NCBI GenBank assembly: GCA_963514005.1
Contig: OY740808.1
Coordinates: forward strand, 12,524,001-12,588,000
Direction: 5' to 3'
DNA length: 64,000 nucleotides
From: Raja brachyura
Lineage: Eukaryota
The notes beneath the pieces were generated by a model. That model did not search any database. It was not told the origin of the DNA and was given only the letters and a program-made list of their open reading frames with translations. Within the stretch, counting starts at the first letter, position 1; the number at the start of each line of letters is the position of its first letter. Positions 1 to 64,000 of the stretch are shown piece after piece. The translations under genes and the position numbers were made by a program.

Positions 1-1924
1 GAGTCCAGCAGAGAAGGACAAAGGGCTTAATTAGGAAAGGGAAAATAGATTATGAAAGAAAACTGGCAGGGAACATAAAAACTGACTGCAAAGGTTTTTA
101 TAGATATGTGAAGAGAAAATGGTTAGTTAAAACAAATGTAGGTCTCTTGCAGTCAGAAACTGGTCAATTGATCATGGGGAACAAAGACATGGCAGACCAA
201 TTGAATAACTACTTTGGTTCTGCGTTCACCAAGGAAGACATAAATAATCTGCCGGAAATAGCAGGGGACCGGGGGTCAAATGAGTTGGAGGAACTGAGTG
301 AAATCCAGGTTAGCTGGGAAGTGGTGTTGGGTAAATTGAATGGATTAAAGGCCGATAAATCCCCTGGGCCAGATCGGCTGCATCCGAGAGTACTTAAGGA
401 AGTAGCCCCAGATATAGTGGATGCATTAGTGACAATTTTTCAAAACTCTTTAGATTCTGGAGTAGTTCCTGAGGATTGGAGGGTAGCTAATGTAACCCCA
501 CTTTTTAAAAAGGGAGGGAGAGAGAAAACGGGGAATTACAGACCAGTTAGTCTAACATCGGTGGTGGGGGAAATGCTAGTCAGTTATTAAAGATGGGTTA
601 GCAGCACATTTGGAAAGTGGTGAAATCATTGGACAAAGTCAGCATGGATTTATGAAAGGTAAATCATGTCTGACGAATCTTATAGAATTTTTCGAGGATG
701 TAACTAGTAGAGTGGATAAGGGAGAATCTGTGGATGTGTTATATCTGGGCTTTCGACAAGGTCCCACATAAGAGATTAGCATTCAAACTTAAAGCAGACG
801 GTATTGGGGGTTCAGTGTTGATGTGGATAGCGATCTGGCTGGCAGACAGGAAGCAAAGAGTAGGAGTAAATGGTTCATTTTAAGAATGGCAGGCAGTGAC
901 TAGTGGGGTACCACAAGGCTAAATGCTGGGACCCCAGCTATTTACAAAATAAATTAATGATCTGGATGAGGGAATTGAATGCAACATCTCCAAGTTTGCG
1001 GATGACACGAAGCTGTGGGGCAGTGTTAGCTGTGAGGAGGATGCTAGGAGGCTGCAAGGTGACTTGGATAGGTTGGGAGAGTTGGCAAATGCATGGCAGA
1101 TGCACTATAATGTGGATCAATGTGAGGTTATCCACTTTGGCGGCAAAAACAGGAGAGTAGACTATTATCTGAACGGTGGCCGATTAGGAAAGGGGAGATG
1201 CAAAGAGACCTGGGTGTCATGGTACACTAGTCATTGAAAGTAGGCTTGCAGGTGCAGCAGACTGTGAAGAAAGCGAATGGTGTGTTGGCATTCATAGCAA
1301 AAGGATTTGAGTACAATAGCAGGGAGGTTCTACTGCAGCTGTACAGGGTCTTGGTGAGGCCACACCTGGAGTATTGCATACAGTTTTGGTGTCCTAATCT
1401 GAGGAAAGACATTCTTGCCATAGAGGGAGTACAGAGAAGGTTCACCAGACTGATTCCTGGGATGGCAGGACTTCCATATGAAGAAAGACTGGATAGACTT
1501 GTCTTGTACTCGCTGGAATTTAGGAGATTGAGGGAGGATCTTATAGAGACTTACAAAATTCTTAAGGGGTTGGACAGGCTAAATGAGGGAAGATTGTTCC
1601 CGATGTTGGGGAACTCCAGAACAAGGGGTCACAGTTTAAGGATAAGGGGGAAGTCTTTTAGGACCGAGATGAGAAAATCATTTTTCACACAGAGAGTGGT
1701 GAGTCTCTGGAATTCTCTGCCACAGAAGGTAGTTGAGGCCAGTTCATTGGCTATATTTATGAGGGAGTTAGATGTGGCCCTTGTGGCTAAAGGGATCAGG
1801 GGGTATGGAGAAAAGTCAGGTGCAGGTTACTGATTTGGATGAGCAGCCATGATCATATTGAATGGCGGTGCAGGCTCGAAGGGCCGAATGGCCTACTCTT
1901 GCACCTATTTTCTATGGTTCTATG
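1..1924 (+). mobile_element. CR1-clade LINE, 3' part (degenerate RT ORF2 and 3' UTR)
   Basis: ORFs 108-590 (KSPGPD, NYRPVSLTS) and 1234-1833 (LVRPHLEYC, RTRGHSLRI); FADD motif near 995; CR1-type 3' end ending ttctatg. Confidence 0.92.
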
Positions 1925-2670
1925 ATCCCTCCTTTGCGGTCCTTTTCCTTAACTCTCTTCCTAACTCTGTAAATTTTCCTTTCAGGACCTCTTCTCTTTT
2001 TCTACCTATGTCATTGGTACTAATATGCACCACGACCTCAGGCTCCTCTCCCTCCCTTTTCAGGATATCTTGGACTAGCGTGTCCAAACATTACAATCTT
2101 ATATGTTTCAATGAGATAGCCTCTCATCCTTCTAAACTCCAGAGTGTACAAGCCCAGCTGCTCCATTCTCTCAGCAAATGACAATCCTGCCATCCCTGAA
2201 AATTAACCTTGTAAACCTACGCTGCACTCCCTCAATAGCAAGAATGTCCTTCCTCAAATTAGGGGACCAAAACTGCACACAATCTCCAGGTGTGGTGTCA
2301 CTAGGTCTCTGTTCAACTTCCCCACCACTGATGTAAGGCTAACTGGCGTATAATTCCCTGTTTTCTCCCTCTCTTAAAAAGTGGGATAACATTAGCTACC
2401 TTCCAGTCCACAGGAACTGATCCAGAGTCTATAGAACATTGGAAAATGATCACCAATGCATTCACGATTTCTAGCGCCACCTCCGGGGCTACTCTGGGAT
2501 GCAGACCATCAGGCCCTGGGAATTTATCTGCCTTCATTCTCAACAGTTTACCCAACACCATTTCATGACTAATGTGCATTTCCTTCAGATCCTCCGCCAT
2601 GCCTGATCCTCGGTTCCCTAGTATTTCTGGGAGAATGTTTGTGTCTTCCTTCGTGAAAACAGAACAGGTT
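1925..2670 (-). mobile_element. Rearranged CR1 fragments (ORF1 and ORF2 pieces)
   Basis: ORF 2313-2690 (KFPGPDGLHPRV, DWKVANVIPLFK); 1925-2075 resembles the reverse complement of CR1 ORF1. Confidence 0.8.
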
Positions 2671-2679
2671 TGGTCCAAA

Positions 2680-3203
2680 TTAATATACATGCAATGGAGA
2701 CTTGTATGTCCTCAGGTTGCATCATGGCCTGGTTCAGCAATTTAAGCGTCCAGGAATGAAAAAGACTACAAAACGTTGTGACCACTGCCCTGTCCATCAC
2801 CAGCTTTGACCTCCCCACCATCGAAGAGATCTATCATAGTCGCTGCCTCAAAAAAGCAGATAAAATCATCAAAGACCCACACAATCCTGGTCACGCACTT
2901 GTTTCACCATTGCCATCAAGAAGAAGGTACAGGAGCGTGAAAAGTGTAACGTCCAGCTTCAGGAACAGCTTCTTCCCTATAGCCATCAGGCTATTAAAGA
3001 CAACAACGAATAAGATCTGAGCTCTGAACTGCAAAAGACTTATTATTGCACTATATTTGTTATTTATTGAACTTTTTCTTTTTTTTCTCTTCCCCAGTAA
3101 TGTACTATGTTTACACATTCACATATTCTGTTGTACTGCAGTAAGTAAGAATTTTATTGTCCCATCTGGGACATATGACAATAACACACGCTTGACTCTT
3201 GAC
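2680..3203 (+). mobile_element. Rex1/Babar-like LINE 3' fragment
   Basis: ORF 2778-3020 (IIKDPHNPGH..LPSRRRY..SFFPIAIRLL); tail gacaataa..cttgactcttga. Confidence 0.75.
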
Positions 3204-4159
3204 TAGAAGTGTAGTAAGAATAAGCCCAACTTGGTGGGTGCATTGCAAGAGTGAGAAAGGCCAGGTGTAAAAACAAAGCAAGGATTTAAATTAGGGAAAA
3301 AGGCGAGGGAAGAGGAGAGCGAACAGGAAGAGTGTCCCAGTGAAGAATTCAAAATTCATTGAAGTTCCTTTATGCATACGAGGAGTATTTTCGGAGGCTG
3401 CAGCAAATCGTCCGATCAGCTGAGAAGGTTATTGTCTGCAACCTTCCTTCCATTGACGAAGTGTACACTGCAAGGGCCAGGAAGTGAGCGGGTAAGATAA
3501 TCTCTGAATCACTTCCCTCTGTAAGGCGACTGGACTGTCAAAGCTGCCACAGCCAGACATAACATTGCTTTTTTTCCACAAATAGAAGTTCTACTCAATT
3601 ACCAAAAAATCTGTAGCCTCCTTTTGCTCTGGTATTTTATTTAATTCACATGTTTAATCGATAATGTTTTATTCTTAATGTTTAATGTTTTATGTATCAT
3701 TCCTAACTGTCACTGTATGTCATGTTGTCACTTGTGGGGGGAACACCAAGGCAAATTCCTTGCATGTGAATACTTAGCCAATAAACTTATTCATTCATTT
3801 AGTAAGGATCGCATGCGGCGAGGTTGAGTTGTAACTGAGATGGGAGGGCTTAGAGAAATAAATAAACCGGTGCTACTGAAGTGAGGTCAGGACATGAACT
3901 TACTGACGCATGCCATTAATATCAGATGCAAGAAAAACCTCGTTCAAATTGCTGACTATTTAAAATATATCTGGACAGAACGGCAATGTGGGGGAGAACA
4001 GTCCATATGGAAAGGACGAGAAATATATCAAAACTGCTCTGATATGCGGCTATAGGAGTGAGTTACGGTATATACTTGCTAAAAAACATGAAGAGAAACA
4101 AAGCAATGCAGGTGAATGAAGTATAAAGTTATTTATACTTTATTTAAATTATATTTGTA

Positions 4160-6708
4160 CGTTGAAGTTTGTTACGTTTGCGGATGATACAAATGTATTT
4201 TGTTCATGGAATGATATAAAATAACGATTGAAAAGAGCAGAAAGAGAATTGATAGTGCTAAAAAAAATGGTTTGATATGAATAAATTATCCCTAAATGAA
4301 AATAAAACAAAATTTATGGTGTTTGGTGGTGACAGGGTTAATTGTGAAATAAAATTGAATTTAAAATGGAGTTGAAATTGAAAGGGTATATCAAACAAAA
4401 TTCCTGGAGTGATTATGGATCATAAACTTTGTTGGAAGCCACATATAGAATACATCAAATGGAAATTATCTCAATCCATTGCTATTCTTTACAAAACAAA
4501 GGATAAGAAGTATATATTGTATAGCTCGCTTATAATGCCATATATGTCATATTGTGTTGAAGTTTGGGGAAATGTATAAAAACATATATAGACCCTATAA
4601 TTAAACTCCCGAAAAGAGCTATTAGAATAATACATAAAGTTTCTTACCGTGAAACTACAAATCTATTATTCATAAAGTCTGGTACCTTAAATTGTTTGGA
4701 TACTGTGCATGTAAAGACTTTATAAATACTTTTCCGAGTTAGGAATAAAAGCCTTCCTGTTAGTATTTTAAAAAAAAATTAAATTAAGAGAAGGAATTTA
4801 TAATTTAAGAGGGTTGTGTATTTTTGAAACGTGTAAAGTGAGAACAATGTAAAATATAGGTGCGTCTCAGTTTTGGGAGTCCGATTATGGAGCGGAATGG
4901 GACACATTAATATCTAGATTTATTTGGGGAGGAAAGAAGGCCAGAATTCGATACACTACACTCCATTTGCCAAAGGGCAAAGGTGGAATGGCACTTCCAA
5001 ATTTTAGGATATATTTCTATGCAGCCCAACTTCGACCACTAATTAATTGGTGTGAGGACAGCTGTATAGCTAGGTGGAAAGAGATTGAGACATATATCCC
5101 TGACTTCCACTTACAAACACTCTTGGGGGAAAAAAAGCGCTTCCTGGACATATCAGGACCATAATCGATCCAATACCGATATTTACTTTAGAAATCTGGT
5201 TCACTCTTACCAGACAACTTAAACTGAATAAACGACAAAGCGTTTTAAGATGGATAGCTTTGGATAATGAATTTAAACCAGGGATGTATCACTCAACATT
5301 TCAAGAGTGGATGAAGAAAGGAATCACTGCATTTTGTACTGTTATTGAAAATGGAGTCCAAAGACGTTTTCTAGATTTGAAGGATAGATTTGCACTTCGG
5401 AACCAAGACTTGTTTAGATACCTCCAACTGAGAGATTATTACAATAAAAAAGTAAAAAGGGAGGCACTAGAAGAAACAAATCCAGCGATAGAAGTGATAG
5501 TTAATGCGTATCATCAAAAAACATTAAGGATTATTTCTAAACTTTATCATAGTTTAATTGAATGTCAAGCTAAAACTACATTTTATGTAAAATTTAAGTG
5601 GGAAAAGGAATTGAACATCACAATCTCAGAAGAAGAATGGCATCATATGTGTGTAACACTACAGACACTAATTCACAAAAATGGAGAGAAATTAATTGGA
5701 AAAATTTGATTCATTTCTTTATTACGCCTAACATAAAAGGTAAGCAAATTCTAAGGCAGCAAACATGCTGGAGGCAATGTGACCAAACAGACGCAAATCA
5801 CGCACATATCTTCTGGAGTTGCCCAAAAATAGAACCATTTTGGGACACAGTGAATTCAGAATTAAAGGAGGTATTAGGATATATTGTCTCCAAGAAGTGT
5901 TCAATTTTATACCTGAGTAATATAACAGTGGTGCTGAAGAAAGATAATTCCTTGGTTAAATTCCTACTCGCAGCTGGCAGAAAGGCCATTACAAGAAACT
6001 GCCTTGCAGCGGACTTAGTCTTAGACAATGGTTACACATAGTACAGGAAATATTTGTCATGGAGAAAATGACATATTCTCTAAGAGTGAAAGAAGATGAG
6101 TTTAACAAAAAATTGGAAAAATGGATTGGGTATAGAAATAAAGACATCAACATGGTATAATTTTATTGACAAAAATGTAAGTTATTGGAAAATGTTTTAA
6201 TAAGAAAATAGTTCTGTATACTGCATCATTAATTGCAAACTGAACCTCCCGCTACACTGTTGTACGTTTCACTGCATTGTTGTATGTTTGTGTTTATTTG
6301 TGTATACATAAAGCAATAAAGACTTAAGTGGAAAAAAAATTATGGAGCGGGCTTAGTGTTGAGTTGAAATTTTGATTCTCCCTGTCGAGTTTCAAAATAG
6401 CCTTAAAATGTAAAGTAATTAAGGATTATAATGTAAAATGATTAAAATGTAAAATAAGTAAGGATTACAATTTAGAGTAATTTTTTTTTCTTTTTCCTTT
6501 GTAATGCTGATATTCTGGGTTATCTTATGGATTGTATTGGATAGGCAAAAATAAGCTTTGTGGCTTCAGCCTATTCCTTTTTCGGTCATTGATTATGTGA
6601 ACATTGTTTGAGATGGATACAGTGTTGGTTCATATTCACACAGATTGTAACATTTTCTATTTAATGTATGACCGAAATAAACTATTCATTCATTCATTCA
6701 TTCATTCA
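4160..6708 (+). mobile_element. L2/Crack-like LINE 3' fragment interrupted by an L1
   Basis: FADDTN-coding sequence near 4177; decayed RT C-terminus; AATAAA followed by (ATTC)n tail at about 6676-6708. Confidence 0.7.
4896..6338 (+). mobile_element. L1/Tx1 LINE 3' fragment nested in the L2/Crack element
   Basis: GGMALPNF and CWRQC..HIFWSCP motifs; AATAAA plus A tail; 12-bp TSD ATTATGGAGCGG at 4884-4895 and 6339-6350. Confidence 0.88.
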
Positions 6709-8697
6709 ATAAGGTCAAGGAGGGAAACGGATTTCCTGTCGAAGGGAGGGACGGCACTTCTTTAAGTTGGAAGTTACCAGAGGAGAAATGGCGGTGAAAT
6801 AAATAGCCCCCCGGGGATGAGAATTAGAACATAAGGGAAAATACGGAAGATGCTCTAGCAAAGAAATGTAGGCTGGAAATGTTCAACACCATCGCGGACA
6901 TTTGTAGATAAAATGAAAGTCACGATTGAGAATGGGAAATGTGTCTAGAGTTGTCGATTGATTGTTGCTCTGGGTTCATTGAAAAGCAGTGATGTTGAGA
7001 GGCTAAGAGACCATTGCGAGGAAGTGATAGTGGTTTGATCTGCAACCTTAATGTCAATTACTCTCGTATCGGATTCCAGGTACACTTGGGACTGCTCCAC
7101 GCTACTGGTGTTTCTTGTTCTGCTTTGTATCTGTCTTTTCACTAATTATTTATCTTGTTAACACCAAGGCATCTTTTATTTCTTATTTTGAAAAAAGGCA
7201 TTGTCTGCATTTATCTAACATCAGCCATGACACGAGTGCGATTCAATACAATGAAACTTAATTATTAAGACATAACCAAAATGTATCTCAATGTTATATT
7301 TCACTGTATCGATCGGTACTGTCCCTTGATGCGATGCAGTAATGTTGCAGCTAAAGTGACACAATTCCGTGGTTGATTTGCTGCGACTTTTGAATTCCAT
7401 ATAATGTGCCGCCACTATTATCTATTTTATCTATTTTATCCTTTTGTTATTTTATGTTGCACGGTGAGCCAGATGCAACGAAATTTCATTCAGACTTGCA
7501 CTTGTTGGTGTATTTTTGAATGACAATAAAGTCTTTGATTGATTGACTGATTGATTGAAAAAGCAATGAAAAATGTATGGACCACATGTTTTAATTGTCT
7601 TATTTGTTGAATAGCTTTCGTCGGAGTATCACTGCACCACCAGTAGCGTCGTGGCACCTTTATCTCCTCCAGAGAAAGAAGATTGGGCATTGATTTGACG
7701 CTTTATCTGCAGCACAACTGCTTGAAGATTGCCTATCTTGCTTATTACCGTACTGGAAAATTTGCCGCGATTGCAGAATATGTCCAAGTCCGGCAGTGGC
7801 ATATTAAAATAAAAAATCTGGCGTGTGTGTCCTAAGCAAACGTAACTTTAGCAATTTAATCTTTTCTTTTCGACTGAAGCATTTCACACAGCATTCCATT
7901 TTGCGTCTGTGTTGTGTGATCTTGATTTTCTTTTGTTTAGTTTATTTAGTTTAGTTTAGAAATACAGCGTGGAAACAAGCTCTTCGACCCACTGAGACAA
8001 TTTTAATCTCCGCCACGTTAAAGACATTTTGAACACATTGTTGCTATTCATGCTTTCGACTTTCTGCATCGAAGCTTCAACTGGTTACTACGGTGAAATC
8101 ACTGTAACAAAACTCAGAAATTTCATTATTTGTGGCCAGGATCGTGACTCATAATTACTTGCTCTCAGTGGAGTTTATCCATACGACAAGTCCTCTCCTC
8201 TACTCTCCAACTACATGGAATAACATCGCAGCAATTAATTCCCTTTCTGATATTACATCACGTTGGTGGCTGTCCAGGAACACTCTGAGACTTTCTAGTC
8301 CGTAGCTAAGTGCTACGTTTGACACGAATACCTCAATACTTAAATTTGTGTCCAGATGTGCACAAATGTGGTTAAATGAGCTCTGCATTGGTCCAAACCT
8401 ATCCGGTTAAGGAATGGTAATCCATTTTGTTTTCTCTTCAGCCATCAGAAGACCAGTTGGTGCATCTCAAACTCTGTATATAACAAGCTGATTCCACTTC
8501 ACCCCTTTTTAAATTTGAATTGACATTCTGCAATTTCAGCAGTTTATTGAACTGGAGCAAATATTCCAGTCAGGCATTTCGAGCAGCACCATAACTGCGA
8601 TTTGTGTATTAATAATGCCCTTGTTTCGTCTTTCTCACAATAACTGAGAAGTGCCTATTCCTGTGTTTAACACTTTAACTACCACTCTTATTCCCAT

Positions 8698-8969
8698 ACT
8701 CAGTGCTCCTGTGGATTTTGAAGCAACAACAACAAAGAGAAGCAGGAGAAAGAACTGAATGGCTCTAGCACAAGTGGGAGGAGAGTTAGAAGTGAGTGAG
8801 AGGGGGAAAACAGTTGAAAAGGAGAGGCAAAGCACAGGCAGACTTAACTCAGAGCTCCCATGGATTTTGAAGCAACAGCAACAAAGAGAATCAGGAGAAA
8901 ACACTGATTGGCTCTAGCCCAAGTGGGAGGAGAGTTAGAAATGAGTCGGAGGGGGAAAACAGTTTAAAA
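8698..8969 (+). repeat. Tandem ~149-bp duplication at the 5' end of the CR1
   Basis: actcagtgctcc..ggattttgaagcaaca..gggggaaaacagtt recurs at 8698 and 8847. Confidence 0.85.
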
Positions 8970-11900
8970 CTGAGGAATTTGGTTTGTAAATTGGTAAATT
9001 AGGCAATTTATCAGTCAATATAAGCAAGACGGCTCTTAGGGGGCGGCAGTGAGGGAACGGCCTTGTGAGTAAAGTGTGAGTCTTTGGCTCGAGAGTCTTC
9101 GGCAAGGAGGCTGAGGAGGCAACACATAAAATGCGAGAGGACGGAACGTGGTGAATACATATCGGGGCAGATGGGACCGTGTGAGGCTTGCTGAATGTGG
9201 GAGCCCAAGGACACAGATGGAGTCTCTGGCTGCTACAACAGTGGCAAGTGCATCCAGCTTCAGCTCCTAAAGGACCGTGTTGGGGCACTGGAGAAGCAGC
9301 TGGCTGACCTCAGGGCCATCCGGGAAAATGAGAGTTTCCTGGACAGGACCTACAGCAAGGTAGTCACGCCGAGGTTACGGGAAGGACCAAGGTGTGTGAT
9401 GGAGAGAAAAGGTGGAAATTGTTGAGTGCAGAAGACTCGGGTGGCTGTGCCTAATGAAAACAGGTATGCCCCCTTGGGAACTGTCTGGGGAGACAATGTT
9501 TCCAGTCCGAGTGGCTGACACGTCGGTGGCTCCAATCCTGGAGATGGGACTCGACCGGAGAGACCGACGTCGGGCAGACCCCTAGTGGTGGGTGACTCCA
9601 TTGTCCGAGGAGCAGACAGGAGATTCTGTGGCGGCAGATGAGATGCGAGGATGGTCTGTTGCCTCCCTGGTGCCAGGGTTCAGGATGTCACAAGCCGAAT
9701 TCTGAACGTCCTCGAGAGAGAAAGTGAACAGCCGGCAGTAGTTGTGCACGTAGGCACAATCGACATCAGTAAGAAGAGGAAGGAGGTTCTCCAACATGAC
9801 TTCAGAGAGTTGGGAAGAAGACTGAAATGCAAGACTTCTAGTGTGGTTATCTCTGGATTGCTTCCAGTACCACGTGCTAGTGAGGACAGGAACAGGGAGA
9901 TAGGGGATCTGAATGTGTAGCTGAGGGGCTGGTGCAGGGAGCAAGGAGTAGATTTATAGACCACTGGGATCTCTTCTGGGGTAGGGGTGACCTGTACAAA
10001 AGGGACGGGTTACACCTTAACCGAGGGGGACCGACATTCTGGCAGGCAGGTTGGCGCGGGCTACATGTGGGGGTTTAAACTAAATAGTGGGAGGGAGGGA
10101 ATGGCATATTGGGAGTATAAAGATGGAGTTGAAGGGGAAGTGGATACAGCAAAAATTTACAAAAGATTCTCGAATTAATGGGAAGGAAAGCTTAAGAATG
10201 TACAACAGAGTAAGGACAGGGCAAATTACGAGGGGGGAAGTGAATATGGAGGTCAAAGTACTGTATATGAATGCACGAAGTATAAGGAATAAAGTGGACG
10301 AGCTTGAAGCTCAGTTAGAAACTGGCAAGTATGATGTTGTTTGAATTACTGAGACATGGCTGCAAGAGGGCCATGGCTGGGAACTGAATTTTCAAGGGTA
10401 TACCTCCTATTGAAAAGACAGACAGGTGGGCAGAGGGGGTGGGGGTGCCCTGTTGGTGAGGAATGAAATTCAGTCCCTTGCAATGGGTGACATTGAAACA
10501 GGAGATACGGAGTCAGTATAGATAGAACTAAGGAATTGTAAGGGTAAAAAGACCCTAATGGGACTAATCTACAGGCCTCCAAACAGTAGCCTGGACATAG
10601 GGCGCAAGTTGAATCAGGAATTAAAATTGGCATGTAGCTAAAGTAATGCTGTGGTTGTTATGGGAGATTTCAACATGCAGGTAGACTGGGAAAATCTGGT
10701 TGTACTGGACCCCAAGAAAGGGACTTTGTGGAGTGCATTTGTGATGGATTCTTTGAACAGCTTGTATTGGAGCCTACCAGGGAGAAGGCAATTCTGGATT
10801 TAGTGTTATGTAATGAACCAGATTTGATAAAGGACCTTGAGGTTAATGAGCCATTAGGAGGCAGTGACCATAACATGGTCAGGTTTAATCTACAATTGGA
10901 GAGGGAGAAGAGTAGATCAGAGGTGTCAGTGTTGCAGTTGAATAAGGGGGACTATGAGGCCATGAGGGAGGAGCTGGCCAAAGGTGACTGGAAAGATACA
11001 CTAGCAGGGATAGCAGTGGAACAAAAATGGCAGATGTTTCTAGGAATAATACAGAAGGTGCAGGATCAGTTCATTCCTAGGAGGAAGAAAGATTCCAAGG
11101 GGAGAAAGGGATGACCATGGTTGACAAGGGACATGAGGGACAGTATAAAAAATTAAAGCAAAGAAGTATAACGTAGCAACGATGAGCGGGAAGCAAGAGG
11201 ATTGGGTAATGTTTAAAGAACAACAGAAGATAACTAAAAAGACAATACGGGGAGAAAAGGTGAGGTACGAAGGTAAGCTAGCCAAGAATATAAAGCAGAA
11301 TAGTAAAAGCTTCTTTAGGTATGTGAAGAGGAAAAAAATAGTTAAGACCAAAGTTGGACCCTTGAAGACTGAAAAAGGTGAATTTATTATGGGGAACAAG
11401 GAAATGGCAGATGTGTTGAACAGGTACTTTGGATCTGTCTTCACTAAGGAGGACACAAACAATCTTCCTGATATAGTAGTGGCCAGAGGATCTGGGGTTA
11501 CAGCGGAACTGAAGGAAATCCACATTATGCAGGAAATGGTGTTGGATAGACTGATGGGACTGAAGGCTGATAAATCCCCAGGGCCTGATGGTCTGCATCC
11601 CAGGGTACTTAAGGAAGTGACTCTAGAAATCGTGGATGCATTGGTGATAATTTTCCAATGTTCTATAGAATCAGGATCAGTTCCTGGGGATTGGAGGATA
11701 GCTAATGTTATTCCACTTTTTAAGAAAGGTGGGAGAGAGAAAACGGGGATTTATAGACCTTTATCACATCGGTGGTGGGAAAGATGCTGGAGTCAATTAT
11801 AAAAGATGAGATAGCCGCACATTTGGATAGCAGTAACAGGATCGGTCCGAGTCAGCATGGATTTACGAAGGGGAAATCATGCTTGACTAATCTTCTGGAA

Positions 11901-12668
11901 TTTTATGAAGATGTAACTAGGAAAATGGACAAGGGAGAGCCAGTGGATGTAGTGTGCCTAGATTTTCAGAAAGCATGTGATAAAGTCCCACATAGGAGAT
12001 TAGTGGGCAAAAATAGGGCACATGGTATTGGGGGTTGAGTACTAACATGGATAGAGAAGTGGTTGGCTGACAGGAAACAGGAGAGTAGGGAATAACGGGT
12101 CCCTTTCAGAATGACAGGCAGTGACTAGTGGGGTACCGCAAGGCTCGGTGCTGGGACCACAGCTGTTTACAATATACATCAATGATTTGGATGAAGGGAT
12201 TCAAAGTAACATTAGCAAATTTGCAGATGACACAAAGCTGGGTGGCAGTGTGAACTGTGAGGAGGATGCTATACGAATGCAGAGTGACTTGGACAGGTTG
12301 GGAGAGTGGGCAGATGCATGGCAGATTAAGTTTAATGTGGATAAATGTGAGATTATCCACTTTGGTAGCAAAAACAGGAAGGCAGATTAGTATGTAAATG
12401 GCATCAAGTTGGGAAAAGGGGAAGTACAACGGGATCTGGGGATCCTTGTACATCAGTCTATGAAAGTAAGCATGCAGGTACAGCAGGCAGTGAAGAAAGT
12501 GAATGGCATGTTGGCCTTTATAACAAGAGGAATCGAATATAGGAGCAAAGAGGTCCTTCTGCAGTTGCACAGAGCCCTCGTGAGACCACACCTGGAGTAT
12601 TGTGTGCAGTTTTAGTCTCCTAATTTGGGGAAGGGCATTCTTGCTATTGAGGAAGTGCAGCGTAGTTC
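8698..12668 (+). mobile_element. Near full-length degenerate CR1 (ORF1 with GDSL/SGNH esterase, ORF2 EN-RT), 3' end missing
   Basis: ORF1 pieces 9195-9920 with VVGDSIVR near 9585; APE start LYMNARSI at 10261; SDH; GVPQGSVLGP and FADD in ORF 12121-12390. Confidence 0.92.
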
Positions 12669-12729
12669 TTCCCCTGACTCGAGTTAATGATTATCACAAC
12701 TCTGCCACTGTTGGCCAATTCAAGCACCA

Positions 12730-12971
12730 AGTGGCGCCACCCCGTGGTTAGGCCATTTACTAATCGAACCCTCGGCAGTCGGGGGGGGGGGGGGGGTAGG
12801 GTCACCGTGTAATGGCGGGATGGAGTTGTCACGAGGTATCGGGGTATGCCCTAGTATGTGTAATGAACCCCTTGTCAACCTCCCCCCATCCACGTGTGTG
12901 TTGTTCTCTTTGCTTTGACAATAAAGATCTCTTTGATTCACCATGCGTGGCCTGCTTATTCGCCCGCCATA
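12730..12971 (+). mobile_element. Probable solo LTR (~240 bp)
   Basis: Imperfect terminal inverted ends (agtggcg..cgccata); AATAAA near 12920; absent from the paralogous site at about 32385. Confidence 0.5.
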
Positions 12972-14194
12972 ATCTCCTAATACAGATGCAATAATTTATC
13001 TCCCGTATTTACCTGCATGTGAATGCATTATAGGAGATAATTCTCAGCCAATTAAGGTGGAGCACTTACAAATCAAACAGCAAACATTGTCAGTTGGTCG
13101 CCAGAATTATTTGAGGATAAAAATCGAAACAACTATATGTGTACTACGTGGTTTCAATCCAGGATTCCCGTGTGACATCTTGATTCTCTTGATAGGTCTG
13201 CAATTATTGGCATTATGGTTAACGGTCAGTACTGCAGAGAGCTGTGCATGTAGCTCAGCCTATCACTAAATCAACCACCCTGCTTAGACTCCATCTGCCG
13301 CATGAAGTGGCCACGTAAACAAGCACCGTTTTACTCCAGTCATTTACTGTTCGTCGTTCTTCCTTCGGGCAGACTATTCAAAAGCTAGTGAGCACGTACC
13401 GCCAGAATCAGAAAGTTCCCTCCTTGTTGTTTTCAGACTATTGAACTATTCTCCCATCAGCTTTAAGCCTAGCCCTTTGAGGAACTTGCATTGAAAAAAA
13501 ATACACGTTCGCTGCAACTGTAATGCTATATCTTCCCTGCACTAAATCTGTGCTTTGCATTTTCCGTTTTGTACCACTTGCTGCACCTGTAAGTGGCTTA
13601 GTGACACTCATATATGGAATAATTTCACGAGATAGCACGCAGAAAGTTTTTTCACTATATCCCCGGTGTAGATGATAATAATAATAAACCAATAACAATG
13701 CACATTTGGATGCATCTAAATGTTAGCAGCTGTCCTTCCAATTTGCCCTCAGTTGGTTAAGACTTAGAGGGTCAAGTTAATGATTGAGATAAAATTTAAA
13801 AAGCTACGATGTAAAATTGACCATCATCAATTTTTCAGATTGAGCAAATGCAAGTTGGAAACATAAGAAGAAATAAGAACAGAAGTAGGTTGTGCATGCC
13901 TCCATCCGGAGACATGGTTGAACGTTTACGCTAGCTCCAGTGTCATACTGAACGATACCAATATTCCTCATTGGGACCCATTTCTATATCAATCTCCTTG
14001 TGTATTGGCGATCACCTACAGTAAAGAATCCCAAACTTTGTAATTGCACTTAGCGAAGAATGCTTTTCATTTTCGTCCTGATTACCCGAAGATTAAGTCA
14101 GCGAGGGTTTATGATTAAAATAAAGCAATCGGGAAAGAACTCGCGCGGGCGATTAGAATGGCCTAAGGGGTAAGTGATAAAGCTCTTTGTTGCA

Positions 14195-14330
14195 TAGGAC
14201 GAGACTGCAGATGCTGGTTTGAACCGAAGATAGACACAAAAAGCTGCGCTCTCAACGGGACAGGCAGCATCTCTGGAGAGAAGGAATGGGTGATGTTGCG
14301 GGTCGAGACCCTATTTCACACCTTTTTGCA
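14195..14330 (-). mobile_element. Penelope-derived short repeat (pLTR-like)
   Basis: Matches the 3' terminus of the GIY-YIG element at 37630-37750; similar copies near 17820, 19830, 21290, 24440 and 61785. Confidence 0.65.
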
Positions 14331-14344
14331 GCGCTGGATTACAG

Positions 14345-14990
14345 AGGCAAAGGACAAGGACATGGTGGATTGTGAGCTGAGTGTGGAGAATGCTATTATG
14401 CCATGAAAATTTGGGATTAAGATGGAGGAAGTGTTGGGGCTCTTACAGCAGATACAAAGCATTACAGCAGATAAATCCACAGGAGGTCACAGATTATTGA
14501 GACAGGTAGATAGCAGAAGCCTTGACGGAGATCCTTGATGTTCTCTCGCCACACGCGATGTGATGACCGCTGGAAAGTAGTTAGTTGTGTTCCTTTATTT
14601 GAGAAGGGAGGTACAGATAATCCAGAAAAAAATATAGGCTGGCGGTCCTCTCGTCTGTGGTAAAGAAGCTATTGTAGTGGATTCTCCCAGATAGGATTTA
14701 CTCCCCTTTGAAAGAGAATGGGTTAATTAGGGGCGTTAATTGGAATGACTTTGTAAATGACTCCTATTTTACTAATTTGATCATGTTTTTGACAAGATGA
14801 GGAAGGTGATCGATGAAGGTAGGGCGGTGGATGGTTGTCTACATGGATTTTGTAAGGCATTTGATGAAGTCTCTCATGGTAAATTGATCTAGAAAATTAC
14901 CATGCGTAGGATTCTGGGTGATTGGGGCCTTTGGATTCACAGCTGTTCTACGGATAAAATACCGTTGTGGTGTGATAGATAGGTTGTGGT
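14345..14990 (+). mobile_element. Highly decayed CR1 RT fragment
   Basis: Degenerate DKSPG and VYMDF..KAFD-like coding sequence. Confidence 0.6.
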
Positions 14991-15029
14991 GGAAGGAGAA
15001 TATTCAGAATTTTGGATAGGCACATGGAT

Positions 15030-15924
15030 ATGAAGGAATGCGGGGATATTAGTTGCCTTATCCGCTGCCTCAAGGATATAAAGTGTTGGATGGTCCAGTA
15101 CATCGTCCAACTAAAAGAGAGTAAGTCTGAGGTCATCCTTCTCGGCCCCTCGGACTCAATCAAAATGATAGCAGGCAGCCTTGGAAGCCTTACCCCACTA
15201 CTCAAACCTCAGGTCATAAACCTTGGCGTGATATTTGACTCAGCGCTGAAATTTGACAAACAAGTCAATACCGTGGTAAAAGCTAGCTTCTTTCAGCTTC
15301 GGACGAATAGCTAAAATAAAACAATTCCTCCAGTTTATGACCTCGAAAAGATCATCCACACGTTTATATCCTCCCGCCTAGATTACTGCAACTCCCGCCT
15401 GCATCTGGACCAAAATGAAGCAGAGAGACTCCTGACGGGCACCCGAAAAAGGGACCACATCACCCCGATCCTGGCCTCCCTCCATTGGCTCCCTGTGCAG
15501 TTCCGAATACATTTCAAAATCCTCCTTTATGTCTACAAAGCCCTCTATGGGCTTGCCCCCACCTACATTAAAAGTCTGCTTACCCACCACATCACCTCCA
15601 GGTCCCTCAGATCGGCCGACTTGGGGTTGCTAAACAACCCGCGGTCTAGGCATAAGCTCTAGACTGTGAAACAGCATCCCTCTTCCCATCAGAACTGCCC
15701 CCTCCATCGACTCCTTTAAGTCGAGACTAAAAACTCATCTCTACTCCCAAGCCTTTATTGACATCCTCTGAGCGAGGGCTATATGTATGTAGTGATGTTT
15801 GTATTTAATCTATGAACCACTATTGTTTGTTACACTAGTCTTATACCAATCTAAAGCACTTTGGCCAACGAGAGTTGTTTTTTAAATGAGCAATATAAAT
15901 AAAAGTGACTTGAATTGACTTGAT
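15030..15924 (+). mobile_element. L2-clade LINE 3' fragment
   Basis: ORF 15012-15314 (NLGVIFDSALKFDKQV..FFQLR); RLDYCNS and HITP.LASLHWLP; (gacttga)n tail. Confidence 0.85.
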
Positions 15925-16295
15925 ATGTAGACCGATAGGTTTAGGTATTGGCAACGCGTTTGGCACAAATGTTGGAGGCTGAAAGGTCAGTTCTTGTGCT
16001 ATTCCACGTTCTATGTTCAATAAAGATTGCAAACTTCACCACTGGTCCAACCAATCAGCAGAAATAACTCGGCATCTACTCCGTCCAACTACAGAGAATT
16101 TTAGATATTATTGTGATATCAGCTCCTTTATTTTCTCAACGCCTTTGAAAATAGGCCCGATATAACGCTTGTGTACGCACGCCTCATCCACTAATCAGAT
16201 AGTCGAGAGAGAGGCAGAGAAAGATTAAGTTTGGATTGTATTCGATAGTTGTTTTTTTGTTAAAGCAATAAGCTAGGATGCAAAAACCACTGAGT

Positions 16296-16301
16296 TTTAA
16301 T
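16296..16301 (-). terminator. Candidate poly(A) signal ATTAAA of IgL cluster 1
   Basis: About 220 nt after the stop; conserved ttttaatgaat context in all three clusters. Confidence 0.55.
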
Positions 16302-16522
16302 GAATGTTTGAAGGTGCATTTAATTAGAATTCCAATAACATTTGACTATCAATTAATAATAAGATTGCTTTGATTGAATGGCATTTACTAATGACAAGAC
16401 AAACGACAATTTTAAACGCAAAGGCTAGTCGACAACAATGAATATTCCTCGAATCATTTTTGACAATTGAAAGAGGGATCAAAAGATATTTCCTCAACTC
16501 GATTAGGTGGAATTTAGGCATT

Positions 16523-16845
16523 TTACCAACAGGTGGATTTGGCGATGTTTGTCTCCAGCGGGTTAGCCTGAGTCTCGTGTTTAACCACACAAGAGTAAAG
16601 CTCGTGGGAGTCCCAGACTGTGGCTGGCAGAGTCAGGTAACTGCTCGCACTGAACGTGTTGTCCGTCTCCTGCTGGATTCGGCTGGTCTCAACACCGTCA
16701 CTTCTTGCATTGCCGTCCACGGTCCACTTAATGTCCACAGCTCCCGGATTAAACCCACTCACCAAACACACCAGGGTGGCGCTGTTCTTTCCCGTGATTT
16801 CCTCCGCTGATGGTCGGAGAACGGACACTGTGGGAGCGCGTGGGT
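16523..16845 (-). CDS. Ig light chain constant exon, cluster 1 (type II/lambda-like)
   Basis: C1-set domain NPRAPTVSVLRPS..ATLVCLVSGFNPG..W..SSYLTL..YSCVVKH..STCW; acceptor ttcaaacag at 16846-16847; 323 nt, phase matches the J donor. Confidence 0.96.
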
Positions 16846-17277
16846 CTGTTTGAAACAAGGTTTTGCAGTATTATTAATAGTTGCGTAAGTATAGAAATAA
16901 TAATATTTGCATGACACAAAATCTAATTTTGCAACAATGTCAAACATACTATTTATCGCATTCTAAATTGTTTTAGAGATATTCCACATGATTATTCTTG
17001 AACTGTTCCACATTAACCTTGAAGTTTATATGCCTTTTTTCGAAAGTTATAATTTTTTGAAGTTCTAATTTAGCTCAGATTTCCCAATTAGGACAATGAA
17101 TCTTGCTCACTTCACTCAGCGGCACCAACAAAAACAAAACGCTCTAAGACATCGCCTGGAATAAAACTGATTTTATCTGAGGTGGTTCCGAAAGTTATGG
17201 TGCAATGTAAATTTTTTAAGTTATTTTTCAAGTTAAAATATTCGCTATCCTAGTGATTCCAGAATGCCCAGCGAGTA

Positions 17278-17653
17278 TGACGGTCACTCCAAACGAATAT
17301 CACCGTCCTCTCGTCGATGACGCCTGTGCGTGACTTTATTTAACGCGGGAAGACAGGTGCACAGACAGCCACCACATGGTCCTTGACAAATCTGGGTCAG
17401 AATCCAGTGGCATGGAATCCAAGACAACCAGGGACCCTTTTTCTGCTGCAGCCTTCATCAGCCTTCACAGCCGTCGTGACGCTGCACTAAAGTCTGCCTG
17501 TTCCACCGTTGAGGTCTTGGTTGAATTGCTCTTTGTCAGAGACCTCTCCCTCGAACTTACAGCCACGGGCGACCCTCCTAGCATCATAGCTCCAGACGGC
17601 ATCGCTCTCAGGACCACACAAGCTTCTCCACCACGACAGGATGACAATCCACG
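17278..17653 (-). mobile_element. Short RTE-derived non-autonomous element in the J-C intron
   Basis: Minus strand begins cctgtcgtggtggagaagcttgtgtggtcc, resembling RTE/Rex3-type 5' UTRs; absent from the paralogous intron at about 36535. Confidence 0.5.
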
Positions 17654-19030
17654 ATTACATTTCACAACATAACACATTGATCCCGGAATTTATAATGACG
17701 CAAGGAATTCAACAACACATCAACATCAACTGAAAATGATTGACCGCAGTATTTCAATAATATTGAGAATCTATAGGAGGAATAATTAAGCAAGCATTTG
17801 AAAGCATAAACTAATTGTTTAAGAGTCTCGACCCGAAACGTCGCCTATCTCCTTCGCTCCTTAGATGCTGCTGCACCCGCTGAGTTTCTCCAGCTTTTTG
17901 TGTAACCCCCTGTTTAAGCTAATAATTGACAATGTCAGGACGTTCGCTTTGGTTCTGCGTTTTTGTTTGTTTCCGGCGCAACCGGCGATTCTGGTTAAAT
18001 TTTGATTCCAATAGAAGAGCGAACACTATTGGAATGCCCCGACTCCCTTCAGCGGCTAATTAAATACACATTACACCATTCAAACTAGGGTTTAAACAGT
18101 TTAACAATATAAAATAAAAGCAGGATAAATGTGATAGTAGTCTTCTCGGGATATGGCTAAATTATTTGAACATCTGAAGAAGCCTGTTCTAATTGACTGA
18201 CTGAATAATTTGTTTGTTTTCACGTTGCTTCTATTTCACTGGGCGCCAAAGGAAAACATCCTCTAACTACAGTCAGATTCCATATACCGGAAGCACTGTT
18301 CCTCCAGAGGGAAATGTAAGGACAGAAAAATGGCGCAAGGCGACTAATGCACAGCCGGCAGGAATTGACATTATTATTACCTTATAAATTTGCACTTCTA
18401 CTCTCGATACCGAAACCCACGTCAGGGAAAATTAAATACAATCTCGTGAATTGTTGTAACAGTTCCAATCTTGTGCACATGCCTAATACAAGTTTACCAA
18501 TCCATATACAAACAATTCAAAGCGATATTCCAGGCGCCTGACAGGTTATTGGGTTTGAACCGATAATTCTGAGAAATGCACTTTCTTTATCTATACATGT
18601 TCATAATTTTAGGAAGACTCCAAGAGGGTCGAGTAATGCGCAGCTCTCGGGCATGCCAGAGTTCGCGATGGGGCATCAACCCAAAGTAAGTGCTATTATT
18701 GAAGGTGCGTCTTCTAATAGAATCATTCGTGCCATCAAAAGAAGGAAGACAAGCTTCTTTACCGCCGGCCTATTTCCTATCCTGGTTGACAATTGTTAAT
18801 TAATCGTTTGAAAAGTAATTAAGAATGAAAAATGTACACAGCCGAAAAGGCTTTTGCCCCTCCCATATCGTTACTTCTATTAATTTTCAAAAAAAAACTT
18901 GATTTTAGCCGTATATTTAGAAAAGATAGGCCTTAAAACACTTTTATTTGAACCATTAATTAAGCGACACAAAACTAATTACCTTTCACTGCAGTATCAA
19001 ACACCCAAAGAGTGAAGATATTTTACTTAC

Positions 19031-19375
19031 TGCCAATACCCAGCCTCGTTCCTTTGCCGAAGATTACAGCACTTTTCCACACAGCACAGTAGTAGTCAGC
19101 AGCGTCCTCCGACTGCACGTTCGATATTGTCAATGTTGCAGTGTTGCCTGACACTGATCCGGCGAAACGGTCAGGAACTCCAGAGCCTCTGGTAATGCTG
19201 CTGCCCGACCAATAGTAGAATAGAAACCTCGGCGCTCTTCCAAAAATCTGTTGGTACCAGGAAACAGTGGTACTACCTAAACTTTCGCCAGACATGGTAC
19301 AGGGTATTTGCCCGTTTTGTCCCGGAGACACGGACTGTGAAGACGGTTGATTTAGTGTAACCTCCGCGTTTATAC
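19031..19375 (-). CDS. Germline-joined Ig light chain V-J exon, cluster 1
   Basis: (C)INAEVTLNQPSS..C..WYQQ..GVPDRF..EDAADYYCAVWKSAVIFGKGTRLGIG; acceptor cttccag, donor GTAAGT; V and J contiguous with no RSS. Confidence 0.96.
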
Positions 19376-19498
19376 CTGGAAGAAAAATTAGAAAAAGTGG
19401 ACTATTCGTTTACATTAGCGAAACAACATGCGTCAGTAAAATAAAGTTATAATTGTACTCGAAATTAAACATCATGTGGGTGTAAGTTGAATACTCAC

Positions 19499-19547
19499 AA
19501 ACTGCGGAAAACGCCAATGCATAGACTACACGGACCCAGCAAGACAT
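19499..19547 (-). CDS. Ig light chain leader exon, cluster 1
   Basis: MSCWVRVVYALAFSAV plus 1 nt; donor GTGAGT; 49 nt, splices in frame to the V-J exon. Confidence 0.93.
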
Positions 19548-19599
19548 TGTAAATAACTGAGTGGGGAGCGCCTGGTGAAGTGGTACACACGTTTTTCTC

Positions 19600-19725
19600 G
19601 GGGTCTCTTATGAACCGTGTTGCGAGGCGTCATTGGGTGTTCATATGCAAAACAATCAAATCACTACGAACGTTGCGCCAATCAGAAGTTGCCAGATTCT
19701 TCTTGTGTCAAATTATTCCCATTTA
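19600..19725 (-). promoter_or_regulatory. IgL cluster 1 promoter
   Basis: TGACG half-CRE (19628-19632), octamer-like TTTTGCAT (19645-19652), CCAAT (19678-19682); block conserved upstream of cluster 2. Confidence 0.6.
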
Positions 19726-22033
19726 GCTAGGTAAATATCCGAATTCTAATTGTGTATTCCTGTACGATTTAATATATTTTCAAACACATCCAAGATATCA
19801 TTTTGATTGAAATGAGACATTCATTATGCCCGAAACGTCACCCATTCGTTGAATCCAGAGATGCTGCCTGTCCCACTGAGTTACTTCAGATTTGTGTGTC
19901 CATTTCCATTATATTTTTTCATTTATTTTGAACCCTTTTCGGTGCGGTTGCACAATGCGTATATTAAAACAAAACGTGCTTATCGAATAAACCCATGATA
20001 ATATCCGCCGACTTCATTCATTTATAAAAAAATGAAGAGATACATTCCATGTGGAGAGTGTTTTAGAACTGCTGAAGTCCTGATCTCATGGTGTGGCCGC
20101 ACTGTGCGCGATACGTTCTTTAGTTGCATATTGATTTTTGAAACTGGTGAGCATTTTGGTGACGATGGTTTATCGAAGTTTTCTAAAAGCACAAGGGAAT
20201 AAACAACGGATTGCAAATTAATTTTGAATTTGTAAAATTGGCAAATTTGTAGGTCTTACCGTGTATTTATTATAAATCACTGTCAAATTTAATGTAATGG
20301 TTTTGCAGTAAATTTGGAAAACATGATTTCGTGCAGCACCCACATTTGAATCGCCTGCTTACTTTGTTCGTAAAATTGACGTAATGAGTTGGAAAAATTA
20401 CAAAAATATTTAATCGACCTCAGGAGAGTTTTATGTGTTTAAAAAAAGTCAAATGTGTCGGCGGTTCTGGATTGCCTTGTCATAAATTCCATCAACCTTA
20501 ATTCGACATGGGAAATTATATTTACACGGAACCAGCGTTGCATCACACTAGATTTTATAGAGCAAACCAGTGGCTCTAATTATACCGATAATGTTAATTG
20601 AATTTCATGGATTACCCTTGCCATGGTATTAACAGCATGAGAATCAACACTAAAGACTTGCTTCCAAAATTATTCGACTCCTCAGTACTTCTGAATGCTT
20701 TCGCTGTTGCAGCGTGGAAAATATTCCTGTAATAGCTTGGGATGGTTACGCATACTCAAATGGATGTTAACAAAATATTACTTGAAATTATGACATAAGA
20801 ATACGTTTCAAGGGCGCGAGTATCACACCCCTGTTTTGCCAATTACCAATGTGCTTGCCACAGCTAAATTCTCCTCTCATTTCCTTACATGAAGGGTTTC
20901 CCATCATAAACTGGACAAATTGGAGAATTTTCTCAGCTTGCCCAGATCAGGCAGCTCTAACAGCAATCACGTGGGCAAACTTCAACCAGAGCAATATAAT
21001 CCGATTGATTGACACCCCCATTCTCTGCACCTGTGTTTACTCATTCCAAGGAGTACTGTATCGCGACGACAGAATTTTATTTTTGACCCGCAGTTACTCT
21101 AGCTTTTTGTGTCTATCTTTACCATATACAACATGTATTGCAATTACTTCCCTAAAATCCGCGGCCAACACTCCCATGCCAACCAAGATAGAAGTAAAGG
21201 GTGGGCATGGGAGCTACACTGTTGCGATACAAGTCACAGACCACGTAGAATTGGGAAATGTTTTGCCCAGCTTTCCGATGGCTGGAGATAGACACAAAAA
21301 ACTGGAGTAACTCAGCGGAACAGGCAGCATCCCTGGAGAGAAGGAATGGGTGACGTTTCGGATCGAGACCCTTCTTCAGCTTCCGATTGCTGGGCCTGTC
21401 TTGGAAAGCCCTTTCCAATAATACGGTGGGGGTTCTAACGACAGAATATTATTGTGACCCCAGAAGGACGCACATGAGCACATTCTGAGGAGTAATTAGA
21501 GATGTGTCGCAAGTACTCACCTTACAAGAAAATTGGATGTATTGATGGATGAAGTGGTTCGTTTTGCTTGGCATATTTCCCAAGGGCGATATGGTACGAT
21601 AAGATACGATAGCATTTATTTATCCCAGGAGGGGAATTGGACTGCCAACTGTCATAAAATACATGGAGCACATATATTTCAGTTGTAATGCGTTTCAGGA
21701 ACAATGCGACTTGTGAAAATTGCAGGAACACACAGGCTTTGGAAGACGTAAAAATAATCTGTTTGTTTTGGAAACAGAAGCGGAGGACAGAAAAGTACAG
21801 CTGTCGTGCAAGTCTTGCTAAAGCTTTGCAGCATAGTATTTCTGCAGTAGCTATAATGTAACTCTACGTGCTAACATTATGAATGACAGTGAGAGAGAGT
21901 GAGCGCCACAAAGAGAGACTAGCAACAAGTGGAGACACTCAAAGGATACATTTTGAAATAACGCATTGAAGAGAGAGGGTTGAGACTTTCAAGAAAGGTG
22001 AAAGTGGAGTAGATGCACAATTAACTGCAGATA

Positions 22034-22328
22034 GCGGCACGGTAGCGCAGCAGTAGATTTGCTGCCTTGCAGCGATGCAGCGCTGGAGGTTCGATACCGA
22101 CTACGGGTCCAGTTTGTACGGAGCTTGTCCGTTCTCCCCGTGACATCGTGGGTTTTCTCCGAGATCTTCGATTTCCAGGGTTGTATGTTAATTGGCTTGG
22201 TATAAGTGTAAATTGTCCATTGTGTGTAGGATAGTGGTGATGTGATGGAATCGCTGGTCGATGCGGACTCGGTGGATCGAAGGGCCTGTTTCCACGCTGT
22301 ATCTCTAAACTGAACTAAACTAAACTAA
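22034..22328 (+). mobile_element. tRNA-derived V-SINE/HE1-like SINE
   Basis: A/B-box-like head (ggcacggtagcgcag..ggttcga), V-domain gttctccccgtg..tgggtttt, CR1-like tail with (aaact)n. Confidence 0.8.
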
Positions 22329-22349
22329 TAGCTTCATAATATCATAAGT

Positions 22350-23455
22350 TATAATATCATAAGAGTCGAACAGCAAGGAAAAAATTCCTTCGGCCAACTT
22401 GCCCATGTCGATCTACATTAATCGCCTGACTACATTAATCGCACTAGCCCGCGTTTGGCCCATATCCCGCTAAACTTTTACTGGCTATATACCTGTCGAA
22501 GCGTCTTTTAAATGTTGTGCCTGTCTCGAACTACTTGCTCTGGCTGTTCAGTCCATATCTCACCATCCTCTGTGTGAAAACGTTTCGCCCCAGGTTCCCT
22601 TTGAACAATTCTCCTCTCACCTTAAACTTAAATCCTCCGTTTCTTGATTCCCCTACTGTGGGTAAAATACTCTACATTTACCTTTTCTATTCCCCTCATG
22701 ATCTTAAACACCTCGATAACACGACTCATCATCCTCCTACACTCCAAATCCGAGCCGGCCAACATCTCCCAATAGTTCAGGGCTGCATCTCATGGCAACA
22801 TCCTAATAAATCTTCTCCTATATCACTAAGCACAATAGTCCAACTGCAGTCTTGGTGACATATTTTACAACTGTAACATAACATCACAACCTCTAAACAA
22901 AAACACCCCCCCCCCACACACACACACACACACAGGGCCAGCTATCCACTGAGAAGACCCTGCCCTGGTTTGAACTTCCCAAAATGCATCACGTCGAAAT
23001 TATTTGCATTAAATCCATTAACCATTCCTCAGCCCACTTATCCAACTGTTCAAGTTTATGCTATAATTGTTGATAACTATCTTTGCCATCTACTATACCA
23101 GCCACTTTCTTGTAATCTGCAAATTTACCAATCATGCCTTCTACATTATCATCCAAATCGTTTATGTAAACCAAAAGCAACAATGGGGCCAGTAGTGACC
23201 CCCGGGGCACACCGCTGGTCATAACCCTGCAGTCAGAAAAACAATCTTCCACCATCACCGTCTCCTTCCTTCCATGAAGCCAATTCTCTATCAAGTTGGC
23301 TAGAGCTCTTCGGGTTTCTTATGAGCTAACAGTCCAGAGCAGCCTACCATGTAAATGTTTTCCTGAAGTCCATATAAACAACATCTACGGCTTTGCATTC
23401 GTCAAGAAGTCCATATAAACAACATTTACAGCTTTGCATTGGTCAATCTTCTTCA
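22350..23455 (-). mobile_element. Decayed CR1 fragments, including a 41-bp tandem duplication at 23365-23446
   Basis: ORF 23061-23294 (SGVPRGSLLAP..INDLD..KFAD). Confidence 0.75.
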
Positions 23456-23884
23456 TGCTGGAATCTTCAGTGAAACAGCTCTGCAGTTGCTCAGTGGGTT
23501 AGTCAACATCTTGGGAAGACATAGTTTATGGTCTTATGGCATTGTTTATGGTCAGGACTTTCTTCATTCTGAGTTATTCGGAGAATGAGGGAGAATAGGC
23601 TCAGAGAATATTCGTATTCATTGGGAATACAGATTTCTATAACTTGTATCGTTGACAACTTAATGAATTATTAAAGCAATAAAAAAAACCTGTAAAATAA
23701 ATAGAAATAGGGATTTAAATATGGCTTTATAGTTTTATATCGGAGTAAAAGGGCAGTGCATAGAAGCTGTAACTCATGAGTAACGGGATCACTGTACCCC
23801 AAACAATTACATCTGTGCGGAATCTTCTCAGTTATGAAAATGTTGCTTCCAAATAGCTGAGTTGGTGGCACACTGTACACAAAG

Positions 23885-26490
23885 TCGACAATGCATAGGT
23901 GTAGAATTGGGCCATTCGGTCCATCGAGCCTCATATGCCATTCATTCAAGGCTGATCTATCTTTCACTCTCAATCTCCTGCCTTCTGCCCATAACCTTTG
24001 ACATCCTTACTAATAAATAATCTGCAATTCCCACCTTACAATACCTAATTCGGCCTCCACATCTGTCTGTGTATGGATTTCACTAGCCTTTAAATGAAAA
24101 AAACCTTCTTCTCATCTCCAAATGTCTGTCCTTTTATTCTGAGGCTGTGTCCTCTGATCCTTCACTCTCCCACTCGTGTACGCATGCTATCCACATCCAC
24201 TCTATCGAGGACTTTCACTATTCAGCAAGTTTCAATGAAGACCCCCCTCCCCCCCCCCCCCCCCACCTCCATCCACAACCTAAATTCAAGCGAATAAAAA
24301 ACCAGTGCCGTCGCACATTAATTATACATTAACTAATTACCCCCTGTATTATTCTCATAAACCTCCTCTGGAGCCTCTCCAACGCCAGAGGATCATTCCT
24401 CAGATTTGGGGACCAAACTGCTTACTATACCCCAAAGGTAGACACAAAATGCTGGAGTTACTCATCGGGACAGGCAGCATCTCTGGAGAGAAGGAATGGG
24501 TGATGTTTCGGTTCGAGACCCTTCTTCAGACTCCAGTCTCGACGAAACGTCACCCATTCCATCTCTGCAGAGATGATGCCTGTCCCGCTGAGTTCCTCCA
24601 GCATTTTGTGTCTCCTTTGACTTAAACCAGCATCTGCAGTTCTTTCCTACACTATTCTCCAAATGCAGTCTGACCAGCACCTCATAAAGCCTTAACATAA
24701 CATTCCTGTTTTTATATTATAATCCTCTGGAAATATTTGCAAACATTGCATTTGCCTTCCTTACTACTGTTTCACCGTGCAAATTCATATTTTAGGAATC
24801 CTACACCAACACTCCTTGGTTCCTTTGCACCTCTAATTTCGGAATAATTTCCCCATTTAGAAAACAGTCTACGCCTTTATTCCGACCATAAAAATGAATG
24901 ACTGCTCATGATGTTACACTATATTCCATTTGCCATTTCTTTGCCCACTCTCCCGAACTGTCCAATACGTTCTGCAAAGTCCCTGCTTTCTCTACGCTGC
25001 CTGGCCCTCCACCTGTGTTTGTATCATCCACAAACATGGCCACAAAGCCTTCACTTACCTCATCCAAACCATTAATATATATCGTGGGGATCAGCGATCT
25101 ATGTGGAACACTAGTCACTGGCAGCCGAGCGGAATAAAATTCCTTTTATTCCCACTCTTTGCCTTCTGCCATACAGCTAACCTTCTATCCGTGATATTAT
25201 CTTCCCTCTAATACAGCGGGCCCTAATCGTCTTTAGCAGACTCACATGCAGCTGCTTATCAAGTGCCTTCTGAAAACCCGTCAACAACATCCAGTGTTCA
25301 TCCTGCTATTTACTTCCTCAAAGAATTCCAACAGGCAACATTTCCCATTCACAAAACCACACTGACTTCTGCCAAATGTATCATGTGCTTCTAAGTACTC
25401 AGAAACCTCACCATTTTTAATGGACTTTAAAATCTTACCAATCACTGAAGTGAAGCTAAGTGGCAAATAGTTTCCCTTTTTTCGCTTTGCTCCCGTCTTG
25501 AGGTGCAGAGTAACATTTGCAATTTGCTAGTCCACTGTGACCACTTCTGACCCCAGTGATTTTTGAAACACCCCACAAACACGACCACAATCTCTAAAAC
25601 TATCTCTTTAGAACACTGGGGTGCAGCACATCTGGTCCAGGTGATGTATTCAACTTCAGACCCAAGCACCTACTCAGTAATATCAATTCCACTAGTTTCT
25701 GCCCCAACTCTCTTGAAGCCACCTCTGTGAGGTTCGATGAAAAAACATATTAAATTAATCTGACATTTATTTATTCCACATTATTCCTTCTCCAGCGTCA
25801 TTATCTAGTGGTCCAATGTCTACGCTTCCCTCTCTCTTATTCGTTATATAGCTGAAGAAACGTTTGCTATCCTCTTTTACATTAGTGGCTAGCTTAACTT
25901 TATATTTCATTTTTTCTTTACATATTGCTTTTTTAGTAACTTTGTGTCAATTCCTCTCTCCATATAAACTCTCTTCCTCTTTGGAATGAAAAATCATGCA
26001 TCTTACGAATTATTCATGGAAACCCCTCCTATTGCAGCTCCTCTGTCGTTCCTGCTTGGATCCTTTTCCATTCAACTTTAGCCAGCTTCTCCCTCATGTC
26101 TCTGTAGTTACCTTTATCTAACAGTAATACCGACACATCTGATTTCGTCTTCTCCCTCTCAAACTGCAGGTTCAACTTCATCATATTATGGTCACCGTCT
26201 CCTGGGGATATTTTAAACTTAAGGTTCCTAGTCAAATCCAGGTCATTACACAATGCCAAATAAAGAATTGCTTTTCCCTAGTAGGCTCGACATAAGCTGC
26301 CCTAAGAAACTATTTTGAAGGCACTCTACAAATTCCTTCTCCTGGGATCCAGTACCAACCTTAAATATCCCAATCTACCTGCATATTGTAATCCACATGA
26401 CCTTTGCATCCCCTGGTGTAATTTGTACGCTACATTCTGGCTACTGTTTGGAGGCCCGTACATAACTCCAATCAGGGTATTTTTACAGTT
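23885..26490 (-). mobile_element. Decayed CR1 (EN-RT) with internal deletions
   Basis: ORFs 24906-25118, 25281-25466, 26029-26259 and 26326-26565 all resemble CR1 ORF2. Confidence 0.8.
24437..24650. mobile_element. Inverted pair of Penelope-derived termini (hairpin, MITE-like) inserted in CR1
   Basis: 24440-24520 is the reverse complement of about 24536-24613; imperfect 13-bp flanking repeat actataccccaaa/actattctccaaa. Confidence 0.7.
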
Positions 26491-27054
26491 GCAGTTACCA
26501 AGTGTGATGAGCCAATGTGGGGTAGTATTACTAGGACAACCTAAGAGGAAGGAATCAGTCCACATTGATTTTGTATTCGTGCAATTTCAGTTAAAGACCA
26601 AAAGACACGGCGCTGAGATCCGAATACATCAAAGCTCGGATGTGATGCATAATCCTTAATCGTTAAACTGTCCATTTCAAAGGAAAACTAAGACAGAAAG
26701 ATGGATTGATGACCTGCTCGAGGCATCGTGATTGTCAAATGTAGTTTGCACGTGGTTTATGTTTTCAGGAAAGGCACACTGTTAGCGTAACGTCATGATT
26801 TACACCGTCGTGAATAGCACCTTCTCGAATTGCTGCACACGTTTTGGTGACGGTACATCCCTAAACCCACCATAAATACCGTTCTTGGATTTACTTCTAG
26901 CAGTAAGGAAGAAAAGGTGGTACGCTGACATGTAAGAGTGGTATACGATTAGAGAGGAAGCATTGGGTGCTGGCAACCTTTTCTTTGACAGTAGGGTAGT
27001 AACTCACCAAATGTACCCAGACGCTGAATGCTATTAGAGGTCAGAAAGAGAGGG

Positions 27055-27990
27055 AGTTGTAGATTCCCATAGCACAGAAATACTGAAATCCCGGCGGCTC
27101 ACCATGTCTATCAACTGTTAATCATCGAAATGAATAAACTATCCATCAACTGTCTTTCCACATTAATATTATTTACTAAAATTCGGTCTGTAATCTATCA
27201 CAGATTGTCAATTCAGATGTTCGTCCAGAAGCTTCCTAAATATTTTGAGAGTATCTTCGTCCACCATCTTCTTGCGCAGTGCATTTCAGATGGCAACCGC
27301 TATTTGGATGAGGAATCTCTTCCTCAGATCACCGCTAGTTTCTCATTGTTCATCTTAGACTTGTGCCCTCCAGGCTTGCACACCTCTGCTATGAATATGT
27401 GCCTTATTGTCTGCGCTATAGATGTCCCTCATATTTTTATATCTCAATCATGTTTGTAAACAGCCTCAAATGCACCTAACAAAACGAAACCGGCATATCG
27501 CGGTTTTCCTCATAACTGAAACATTCCATCACAGGCAACATCAAGATGAAGATTCTGTGCAATTTCTCCAGAATAGTCCTGTGCGTTTGATGCAGTGCTG
27601 ATCAGAACGGCACCGAGTCTTCTAGCTGTGACATAACCAATATTTTAGAAATGTGTATGTAGTCCTCTGTTTTCTGATATCGATACACTGGACAGTTTCA
27701 GTGTTTCATAAGCCTTCTTTAGCATGTTATACCTGCCCTGCCATTTGCATGGAACTTTAGATTTGCATATTAACGAATGTTGTTGCTCAATGCAGGGGCG
27801 TTACCATGCATGATTTGTAACTTACATTTATTTAATACCGCAATATACAACAGAACATAATTATCAGGATTAAATTCTACTTGTCAATATCTTGCACATT
27901 TGACCAGATGATCAACATCAATCTGCAAACTGACTGCAATCTTAATATTAAAAATGCCACGAATTTTCGGGCCATCAACAAACTTACCAA
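27055..27990 (-). mobile_element. Ancient CR1 remnant that is part of the duplicated cluster unit
   Basis: Paralogous to 49070-49490 plus 54165-54397; weak CR1 3' similarity. Confidence 0.55.
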
Positions 27991-29193
27991 TCAAGTTCAA
28001 GTGAGTTTAAGTTCAAGTGAGTTTATTGTCATGTGTCCCTGGTAGGACAATGAAATTCTTGCTTTGCTTCAGCACAACAGACCATAGTAGGCATTGACTA
28101 CAAGCAGATCAGTGTATCCATATACCATATTATAAATATATACACACAAGAATAAATAAACTGATAAAGTGCAAATAACAGATAATGGGTTATTAAAGTT
28201 CAGAGTTTTGTCCGACAAGTATAATAGCCTGATGGCTGTGGGGAACTAGCTATTCCTGAACCTGGTCATTGCAGTGTTCAGGCTCCTGTACCTTCTACCT
28301 GAAGGTAGCAGTGAGATGAGTGTGTGGCCAGGATGGTGTGGGTCCTTGATGATACTGCCAGCCTTTTTGAGGCGCGACTGCGATAGATCCCCTCGATGGA
28401 AGCGAGGTCAGATCCGATGATGGACTGGGCAGTGTTAACTGCTTTTTGTAGTGTTTTCCTCTCCAGGGCGCTCAAGTTGCCGAACCAAGCCACGATGCAA
28501 CCAGTCAGCAAGCTCTCTACTGTGCACCTGTAGAAGTTAGAGAGAGTCTATTCTGAGATTTGTATACACGTCTCTATAGATATTGTTATGTGAAATTGTT
28601 CCATTCATTGTTAAGATGTATACTTCAATTTTTTTAATTAATTGTTTGCTTGTATTATTCTTTATTTTAATTTTTATTGTTTTGTTTTATTTTTAATTTT
28701 AATTTTTTATTTTTTTATTTTTCTTATATAATCATAATCAATATTATTTAATCACCATCTCCATTGATTATAGACCTATTCCTTCACTTCTTTACTTTCT
28801 AAAAAAATTTAAAAAAGAAGCTTATATAAATCATTTCGTAATATTTGTATAACTTTTGAAACAAGTTAAATGTGTATTTGAAAAACTGTTATATCATTGG
28901 CAATATGCATTGCTTCTAATAAAAATATTTTAAAAAAAAATAAGTTAGAGAGAGTCCTCCTTGACAGACCGACTCTCCGTAATCTTATCAGGAAGTAGAG
29001 GCGCTGATGTGCTTTCTTAATAATTGCATCAGTGTTCCAGGACCAGAAAATATCTTCAGACATGTGCACGCCCAGGAATTTGAAGCTCTTGACCCTTTCA
29101 ATTATCGACCCGTTGATATAAACGGGACTATGGGTCCCCATCCTACCCCTTCCAAAGTCCCGAATCAGGTCCTTGGTTTTGCTGGTGTTGAGG
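27991..29193 (-). mobile_element. Rex1/Babar-like LINE fragment
   Basis: ORFs 28866-29198 (LNTSKTK..FKFLGVH..KKAHQRLYFL) and 28278-28511 (CIVAWFGN). Confidence 0.85.
28549..28941 (+). mobile_element. L1-type 3' UTR/poly(A) insertion within the Rex1 element
   Basis: AATAAA plus A tail; 15-bp TSD AAGTTAGAGAGAGTC at 28534-28548 and 28942-28956. Confidence 0.8.
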
Positions 29194-29718
29194 ATCATTC
29201 TTACTACATAAACATCTTTTGCCGAGTTGCGTCTAATTACATTCTAATCGACCATGTGCCAATTCAGAAATTCAATTTCTGTACTATTCTTATACCTTCT
29301 TATCCTTACTGCGAAGTTTACGAAAGCAATGCTCCCTCTCCGTATAGTGCTCGCCCACTGACACTGAACGACTTGCCTAGCTTGATTCGTTGGTTTTAGG
29401 TCTGGCAGTATCACAAAATGCATTCCATAGCACACGATTCTCCATCACATTTATTCCCTTCACAGATGGGATATTGGGGATTTATTTTGTGGAAGCATTG
29501 CATTAGCTACTTGCCTGCTTACGATCAACTGTGACGTGAGGAAGGCTCGGGGTAGGGTATTGGTAAATGTAAATGCAATTGAACATTAAAAATATTTTGT
29601 GTATGTGTTCCTACCAACTTGGCAGATAATTCCTGCTGTTTCCCCAGACATTGCTACATGCAAACTTTATAAGAGCATTAAGTAATCATCAGCGATCTAG
29701 AGAATGTGCCTGGTTTGG

Positions 29719-30703
29719 CAATAGACAATAGACAATAGGTGCAGGACTAGGCCATTTTCCCCTCGAGCCAGCACCGCCATTCAATGTGATCATGGCTGAT
29801 CACCCCCAATTAGTACCCCGTTCCTGCCTTCTCACCATATCTCCTGACACCGCAATTTTTAAGAGCCCTATCTACCTCTCTCTTGAAAGCATCCAGAGAA
29901 CCTGCCCCCACCGCCCGCTGAGGCAGAGAATTCCACAGCCTCACCACTCTCTGTGTGAAAAAGTGTTTCCTAGTCTCCGTTCTAAATGGCGTACTCCTTA
30001 TTCTTAAACTGTGGCCCCTGGTTCTGGACTCCCCCAACATCGGGAACATGTTTCCTGCCTCTAGTGTGTCCAAGCCTTTAACAATCTTATATGGTTCAAT
30101 GAGATACCCTCTCATCCTTTTAAACTCCAGAGTGTACAAGCCCAGCTGCTCCATTCTCTCAGCATAAGGCAGTCCCGCCATCCCGGGAATTAACCTTGTA
30201 AACCTACGCAGCACTCCCTCAATAGCAAGAACGTTCTTCCTCAAATTAGGGGACCAAAACTGCACATAATACTCCTGGTGTCGTCTCGCTAGGGCTCTGT
30301 GCAACTGAAGAAGGACCTCTTTGCTCCTATATTCGATTCATCTTGTTATAAAGGCCAACATGTCATTCGCTTTCTTCACTGCCTGCTGTACCTGCATGCT
30401 TACTTTCATAGACTGATGTACAAGGACCCCCAGATCCCGTTGTACTTCCCCTTTTCCCAACTTGACGCCATTTAGATAGTAATCTGCCTTCCTGTTTTTG
30501 CTACCAAAGTGGATAACCTCACATTTATCCACATTAAACTTAATTTACCATGCATCTGCCCACTCCCCCAACCTGTCCAAGTCACACTGCATTCTCATAG
30601 CATCCTCCTCACAGTTCACACTTCCACCCAGCTTTGTGTCATCTGCAAATTTGCTAATGTTACTTTGAATTCCATCATCCAAATCATTGATGTATATTGT
30701 AAA
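29719..30703 (-). mobile_element. CR1 3' fragment
   Basis: ORFs 29810-30304 and 30338-30532; (caataga)n tail on the plus strand. Confidence 0.9.
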
Positions 30704-32979
30704 TATTTGCGAACGGCTCCATCAGATTGGAAACTAGTAAAAGTAATTATTTACTGATAAAAAATAAGTGAGCGAGTGATTATGAATATATGGCTTAACT
30801 AGTTTAAAACATTCTACTGACAATTGTCAGATGATATATCAAACAGATTGTTGCAGGGCATGAAGATAAATTCAAGGTAATCACACAAAATGACCGTGGT
30901 TTCGTGGAGCTGTATCACGTTTGAAGTATGTATTGGAGATCCTTGAAGCATTAACATGTACTGTGCCAAAAGGGGAAATGATGCATGCACTAAGTTTTCC
31001 AGCGACATTTCATAGGTGCCACTCCAACAAACTGTTGCATACAATAATAACACACGCTATCGGTCAGAGTGGTTAGAATCAGAAACTGACTTGATGTTGC
31101 AGTACTTATTCTGTCAACAAGGCAAACATATTTTATTGACATTGCAATTGTTTTCAGTGAACGTGGTAAAATGTGAGTGGAGAGTGAAGGTGAGTGACTG
31201 TATAGGATTCCTTACTAATAAAAAAAAATCAGATGTCTTGCAGAGTTGAAGAACAGACCTCTAAACGATGACGAAATTTTCGAAAGTTTTTTTTCCTAAT
31301 CTCTTTTCTCAGTCCGAATAAAATCCTGCGACACCAATGGTAACAAGTGCGAACTGATGGTCAGATTGTTGTAATAAATGCGATCTGTAGTCCAGGTTTA
31401 GGTAAACAATAAATCACGTGGACGAAGTTGTAGGAAAAAGTTGCAGTAAGCGCAAGTCAAAGTTTGTTACTCGACAAGATTGACGGTGTCAGGCAAGAAG
31501 AAAATGTGAGAATGTATCTCCCACATACATATTTATGCACAGAGTGTAATAAATAAATTGAACGCATTCGAAACATAAATACAGCTTAGATGCAGTAAAA
31601 TAGCAGTAATTACTGAAAATGTTGGTCTCGTATGCGGGTTGTTTTTTCATCTTATCTGATTGGGAAACAGCACCAGGAGGATGGGTGGCCTGATTTTGCT
31701 GCGTATTACCTGGGAGAATATGTCATCTATAGAATCTATGCTACACGGCTAGAATTTAGAGTAAGATAAATAAAACTGTACGAAAGGTTGTCTATCCACC
31801 GTCTGGTGGTCGTTACTTGGTAGAATATGTTATACTAGAGATTAACAAAATGATACTAAAACTATTTTAATAAAATTATGTCCCGATCATGCAACAATGC
31901 ATCTACCCCCACTTTACGCCACTGCACTCGTGCCTTTGTTAACATCCTTCATAATAATATACAATTTGTTGTACTAAAATCAGCAACTAGAGTTAAAGTC
32001 TATACCTACAATGAGTGATAATTTGCAAAGTGTATAAATGTATTTGCCAGAATATTTGCACATATTTAGGCCTACAATATTAAATTGAACATTGACAGAA
32101 CTACTGAGGTTTTAATCCAGATGAGTGAGGCAAATATGTGTCGTGCGTCCCCCTGATTTGTGATTACTTTGTGCCATCCGACCGAAAGTAATTTATAAAT
32201 AAAGGTCATGTGCAATCGGAATATGCATCACAGTAAAAAGGTAGGTGGATTTGTACGGGAATATGTGAGGCGCCATAAATATATTGTTGGAAAGTTTAAT
32301 TAGGCTCGGAAATTCTGTGTCGCGAGGTGCGGTTGTGATTGTTTGCATGCCGCCCCATCTCTGCCACTGTTGGCCAATCTGAGCACCTCTAAATACAAAT
32401 GCAATACCTTCCCTCCCGGACTGACTGGCCTGTAGACATATGGGCGCAATAAAGGAGATGCTTCTCAGGTGGAGCGCTTAAAATAAAATTGCAGGAGGAA
32501 CTCAACTGGTCGCCACAATTAGTAAGTAGGCAGAAAATCAAAACAAACCAGTTTCTAATGCGTACTTTCACTCCATGGTTGATGTATGCCATCTAGATTA
32601 TGTTGATAGTTCTGTAAACAATGACATTTTTGTTAATTCTAAGTGCTACAGAGTGTTGCTAATGTGGCCTTGTCTATCACAAAAGCAACCTCTCCCAATA
32701 GACACCATCTACATTTCGCAGACTGCACCGACATTTTACGCTGCTTCAGAAAGCGGCCAACATGATCAAATACCATTTCCCCTCTGGCGATTCCCTGTTC
32801 TCCGCTCTTCCATCGGACAGAAGACACAAAAGCTTGTAAACATGCACCACCAGATTCAGGGACGTTTCTTCCTCGTTGTTATCTCCAAACCTACTTCATT
32901 GACCTTGCATTATCTATTTGCACTTTATCTGCAACTGTAATACTGTCACCTCTCTTACTATATTCTTTGCTCTGTTTAA

Positions 32980-34510
32980 TGGATGTAAGGGCATTGTGAG
33001 ATTAAGAAGGAGGGTGTATTGGGGGTAATCGTTGAGGTGGATAAATCACAAGTTATTCGAGAGACAAAAGGGAATATTGCAGGAGCTTGGACGAAAATCT
33101 TTGCACCTCCAGCAACAGGCCAGGTCTGAGGACTGGAGAGTAATTAATGTTGTTCCTTTGTTTAACCGGGGAAGTAGAGAGAATCCGGGAATTTATGGGC
33201 CCGTGCGCCACTAATCAGTGATAGATTAACTACGGAGAGGATTCTTCAGATTGGGATTTGGAAGAGAATGGTTTAATTAGACATATTAATTAGCATGGCT
33301 TTATCCGCGGCAGTTGGTGCGTTACTAACTTGATCGAAGTTTTTGAGGTGGTGACCAATGTAATCAAAATCCGTCCGTGGACATTGTGCACGTGGGTTTT
33401 ATAAGGCATTTGATAAAGTCCACCATTGTAGGCTGATTCAGAAGATTAAGATGCACGGGATTAACAGTGACTTGGTCGTGTGGATTTGGAACTAGTTTAC
33501 GAATAGTAGTTAGTGTGTTGTGGTGGAAGGACAACTTTCAAGCAGGAGATCGATGACATTTTGAGGTCTGCAGCAACACGTGCATCTTCCTCGGATGCGT
33601 GTGATATATACGAATTACTAGGTTGTAAATGTAGATGGGTTAGTAGTAAATTTGCAGATGACACCAAGATTGCTTGGGTTGCGGACTGTGGGGTGTCAAC
33701 GTATCCAGCAGGAAAGAGACCAGGGACAGAAATGGTCGACAAAATGGCAGATGTAGTTTAACTAGAATAAGTGTGAGGTGCGGCACTTTAGGAGGTCGAT
33801 TGCAAGGGGAAAATATCGAATTAATTACAACAGTATTGGTGTACAGAGCGAGCGTAGGAACCAAGTCCGTAATTCTCTGAAATGGATAATACAACTAGAT
33901 ATAGTGGTAAGAAGGTATACGGCATGCTTGCCTTCCTTGGTCAGGGCATTGAGGATTACGGCCACAGAGTCATGATGCTACTTTTATCACTTTTGTTATG
34001 TTTCAGTGTGGCTACTGTCTACATTTCTGAGAGGTCCAATACTAGATCGATGTGGAGGCTTTACAAAGGATGCAGAGGATGTTTAGCAGAATGATGCTCA
34101 ATTAGGGGTATACAGCAGGATAGAGACCAGGTGTAGGAATTGGCGACAAAATGGCAGATGTAGTTTAACCAGAATAACCACAAAATGAGATGAGACATAT
34201 TTGGATTGATTTCCCTGTCACGCCTGAGGATGAGGTGGGACCTACCAAAAGTATACAGAATTATGAGAGTCATAGATAGGGCTGAGAGTCATAACCCTTT
34301 CTCCCCAGAATGGAAATATCAAGGACCGGATGGCACAGCTTTAATGTGAGAGGTGCGGGGAAAATGTTATACACAGAGGCAGGTGAGTATATATAAGAAT
34401 GCAGGGATACGGATCATGTGCATGCAAATAAGGTTTGATTTTGGCTTCATGTCGGCAGAGACATGGTGTGCTGACGGGCTTGTTCGTTTGCTGTACTGTT
34501 CTACGTTTTA
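32980..34510 (+). mobile_element. Old decayed CR1 downstream of C2, paralogous to 61200-62730
   Basis: EDWRVINVVPLF and KFADDTKI remnants; shared diagnostic sequence with the cluster 3 flank. Confidence 0.7.
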
Positions 34511-34898
34511 TGAAGACTGCAAACTGCAATCTTGCACACACTAATCAGGTTAAATACAGTCTGCAAATGTTCTGCTAATACCACTTAGAATGTTACAGAG
34601 GCATATATACTATATATTGTAGGTCGGCACCGCGGCGCACCTGTGTGGAGTGGATCTGCTGCCTCACAACTCTAGAGACTAGGGTTCGATCCTGACTAAG
34701 GCTGGGAGTTTGCACATTCTCCACGTGGGTTTCTCCGGGCTCCCCGGTTGCCTTCCATTACTCTCACTCAGTACCAGCCCCACCCATTTCACTCCAGGAT
34801 GAAATTCATCGGAATTTCCAAGTGAATAGTAGGATCTTATGCAACGGTTAGTGGCCACTCTCGGATGGGTTTGTGCATGAGCGCGCTATTGAACTAGA

Positions 34899-34935
34899 GT
34901 GCGTGTGTGCGTGTGCGTGTGTGCGCGCGCGCGCG
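34899..34935. repeat. (TG/CG)n alternating purine-pyrimidine tract
   Basis: gtgcgtgtgtgcgtgtgcgtgtgtgcgcgcgcgcgcg; paralog at 63244-63269. Confidence 0.9.
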
Positions 34936-35173
34936 GTTATGCGAACCAACCTATAGTCACACCAGCTTTTAAATAACGTTCGGTAACCTTTATCGCAGTT
35001 TGTCCATTAGGTAAAATTATGAAGGTCGATTGAATACATGTGATTTTATCTCCATCAGAAATAAATGTCAACGAAATGTATTGGTCTTGAGATTGGTTCA
35101 TTAATTTTAGTCGAGAGTTGTATTTGAAAATGTTATTACGAAGCAAAACAAACCAGAATGTAGACTACAGTCT

Positions 35174-35179
35174 TTTAAT
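35174..35179 (-). terminator. Candidate poly(A) signal ATTAAA of IgL cluster 2
   Basis: About 210 nt after the stop; conserved among clusters. Confidence 0.55.
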
Positions 35180-35389
35180 GAATATTTGTGGATGCATGTA
35201 ACAGATGAACGGTTTCAATTAACAATGGGATTGCTTTGATGTAATTACCTTTACAAACGGCATGACAATGAACGATTTAAACACAAATGCCAGTAGATAA
35301 CAAATAATATTTTTATATCCATTTCTGACAAATGAAAGAAAGACGGAACTAAAATGCTTTTTCAGCTTGTTAGTTGGAATTTATAGGTT

Positions 35390-35712
35390 TTACAGACAGC
35401 CGGATCTGGCGACGTTTCCCTGCAGCGGGTCAGCCTGGGTCTCGTGTTTAACCACACAGGAGTAAAGCTCGTGTGAGTTCCAGACTGTGGCCGGCAGAGT
35501 CAGGTAACTGCTCGCACTGAACGTGTTGTCCGCCTCCTGCTGGATCCGGCTGGTCTCAACGCCATCACTTCTCGCATTGCCGTCCACAGTCCACTTAATG
35601 TCCACAGCTCCCGGCTTAAACCCGCTCACCAAACACACCAGGGTGGCCGTGCCCTTTGCCGTGATTTCTTCCCCTGAAGGTCGAAGGACGGACACCGCGG
35701 GGGGCACAGGTT
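35390..35712 (-). CDS. Ig light chain constant exon, cluster 2
   Basis: KPVPPAVSVLRPS..ATLVCLVSGFKPG..YSCVVKH..RSGCL; acceptor tttaaacag at 35713-35714; 323 nt. Confidence 0.96.
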
Positions 35713-36778
35713 CTGTTTAAACAAAAAAAAGATTATTCGGGGTTGAAGAACTGCTTCGGATGAAAGTACTACTTTTAGTTTAAGAAATAATCGTTTATCG
35801 CACGTGTCCATTCATTGTAATGAAATGAGATTTCTTTCCTCTCCTAATTTCAATCTATTGAACACGTGAAGTAATTTTCCAGGTGAAATCTCCAAAGTTT
35901 AATTTGTGTCGGCGGCAATGAGGCAGAATACGTACAATCGTTTAAAATACATTATATAGGCAGAATCTATAATTGATCTCCAGAACCTTATTTGCATAGG
36001 CATCGGTATAACTAAAAATCGGGCGTTATATCTGATTGCCAGCTGCGATTCACATTTTCACCCGCTGCCCTCTCTTAAAGCTTAAATCGCATTTAGACAT
36101 TTATCCTTCATTCACCTGTTTATTACTTAACACCAGAGTGTTATTGATGGCAGGCGTAAATGCACGACTAAGAATATTTTCCTGCCTTGGCCATTGACGC
36201 TCAGAACTTATTTTGCGGCAAGGTTTACTGTTTTTCCGCATTTGAAATTTTTACCTGAATGCTGAAATGTGCATGTTTTTTTCTTGGCCCGCCTCTAATC
36301 TCTGAAGTAATAATTCAGCTCAGGTTTCTGAAGTGAAACAGCGAATTTTACTCCTTTCACCCAATGGCGCAAAAACAAACCGCTGCTAGACGTCTCGCGG
36401 AATAAAAATGAGTTCAACTGATATGATTAAGAACTTCAAATGGTAATTTGCTTTTAACATTTTAAAAATTATTTTCAAGTAAAATCGTAATATTCGTGAT
36501 TGTACTCGTGATTGCAAATTTCTCACGCAGAAAGTGGAAAGATAAATACATTTCACAAATAACTCATAGACATCGGAATTTAAAATGAGAAAAGAAATTC
36601 GATATCGGATTTAACAGCAAATGATTAGCTGCAATATTTGGGTGCAGAGATATTGAAATTATAGAAGTGAAATAATCAAGCATTTGAATGCACAGGATTT
36701 AAAAGGAAGCACTCGTAATACTCGGCGATTTGAACTCTATTATCGGGCGGTACTTTTCGCTCCGTGTTATTGTTACTT

Positions 36779-37755
36779 CAGAACTTCGGGTTACATTGGA
36801 TTCCCCTCCCCCACTATAGATGAGGCTCGCACCAGGGTCTCCGCCGTACCCCGTAACACGGCCCTATCTCCCCCCCCCCCCCCCACCCCCCACTCGCAAC
36901 AAGGGCAGAGTCCCCCGGTCCTCACCTTTCACCCCACCAGCCGGCATATAAAAAAACATTGTCCTCCGCCAGTTTCGCCACCTCCAACATAATCCCACCA
37001 CTCGCCACGTCTTCCCATCTCTCCCCCCCCCCCCCCCCCCCCCGTCTGGCCCGCAAAGATCGCTCCCTCCGCAACTCCCTTGTCAATTCTTCCCTTCCCT
37101 CCCGCTCCACCTCTTCCCCGGGCACTTTCCCTTGCAACCGCAAGAGATGCTACACTTGTCGCTCCACTCCATTCAAAGACCCAAGCTGTCGTTCCAGGTC
37201 CGACAGAGGTTCACCTGCACCTCATCCAACCTCATCTATTGCATCCGCTGCTCTAGATGTCAACTGATCTATATCGGTGAGACCAAGCGGAGGCTTGGCG
37301 ATCGTTTCGCCGAACACCTCCGCTCGGTCCGCAATGACCAACCCGACCTCCCGGTGGCTCAGCACTGCCAACTCCCCCTCCCATTCCGTATCCGACCTCT
37401 CTGTCCTGGGCCTCCTCCACGGCCAGAGTGAGCAACGCCGCAAATTGGAGGAACAGCACCTCATATTCCGCTTGGGGAGTCTGCATCCTCTTGGCATGAA
37501 CATAGAATTCTCTCAATTCTGTTAACCCTTGCTATCTTCTCCCCTTCCCCCTTCCCACCTCTCCCTCAGCCCTCGGGCTCCGCCTCCTCCTTTTTCCTTT
37601 CTTCCCCCCGCCTCCCCCCACCCCCATCAGTCTGAAGAAGGGGTTCGGCCCGAAACGTTGCCTATCTCCTTCGCTCCATAGATGCTGCTGCACCCGCTGA
37701 GTTTCTCCAGCATTTTGTGTACCCTCGATTTTCCAGCATCTGCAGTTTCTTCTTT
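36779..37755 (+). mobile_element. Penelope-like element 3' fragment (GIY-YIG endonuclease) in the J-C intron
   Basis: PGTFPCNRKRCYTC; NLIYCIRC..IYIGETKRRLGDRFAEH; RKLEEQHLIFRLGSLHPLGMN. Confidence 0.9.
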
Positions 37756-37979
37756 AACATTTTACATTTTGAATTCGATAGTTCAGCACCATAGGAACGG
37801 CTATGACTTTCTTGCGTGGAGCAAAGAAACCGTTCATCCGTTCAAATAAGTTTTTAAGCATTTAAAAAATATATAAAACAGGACAATTCAAAATTTAGTT
37901 GCAGGATACTACTCTAGGAATATGACTTAAAGTCTTTGAACATCTGAAGAGGTCCGTTCTGATTAATCGACTAAATAAT

Positions 37980-38488
37980 GTCAACAAAATAGAGAGGGTA
38001 CAGAGGAGATTTACTAGAATGTTGCCTGGGTTTCAACAGCTAAGTTACAGAGATAGGTTGAATAAGTTAGGTCTTTATTCTCTGGAGCGCAGAAGGTTAA
38101 GGGGGGACTTGATAGAGGTCTTTAAAATGATGAGAGGGATAGACAGAGTTAATGTGGACAAGCTTTTCCCTTTGAGAATAGGGAAGATTCAAACACGAGG
38201 ACATGACTTTAGAATTAAGGGACAGAGGTTTAGGGGTAACATGAGGGGGAACTTCTTTACTCAGAGAGTGGTAGCGGTGTGGAATGAGCTTCCAGTGGAA
38301 GTGGTGGCGGCAGGTTCGTTGGTATCATTTAAAAATAAATTGGATAGGCATATGGATGAGAAGGGTATGGAGGGTTATGGTATGAGTGCAGGCAGGTGGG
38401 ACTAAGGGAAAAAAGTTGTTCGGCACGGACTTGAAGGGCCGAGATGGCCTGTTTCCGTGCTGTAATTGTTATATGGTTATATGGTTAT
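37980..38488 (+). mobile_element. CR1 3' fragment in the J-C intron
   Basis: ORF 38019-38405 (LYSLERRRLRGDLIEVFK, TRGHDF); (atatggtt)n tail. Confidence 0.9.
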
Positions 38489-38539
38489 AATCGGTTTATT
38501 TGTTCCTTTTTTTATTTCATTGGATACCAAAAATCCATA

Positions 38540-38826
38540 TACATGCATGGAAACGGCCTTACCGCCCATTGAGGTCAACCCGACCATCTATCACCCGTTC
38601 ACACTAATTCAACGTTATCCCACTTTCTCATCCACACTATGATTAATTTTCAGACAAACTCGCATGTCTTTGGGATATGAGGCGTAGCTGGAGCACCCGG
38701 AGGAAACCCATGCGGTCACATGGAGAACGTGCAAATTCCACATACGGACAGCACCCGGAGTCAGGATAGAAACCACGTCTCGGGTGCTGTGAGGCAGCAG
38801 GTCTACCAGCTGCGCAATTGTACCGC
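38540..38826 (-). mobile_element. V-SINE/HE1-like SINE
   Basis: Reverse complement resembles the SINE at 22034-22328. Confidence 0.7.
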
Positions 38827-39043
38827 TGGTAGATCTGGAAGCTGCAGATGCCTTACAGGTTATTGGATTGCCACCAATAACATCGTAGATTACATTTTTT
38901 TAAATATGAGCATTTTCTTGATATTCAGAGCTATATCCCATATTTCGTGAGGGGCATCAACCCAAAAAATTATTGCTATATCGGAAGGTGCATCTTCTAA
39001 CAGAAGCATAGGTGCCATCCAAAACAACGGAAAAAAACAATGT

Positions 39044-39214
39044 NNNNNNNNNNNNNNNNNNNNNNNNNNNNNNNNNNNNNNNNNNNNNNNNNNNNNNNNN
39101 NNNNNNNNNNNNNNNNNNNNNNNNNNNNNNNNNNNNNNNNNNNNNNNNNNNNNNNNNNNNNNNNNNNNNNNNNNNNNNNNNNNNNNNNNNNNNNNNNNNN
39201 NNNNNNNNNNNNNN
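39044..39214. other. Assembly gap (171 N)
   Basis: Run of N. Confidence 1.
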
Positions 39215-39794
39215 TTCCGAAATTACGTCAAAACGATACACAATATCGCTATTTTTATTGCACTACCTTACTCACCATTGTCATGTGGTGGTTTGCGTCA
39301 AGTTTAATTCAGATTGATGTTATAAGTGTAATTTCACATTTTTATCAATTTAAAAAGTCAAGATGTGAGAATAAACTCTTCAATCTGTAGCTGTTTCTGC
39401 AGCTATGACTGCATACTGCTACAATGTTGTAATCTCGGCACACAGTCATGTCAGGGTGCCAGCACTGCAATGTTGCTATCCCTTTTTTAAAAATATTCCA
39501 GGCAGCAAGTATATTCCTGGCAGCATGGAGGGAGGGTGCATTTAAAAAAATATTTTAAAGTCACAGTACAATGAATTGTGAATAAGGCGAAATGGGCAGC
39601 CCCTCCGCAGTTGGGGGGGCTATGCGTGAGTGCTGGAATATGGGGGAACGGGTGAGAGGTGGAATATTGCGTTGGGGGAACGGGTTGCGTTGGGGTAACG
39701 GGTGAGTGCAGGAATATTGCGTTGGGGAACGGGTTGCGTTGGGGGACCAGGCCTCCCGTGTGACAGTGATCCAACGGGTCCCAGTTGGTCTAGT
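39215..39794. mobile_element. Possible Helitron/Helentron-like non-autonomous element end
   Basis: Ends ccaacgggtcccagttggtCTAGT (short hairpin plus CTAG); internal G-rich repeats ggggaacgggttgcgtt; absent from the cluster 1 intron. Confidence 0.4.
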
Positions 39795-39996
39795 TAATAA
39801 TAAAACACAACAGGCGGACAGGTATTTGGCACTTTGATAGGATACGTGAACGATTTTCCCAATGGAGATTCGATCGCGGTCGGTGATTTAGAAAGTATAA
39901 TCTTTAAAACCCTTTCGTTTGAACTATTCATTAACACAAAACTAACTATTTTTACTGCAGTATCAAGAACGAATAGATTGGAGATATTTTACTTAC

Positions 39997-40338
39997 TGCC
40001 AATACCCAGCCTCGTCCCTTTGCCGAAGATGTAAGCATCTTTCCACACAGCACAGTAGTAGTCCGCGGCGTCCTCCGATTGCACGTTCGATATTATCAAT
40101 GTTGCAGTGTTGCCTGACACTGATCCAGAGAAACGTTCAGAAACTCCCGAGCCTCTGTAAACGGAGCTGGAGTAATGGTAGAGCAGATATCGTGGCACCT
40201 TTCCGAGAATCTGCTGGTACCAGTAAACATTGTTACTTCCTAAACTGTAGCCCGATATGGTGCAGGATATTTGCACTTTCTGCCCCGGGGACGAGGACAT
40301 TGAAGGCGGCTGGTTTACTGTTGCTGCCGCATTAAGAT
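39997..40338 (-). CDS. Germline-joined Ig light chain V-J exon, cluster 2 (alternative acceptor would start at 40350)
   Basis: (Y)LNAAATVNQPPS..C..WYQQ..EDAADYYCAVWKDAYIFGKGTRLGIG; donor GTAAGT; no RSS. Confidence 0.95.
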
Positions 40339-40453
40339 CTGGAAAAATATCTGGAAAAATGGACAATATTTGAGAATCAAGAAAAATGTTAGGGAAAAAA
40401 ACGTTTGATCTACTCGATATTAAGTATCATCTCGATGGAGGTAAAATACTCAC

Positions 40454-40502
40454 AAACTGCTGAAAACGCCAACGCGTAGACTGCACGGATCCAGCAGGAC
40501 AT
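40454..40502 (-). CDS. Ig light chain leader exon, cluster 2
   Basis: MSCWIRAVYALAFSAV plus 1 nt; donor GTGAGT; 49 nt. Confidence 0.93.
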
Positions 40503-40539
40503 TGTGATGAATTGAGTGCAGTGTGTTCCCAACTTTCTC

Positions 40540-40675
40540 TCCGGGTCGGTTATAACCCGTGTAGCGAGGCGTCACGGCGCGTTCCATATTTATGCAGTCA
40601 ACAGTCAACTTAGAGTACGTGTTGCACCAATCAGAAGTTGACAGATTCTTCCTGCGGCAAATTATTTCCATATAG
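40540..40675 (-). promoter_or_regulatory. IgL cluster 2 promoter
   Basis: TATA-like ttataa near 40550, TGACG (40570-40574), CCAAT (40627-40631); homologous to the cluster 1 promoter. Confidence 0.6.
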
Positions 40676-40999
40676 TTCGCTCGATTAGGATTCTATTTCG
40701 AGTTATGTATTTCTGTCCAATTGAACATATTTTCAAGTTTTAAAATTCTGTTTTGTTTGAAACGAGACGTTATATTATCCATTGTCATTTATTTTGAATT
40801 ATTTTCATTGCGGTTGCATAGCGTTTGTTATTAGGACAAACGTTATTCATCGAATAACCTCATTATAATATCCGGTAACTGTTTATTCATTCGGGGAAAA
40901 TAAAGGGGCTCAAATGCTGAAGAATCTGATATCACGGTGCCACCATAGTGCGCGCGATTTGTTCGCTTTCCCATTTGCAACAGACCATTACTATTATTG

Positions 41000-41180
41000 C
41001 ACGATATTTGTTTATTTATTGAGTATGTGTGTGTATGTGTATATATATATATACGCACAGTGAACTTTTTTTTCTCCCGTTACGTACTATACATATTCTG
41101 TAGTATTCTGCTGTAAGTAAGAATTTCGTTTTCATATCTGGGACATATGACAATAAAACACGCTTGACTCTTGACTCTTA
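41000..41180 (+). mobile_element. Rex1-like 3' end fragment with microsatellite
   Basis: Same tail as 3050-3203 (ctgggacatatgacaataa..cttgactcttga). Confidence 0.65.
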
Positions 41181-41690
41181 CTGGCATATTGTAAACATTC
41201 CATGGTGTGGTTATGCACAATTTAACGAACGTTAACAATATTTTAGTTGAAATGGTTACACATGAATACTTTTCAAGGCGCTGGTATCACACCCGTGCCT
41301 TGCTAATTATCAATGTGCATTGGTATTGGCTTTGCGCTTGATTTTCTTGGTTGAGCGCTTATCCTCGTGTTATAGCACGTACTTTGTGTTTTACTTGTAA
41401 TTTAACCCGTGCCTTGCCAACAGGCATTGTTATGGCTAAGTTCTCTTCTGATCTCACATGATTGGACAAATTGGAGAATTCACTCAGCTTGCAAGAATTT
41501 CAGGTCCAACAACAATCTAGTTGAATTTCAGATAGAGCAATATAATCCGTTCGATTGACGCACACTCCATTCTATATATTCACTCCCTCCAAGTAACATT
41601 ACATTGTGACGACTATTGTGACGACTATGTTTGCCATTGGCAAAATGTATTGCAATTATATGTATAGCACACACGGACAACTCAGTATCC

Positions 41691-44600
41691 AATATAACCA
41701 TATAACCATATAACAATTACAGCACGGAAACAGGCCTTCTCGGCCCTTCCAGTCCGTGCCGCCCATTCATTTTCCCCTAGTCCCATCTACCTGCACTCAG
41801 ACCATACCCCTCCATTTCCTTCCCGTCCATATACCTATCCACTTTACTTTTAAATGTTAAAATCGATCCTGCCTCCACCACTTCTGAAGGAAGATCATTA
41901 CACACAGCCACCACTCTCTGAGTAAAGAAGTTCCCCCTCATGTTACCCTAAACTTCTGTCCCTTAATTCTCATGTCATGCCCTCTTGTTTGAATCTTCCC
42001 TACCCTCAATGGGAAAAGCTTATCCACGTCAACTCTGTCTATCCCTTTCATCATTTTAAAGACCTCAATCAAGTCCCCCCTTAACCTCTGCGCTTCAAAG
42101 AATAAAGACCTAACTTGTTCAACCTTTCTCTGTAACTTAGTTGCTGGAACCCAGGCAATATTCTAGTAAATCTCCTCTGTACTCTCTCCATTTTGTTGAC
42201 ATCCTTCCTATAATTAGGCGACCAAAATTGTACACCATACTCCAGAATTTGTCTTACCAATGCCTTGTACAATTTTAACATTACTTCCCTACTCCTATAT
42301 TCAATGCTCTGGTTTATAAAGGCCAGCACACCAAAAGCTTTCTTTACCACCCGATCTACTGTGAGCACTTATCAGCATTAAACTCCATCTGCCATCTTTC
42401 AGCCCACTCTTCCAAATGGCCCAAATCTCTCTGTAGACTTTGAAAATCGACTTCATTATCCACAGCACCACCTATCTTAGTATCATCTGCATACTTACTA
42501 ATCCAATTTTTCACCCCATCATCTAGATCATTGATGTACATGACAAACAACAGTGGACACAACACAGATCCCTGAGGCACCCCACTGGTCACCGGCTTCC
42601 AACCTGACAAACAGCCATCCACCATTACTCTCTGGCATCTCCCATTCAGCCACCGTTGAATCCATCTTGCTACTCCGCCATTAATACCCAAAGATTGAAC
42701 CTTCTTAATCAACCTTCCATGGGGAACCTTGTCAAATGCCTTACTGAAATCCATATAAACAACATCCACTGCTTTACCCTCATCAATTTCCCTAGTAACC
42801 TCTTCAAAAAATTCAAGAAGGTTTGTCAAACATGACCTTCCAGGCACAAATCCATGTTGACTGTTCTTGATCAGACCCTGTTTATCCAGATGCTTATATA
42901 TATTATCTCGAAGTATCCCTTCCATTAATTTGCTCACCACTGACGTCAAACTAACAGGTCTATAATTGCTAGGTTTATTCTTTGAACCCTTTTTAAACAA
43001 TGGAACAACATGCGCAGTATGCCAATTCTCCGGCACTATTCCTGTTTCTAATTACATTTGAAATATTTCTGTCATAGCTCCTGCTATTTCTACACTAACT
43101 TCCCTCAATGTCCTAGGGAATATCCTGTCAGGACCTGGAGACTTATCCACTTTTATATTTTTCAAAAGTGTCAGTACTTCCTCCTCTTTGAATCTTATAG
43201 TTTCCATAGCTACTCTACTTTTTTCCCTTACCTCACAGAGTTCAATATCTTTCTCCTTGGTGAATACCGAAGAAAGGAAATTGTTCAATATCTCCCCAAT
43301 CTCTTTTGGCTCTGCAGATAGCCAACCATTCTGGCTCTCTAATGGTCCAATTTTATCCCTCATTATCCTTTTGCTATTAATATAGCTGTAGAAAGCCTTT
43401 GGATTTACTTTCACCTTTCTTGCCAAAGCAACCTCATATCTTCTTTTAACTTTTCATATTTCTTTCTTAAGATTCTTTTTACATTCTTTATACTCATCTA
43501 ACACCTCATTTACTCCATGCCTCCTATAATTATTGTAGATATCTCTCTTTTGTCGAACCAGGTGTCCAATTTCCCTTGAAAACCATGGCTCTTTCCGATT
43601 TTTACTATTTATTTTCAACCGAACCAGGACATAAAGATTCTGTACTCTTATAATTTCCCCTTAAATGTCCTCCATTTCTCTTCTACATCCTTCCCATAAA
43701 ACAAAATGTCCCAATTCACTCCTTTTAAATCATTACGCATTCCCTCAAAGTTAGCCTTTCTCCAATCAAAAATCTCATCCCTAGGTCCAGTTCTGACTCT
43801 CTCCATAATTATATTGAAATTAATGGTATTGTGATCACTGGTCCCGAAGTGCTCACCAACGCATACCTCCATCACCTGACCTGTCTCATTTCCTAACAGG
43901 AGGTCCAGCACTGCCCCTTCTCTGGTCGATACCTTTATGTATTGCTGCAAAAAACTATCCTGCACACATTTAACAAACTCCAAACCATCCAGCCCATTTA
44001 CAGAATGTGTTTCCCAGTCTATTTTTGGAAAATTGAAATCTCCCACAATCACTACCTTGTGCTTTCTACTAATATCTGCTATCTCCTTACATATTAGCTC
44101 TTCCAATTCTCGCTCCCCATTTGGCAGTCTATAATACATCCCTAAAAGTGTTGCTACACCATTCCCACTTCTCAGTTCCACCCAAATAGCCTCCCTAGAT
44201 CTATCCTGCCAAAGCACTGCTGTAATATCTTCTCTGACAAGCAATGCAACCCCTCCACCTCTGGTCCCTCCAATTCTATCACACCTGAAGGAACGAAATC
44301 CTGGAATATTTAGTTTCCAATCACAACCCTCCCGCAACCATGTTTCACTGATTGCCACAACATCATATTTCCAGGTGTCAATCCAGGCTCTAAGTTCATC
44401 CACCTTTCTTACAATGCTCCTAGCATTAAAATACACGCATTTTAGAAACCCACCATCCCTTATTCTCTGTTTATTATCTTTTTCCTCTTTCTTGCCTACA
44501 TTTTGGGTCCGAATGCTTCCCTTCTCTGCCTCTTGCCCCTCACCCTGTCCCCTAGCCCGCTCTACCCGAGTCCCTCCCCCCAGCCTTTCTAGTTTAAAGT

Positions 44601-45510
44601 CTCCTTTGCAAATCTCCCCGCCAGGATATTGGTTCCCCTCCGGTTCAAGTGCAACCCGTCCTTTTTATACAGATCATGCCTTCCCCAAAAGAGGTCCCAG
44701 TGATCAAGAAACTTGAATCCCTGCCCACTGCACCAGTCCCTCAGCCATGCATTTATCCTCCACCTCAGTCCATTTCTACTCTCACTGTCACGTGGCACAG
44801 GCAGTAATCCTGAAATTCTTACTCTTTTGGTCCTTCTCGTTAACTTTCCCCCCAACTCCCTAAATTCTCCTTTCAGGACCTCTTTTTTTCTGCCTATGTC
44901 ATTGCCCCACAACATCAAGCTCCTCTCCCCCCCTTTTCAGAATCTTTTCGACACGTTCCGACACATCCGAGACCCTGGCACCAGGGAGGCAAACTACCAT
45001 CCGGGTCTCCCGACTGTGTCCACAGAATCCCCAATCTGACCCCCTAACTATAGAGTCCCCTATTACAATTGCCGTCCTCTTTTTGCTACCCTTCTGAGCA
45101 CCAGGGCCGATCTCTGTGCCGGAGGCCCGGCCGCTGTTGCTGCCCCCAGAAAGGCTGTCCGCTCCAAACGAACTCAAACATGAGTACCTATTTTCCAGGT
45201 GTACAGCCACCGGGGTACTCTCTAGTCCCTGCCTCTGCCCCTTGCCCTTCCTAACAGTGACCCACTTGTCTGCCTCCCGTGGTCTGGGAGTGACCACCTC
45301 CCTGTAACTCCTCTCTATGACCTTCTCACTCTCCCTGACCAGACGGAGGTCCTCGAGCTGTTGCTCCAGGTTCCTAACACAGTCCTTTAGGAGCCCCATC
45401 TTGACACACCTGGCGCAGATGTGGACGTCTGGAGGGCTATCAGCTTCCCTGACCTCCCACATCTGACATCCACAACAGTACACTGCCCTGGCCTTCATAC
45501 TTGCCCCTTA
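41691..45510 (-). mobile_element. Near full-length CR1 (ORF1 Zn-finger/esterase, ORF2 EN-RT), frameshifted
   Basis: ORF1 44589-45498 (CCGCQMW..C..C, IGDSIVRG); ORF2 pieces 43648-44436, 43052-43426, 42356-43036 (YADD), 42081-42368; (atataacc)n tail on the plus strand. Confidence 0.95.
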
Positions 45511-45691
45511 CACTGGATACAATATCAACACAAAAATCTGGTAAGAACCAAGGGTATACATGGGGAAATCACCTTTGCTATACAAATCACAGTAGTAAAC
45601 AATAGTCCCGCAAACCTTTTGCAGACTATTATTTTTGCCCTCACTCTAATGTAATTCTATGTTGTAACATTATTAAGGTATGGAGAACAGG

Positions 45692-45855
45692 NNNNNNNNN
45701 NNNNNNNNNNNNNNNNNNNNNNNNNNNNNNNNNNNNNNNNNNNNNNNNNNNNNNNNNNNNNNNNNNNNNNNNNNNNNNNNNNNNNNNNNNNNNNNNNNNN
45801 NNNNNNNNNNNNNNNNNNNNNNNNNNNNNNNNNNNNNNNNNNNNNNNNNNNNNNN
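45692..45855. other. Assembly gap (164 N)
   Basis: Run of N. Confidence 1.
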
Positions 45856-46875
45856 CTAAACTCCAGAGTGTTCCAGCCCAGCTGCACCATTCGGGATGGC
45901 AGGGCATAAGACTGCCCTGCCATCCCGGGAATTAACCTTGTAAACCTACGCTGCACTCCCTTAATAGCAAGAATGTCCTTCATCAAATTAGGGGACCAAA
46001 ACTGCATACAATACTCCAGATGTGGTCTCACTAGGGCTCTGTACAACTGCAGAAGGACCTCTTTGCTCCTATATTCGATTCCTCTTTTTATAACGGCCAA
46101 CATGCCATTCGCTTTCTTCACTTCCTGTTGTACCTGCATGCTTACTTTCATAGACTGATGTACAAGGACCCCCAGATCCCATTGTATCTCCCCTTTTCCC
46201 AACTTGACGCCATTTAGAGAGTAATCTGCCTTCCTGTTTTTGCTACCAAAGTGGATAACCTCACATTTATCCGCATTAAACTTGATCTGACATGCATCTG
46301 CCCACTCCCCCTACCTGTTCAAGTCACCCTGCATTCACATAGCATCCTCCTCACAGTTCACACTGCCACCCAGCTTTGTGACATCTGCAAATTTGCTAAT
46401 GTTACTTTGAATCCCTTCATCCAAATCATTGCTGTATATTGTAAATAGCTGTGGTCCCAGCACCGAGCCTTGCGATACCCCACTAGTCACTGCCTGCCAT
46501 TCTGAAAGGGACCCGTTAATCCCTACTCTTTGTTTCCTGTCTGCCAACCACTTCTCTATCCATGTCAGCACTCTACCCCCAATACCATGTGCCCTAATTT
46601 TGCTCACTAATCTCCTATGTGGAACCTTATCAAATGCTTTCTGAAAGTCCAGGTACACTACATCCACTGGCTCTCCCTTGTCCATTTTCCGAGTTACATC
46701 TTCAAAAAATTCCAGAGGATTAGTCAAGCATGATTTCCCCTTTGTAAATCCATGCTGACTCGGACCGATCCTGTTACTGCTATCCAAATGTGCGGCCATC
46801 TCATCTTTTATGATTGACTCCAGCATCTTCCCCACCATCGATATCGGGCTAACTGGTCTATAATTCCCGTTTTCT
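45856..46875 (-). mobile_element. CR1 RT fragment, same subfamily as 11770-12660 and 29719-30703
   Basis: ORF 46335-46838 (QHGFTKGKSCLTN, YLDFQKAFDKV). Confidence 0.9.
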
Positions 46876-46878
46876 CAG

Positions 46879-46975
46879 CGAGATGGAGAGATGGAGAGAT
46901 GGAGAGATGGAGAGATGGAGAGATGTAGGGAGGGTGAGGGAGAGACAGACAGAGAGACAGGCAGACAGATAGAGC
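46879..46975. repeat. (GAGATGGA)n and (AGAC)n simple repeats
   Basis: Direct reading. Confidence 0.9.
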
Positions 46976-47358
46976 GACTTACAATGTTAAATTTGGTAAT
47001 TAAATGTTGAAGACAGCGGGTTCAAGAATTGTGAAATGTTTCCGTGCTTCATGTCAAAGGAAAACAAAGGCGGAAAGATAGACTGAGGAGCTGATGCTGT
47101 GATTTTAAAACACTGATTTAAAAAAGGTTCTTTGACATTGGTTTATTTTTTTCAGGATAGTGGCATTGTGCGTCATTCACCACACCGCCCTTAAGAAAGT
47201 GGTAATGAGCACCTTTGTGAACTGCTGAGTGGAGGTACAACACCAAACCCATTCGGAGTACCAGGTGTAATGCCAGCAATACTGATGAAATGGTGGTAAG
47301 CTGCCATTTAGGAATGGTAGTTGATTGGAGGGCGTCTTTGGGTGTTTGTAACCATTTA

Positions 47359-48972
47359 CAGTGGCTTGCAAAAGTATTCATACCCCTTGAACATTTCCAC
47401 AGTTTGTCACGTTACAACCACAACGTAAATGTATTTTATTGGGATTTTATGTGATAGACCAACACAAAGTGGTGCATAATTGTGAAGTGGAAGGAAAATG
47501 ATACATGGTTTCCAAATTATATTACAAATAAAAAACGGAAAATTGTGGCGTGCAAAAGTATTCAGCCCCCTGAGTCAATACTTTGTAGAACCATCTTTCG
47601 CTGCAATTACAGCTGCAAGTCCTTTGGGGTATGTCTCCACCAGCTTTGCACATCTAGAGATGGAAATTTCTGCCCATTCCTCTTTGCTAAATAGCTCAAG
47701 CTCAGTCAAATTGGATGGAGAGCGTCTGTGAACAGCAATTTTCAAGTCTTGCCAGAGATTCTCAATTGGATTTAGGTCTGGACTTTGACTGGGCCATTCT
47801 AACACATGAATATGCTTTGATCTAAACCATTCCAGTGTAGATCTGGCTGTATGTTGAGGGTCGTTGTCCTGCTGGAAGGTGAACCTCCGCCCCAGTCTCA
47901 AGTCTTTTGCAGACTCTAACAGGTTTTCTTCGAAGATTGCCCTGTATTTGGCTCCATCCATCTTCCCATCAACTCTGACCAGCTTCCCTGTCCCTGCTGA
48001 TGAAAAGCATCCCCACAGCATAATGCTGCCACCACCATGTTTCACAGTGGGGATGGTGTGTTCAGGGTGATGTGCAGAGTTAGTTTTCCGCCACACATAG
48101 CGTTTTGCATTTAGGCCAAAAACTTAAATTTTGGTCTCATCAGACCAGAGCACCTTCCTCCACATGTTTGCTGTGTCCCCCTCACGGCTTGTGGCAAACT
48201 GCAAATGGGACTTCTTATGGCTTTGTTTCAACAATGGCTTTCTTTTTGCCACTCTTCCATAAAGGCCCGATTTGTGGAGTGCACGACTAATAGCTGTCCT
48301 GTGGACAGATTCTCCCACCTGAGATGTGGATCTCTGCAGCTCCTCCAGAGTTACCATGGGCCTCTTGGCTACTTCTCTGATCAATGCTCTCCTTGCCCAG
48401 CCTGTCAGTTTAGGTGGACGGCCATGTCTTGGTAGGTTTGCAGTTGTGCCATACTCTTTCCATTTCGGATGATGGATTGAACAGTGCTCCGTGAGATGTT
48501 CAAAGCTTGGGATATTTCTTTATAACCTAACCCTGCTTTAAACTTCTCCACAACTCTATCCCTGACCTGTCTGGTGTGTTCCTTGGGCTTCATGATGCTG
48601 TTTGTTCACTAATGTTCTCTAACAAACCTCTGAGGCCTTCACAGAACAGCTGTATTTACACTGAGATTAGATTATACACAAGTGGACTCTATTTACTAAT
48701 TAGGTGACTTGTGAAGGCAATTGGTTGCACTGGATTTTATTTAGGGGTATCAGATTAAAGGGGGCTGAATACTCTTGCACGCCATACTTTTCAGTTTTTA
48801 ATTTGTAAAAAAAATTGAAAACCATGTATCATTTTCCTTCCACTTCACAATTATGCGCCACTTTGTGTTGGTCTATCACAAAAAATCCCCAAAAAATACA
48901 TTTACGTTTGTGGTTGTAATGTGATCAAATGTGGAAAAGTTGAAGGGGTATGAATACTTTTGCAAGCCACTG
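47359..48972 (-). mobile_element. Full-length Tc1 DNA transposon (IR/DR type, Passport-like)
   Basis: About 212-bp TIRs starting CAGTGGCTTGCAAAAGTATTCA with inner direct repeat; TA TSD at 47357-47358 and 48973-48974; 1614 bp. Confidence 0.96.
47575..48593 (-). pseudogene. Tc1 DD34E transposase, disrupted
   Basis: WSDETK / QQDND / SPDLNPIE with 34-residue spacing; frameshift near 48465 and in-frame TAA at 48124-48126. Confidence 0.93.
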
Positions 48973-49496
48973 TATCTGATAGCAGGGGGGTAATTCTCCT
49001 GTGGTAACCAGAGCTGACCTGTTGTTGGGAGTCATGCAGTCATAGCTTTATAATTCAGAAATAAATGTGGCAGCCGATCATGTCCTTGCTGACCATTAAT
49101 ACTCTCTTTACATTAATCTAATTTACTAGCATGAGGCCCATAACCTACCATGATTTTGCAATTCAGATACTTGGCCAGAAGCTTCCTAAATGTTTTGAGA
49201 GTATTTTCGTTCACCACCTTCACGCACAGTGCATGCCAGATGACAATCGCTCATTGGATGAAGAATGTCTTCCTGAATCCTTCTATACTCTTGCTGTTCA
49301 GTTTGTTCATGGACAATTCTGCTATGAGGAAAATTATCTTGTCATCTACACAGTATATGGCCCCCATTATGTCTTATATCACAATCATTTTCGCACACAG
49401 CCTCAACTACTACAAAGAAAACTACACCGGCCTACCCACGTTTTCGTCATAACTGACACTTTCCATCACAGGCAATATCCAAGATGCAATAATAAG

Positions 49497-51225
49497 CAAG
49501 ATGGCTGCTGTTGCTGTGTGAGTGTTTGTAACAAGCTCTAGTCTGATGGCTCATCTATTTGTCTACTGATGGTGTTCTGAGATACTTTTTCTACTCTAAC
49601 TCTCCTGGTGTCAATGAACAACTTTTGGTGAATTTAAAAAAGCAAGGTAAAACAACTTTAGCACTTTAGCACTAAAAATAACTAATTACTGGACTACCTT
49701 CTACCTTCTACTATTTTATTGAGTGGAAAAGATTACTGGCCTTACAATGGGTGAGCCAATTGCCCTCCAAAGTGTCCTGAATAACATGCAGCAAATGCAG
49801 CTCAACATGATATTACAAATGGACAACAAAATTGCTCCAATTGGAGCAAGTCTGACTAACATTGAAGGCTCACTTTGAATGCTTGGAGAGCAAGTACCGG
49901 AGCTTGAGCAAAGAGTTAGCTCCAGCGAGGATAATATAGTAGACCTGGTTGGACGTGTAAAATCACTTGAAAAAGAAAACGCTGATCTGAAAATTTGGGC
50001 AGATGATGCTGAGAACAGAAGCAGACGTTCCAACTTACGTTTCATCAGCATCACCGAGAGGGTCGAGTCCAAAGATATCACCGGATTCATGGGCCGTCTG
50101 ATACCGCAGCTCCTCAATGAAGCAAATTTCCCCACTCCTCGTGTGATTGAGCGCTGTCACCGTACCGGTCGCACGGATAACTCCAGAGCCAAGGGTCCGA
50201 GGCCGATCTTGGTGAAGTTCCACTATTTCCAGCGTAAGCTGAGGATAATGAAGCTCTTCCGGGAGAAAAATGTGCCCCTTGAGTACAACGGAGCTCGGAT
50301 TCATATCTACCCAGACTTCAGCGCTAGTCTTGTCCAGACACGTCGGGAGTATGATGCGGCTAAGAAGAAGCTATGCGACCGTGACATCAAATACGCATTG
50401 ATCTTTCCCTGCACACTGAGAGTTGTCCACGCTGGCAAGACACAGTTCTTTCGCACTCCTGATGAAGTTGAGACATTTCTTGGTGAGCTCTCCTCCATTA
50501 ACTCCTCCATGGACTCTGATATAACAGCCTAATGTTGGTGGCCAGTGGCTGGTGATAGCGTTAGCACAATAATGTTGTCTGCCGATGAACTCTGTGTTTA
50601 GCTGTTTCTGTTGTATTTTTTCTATAATTTTCTTATTCAACTTTTGACTTTGATAAAATGATGCCTGCTTTACTACTATCTGCCGTAAAAAGCGTCGCAA
50701 TTGACGTAAAACTTTGTAACATTAAGAGTTGAGTTTTCATTTTCCTTTCCTATACGAAATGTAAAAGGTTGTTTGAATGGTAAAGGATTGGTGTCTACAA
50801 ACAATTGATTATAATCAATTACCAATTATTTGAATATTGTAATTTGATAAATTGACAATTGAAGGCATATGAAGTTTAATCTAGATTTTCTCTCTTATTT
50901 TTATTTTTATTAACCATATGCGATAAAATGTTGCTATTTTGGGCTTCATAATGCCCAATTAATTTAAACATAAATGGTCCAGGACTTCATACTTTGATCT
51001 ATTTGCATAAATATGAGCTATGCAGACTGAGGTGTGTACGCTCGCTTTTTTTTTCTTTTTTTCTCTCTCTCTTTCTCTCAATGACGCAGCCTGATCTTGT
51101 GTGCTTTGTCTGTCCTGTCTTCTATGTGTGTGTGTTTGTGTCAATCTGTGCATGTGGCTCTCTTGTCCCCTTTCTCATGCTATTTCCCTGCCCCACTCCA
51201 CCAACATTCTATACACCCAATTGAT
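49497..51225 (+). mobile_element. L1/Tx1-type 5' UTR, ORF1 and spacer
   Basis: Starts CAAGATGGC; ORF 49879-50532 (ENRSRRSNLRF, IERCHR, PRPILVKF, IYPDFS, IFPCTLRV). Confidence 0.85.
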
Positions 51226-51229
51226 CCAC

Positions 51230-54140
51230 AATTGATACATCTAAAAGGCCTAAAAATCATCCATTTGAACATTAGGAGTCTTCTTCCAAAGATTGATTTA
51301 ATTAGAGTTTGGATTGCACAGAATAAACCTGACATAATAACATTTTCAGAAACATGGTTACATAGTGAAATTTGTGACAATGATATTCATATTGATAATT
51401 TTGCATTATATAGAGCAGATAGGCCTACGAGAGCTGGAGGTGTGGCTTGTTATGTGTCAACTCGCTTTATATCTGAATCTACCATTCCTAAAGTAACCTC
51501 ATCTCTCTTTGAAAGCCTTTTCATTAGGTTAAAACTTCATGAGAATAAACATCTTATCATCGGCACTATCTATCGATCCACCCCTGTTCATCCTGACTCA
51601 ACTAAGTCCCTAATTTCCACTTTCACCTCTATTGAACACCCATTTGAATTAGTGCTTCTTGGTGACTTCAATAAAAACTGGCTCGATCGTTCCTCTTCTA
51701 ACGACAAAAACTTGCTTAAAAGTGTAAACCTGACCCAGTTAATCAACGAACCTACCAGAGTTCATGGCAATTCTACATCACTATTAGATTGGATTCTTGT
51801 TACCCATCCTGACCGAATCTTAACATCTGGTGTTTTGTCAGATTGCTTTACCGATCATTCTGCTATCTTCTGTGTGTGGAAGATTAAACCTTCCCATCTT
51901 CCTCCTAAACTTATTCGTGTCAGACAATTTAGAAAATTTAATTATGATATTTATATGCATGACCTGATTGCAATAAACTGGGACAGGTTTCAACTTATAC
52001 CAACTGTTGAGGATGCCTGGAACTATTTATACACTGAAGTCACAACAGTTATCGATAAGCATGTCCCCTGGAGAGAAATAAAAGTCAAGGGAAAACATTT
52101 ACCATGGATTAGTGCTGATTTGAACAACCTTTTTAATGAGCGGGATAAAGTCTGGAAGACTTTCAGGGAAACAAAGGACCCTGCTGATTGGGAAAAATAT
52201 AGGTCCTTAAGGAATTAGTGTACGACAAGAACACGTAATGCTTAATCAAGTCATTTTAAAAAACATCTTTCTGAAGACATGCATAATCCAAAAATATTCT
52301 GGAAAAGACTAAATATTGTTCTTAATAAATCAATTCAAAATATCAGCACTCAGATTCAGGTCAATAATGACATCGTTCAGGACCCTGCTGTTATATCCAA
52401 TGCTTTCAACCATCACTTCTCCACTGTATGTAGCTCTACTGTATTTGACTCATCTATTATATGTGACTTTCCAGCTACCTCTACACGTAGAAGCTCTTTT
52501 TCTTTTAAAGAAATAAAACCTGTTGACGTTCAACATGCTATTAATGAATTAAAGGATGATTGTGGATCTGGACCAGCTGGTATTGAGACTAAATTCATTA
52601 AGTTAGGAGCTAATATTCTAATGGAAACTTTACTCAATTGGTCTTTCTCAAAACAATCTACTGTGGTTTAACTCATACCTTCATAACAGACGCCACTGTG
52701 TTACTTTTAATGGAAGTCAATCCAATTCCTTAATTATTGAGAAGGGGGTCCCACAAGGTTCGTCTTTGGGACCACTCCTTTTCTCTATTTTCATAAACAA
52801 CCTCCCTAATATTTGTTCTGACTGTCAAACACAACTATATGCTGCTGATGCAGTGCTATATACATCTAGTACTAACAAGTCTGAAATTGAAAGATCCCTT
52901 CAATCAGATCTTACTTCTGTTCAGAAATGGCTATTATTTAACATATTAATTTTAAATAAAAATAAATCATGCAGTATGTTATTCGGTACCAGACAAGACC
53001 TTGGTAATTCTGTAGATCTGACTATATCATTTAATGAAGGATCACCATTAGAACAAGTATTGAACTTCAAATATCTTGGTGTTTGGCTCGACCCAACGCT
53101 TTCATTTACGCAGCATATTGAGACGATTACTAAAAAACTCAGCTGTAATCTAGCTATTCTTTACCACCATATGAATTGTTTCACCTTTCAGATGAGAAAA
53201 AGAATTGTCTCTCAACTACTACTACCAACATTGGATTATGCTGATATTGTCTTTCAGAATACATTTGATACACATCTTCAACCCCTCAATGTAGTTTATA
53301 ATAGTCTCTGCAGATTTATTTTAAGGTGTCCATATCTAACTCACCACTGTTCTATGTACGAAACTCTAAACTGGTTATCCCCCCACACTCGAAGATGCTA
53401 CCACTGGTTCCAGTTCATCTTTAAATGCATCCATCTCAATTACCCTTATTTAAAACAAGACCTATTACCATACACACCCTCATATTCACTAAGACATATT
53501 CAGCAACTCTTCTTTTTCATTACAAGAACTAACAAAGAAATTGGGAGACGTGCATTTAAATTCAAAGCTCCTTCTGACTGGAACACTCTGCCTAGTACCA
53601 TAGGAACTATTAGCTCATTTTGTCTATTTAAAAATATACTTTTACCCTTACTTATAAAACCATGTACCTGTTTTTAGTATTAGAGTCTTCGAGCTCCTTT
53701 ATCTGGCTTGTTCTGTGTGGGATCATTTGGAATAGCTATTGTATATGCATGGCCATTACACTTATGTATTATTGTATTGCATAGTGTAACAACGTCTTAT
53801 ATTGTATTATTTCACAATACTATGAAATAATATATCATGTAATAATGTTGATAGTATGTATTAACGTACGATGTATGATAGGTGGTATATGGTATTACGC
53901 ATCAACATTATTCTGTAACACATAACTTATTATTATTGGATGTGTAAAGTCAATTAACAATTGTTATAAACTATAACAAGTGGGGATGGAGGGATTTTGG
54001 GATTGGTATGTGGGTAGGTTGGTCAATGAGAGCCTCTATGTATGTTATGTCTTGTGCTGTATGTTCTATGTTGGACCCCCTCGAAAATGAGATGATTGTC
54101 CATCTCAAGGGGTTATCCATGAATAAACTTGAAACTTGAA
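51230..54140 (+). mobile_element. Crack/L2/CR1-group LINE ORF2 (EN-RT) with internal deletion and 3' UTR
   Basis: IIHLNIRSL, SETWL, LGDFN, TDH; GVPQGSSLGP; LDYAD; 3' stem-loop and aataaacttgaaacttgaa tail. Confidence 0.85.
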
Positions 54141-54397
54141 CAGTTTGAGAAATTAAATAAATATCCAAATGCGCAAACTCTCCATTCTTGTTATGATATG
54201 GTGCGCTGATCAGATCTGCACAGAATACCCTAGAGTCTAGATGTAGCCTCATCAATATTTCATAAAGTTGTACCAAAACCTCTCTTTTCTTATAGTGTAT
54301 GCACAGACTGAGGAGGGCCATGAGCCATTTTAACCACTTTATACCTGTTATGCTACTTTCATGCAGGTGTGGACTTGTTTATTAAGATCCTTTGCTT

Positions 54398-57330
54398 GGA
54401 ATAAATTGGAATAAAAGCGAAATTATGTCGTTAAAACCACAGGATGCGAGACACTTGAAAAATTCAAGTATTTGGGTATTCAAATTACGAGAAGACACAA
54501 CTCATTATTTAGTGCCAATTTTACGCTACTATTAAATAAACTGAATGTTATGATTACATTTTGGAAAACGCTCCCGCTCCCATTGATAGGTAGAACTAAT
54601 GCTATAAAAATAACTTTCTTAACACAATTAATATAGTTGTTTCAAGCGATCCCAATATATATTCCAAAATATTTTTTCAAAAAACTGGATTCTAATATCA
54701 CTAATTTTATATGGGATTATAGAGCACACATAATTCAATGAAAGCATTTGTGTAAACCTAAAGAATTTGGGGGTTTATCATTACCTAACTTTACGTATCA
54801 CTACTGGGCAGTGCATATTAAGAACATAATGTACTGGTGGGATAGTTCCACTCACCAGTCGGAGTGGATAAGAATGGAGAAGGAGGAGTGTTTCCCGTAC
54901 GATATAGGAACGATCTTGTTCTCACCGATAAAATTGAATAGTATAATATATAAGAACCCAATTATTCACAATACAATAAGAATTTGGAAACAAATACAAT
55001 AATCCTTGAAATTAAATAATCTACCAGTACTAACCCCAATATTGAACAATCCTGCATTCAAATCATCCCTTATCGACAAAACATATAAACATTGGGATAG
55101 ACTGGGGATTAGGAAAGTAGGGGATATGTATGAATTGGGCAAATTGTTATCATTTCAACAATTAAAATCAAAATTTAAACTGAATGATAATCAATACTTT
55201 AAATATATACAGATATGTGACTTTATGAAGAAATACATACATAGATTTCAAACTATATTTTTAGACCCTTTAGAAGGAGCAATGAATATTAAAGCTGATT
55301 CACAAAAACTAATATCATATTTTTATAATAGTATATTAAATAGAGAATTATCCTCTACAGAAGCACTAGGAGAAGATTGGGAATGTGAACTAATGATAAA
55401 GATCCCGAAAGATAGATGGGAAAAATATCTGATGAACACACATAATTGTTCCATTAATACAAGACGTAATTTAATTCAATTTAAATTATTACATAGACTA
55501 TATTATTCAAAACTGATGTTGAATATATTCTACCCAAACATCACTCCCAGATGCGATAAATGTTTGTTTCAAAATGCCAATATAACACATTCATTTGTAG
55601 GATGTACAAAGTTGAATAAGTTTTGGAGCGATATATTTGATATATTTACAAAGCTCTTTAAGTTAAGAATAGAACCTAATACGGAATGGATTATATTTGG
55701 AATAATAGTAGAAGATATCAATTTAAACAAAGACCAAAAAGTGTTCTTTAATTATGGGTTAATAATTGGAAAGAAATTGATACTTAAATTTTGGAAAAAT
55801 ACAGCTATACCAACTATTAAAATGTGGGTTAGGAATATGACGGACATAGCTCACCTTGAAGAAATGAGACTCCGCCTAATAGATAAATATGACCAATTCT
55901 TAAGGAGTTGTAGGTATGTTACAAAACTTACCTTGAGCAGCGCTGCAGTTCTGCCGCTCCCCGTGTGTGCGACTTTGGCGCCTTTCAGAGGGGGGCGGGC
56001 TTAAAGTGCCGTTTTTCCACAGGCAGGGAAAATCGATGAATGTCGGGCGATTTCGTTGCGGAAGAAAAATCGCCCCGACATTTCATGAATGAAGGTATTT
56101 TTAAATTACTCTAGATTATTTATTAACTAGAGTAATTTAAAAATCACCTTCAAAAGCCGTCAGCGCCGACAACCGGAAGGATTTTGCGTAGGGGAGAAAA
56201 AAAGGTAAATAGTTTATTTTTATATTAAATGTTGGTTTTTCGGGAGGCTTTAATAACATTTTCATGTTGCGAAATAGGGTCCAAAAAATGTATGAACCAA
56301 CAGTATTTTTCTTCCCGACTTCACCGCTAACCGCAACGTTCCTATCCACCGCATTCCACTAAAACCCACTCGCTAGTTGATTTAAATGGCCATTAATTTA
56401 CAGGAATCAAACACTAAATTCCTTCCATTTGGCCCAGAAATTCATGAAAATGAGATTTAAAAATTATGTTATATTGTGGATTATTGTGTGAATGTTATTT
56501 GGACCCTTAAGCAATTTGAAGAAAGTTTATTTTTTCTTAAGAAATGGATAGATGTTTAGATCTACTCATTGAATTTTGTAATTAGCTACAATTAGATAAC
56601 TAACTAATTATATGCTTTAATTTCAGGTCATCCAAGTAAGATTGTTTCATATTTGTTTCAGAATGCTTCAATCTATAATAACTGATAATTTCATTGAGTT
56701 CTCTTAATTTTTAAGAAAGTTATGGGCTTTTAACTGTTCCAGATCACAGCTTTTGAGTTAAGTCAATTGAAAGGCAATGGGGAACAAGATGCTAATTTCC
56801 GAGTATGAAAATGGCCATAACTTTCTTAATACTGAAGATATGAAAGTGAATTAGGTGTCATATTAAACTTCTTTTTATGCTTTATCTGATGGGATAAATT
56901 GCAGACTTGATTTTTAAAATCTCAAAATTTTGTAACATTGCTAGGAGTTGGTTCCCTTTCATCGACTTTTTAGAATCATGTGATGCAGCAGTACCGTAAA
57001 GATTGCTGATTTCAGGTCAGGTTGTGGATAGATTTATATCTCCGAACAAAGATTTAAAAATTTATTTTTTAAGGTTTTTTTCTCCTATTTCTACTTTCAA
57101 CCTTTTCTTCTCCTATATACACACTTCACATCTTTCTATTTTCTACTATCTAGTTTTCCTCTTTTTCTTCTCTCTATTTTCTGTCATTTTTTTTACTTCC
57201 TTTTCAAAAACATAAAACTAGAGCTTGTACATAGATTGTATTACGTTGTGACATAGTTGGCACCTAAAATTAGGTACCACTGTATTGTTTTGTATTGTAT
57301 TAACTTCTAATGAAATAAATTTAAAAAAAA
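54398..57330 (+). mobile_element. L1/Tx1 3' fragment with poly(A)
   Basis: FKYLGI, GGLSLPNF, QFKLLHR, CDKC..H..C; 14-bp TSD AAGATCCTTTGCTT at 54384-54397 and 57331-57344. Confidence 0.92.
55911..56943. mobile_element. Non-autonomous hAT-like DNA transposon nested in L1 ORF2
   Basis: TIRs TAGGTATGTTACAAAA / TAGCAATGTTACAAAA; 7-8-bp TSD (A)GGAGTTG; removing it restores L1 ..FLRSWFPFIDFLES. Confidence 0.8.
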
Positions 57331-58054
57331 AAGATCCTTTGCTTCCTCAATACCATCGGGCCGAGGTGCTTTTTCGTTTAAGTTCGTGAGCCAAATCATG
57401 TAACTACATGAATTTTCAACATATTGTGTTAAAATATTATATAAATCATACCTGAAACTCGTCAAGAACAAAACCTGCACATATTTTTAAAAATGAGAAA
57501 AACCTCCAATTTTCCGAGTCGTAATTGTTCAATCAAAGTACGTTTGACTTTGAGTCGGATGCCAATTGACCAATCACACGCTTTGTTTCAGGCTAGCTAG
57601 ACAGGGAGCCCACATCAATTCGTGGGACCAGTGAAACGTTGTGAATCAACTGGAACAGAAAGGTAAGATCTAAAGACTGAATTTATGAAAATTAATCTGT
57701 ATGGACATTAATTAATTTAATTTCAACCTCTTATAATGTGAAAAAATAGATCTGGAAGCTGAAGTTGATGGCCTAAACTATGCCTATCCGTAACAAATTA
57801 AATTAAAAGTTGTCACTAATGCCAGCTTGTTGAACTGAAAGAGGTCTTCTTTAACATCTAATCTCGGTGCTTCCTGCAATCATTTACTTGGAAAAAGTGC
57901 TCCGACTGCGGGACCTATGCACATAACATAGTGAAGCCGCGGTCTCCAGTACGAAACGGCCGATTCTGGAACTGGGAGCCGGGGAGTGAGTTTGGATCCT
58001 CTCTGCGGGGGGCTGTACATAGTGCCGTCCATAGCGGCGATTGCGGAGGGATCA

Positions 58055-58435
58055 AGTGCAACTGTCTCCCGGCCATTCAGGACATTTTCCACCATCGGTG
58101 CCTGCGGAAGGCACACAGCATCATCAAGGACCACAGCCACCCAGCACGCAGACTGTTCTCCTTGTTACCGTCAGGCAGACGATACAGGAGCATGGCTGCA
58201 CGTACCACCAGACTTAAGAACAGTTTTTACCATCAGGCCATCAGGCTTCTGAACTCATAAACACATTTTATGTCATATATGTTGATTATCTTATTATTGT
58301 CTTACCAGTGTCATTTATATCTTATTTTATCCTTGTTATATTATTGCTGAGGTGACCCGTTGTCTTGTCAAACACATTTTATTGTACCGTTGACCCTGTG
58401 TTAACCTTCATATGACAAATAAAACTGAAATAAAA
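58055..58435 (+). mobile_element. Rex1/Babar-like 3' fragment
   Basis: IIKDHSHP..FSLLPSGRRYRS..NSFYHQAIRLLN. Confidence 0.8.
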
Positions 58436-58648
58436 AGGCCCTGACCATGGGAGAACAATTGACTGCACTTTGTTGCCTTCCATCGCAGTGAGAAATGCTC
58501 AGAAATTGTGGATGTTTATGTTGAAATCAATTGATGTTTGTGAGCTTGAACTTTAACTAACTTATCTACGGTAGTAACTTAAAGTGTAAGTCTCATTAAC
58601 ATTTGGAAGAGTTGACATTTTATGAATTGAGGTCCATGCAGACTTAAG

Positions 58649-61108
58649 TGCTATGATATGTTTTTTTTCTGTAGCTATTGTAGATTGCTTACTAACCAAT
58701 TGTTGTGCTTGTTAGTAGTAGCTTCGTTTACTATGCGATTTATATTACCAAGAGCTTGCTTATGTAATTCAGTCTGAGTAGCTGCTAGTTACTGTAATGT
58801 CCTGCAGACCAATGCTGTAAGTGGACTTTAATAAATATGTGTTGTATCTTGATGTGTGTACGACTCGACTCATTACATGGTGACAGAAGTGGGATGCGAA
58901 CCCATGCCTCCAGTTGGCACGGGAGTGAAATGTAATGTCATCTTGTTATCTGAGTAAAAAAATACCCATAATGCTGACCAAGTTGAAAAGGCCTCGGCCA
59001 CGCTACGGGCCTATAGGGGTGATGTTCTACACCCGCTTGGAGAAACTGATTTGAAATGCGTCATAGACTCGCAGTCTCATACCCTGAAGTTTTATATCAT
59101 CAAGGGGGGATTCTGAAACTCTGCTTGGTATCAATGCATGCCACGATCTAGGCCTAGTCAACTTTGGCCGCACTGCCCATCAACTCTTTCTCGCTGAGGG
59201 CCCCACTCAACAACTACTCTCTCAATATAGATAACTGTTTAACGATGAGCTGCCCCTCAAATACAACATCACCGTTAATCCCAAAGTCAATCCTGTGGTT
59301 CGAGCACCACATCATGTTCCCCATGCCATGCGCGACAGAGCACAGACACAATGAGCTAAAGCGGATGGTCTCCCTGGGTGTCATTGCTGAAGTTACTGAC
59401 CCATCTGACTGGGTTTCCACCATGGTGGTTGTAACGAAGGAAAGCAAGGAAGAAATCTGTATCTGCATCAACCCATGGACCTCAACACAGCAATCAAATG
59501 GCCACACTACCCTAAGCGAATGATAGAGGAAGTTGCTGCTTAAATAGGCAACGCATCCCTGTTTTCCGTTCCTGGATGCCAAAAGCTCATTTTGGCAGAT
59601 TCCACTGGACCAAGAATCTTCCAACCTTACTATGTTCGGCACCCTCTTCGGCCATTACAAATTCCTAAGAATGCCCTTAGGCATCAACTCTGCCAGTGAG
59701 GTTTTCTAGTGCACCATGGAACAACTGTTTGCGGGGTATCAATGCACCATCATTGTTGATGACATTCTTGTTTGCGACGAAGTCAAAGTGGTGCGACTTG
59801 GCTGAGCATCTGAAGAGAGTGCTGGACCATGCCAAGGACATTCAGCACAAACTCAATCCCCTGAAGTGCAAGTTTCCGGTCCCGGAAGTTACCTACGTCG
59901 GCCATGTTTTCACAAATGATGGTCTCAGACCAGACCCATCAAAAACTTGCTATCAATGAAATTCCAGTTCCTACTGATGTTATGAGTTTACAAAGGTTCT
60001 TTGGAATGGTCAACTACCTGGGGAAATTTATGCCAAACCTCAGCGATATATCTGCCCCCCTGCGGGAACTGACACTGAAAGATGGTCCTGATAGAAACAG
60101 ACCACCAGCCGCTGGTCACCATCTTGAATAAACCCATTCACGCCGCTCCGGCTCACCTGCAACGGATGATGATGCAACTGCAGCGTTTTGATTTCAACAT
60201 TGTCTACAAAAAAGGCATGGATATGCACATAGCTGACACACTATCAAGGGCCCCGTGCAAAACCAGCGAACAACAGCCCTCTGAACAGGAGCAGTTCTCA
60301 GTAATGTTCCGTATGTTCCCACTGATTGCCGGAGCAGCCTGGCAGAACACAAGGCTGCTGACGAGACTTTACAATTGCTGTCCGCAGTCATCCGGCATGG
60401 CTGGCAGGATAAACAACACAGCACCCCACTTGCAATCCGCCCTTACTTCTTGGTTCGCGACAAACTGGTGTTACAGGACGGGATTATAGTCTAGGGTCAC
60501 AAAACAGCCGTCCTCGGGGACAAGTACTTCGATGCCGTCCGCAGGGGCCATCCCAGTGTGGAGGCAACCTTACAACGGGCACAGAGCATATTTTACTGGC
60601 CTGGCATGACCAAGTACATACATGACAAAACTGAAGTCTGCGCCATCTGCAAAACCCTGACGCCACACCAGCAGATGCAGCCCTTACTGCCACACCGGGT
60701 TCCTCCTCTACCATGGTCCACGGTAGCCACTGACATATTCGAATGGCATGGGAAACACTATCTGGTTCTTGTCAACTCATATTCGTGCTGGTTTGACATT
60801 GATCTACTCTAAATCATCACATCTGAAGCAGTTATCCAGAAGTTGCAACGCCAGTTCTCCGTGCACGGTTCCCCTGCACGCCTTCTATCTGACAACGGCA
60901 GTCAGTCCAGCTTCAGCAAAAACTTTGCTCAACGATGAGACTTTCGACATATCACCAGCAGCCCTGAGTTTCCTCAGTCCAACGGACTCGCTGAACGGGC
61001 AGTCCGCAGCGTAAAACAATGAATGGAGCGTTCTTACCTTGCTAAATCTGACGTCTATCTGGACCTGCTCAATTTAAGGAACATTGCCAGGGATCCCATA
61101 CTGGGATA
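58649..61108 (+). mobile_element. Gypsy LTR retrotransposon remnant (5' LTR, PBS, deleted pol)
   Basis: LTR TG..CA at 58649-58877 with AATAAA; PBS TGGTGACAGAAGTGGGAT at 58878-58895 (tRNA-Leu-like); YVGHVF, GMVNYLGKF, ETDHQPL, IFYWPGM..CAIC, VATDIF. Confidence 0.85.
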
Positions 61109-61199
61109 CTATAATCGCATCCAACCAAGAATTCTTTTCTTTTCAATCCTGATTACCCAACCAATTATCTGAAGATGAAATCAGGCAGAAATATAAAAT

Positions 61200-62730
61200 C
61201 GAGTTGGAAATAACTTAAGAGGTCGATTAGAAGAGCCAAACTGGGGCATGAAACGGGTTTGTCGAGCTAGATTAAAGAAGTTTGCAAGGCTTTTTATACC
61301 TAAATTAAATGCAAGAGGATAACCAGAAAGATGGTAACTCGAGGATAAAGGGAGGAATTTGTGCTTTGAGTCAAGGGATATAAGCGAGGTATTAAATGAG
61401 TGCGTTGTATGTCTTTTCACCAAGGAGAAGGACAAGGAGGAGAGTGAGATCAATGTGGCGAATATTCATATGCAAGGGCACTGTGTGATTAAAAAGTGGG
61501 TGTTGGGTGTCTTGAGGGGCAGTGTGCACGAATGGACAGATTATTGAGAGACACAAAAGACGAGTTTGCAGGAGCCATGACAAAGATCTCTGCACCTTCT
61601 CCAGCAGTTAATAAGTTTACAGATGACAGCTAGATTGTTTGGGTTGCGGACAGTGAGGAAGGCTGTCAAAGTATACAGCGGGATAGAGACTAGGTACAAA
61701 AATGAGAGATGAAATGATAGATGCAGATTAACCAGAGCATTGAAGTGCTGCGGGAGGTATCGATTGTAAGGGTAAATATACGAGATGCTGCCTGAGCCGC
61801 TGAGTTACTCAGTATTTTGTGTCTACTTTCGATTAATGTATTGATGTACAGAGGAATTTCGGGAACCAAGTCTATCTCCCTATAATATTTCCGTTCTGAG
61901 GGGAAATGGTAATGACTCTCTGCCCTATCTATGAATCTCATAACTTTATATATTTCTAGCAGGTCTTCCCTCATCGTCAATGGTTACAGAGAAAACAATC
62001 CAATTCTGTCCAACCTCTGCTCGTAGTTATTACCCCTAATTCAGGTATCATGCTGGTAAACATCCTCTGCGCCCATTTCTAGGCCTATACTATAAGGAAA
62101 CACTATATCTCCCTCAGTGGCAACACTACTATACTGAGTGGTAAGAAGGCATATTGTATGTTTTCCTTCATTGGGCAGGGCATTTAGGATAAGGACAGGC
62201 AAGTCATGATGCTACTTTTAGGACTTTTGTTAGGCTGCATCGCGGTACTGCCATCATTTCTGATCGCCCCAATACTAGATGGAAGTCTAGGACTTGGAAA
62301 GAGCGCAGAGGATGTTTACCAGCATGATACCTGAATTAGGGGCATTAACTACGGGCAGAGGTTGGACAGAATTGGATTATTTTCTCTGTAACCGTTGACG
62401 ATGAGGGGAGACCTGCTAGAAATATATAACATTATGAGATTCGTAGATAGGGCAGAGACCATTTCCCCTCAGAATGGAAACATTAAGGACTAGATGACAT
62501 AGGTTCAAGGTGAGAGACGCATGCACATTGTATATACAGAGGTTGGCGAGGGCCCGGAAGGCGTTGGCGGGGGTGGTGGTGGCGGCACAAGCAACAGTGG
62601 CATTTGTAAGACTTCTGGATACGGATCATGTGCACGCAGATAAGATTTGGTTTTGGCCTCATGTCGGCAGAGACATGGAGCGCCGAAAGGCTTATTCGTG
62701 TGCTGTGCTGTACTATGTTCTGCGCTTTGT
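61200..62730 (+). mobile_element. Old decayed CR1 downstream of C3, containing an inverted duplication
   Basis: Paralogous to 32980-34510. Confidence 0.65.
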
Positions 62731-63535
62731 GGATACTGCAACTTTAGTTTGGACTCATCAATCAGGAGAAATAACGTCGGCATCTTTCCTGCCATGACCA
62801 CTAAGAGTTTGTCGGGAGCTGTGAGGTGTTTACACATTCTCCACGTGATGTCGTGGGTTGCCTCCCACATCCCAAAGATTGCGGGTTCATAGGTCAATTG
62901 GCCTCTGTAAAATTGCCCCCCGCCGTGTAGGGAGTGGATGAGAAGGTTGGCTGCACTTCTCGCAGCGTGCACTTATCCCACTAATCAGCTCAGCAGGAAC
63001 CAACCAAGAACTTCAGTACCTCTATTGGGCCAGGAAAGTAAAACCATATGTGATACTCCATGTGTGCTAGCGCCCTATGTAAAGGCAGAAAGAACGTATT
63101 TACTCTCACTCACCACCAGCCCCACCCATTTAATTCACAGATGAAATAGCTTGGAATTGCTAAGTGAATAGTATCAGCAAGGTCAAATTTAACGTTTACT
63201 GTCTGTCCTCGAATGCGTTTCGACATGAGCGCGCAATTTTGTTCGTGTGTGTGCGTGTGCGCGCGCGCGACTATATGAACCAACTTATAATCACACCAAT
63301 TTATAATATAACGTTCCGCACCATTTATCACCGCATCTTCCATAAAGTAATATAATGAAGGTTGATTAATTGATTTGATTTTATCTGATCAGAAATAAAA
63401 GTCAAAATTAAAGTCAAACAAATGTATTGCTCTTCAGATTGAATTATTGATTTTAGTCGAGAGTTGTATTTGAAAATGTTAGTAACTGTGGGTAAGCAAC
63501 AAAATAACCTGAATGTAATATTTAGACCACTGTCT

Positions 63536-63541
63536 TTTAAT
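63536..63541 (-). terminator. Candidate poly(A) signal ATTAAA of IgL cluster 3
   Basis: About 190 nt after the stop; conserved among clusters. Confidence 0.55.
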
Positions 63542-63732
63542 GAATATTTGTGAATGCATTCAACAGATTGAATAACATTGGAGTTTCAATTCCAACGAGT
63601 TGCAAAGAGCGAGACAAAGGACAATTTTATCGCAAATGCTAGTCGATAACAGAATATTTTTAGATCAATTTTTAACAAATGAAGGACGGAGCAAAACTAT
63701 TTTTCAGCTTGATTAGTTGGAATTTAGATGGT

Positions 63733-64000
63733 TTACAGACAGCTGGACCTGGCGATGTTTCGCTGCAGCGGGCAAGCCCGCGACTCGTGTTTAACCACAC
63801 AGGAGTAAAGCTCGTGTGAGTTCCAGACTGTGACTGGCAGAGTCAGGTAACTGCTCGCACTGAACGTGCTGTCCGCCTCCTGTTGGACTGGGCTGGTTTC
63901 GACGCCATCACTTCTCGCACTGCCGTCCACAGTCCACTCAATTTCCACAACTCCCGGATTAAACCCACTCACCAAACACACAAGGGTGGCGGTTCCCTTT
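63733..64000 (-). CDS. Ig light chain constant exon, cluster 3 (5' end outside the window)
   Basis: KGTATLVCLVSGFNPG..WTVDG..SSYLTL..YSCVVKH..RSSCL. Confidence 0.93.
   Translation of the reverse strand, partial: KGTATLVCLVSGFNPGVVEIEWTVDGSARSDGVETSPVQQEADSTFSASSYLTLPVTVWNSHELYSCVVKHESRACPLQRNIARSSCL

What the first reader, a model, noticed from the sequence alone, without database searches (positions are those of the whole stretch)
16523..64000. Tandem array of germline-joined (pre-rearranged) VJ-C light chain clusters
Seen: two intact L/VJ/C genes and a third C exon, all on the minus strand, with C exons about 19 kb and 28 kb apart. V and J are fused in frame without RSS, but the leader and J-C introns and promoters are retained, so these are not retrocopies. 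Established: type II/lambda light chains of cartilaginous fish are germline-joined. Inference: these are RAG-independent antibody genes whose exclusion must be regulated without rearrangement. The closely spaced local architecture is the informative part.
Basis: partly seen in the sequence, partly recalled or inferred. Interest (0 to 1): 0.8.

Follow-up and report, generated by a model that had tools for sequence, protein, structure and literature searches.

The report
Germline-joined lambda light-chain gene array

Summary
On the minus strand lie two complete leader / fused-VJ / C genes and the C exon of a third, which is cut by the window end. Cluster 1 spans 19547-16523 and cluster 2 spans 40502-35390; the third C exon ends at 63733. 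Stop-to-stop distances are 18.9 kb and 28.3 kb.

- **Gene structure:** V, CDR3 and J are one open exon. All splice sites are GT/AG, and no RSS occurs anywhere in the window.
- **Isotype:** The C exons are 72-78% identical to sandbar-shark lambda and to the published sawfish lambda reference. They sit inside that clade, next to annotated skate orthologues (Rhinoraja, Amblyraja; 86-92%).
- **Selection:** Frameworks and C exons show purifying selection, with replacement excess in the CDRs.
- **Gaps:** Gap 1 lies in the J-C intron of cluster 2, and its flanks are colinear with the cluster 1 intron. Gap 2 lies in the LINE-rich spacer; continuity across it is not shown, so the 28 kb figure is provisional.

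Reviews state that all lambda/type II genes are germline-joined in every cartilaginous fish studied. This is therefore a new member of a known kind. The tight head-to-tail spacing is the only mildly new part. Other first-stage notes of this scan report more such clusters elsewhere in the same genome.

The parts
19600..19700 (-). Cluster 1 putative promoter: inverted CCAAT (GATTGG 19683-19678), octamer-like TTTTGCAT (19652-19645), TATA-like CATAAG (19612-19607)
   Evidence: Sequence. Alignment with cluster 2 shows conserved blocks, but the octamer position is degenerate in cluster 2. Function is inferred, not shown.
19499..19547 (-). Cluster 1 leader exon (MSCWVRVVYALAFSAV + 1 base), donor GTGAGT
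   Evidence: Matches the N-terminus of skate lambda models P0035 and P0028.
19031..19375 (-). Cluster 1 fused VJ exon (345 nt): FR1-CDR1(8)-FR2-CDR2(7)-FR3-CDR3 AVWKSAVI-J FGKGTRLGIG, donor GTAAGT, phase 1
   Evidence: V-set E 5e-17; no RSS.
16846..19030 (-). Cluster 1 J-C intron (2,185 nt), holding a 96-nt high-copy SINE-like insert at 17815-17910 with target-site duplication CTTAAACA
   Evidence: In one search, contigs of organisms B and C skip 17815-17910.
16523..16845 (-). Cluster 1 C exon (C1-set, ends ...AKSTCW, stop TAA)
   Evidence: E 4e-25; 92% to Rhinoraja P0028, 91% to Amblyraja P0035.
16296..16324 (-). Cluster 1 poly(A) signal candidates, 204 and 227 nt after the stop
   Evidence: Cluster 2 has one at 216 nt and cluster 3 has one at 197 nt.
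19548..35389 (.). Spacer 1 (15.8 kb) between the cluster 1 ATG and the cluster 2 stop. Non-coding homology with cluster 2 extends about 1.5 kb upstream of the ATG (20743-21024); the rest holds transposon-like ORFs and no Ig exon
35390..35712 (-). Cluster 2 C exon (ends ...ARSGCL, stop TAA)
   Evidence: E 1e-24; 86% to Amblyraja P0032.
35713..39996 (-). Cluster 2 J-C intron (about 4.28 kb including gap 39044-39214), enlarged by repeat insertions
39044..39214 (.). Assembly gap 1, inside the J-C intron of cluster 2; not filled
   Evidence: Flanks are colinear with the cluster 1 intron.
39997..40338 (-). Cluster 2 fused VJ exon (342 nt; CDR2 one codon shorter; CDR3 AVWKDAYI; J FGKGTRLGIG)
   Evidence: (V-set E 1e-18).
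40454..40502 (-). Cluster 2 leader exon (MSCWIRAVYALAFSAV + 1 base)
40503..63732 (.). Spacer 2 (23.2 kb, including gap 2): LINE endonuclease/RT copies, a DDE transposase remnant, retroelement-like ORFs; no Ig exon
45692..45855 (.). Assembly gap 2 in spacer 2, at the junction of two LINE copies; continuity not shown
63733..64000 (-). Cluster 3 C exon, 5' end cut by the window edge (88 codons seen; ends ...ARSSCL; extra Cys in ...HESRACPLQ)
   Evidence: E 1e-22; 87.5% to Amblyraja P0032.

Best explanation
These are three head-to-tail members of the lambda (type II, NS3-type) immunoglobulin light-chain minicluster family of a skate. Each is a self-contained gene: promoter, split leader, one exon in which V, CDR3 and J are already joined in the germline, a J-C intron, one C exon and a poly(A) signal.

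Shown here: the gene anatomy, the absence of RSS, the isotype, old paralogy and purifying selection.

Inferred from the literature on this family: the genes are transcribed and spliced in B cells without any RAG step. The light-chain repertoire comes from the many germline paralogues that differ mainly in their CDRs, plus somatic hypermutation. Which cluster a B cell uses must be settled at the level of transcription or chromatin rather than by rearrangement.
For: - Anatomy and canonical splice sites.
- V-set and C1-set domains.
- No RSS in the window.
- No other Ig exons in the window.
- C exons are 72-76% identical to sandbar-shark lambda (P0065, P0077, P0089) and 78.5% to P0116 = XP_051887747, the lambda reference of PMC12227049.
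- In the C tree all sequences form one clade ordered like the species tree. C1 sits beside Rhinoraja P0028 and Amblyraja P0035; C3 sits beside Amblyraja P0032.
- The V tree gives the same partners for V1. The clusters are therefore old paralogues with orthologues in other skate genera.
- dS between clusters is 0.2-0.48. dN/dS is 0.28 in FR+J and 0.33-0.49 in C, against 1.59 in the CDRs (Fisher p about 0.01-0.04).
- The CDR3-J string CAVWK..IFGKGTRLGIG recurs in genome-derived models of skates, stingrays, manta and, close to it, ratfish.
- DNA contigs of four runs from three organism labels cover the locus, with no contig showing extra sequence between V and J.
- Literature: all lambda/type II genes are germline-joined in all species studied (PMC5192425, PMC4279169). 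Joined skate light-chain genes (type I) are expressed and apparently mutated (PMC2192082). Nurse-shark NS3 genes are non-rearranging, germline-joined VJ genes (PMC2435157).
Against: - No transcript evidence for any of the three clusters.
- The tissue of the DNA runs is unknown.
- The cluster 2 octamer position is degenerate, and its VJ and C exons are separated by an assembly gap.
- Cluster 3 is seen only as a C exon. It has an extra cysteine and the longest branch in the tree.
- No kappa, sigma or sigma-2 reference was in hand as an outgroup. V1's CDR1/CDR2 lengths (8/7) also equal the invariant sigma-2 pattern given in PMC5985310.
Confidence: 0.85

Rival explanations
1. The genes are structurally intact but silent or nearly silent relics. 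The expressed lambda chains come from other clusters of the array.
For: No RNA evidence. Degenerate octamer in cluster 2. Extra Cys and long branch in C3. In nurse shark some joined kappa-type genes are expressed mainly early in life (PMC2193156).
Against: Open frames, canonical splice sites and poly(A) signals are retained despite dS of 0.2-0.48 between copies. dN/dS is well below 1 in frameworks and C. Orthologues are kept in other genera.
Confidence: 0.1
2. Scaffolding error at gap 1: the VJ exon at 40338-39997 and the C exon at 35712-35390 belong to two different paralogous clusters.
For: A 171-N gap of estimated length lies in the intron. All clusters are paralogous, so colinearity does not prove identity.
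Against: Both flanks align in order and orientation to the cluster 1 intron. Distances are plausible once repeat insertions are allowed for.
Confidence: 0.07
3. They are sigma-2 (type I) light chains, which are also all germline-joined in skates, rather than lambda.
For: CDR1 of 8 and CDR2 of 7 residues in V1 equal the invariant sigma-2 lengths reported in PMC5985310. No sigma-2 reference sequence was available here.
Against: C exons are 72-78% identical to named lambda references and nested among them. The lambda CDR length ranges (3-9 and 3-7) include 8/7, and V2 has a CDR2 of 6.
Confidence: 0.03
4. The joined VJ is a somatic rearrangement captured because the assembly came from lymphocyte-rich tissue.
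For: The tissue of origin is unknown.
Against: Two clusters in one window are both joined. The CDR3-J sequence is shared with orthologues from other species' genome annotations. No split form appears in four DNA runs. The family is joined in all species studied (PMC5192425).
Confidence: 0.01

Closest known systems
Sandbar shark (Carcharhinus plumbeus) lambda / type II light chain, the founding germline-joined lambda (Hohman et al. 1993, cited in PMC2192082; proteins P0065, P0077 = AAC59643.1, P0089)
   Same: Fused VJ with a single C exon. C domain 72-76% identical, same C clade.
   Different: V belongs to the other old V-lambda family (47-52% identity; J ...FGRGTKLNL against FGKGTRLGIG here). 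Different order of fishes.
Annotated skate gene models 'immunoglobulin lambda-1 light chain-like' of Rhinoraja longicauda (P0028) and Amblyraja radiata (P0035, P0032)
   Same: Likely orthologues: V 84%, C 91-92% for cluster 1; C 86-87.5% for clusters 2 and 3. Same leader, CDR3 and J strings.
   Different: Other genera.
Raja erinacea type I (sigma-2) light-chain clusters, at least 89, all germline-joined (PMC2192082)
   Same: Skate; no combinatorial or junctional diversity. Differences between paralogues are concentrated in the CDRs with replacement excess, as seen here for V1 against V2.
   Different: Different isotype.
Nurse shark NS4 (kappa/type III) germline-joined genes (PMC2193156)
   Same: VJ fused in germline DNA, with introns and regulatory motifs kept.
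   Different: There the joined genes are a recent minority among split genes and are attributed to RAG activity in germ cells. Here the whole family is joined and the fusion looks ancient.
Nurse shark IgH miniloci (PMC2435157)
   Same: Minicluster organisation with many independent loci, and the same exclusion puzzle.
   Different: IgH loci rearrange and lie at least 120 kb apart. These light-chain clusters do not rearrange and are separated by only 16 and 23 kb of spacer.

Membership tests
Cartilaginous-fish lambda (type II / NS3) germline-joined light-chain minicluster | Minicluster anatomy: split leader, V-J, one C exon, each with its own upstream region | tested here: met
   Two complete clusters plus one C exon.
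Cartilaginous-fish lambda (type II / NS3) germline-joined light-chain minicluster | V and J contiguous in one open exon, no RSS | tested here: met
Cartilaginous-fish lambda (type II / NS3) germline-joined light-chain minicluster | C (and V) group with type II/lambda reference chains | tested here: met
   72-78% C identity to sandbar lambda and to Pristis XP_051887747, nested in that clade. Caveat: no kappa, sigma or sigma-2 outgroups in the tree.
Cartilaginous-fish lambda (type II / NS3) germline-joined light-chain minicluster | Joined state present in non-lymphoid (germline) DNA | tested here: inconclusive
   Four DNA runs from three organism labels show no split form, and the CDR3-J string is shared across species. 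The tissue of the DNA is unknown.
Cartilaginous-fish lambda (type II / NS3) germline-joined light-chain minicluster | Spliced transcripts in B-cell tissues; somatic hypermutation of the joined exon | not testable with these tools
Sigma-2 (type I) light chains, also all joined in skates | CDR1 of 8 and CDR2 of 7 residues in all species (PMC5985310) | tested here: inconclusive
   V1 has 8/7 and V2 has 8/6. The lambda ranges include these lengths, so the feature does not discriminate.
Sigma-2 (type I) light chains, also all joined in skates | C and V group with sigma-2 references | not tested
   No sigma-2 sequence was in hand. High identity to lambda references argues against it.
Processed retrocopy of a rearranged light-chain mRNA | No introns, poly(A) tail, no promoter | tested here: not met
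   Leader intron (123 and 115 nt) and J-C intron (2.2 and about 4.3 kb) are present with GT/AG sites.
Non-rearranging VJ-C1 receptors (UrIg/UrIg2, PRARP-like) | Several C exons, or a transmembrane/cytoplasmic exon, after the VJ exon | tested here: not met
   A single C exon ends in Cys-X-stop, with a poly(A) signal about 200 nt downstream. No further Ig exon follows.

The most novel reading that the evidence does not exclude
The tight head-to-tail array is itself the unit of regulation. Clusters only 16-23 kb apart would compete for shared control elements, so that one joined lambda gene is chosen per B cell without any recombination step.

A second, independent reading is also not excluded: the lambda VJ exon of cartilaginous fish may never have been split by the RAG transposon. 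It is fused in every species, with a near-constant CDR3-J from ratfish to skates.
Probability: 0.1. Interest if true: 0.6.

Novelty: new member of a known kind. Interest (0 to 1): 0.2.

Why it matters
Germline-joined lambda genes show that an antibody chain can be made with no RAG step. This raises the question of how one gene among many is chosen per cell.

The window adds a clean, base-level example from a skate:
- exact exon borders;
- spacers of 16 and 23 kb made largely of transposon debris;
- a duplicated unit of about 4.7 kb;
- old paralogues with orthologues in other skate genera;
- CDR-focused replacement changes.

A 2025 paper still says the genomic distribution of Ig miniclusters in cartilaginous fish is 'not well known' (PMC12227049), so a full map of this array would be useful descriptive work. 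It does not change any current view.

Tried and rejected
- **Single-exon word searches:** these found few relatives because of the length window. The V exon's best hits were mouse kappa V regions at 46-49%, which says nothing about isotype. I therefore searched with the shark homologue P0002 to obtain full-length named chains.
- **PDB sequence search with the C exon:** multi-domain heavy chains dominated. Not useful for isotype.
- **Perfect octamers in the J-C introns (16912-16905 and 35997-35990, minus strand):** considered as intronic control elements. Rejected because they are not at homologous positions and seven perfect octamers occur in the window.
- **The roughly 80-nt element shared at 94% by both J-C introns (17828-17907 and 37645-37724):** considered as a conserved enhancer and rejected. 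It is a very high-copy repeat. The cluster 1 copy has an 8-bp target-site duplication and is absent from the contigs of organisms B and C. The cluster 2 copy has different borders.
- **Co-inheritance of J type with V family:** 3 changes over 112 rows on a tree built without CDR3 and J. It shows cluster-wise evolution but cannot separate joined from split ancestors.
- **Bacterial-type promoter scan:** not meaningful for a vertebrate gene.
- **Rfam scan:** no match.
- **Steps not taken:**
  - The spliced protein was never joined; exons were searched separately.
  - The gaps were not filled.
Full report
**What is there.**
The ORF list and direct reading of the minus strand show three light-chain units.

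| Unit | Leader exon | VJ exon | C exon |
|---|---|---|---|
| Cluster 1 | 19547-19499 | 19375-19031 | 16845-16523 |
| Cluster 2 | 40502-40454 | 40338-39997 | 35712-35390 |
| Cluster 3 | outside window | outside window | beyond 64000 to 63733 |

- The leader exons encode MSCWVRVVYALAFSAV (cluster 1) and MSCWIRAVYALAFSAV (cluster 2), each plus one base.
- Leader introns are 123 nt (cluster 1) and 115 nt (cluster 2).
- J-C introns are 2,185 nt (cluster 1) and about 4.28 kb (cluster 2).
- Donors are TTT|GTGAGT and GCA|GTAAGT. Acceptors are pyrimidine-rich ...CAG. Both introns are phase 1.
- Candidate poly(A) signals lie 197-227 nt after each stop.
- Pfam calls the VJ exons V-set and the C exons C1-set.
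- tblastn with seven lambda chains finds no other Ig exon in the 64 kb.

**V and J are fused.**
In both VJ exons the reading frame runs from ...SEDAADYYC through CDR3 into J and on to the splice donor. The CDR3-J strings are AVWKSAVI-FGKGTRLGIG and AVWKDAYI-FGKGTRLGIG. A scan of the whole window, both strands, for a heptamer, a 12 or 23 spacer and a nonamer found nothing; about one is expected by chance. The introns are retained, so these are not retrocopies.

**The gaps.**
Gap 39044-39214 lies in the J-C intron of cluster 2, so no coding frame crosses it. Sequence on both sides aligns in the same order and orientation to the cluster 1 intron. The extra length in cluster 2 is repeat insertions. 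This supports the join, but it cannot exclude a join between two paralogous clusters.

Gap 45692-45855 lies in the spacer. On one side is a LINE reverse-transcriptase copy that lacks its 3' end; on the other is the 5' part of a different LINE. Continuity is not shown there, so the 28 kb distance to cluster 3 is provisional. I did not try to fill either gap.

**Which light chain.**
Single-exon word searches were limited by the length window. A search with the shark homologue P0002 gave 265 relatives. The 120 listed are nearly all labelled lambda-like or simply 'immunoglobulin light chain'. They include sandbar-shark lambda chains and chains from ratfish, elephant shark, dogfish, many sharks and many rays.

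| Window exon | Closest relative | Identity |
|---|---|---|
| C1 | Rhinoraja longicauda P0028 | 92% |
| C1 | Amblyraja radiata P0035 | 91% |
| V1 | Amblyraja radiata P0035 | 84% |
| C2 | Amblyraja radiata P0032 | 86% |
| C3 | Amblyraja radiata P0032 | 87.5% |
| C1 | sandbar-shark lambda | 72-76% |
| C2 | P0116 (Pristis) | 78.5% |

P0116 is XP_051887747, the Pristis lambda reference used in PMC12227049.

A C-domain tree puts all of these in one clade that follows the species tree: chimaeras, then sharks, then rays. C1 sits beside P0028 and P0035; C3 sits beside P0032.

A V tree shows two old V-lambda families attached to this C. The window's genes belong to the family with CAVWK..IFGKGTRLGIG, and V1 again sits beside P0028 and P0035. 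The source organism is therefore a skate. The three clusters are old paralogues whose duplication predates the split of skate genera.

No kappa, sigma or sigma-2 sequence was available as an outgroup. V1's CDR lengths (8 and 7) fit both lambda and sigma-2 as tabulated in PMC5985310. The lambda call therefore rests on the high identity to named lambda references.

**State of the genes.**
Cluster 1 and cluster 2 identities by segment:

| Segment | Identity |
|---|---|
| Leader exon | 88% |
| VJ exon | 81% |
| C exon | 88% |
| Flank, leader intron and 3' UTR | 72-75% |

Selection measures:

| Region | dN/dS |
|---|---|
| Frameworks plus J | 0.28 |
| C exon pairs | 0.33-0.49 |
| CDRs | 1.59 |

- The CDR excess gives Fisher p of about 0.01-0.04 on few sites.
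- dS between clusters is 0.2-0.48.
- This is the pattern reported for the joined type I genes of Raja (PMC2192082): functional paralogues that differ where antigen is contacted.
- Cluster 1 has an octamer-like TTTTGCAT, an inverted CCAAT and a TATA-like box upstream. In cluster 2 the octamer position is degenerate.
- C3 carries an extra cysteine and has the longest branch in the tree.

**Germline state and expression.**
The four runs laid are genomic: introns are covered evenly and no splice joints appear. They come from three organism labels. None shows extra sequence between V and J, and short contigs of organism C run from the J-C intron across J and CDR3 into FR3.

The same CDR3-J string occurs in genome-derived gene models of skates, stingrays and manta, and nearly the same in a ratfish chain. 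This is what inherited, not somatic, junctions look like.

**How it most likely works.**
Shown here: complete, selected genes that need no recombination to encode a light chain.

Taken from the literature:
- Lambda/type II genes are germline-joined in every cartilaginous fish studied (PMC5192425, PMC4279169).
- Joined skate light-chain genes (type I) are expressed and apparently mutated (PMC2192082).
- Nurse-shark NS3 genes are non-rearranging, germline-joined VJ genes (PMC2435157).
- Germline joining can arise through RAG activity in germ cells (PMC2193156).

Inferred: diversity comes from paralogue number plus hypermutation, and the choice of one cluster per cell is transcriptional.

**Architecture.**
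- The shared unit runs from about 175 nt after the stop to about 1.5 kb upstream of the ATG. That is roughly 4.7 kb in cluster 1.
- Clusters 2 and 3 share a further 1.7 kb downstream of C.
- Spacers of 15.8 and 23.2 kb hold transposon-like ORFs; in spacer 2, LINE endonuclease/RT copies and a DDE transposase remnant were confirmed by Pfam.
- All three units point the same way.
- This spacing is far tighter than the 120 kb or more reported for nurse-shark IgH loci (PMC2435157).
- PMC12227049 notes that the genomic distribution of miniclusters is not well known.
- However, consecutive RefSeq accessions for lambda models on one Pristis chromosome suggest that such arrays are already visible in public annotation.
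- First-stage notes of this scan (unchecked) report further joined clusters 38 kb and 268 kb beyond this window and on other pieces of the genome.

**Verdict.**
This is a known kind of gene system with new members, and interest is low.

Noticed in passing
window 17815-17910 (J-C intron of cluster 1): A 96-nt copy of a very high-copy SINE-like repeat (contig word depth in the millions), flanked by the 8-bp duplication CTTAAACA. Contigs of the related organisms B and C join 17814 to 17911 without it, so it is a young, lineage-specific insertion.
   Followed up: partly
window 37645-37724 (J-C intron of cluster 2), also 14198-14321, 19830-19908, 21283-21379, 24436-24613, 61782-61835: Further copies of the same repeat. 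The copy in the cluster 2 intron is 94% identical to the cluster 1 copy but has different borders, so it looks like an independent insertion.
   Followed up: partly
window 63733-64000: The C exon of cluster 3 has an extra cysteine (HESRACPLQ where the others have HETQAN/DPLQ) and the longest branch in the C tree. This may indicate relaxed constraint.
   Followed up: no
window 40339-40352: Two in-frame acceptor sites 12 nt apart precede the cluster 2 VJ exon (..TTTTTCCAG ATATTTTTCCAG). The downstream one matches the orthologues. The upstream one would add four residues to the leader/FR1 border.
   Followed up: no
window 16849-16874: A contig of organism C lacks 26 nt just upstream of the C exon acceptor of cluster 1. 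It may come from a paralogue.
   Followed up: no
window 42081-45498 and 45856-46876; 1-2700; 9200-12600; 29800-30700; 51097-53677: Several LINE copies (endonuclease plus RVT_1 reverse transcriptase, with a gag-like ORF1), some 91-92% identical to each other. Also a Tc1-like DDE transposase remnant at 47575-48384 and retroelement-like ORFs (no Pfam family matched) at 59100-61000.
   Followed up: partly
protein P0001: A 125-aa 'hypothetical protein' filed under Aeromonas veronii is a J-C fragment of a shark or ray lambda light chain (73% identical to C1). A 68-aa Salmonella entry (P0003) is similar. Both look like host DNA contaminating bacterial assemblies.
   Followed up: no
panel proteins: Two old V-lambda families share one C type across chimaeras, sharks and rays. 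J is ..TFGRGTKLNL in one family and ..IFGKGTRLGIG in the other. J type changes only 3 times on a V-only tree of 112 chains.
   Followed up: partly
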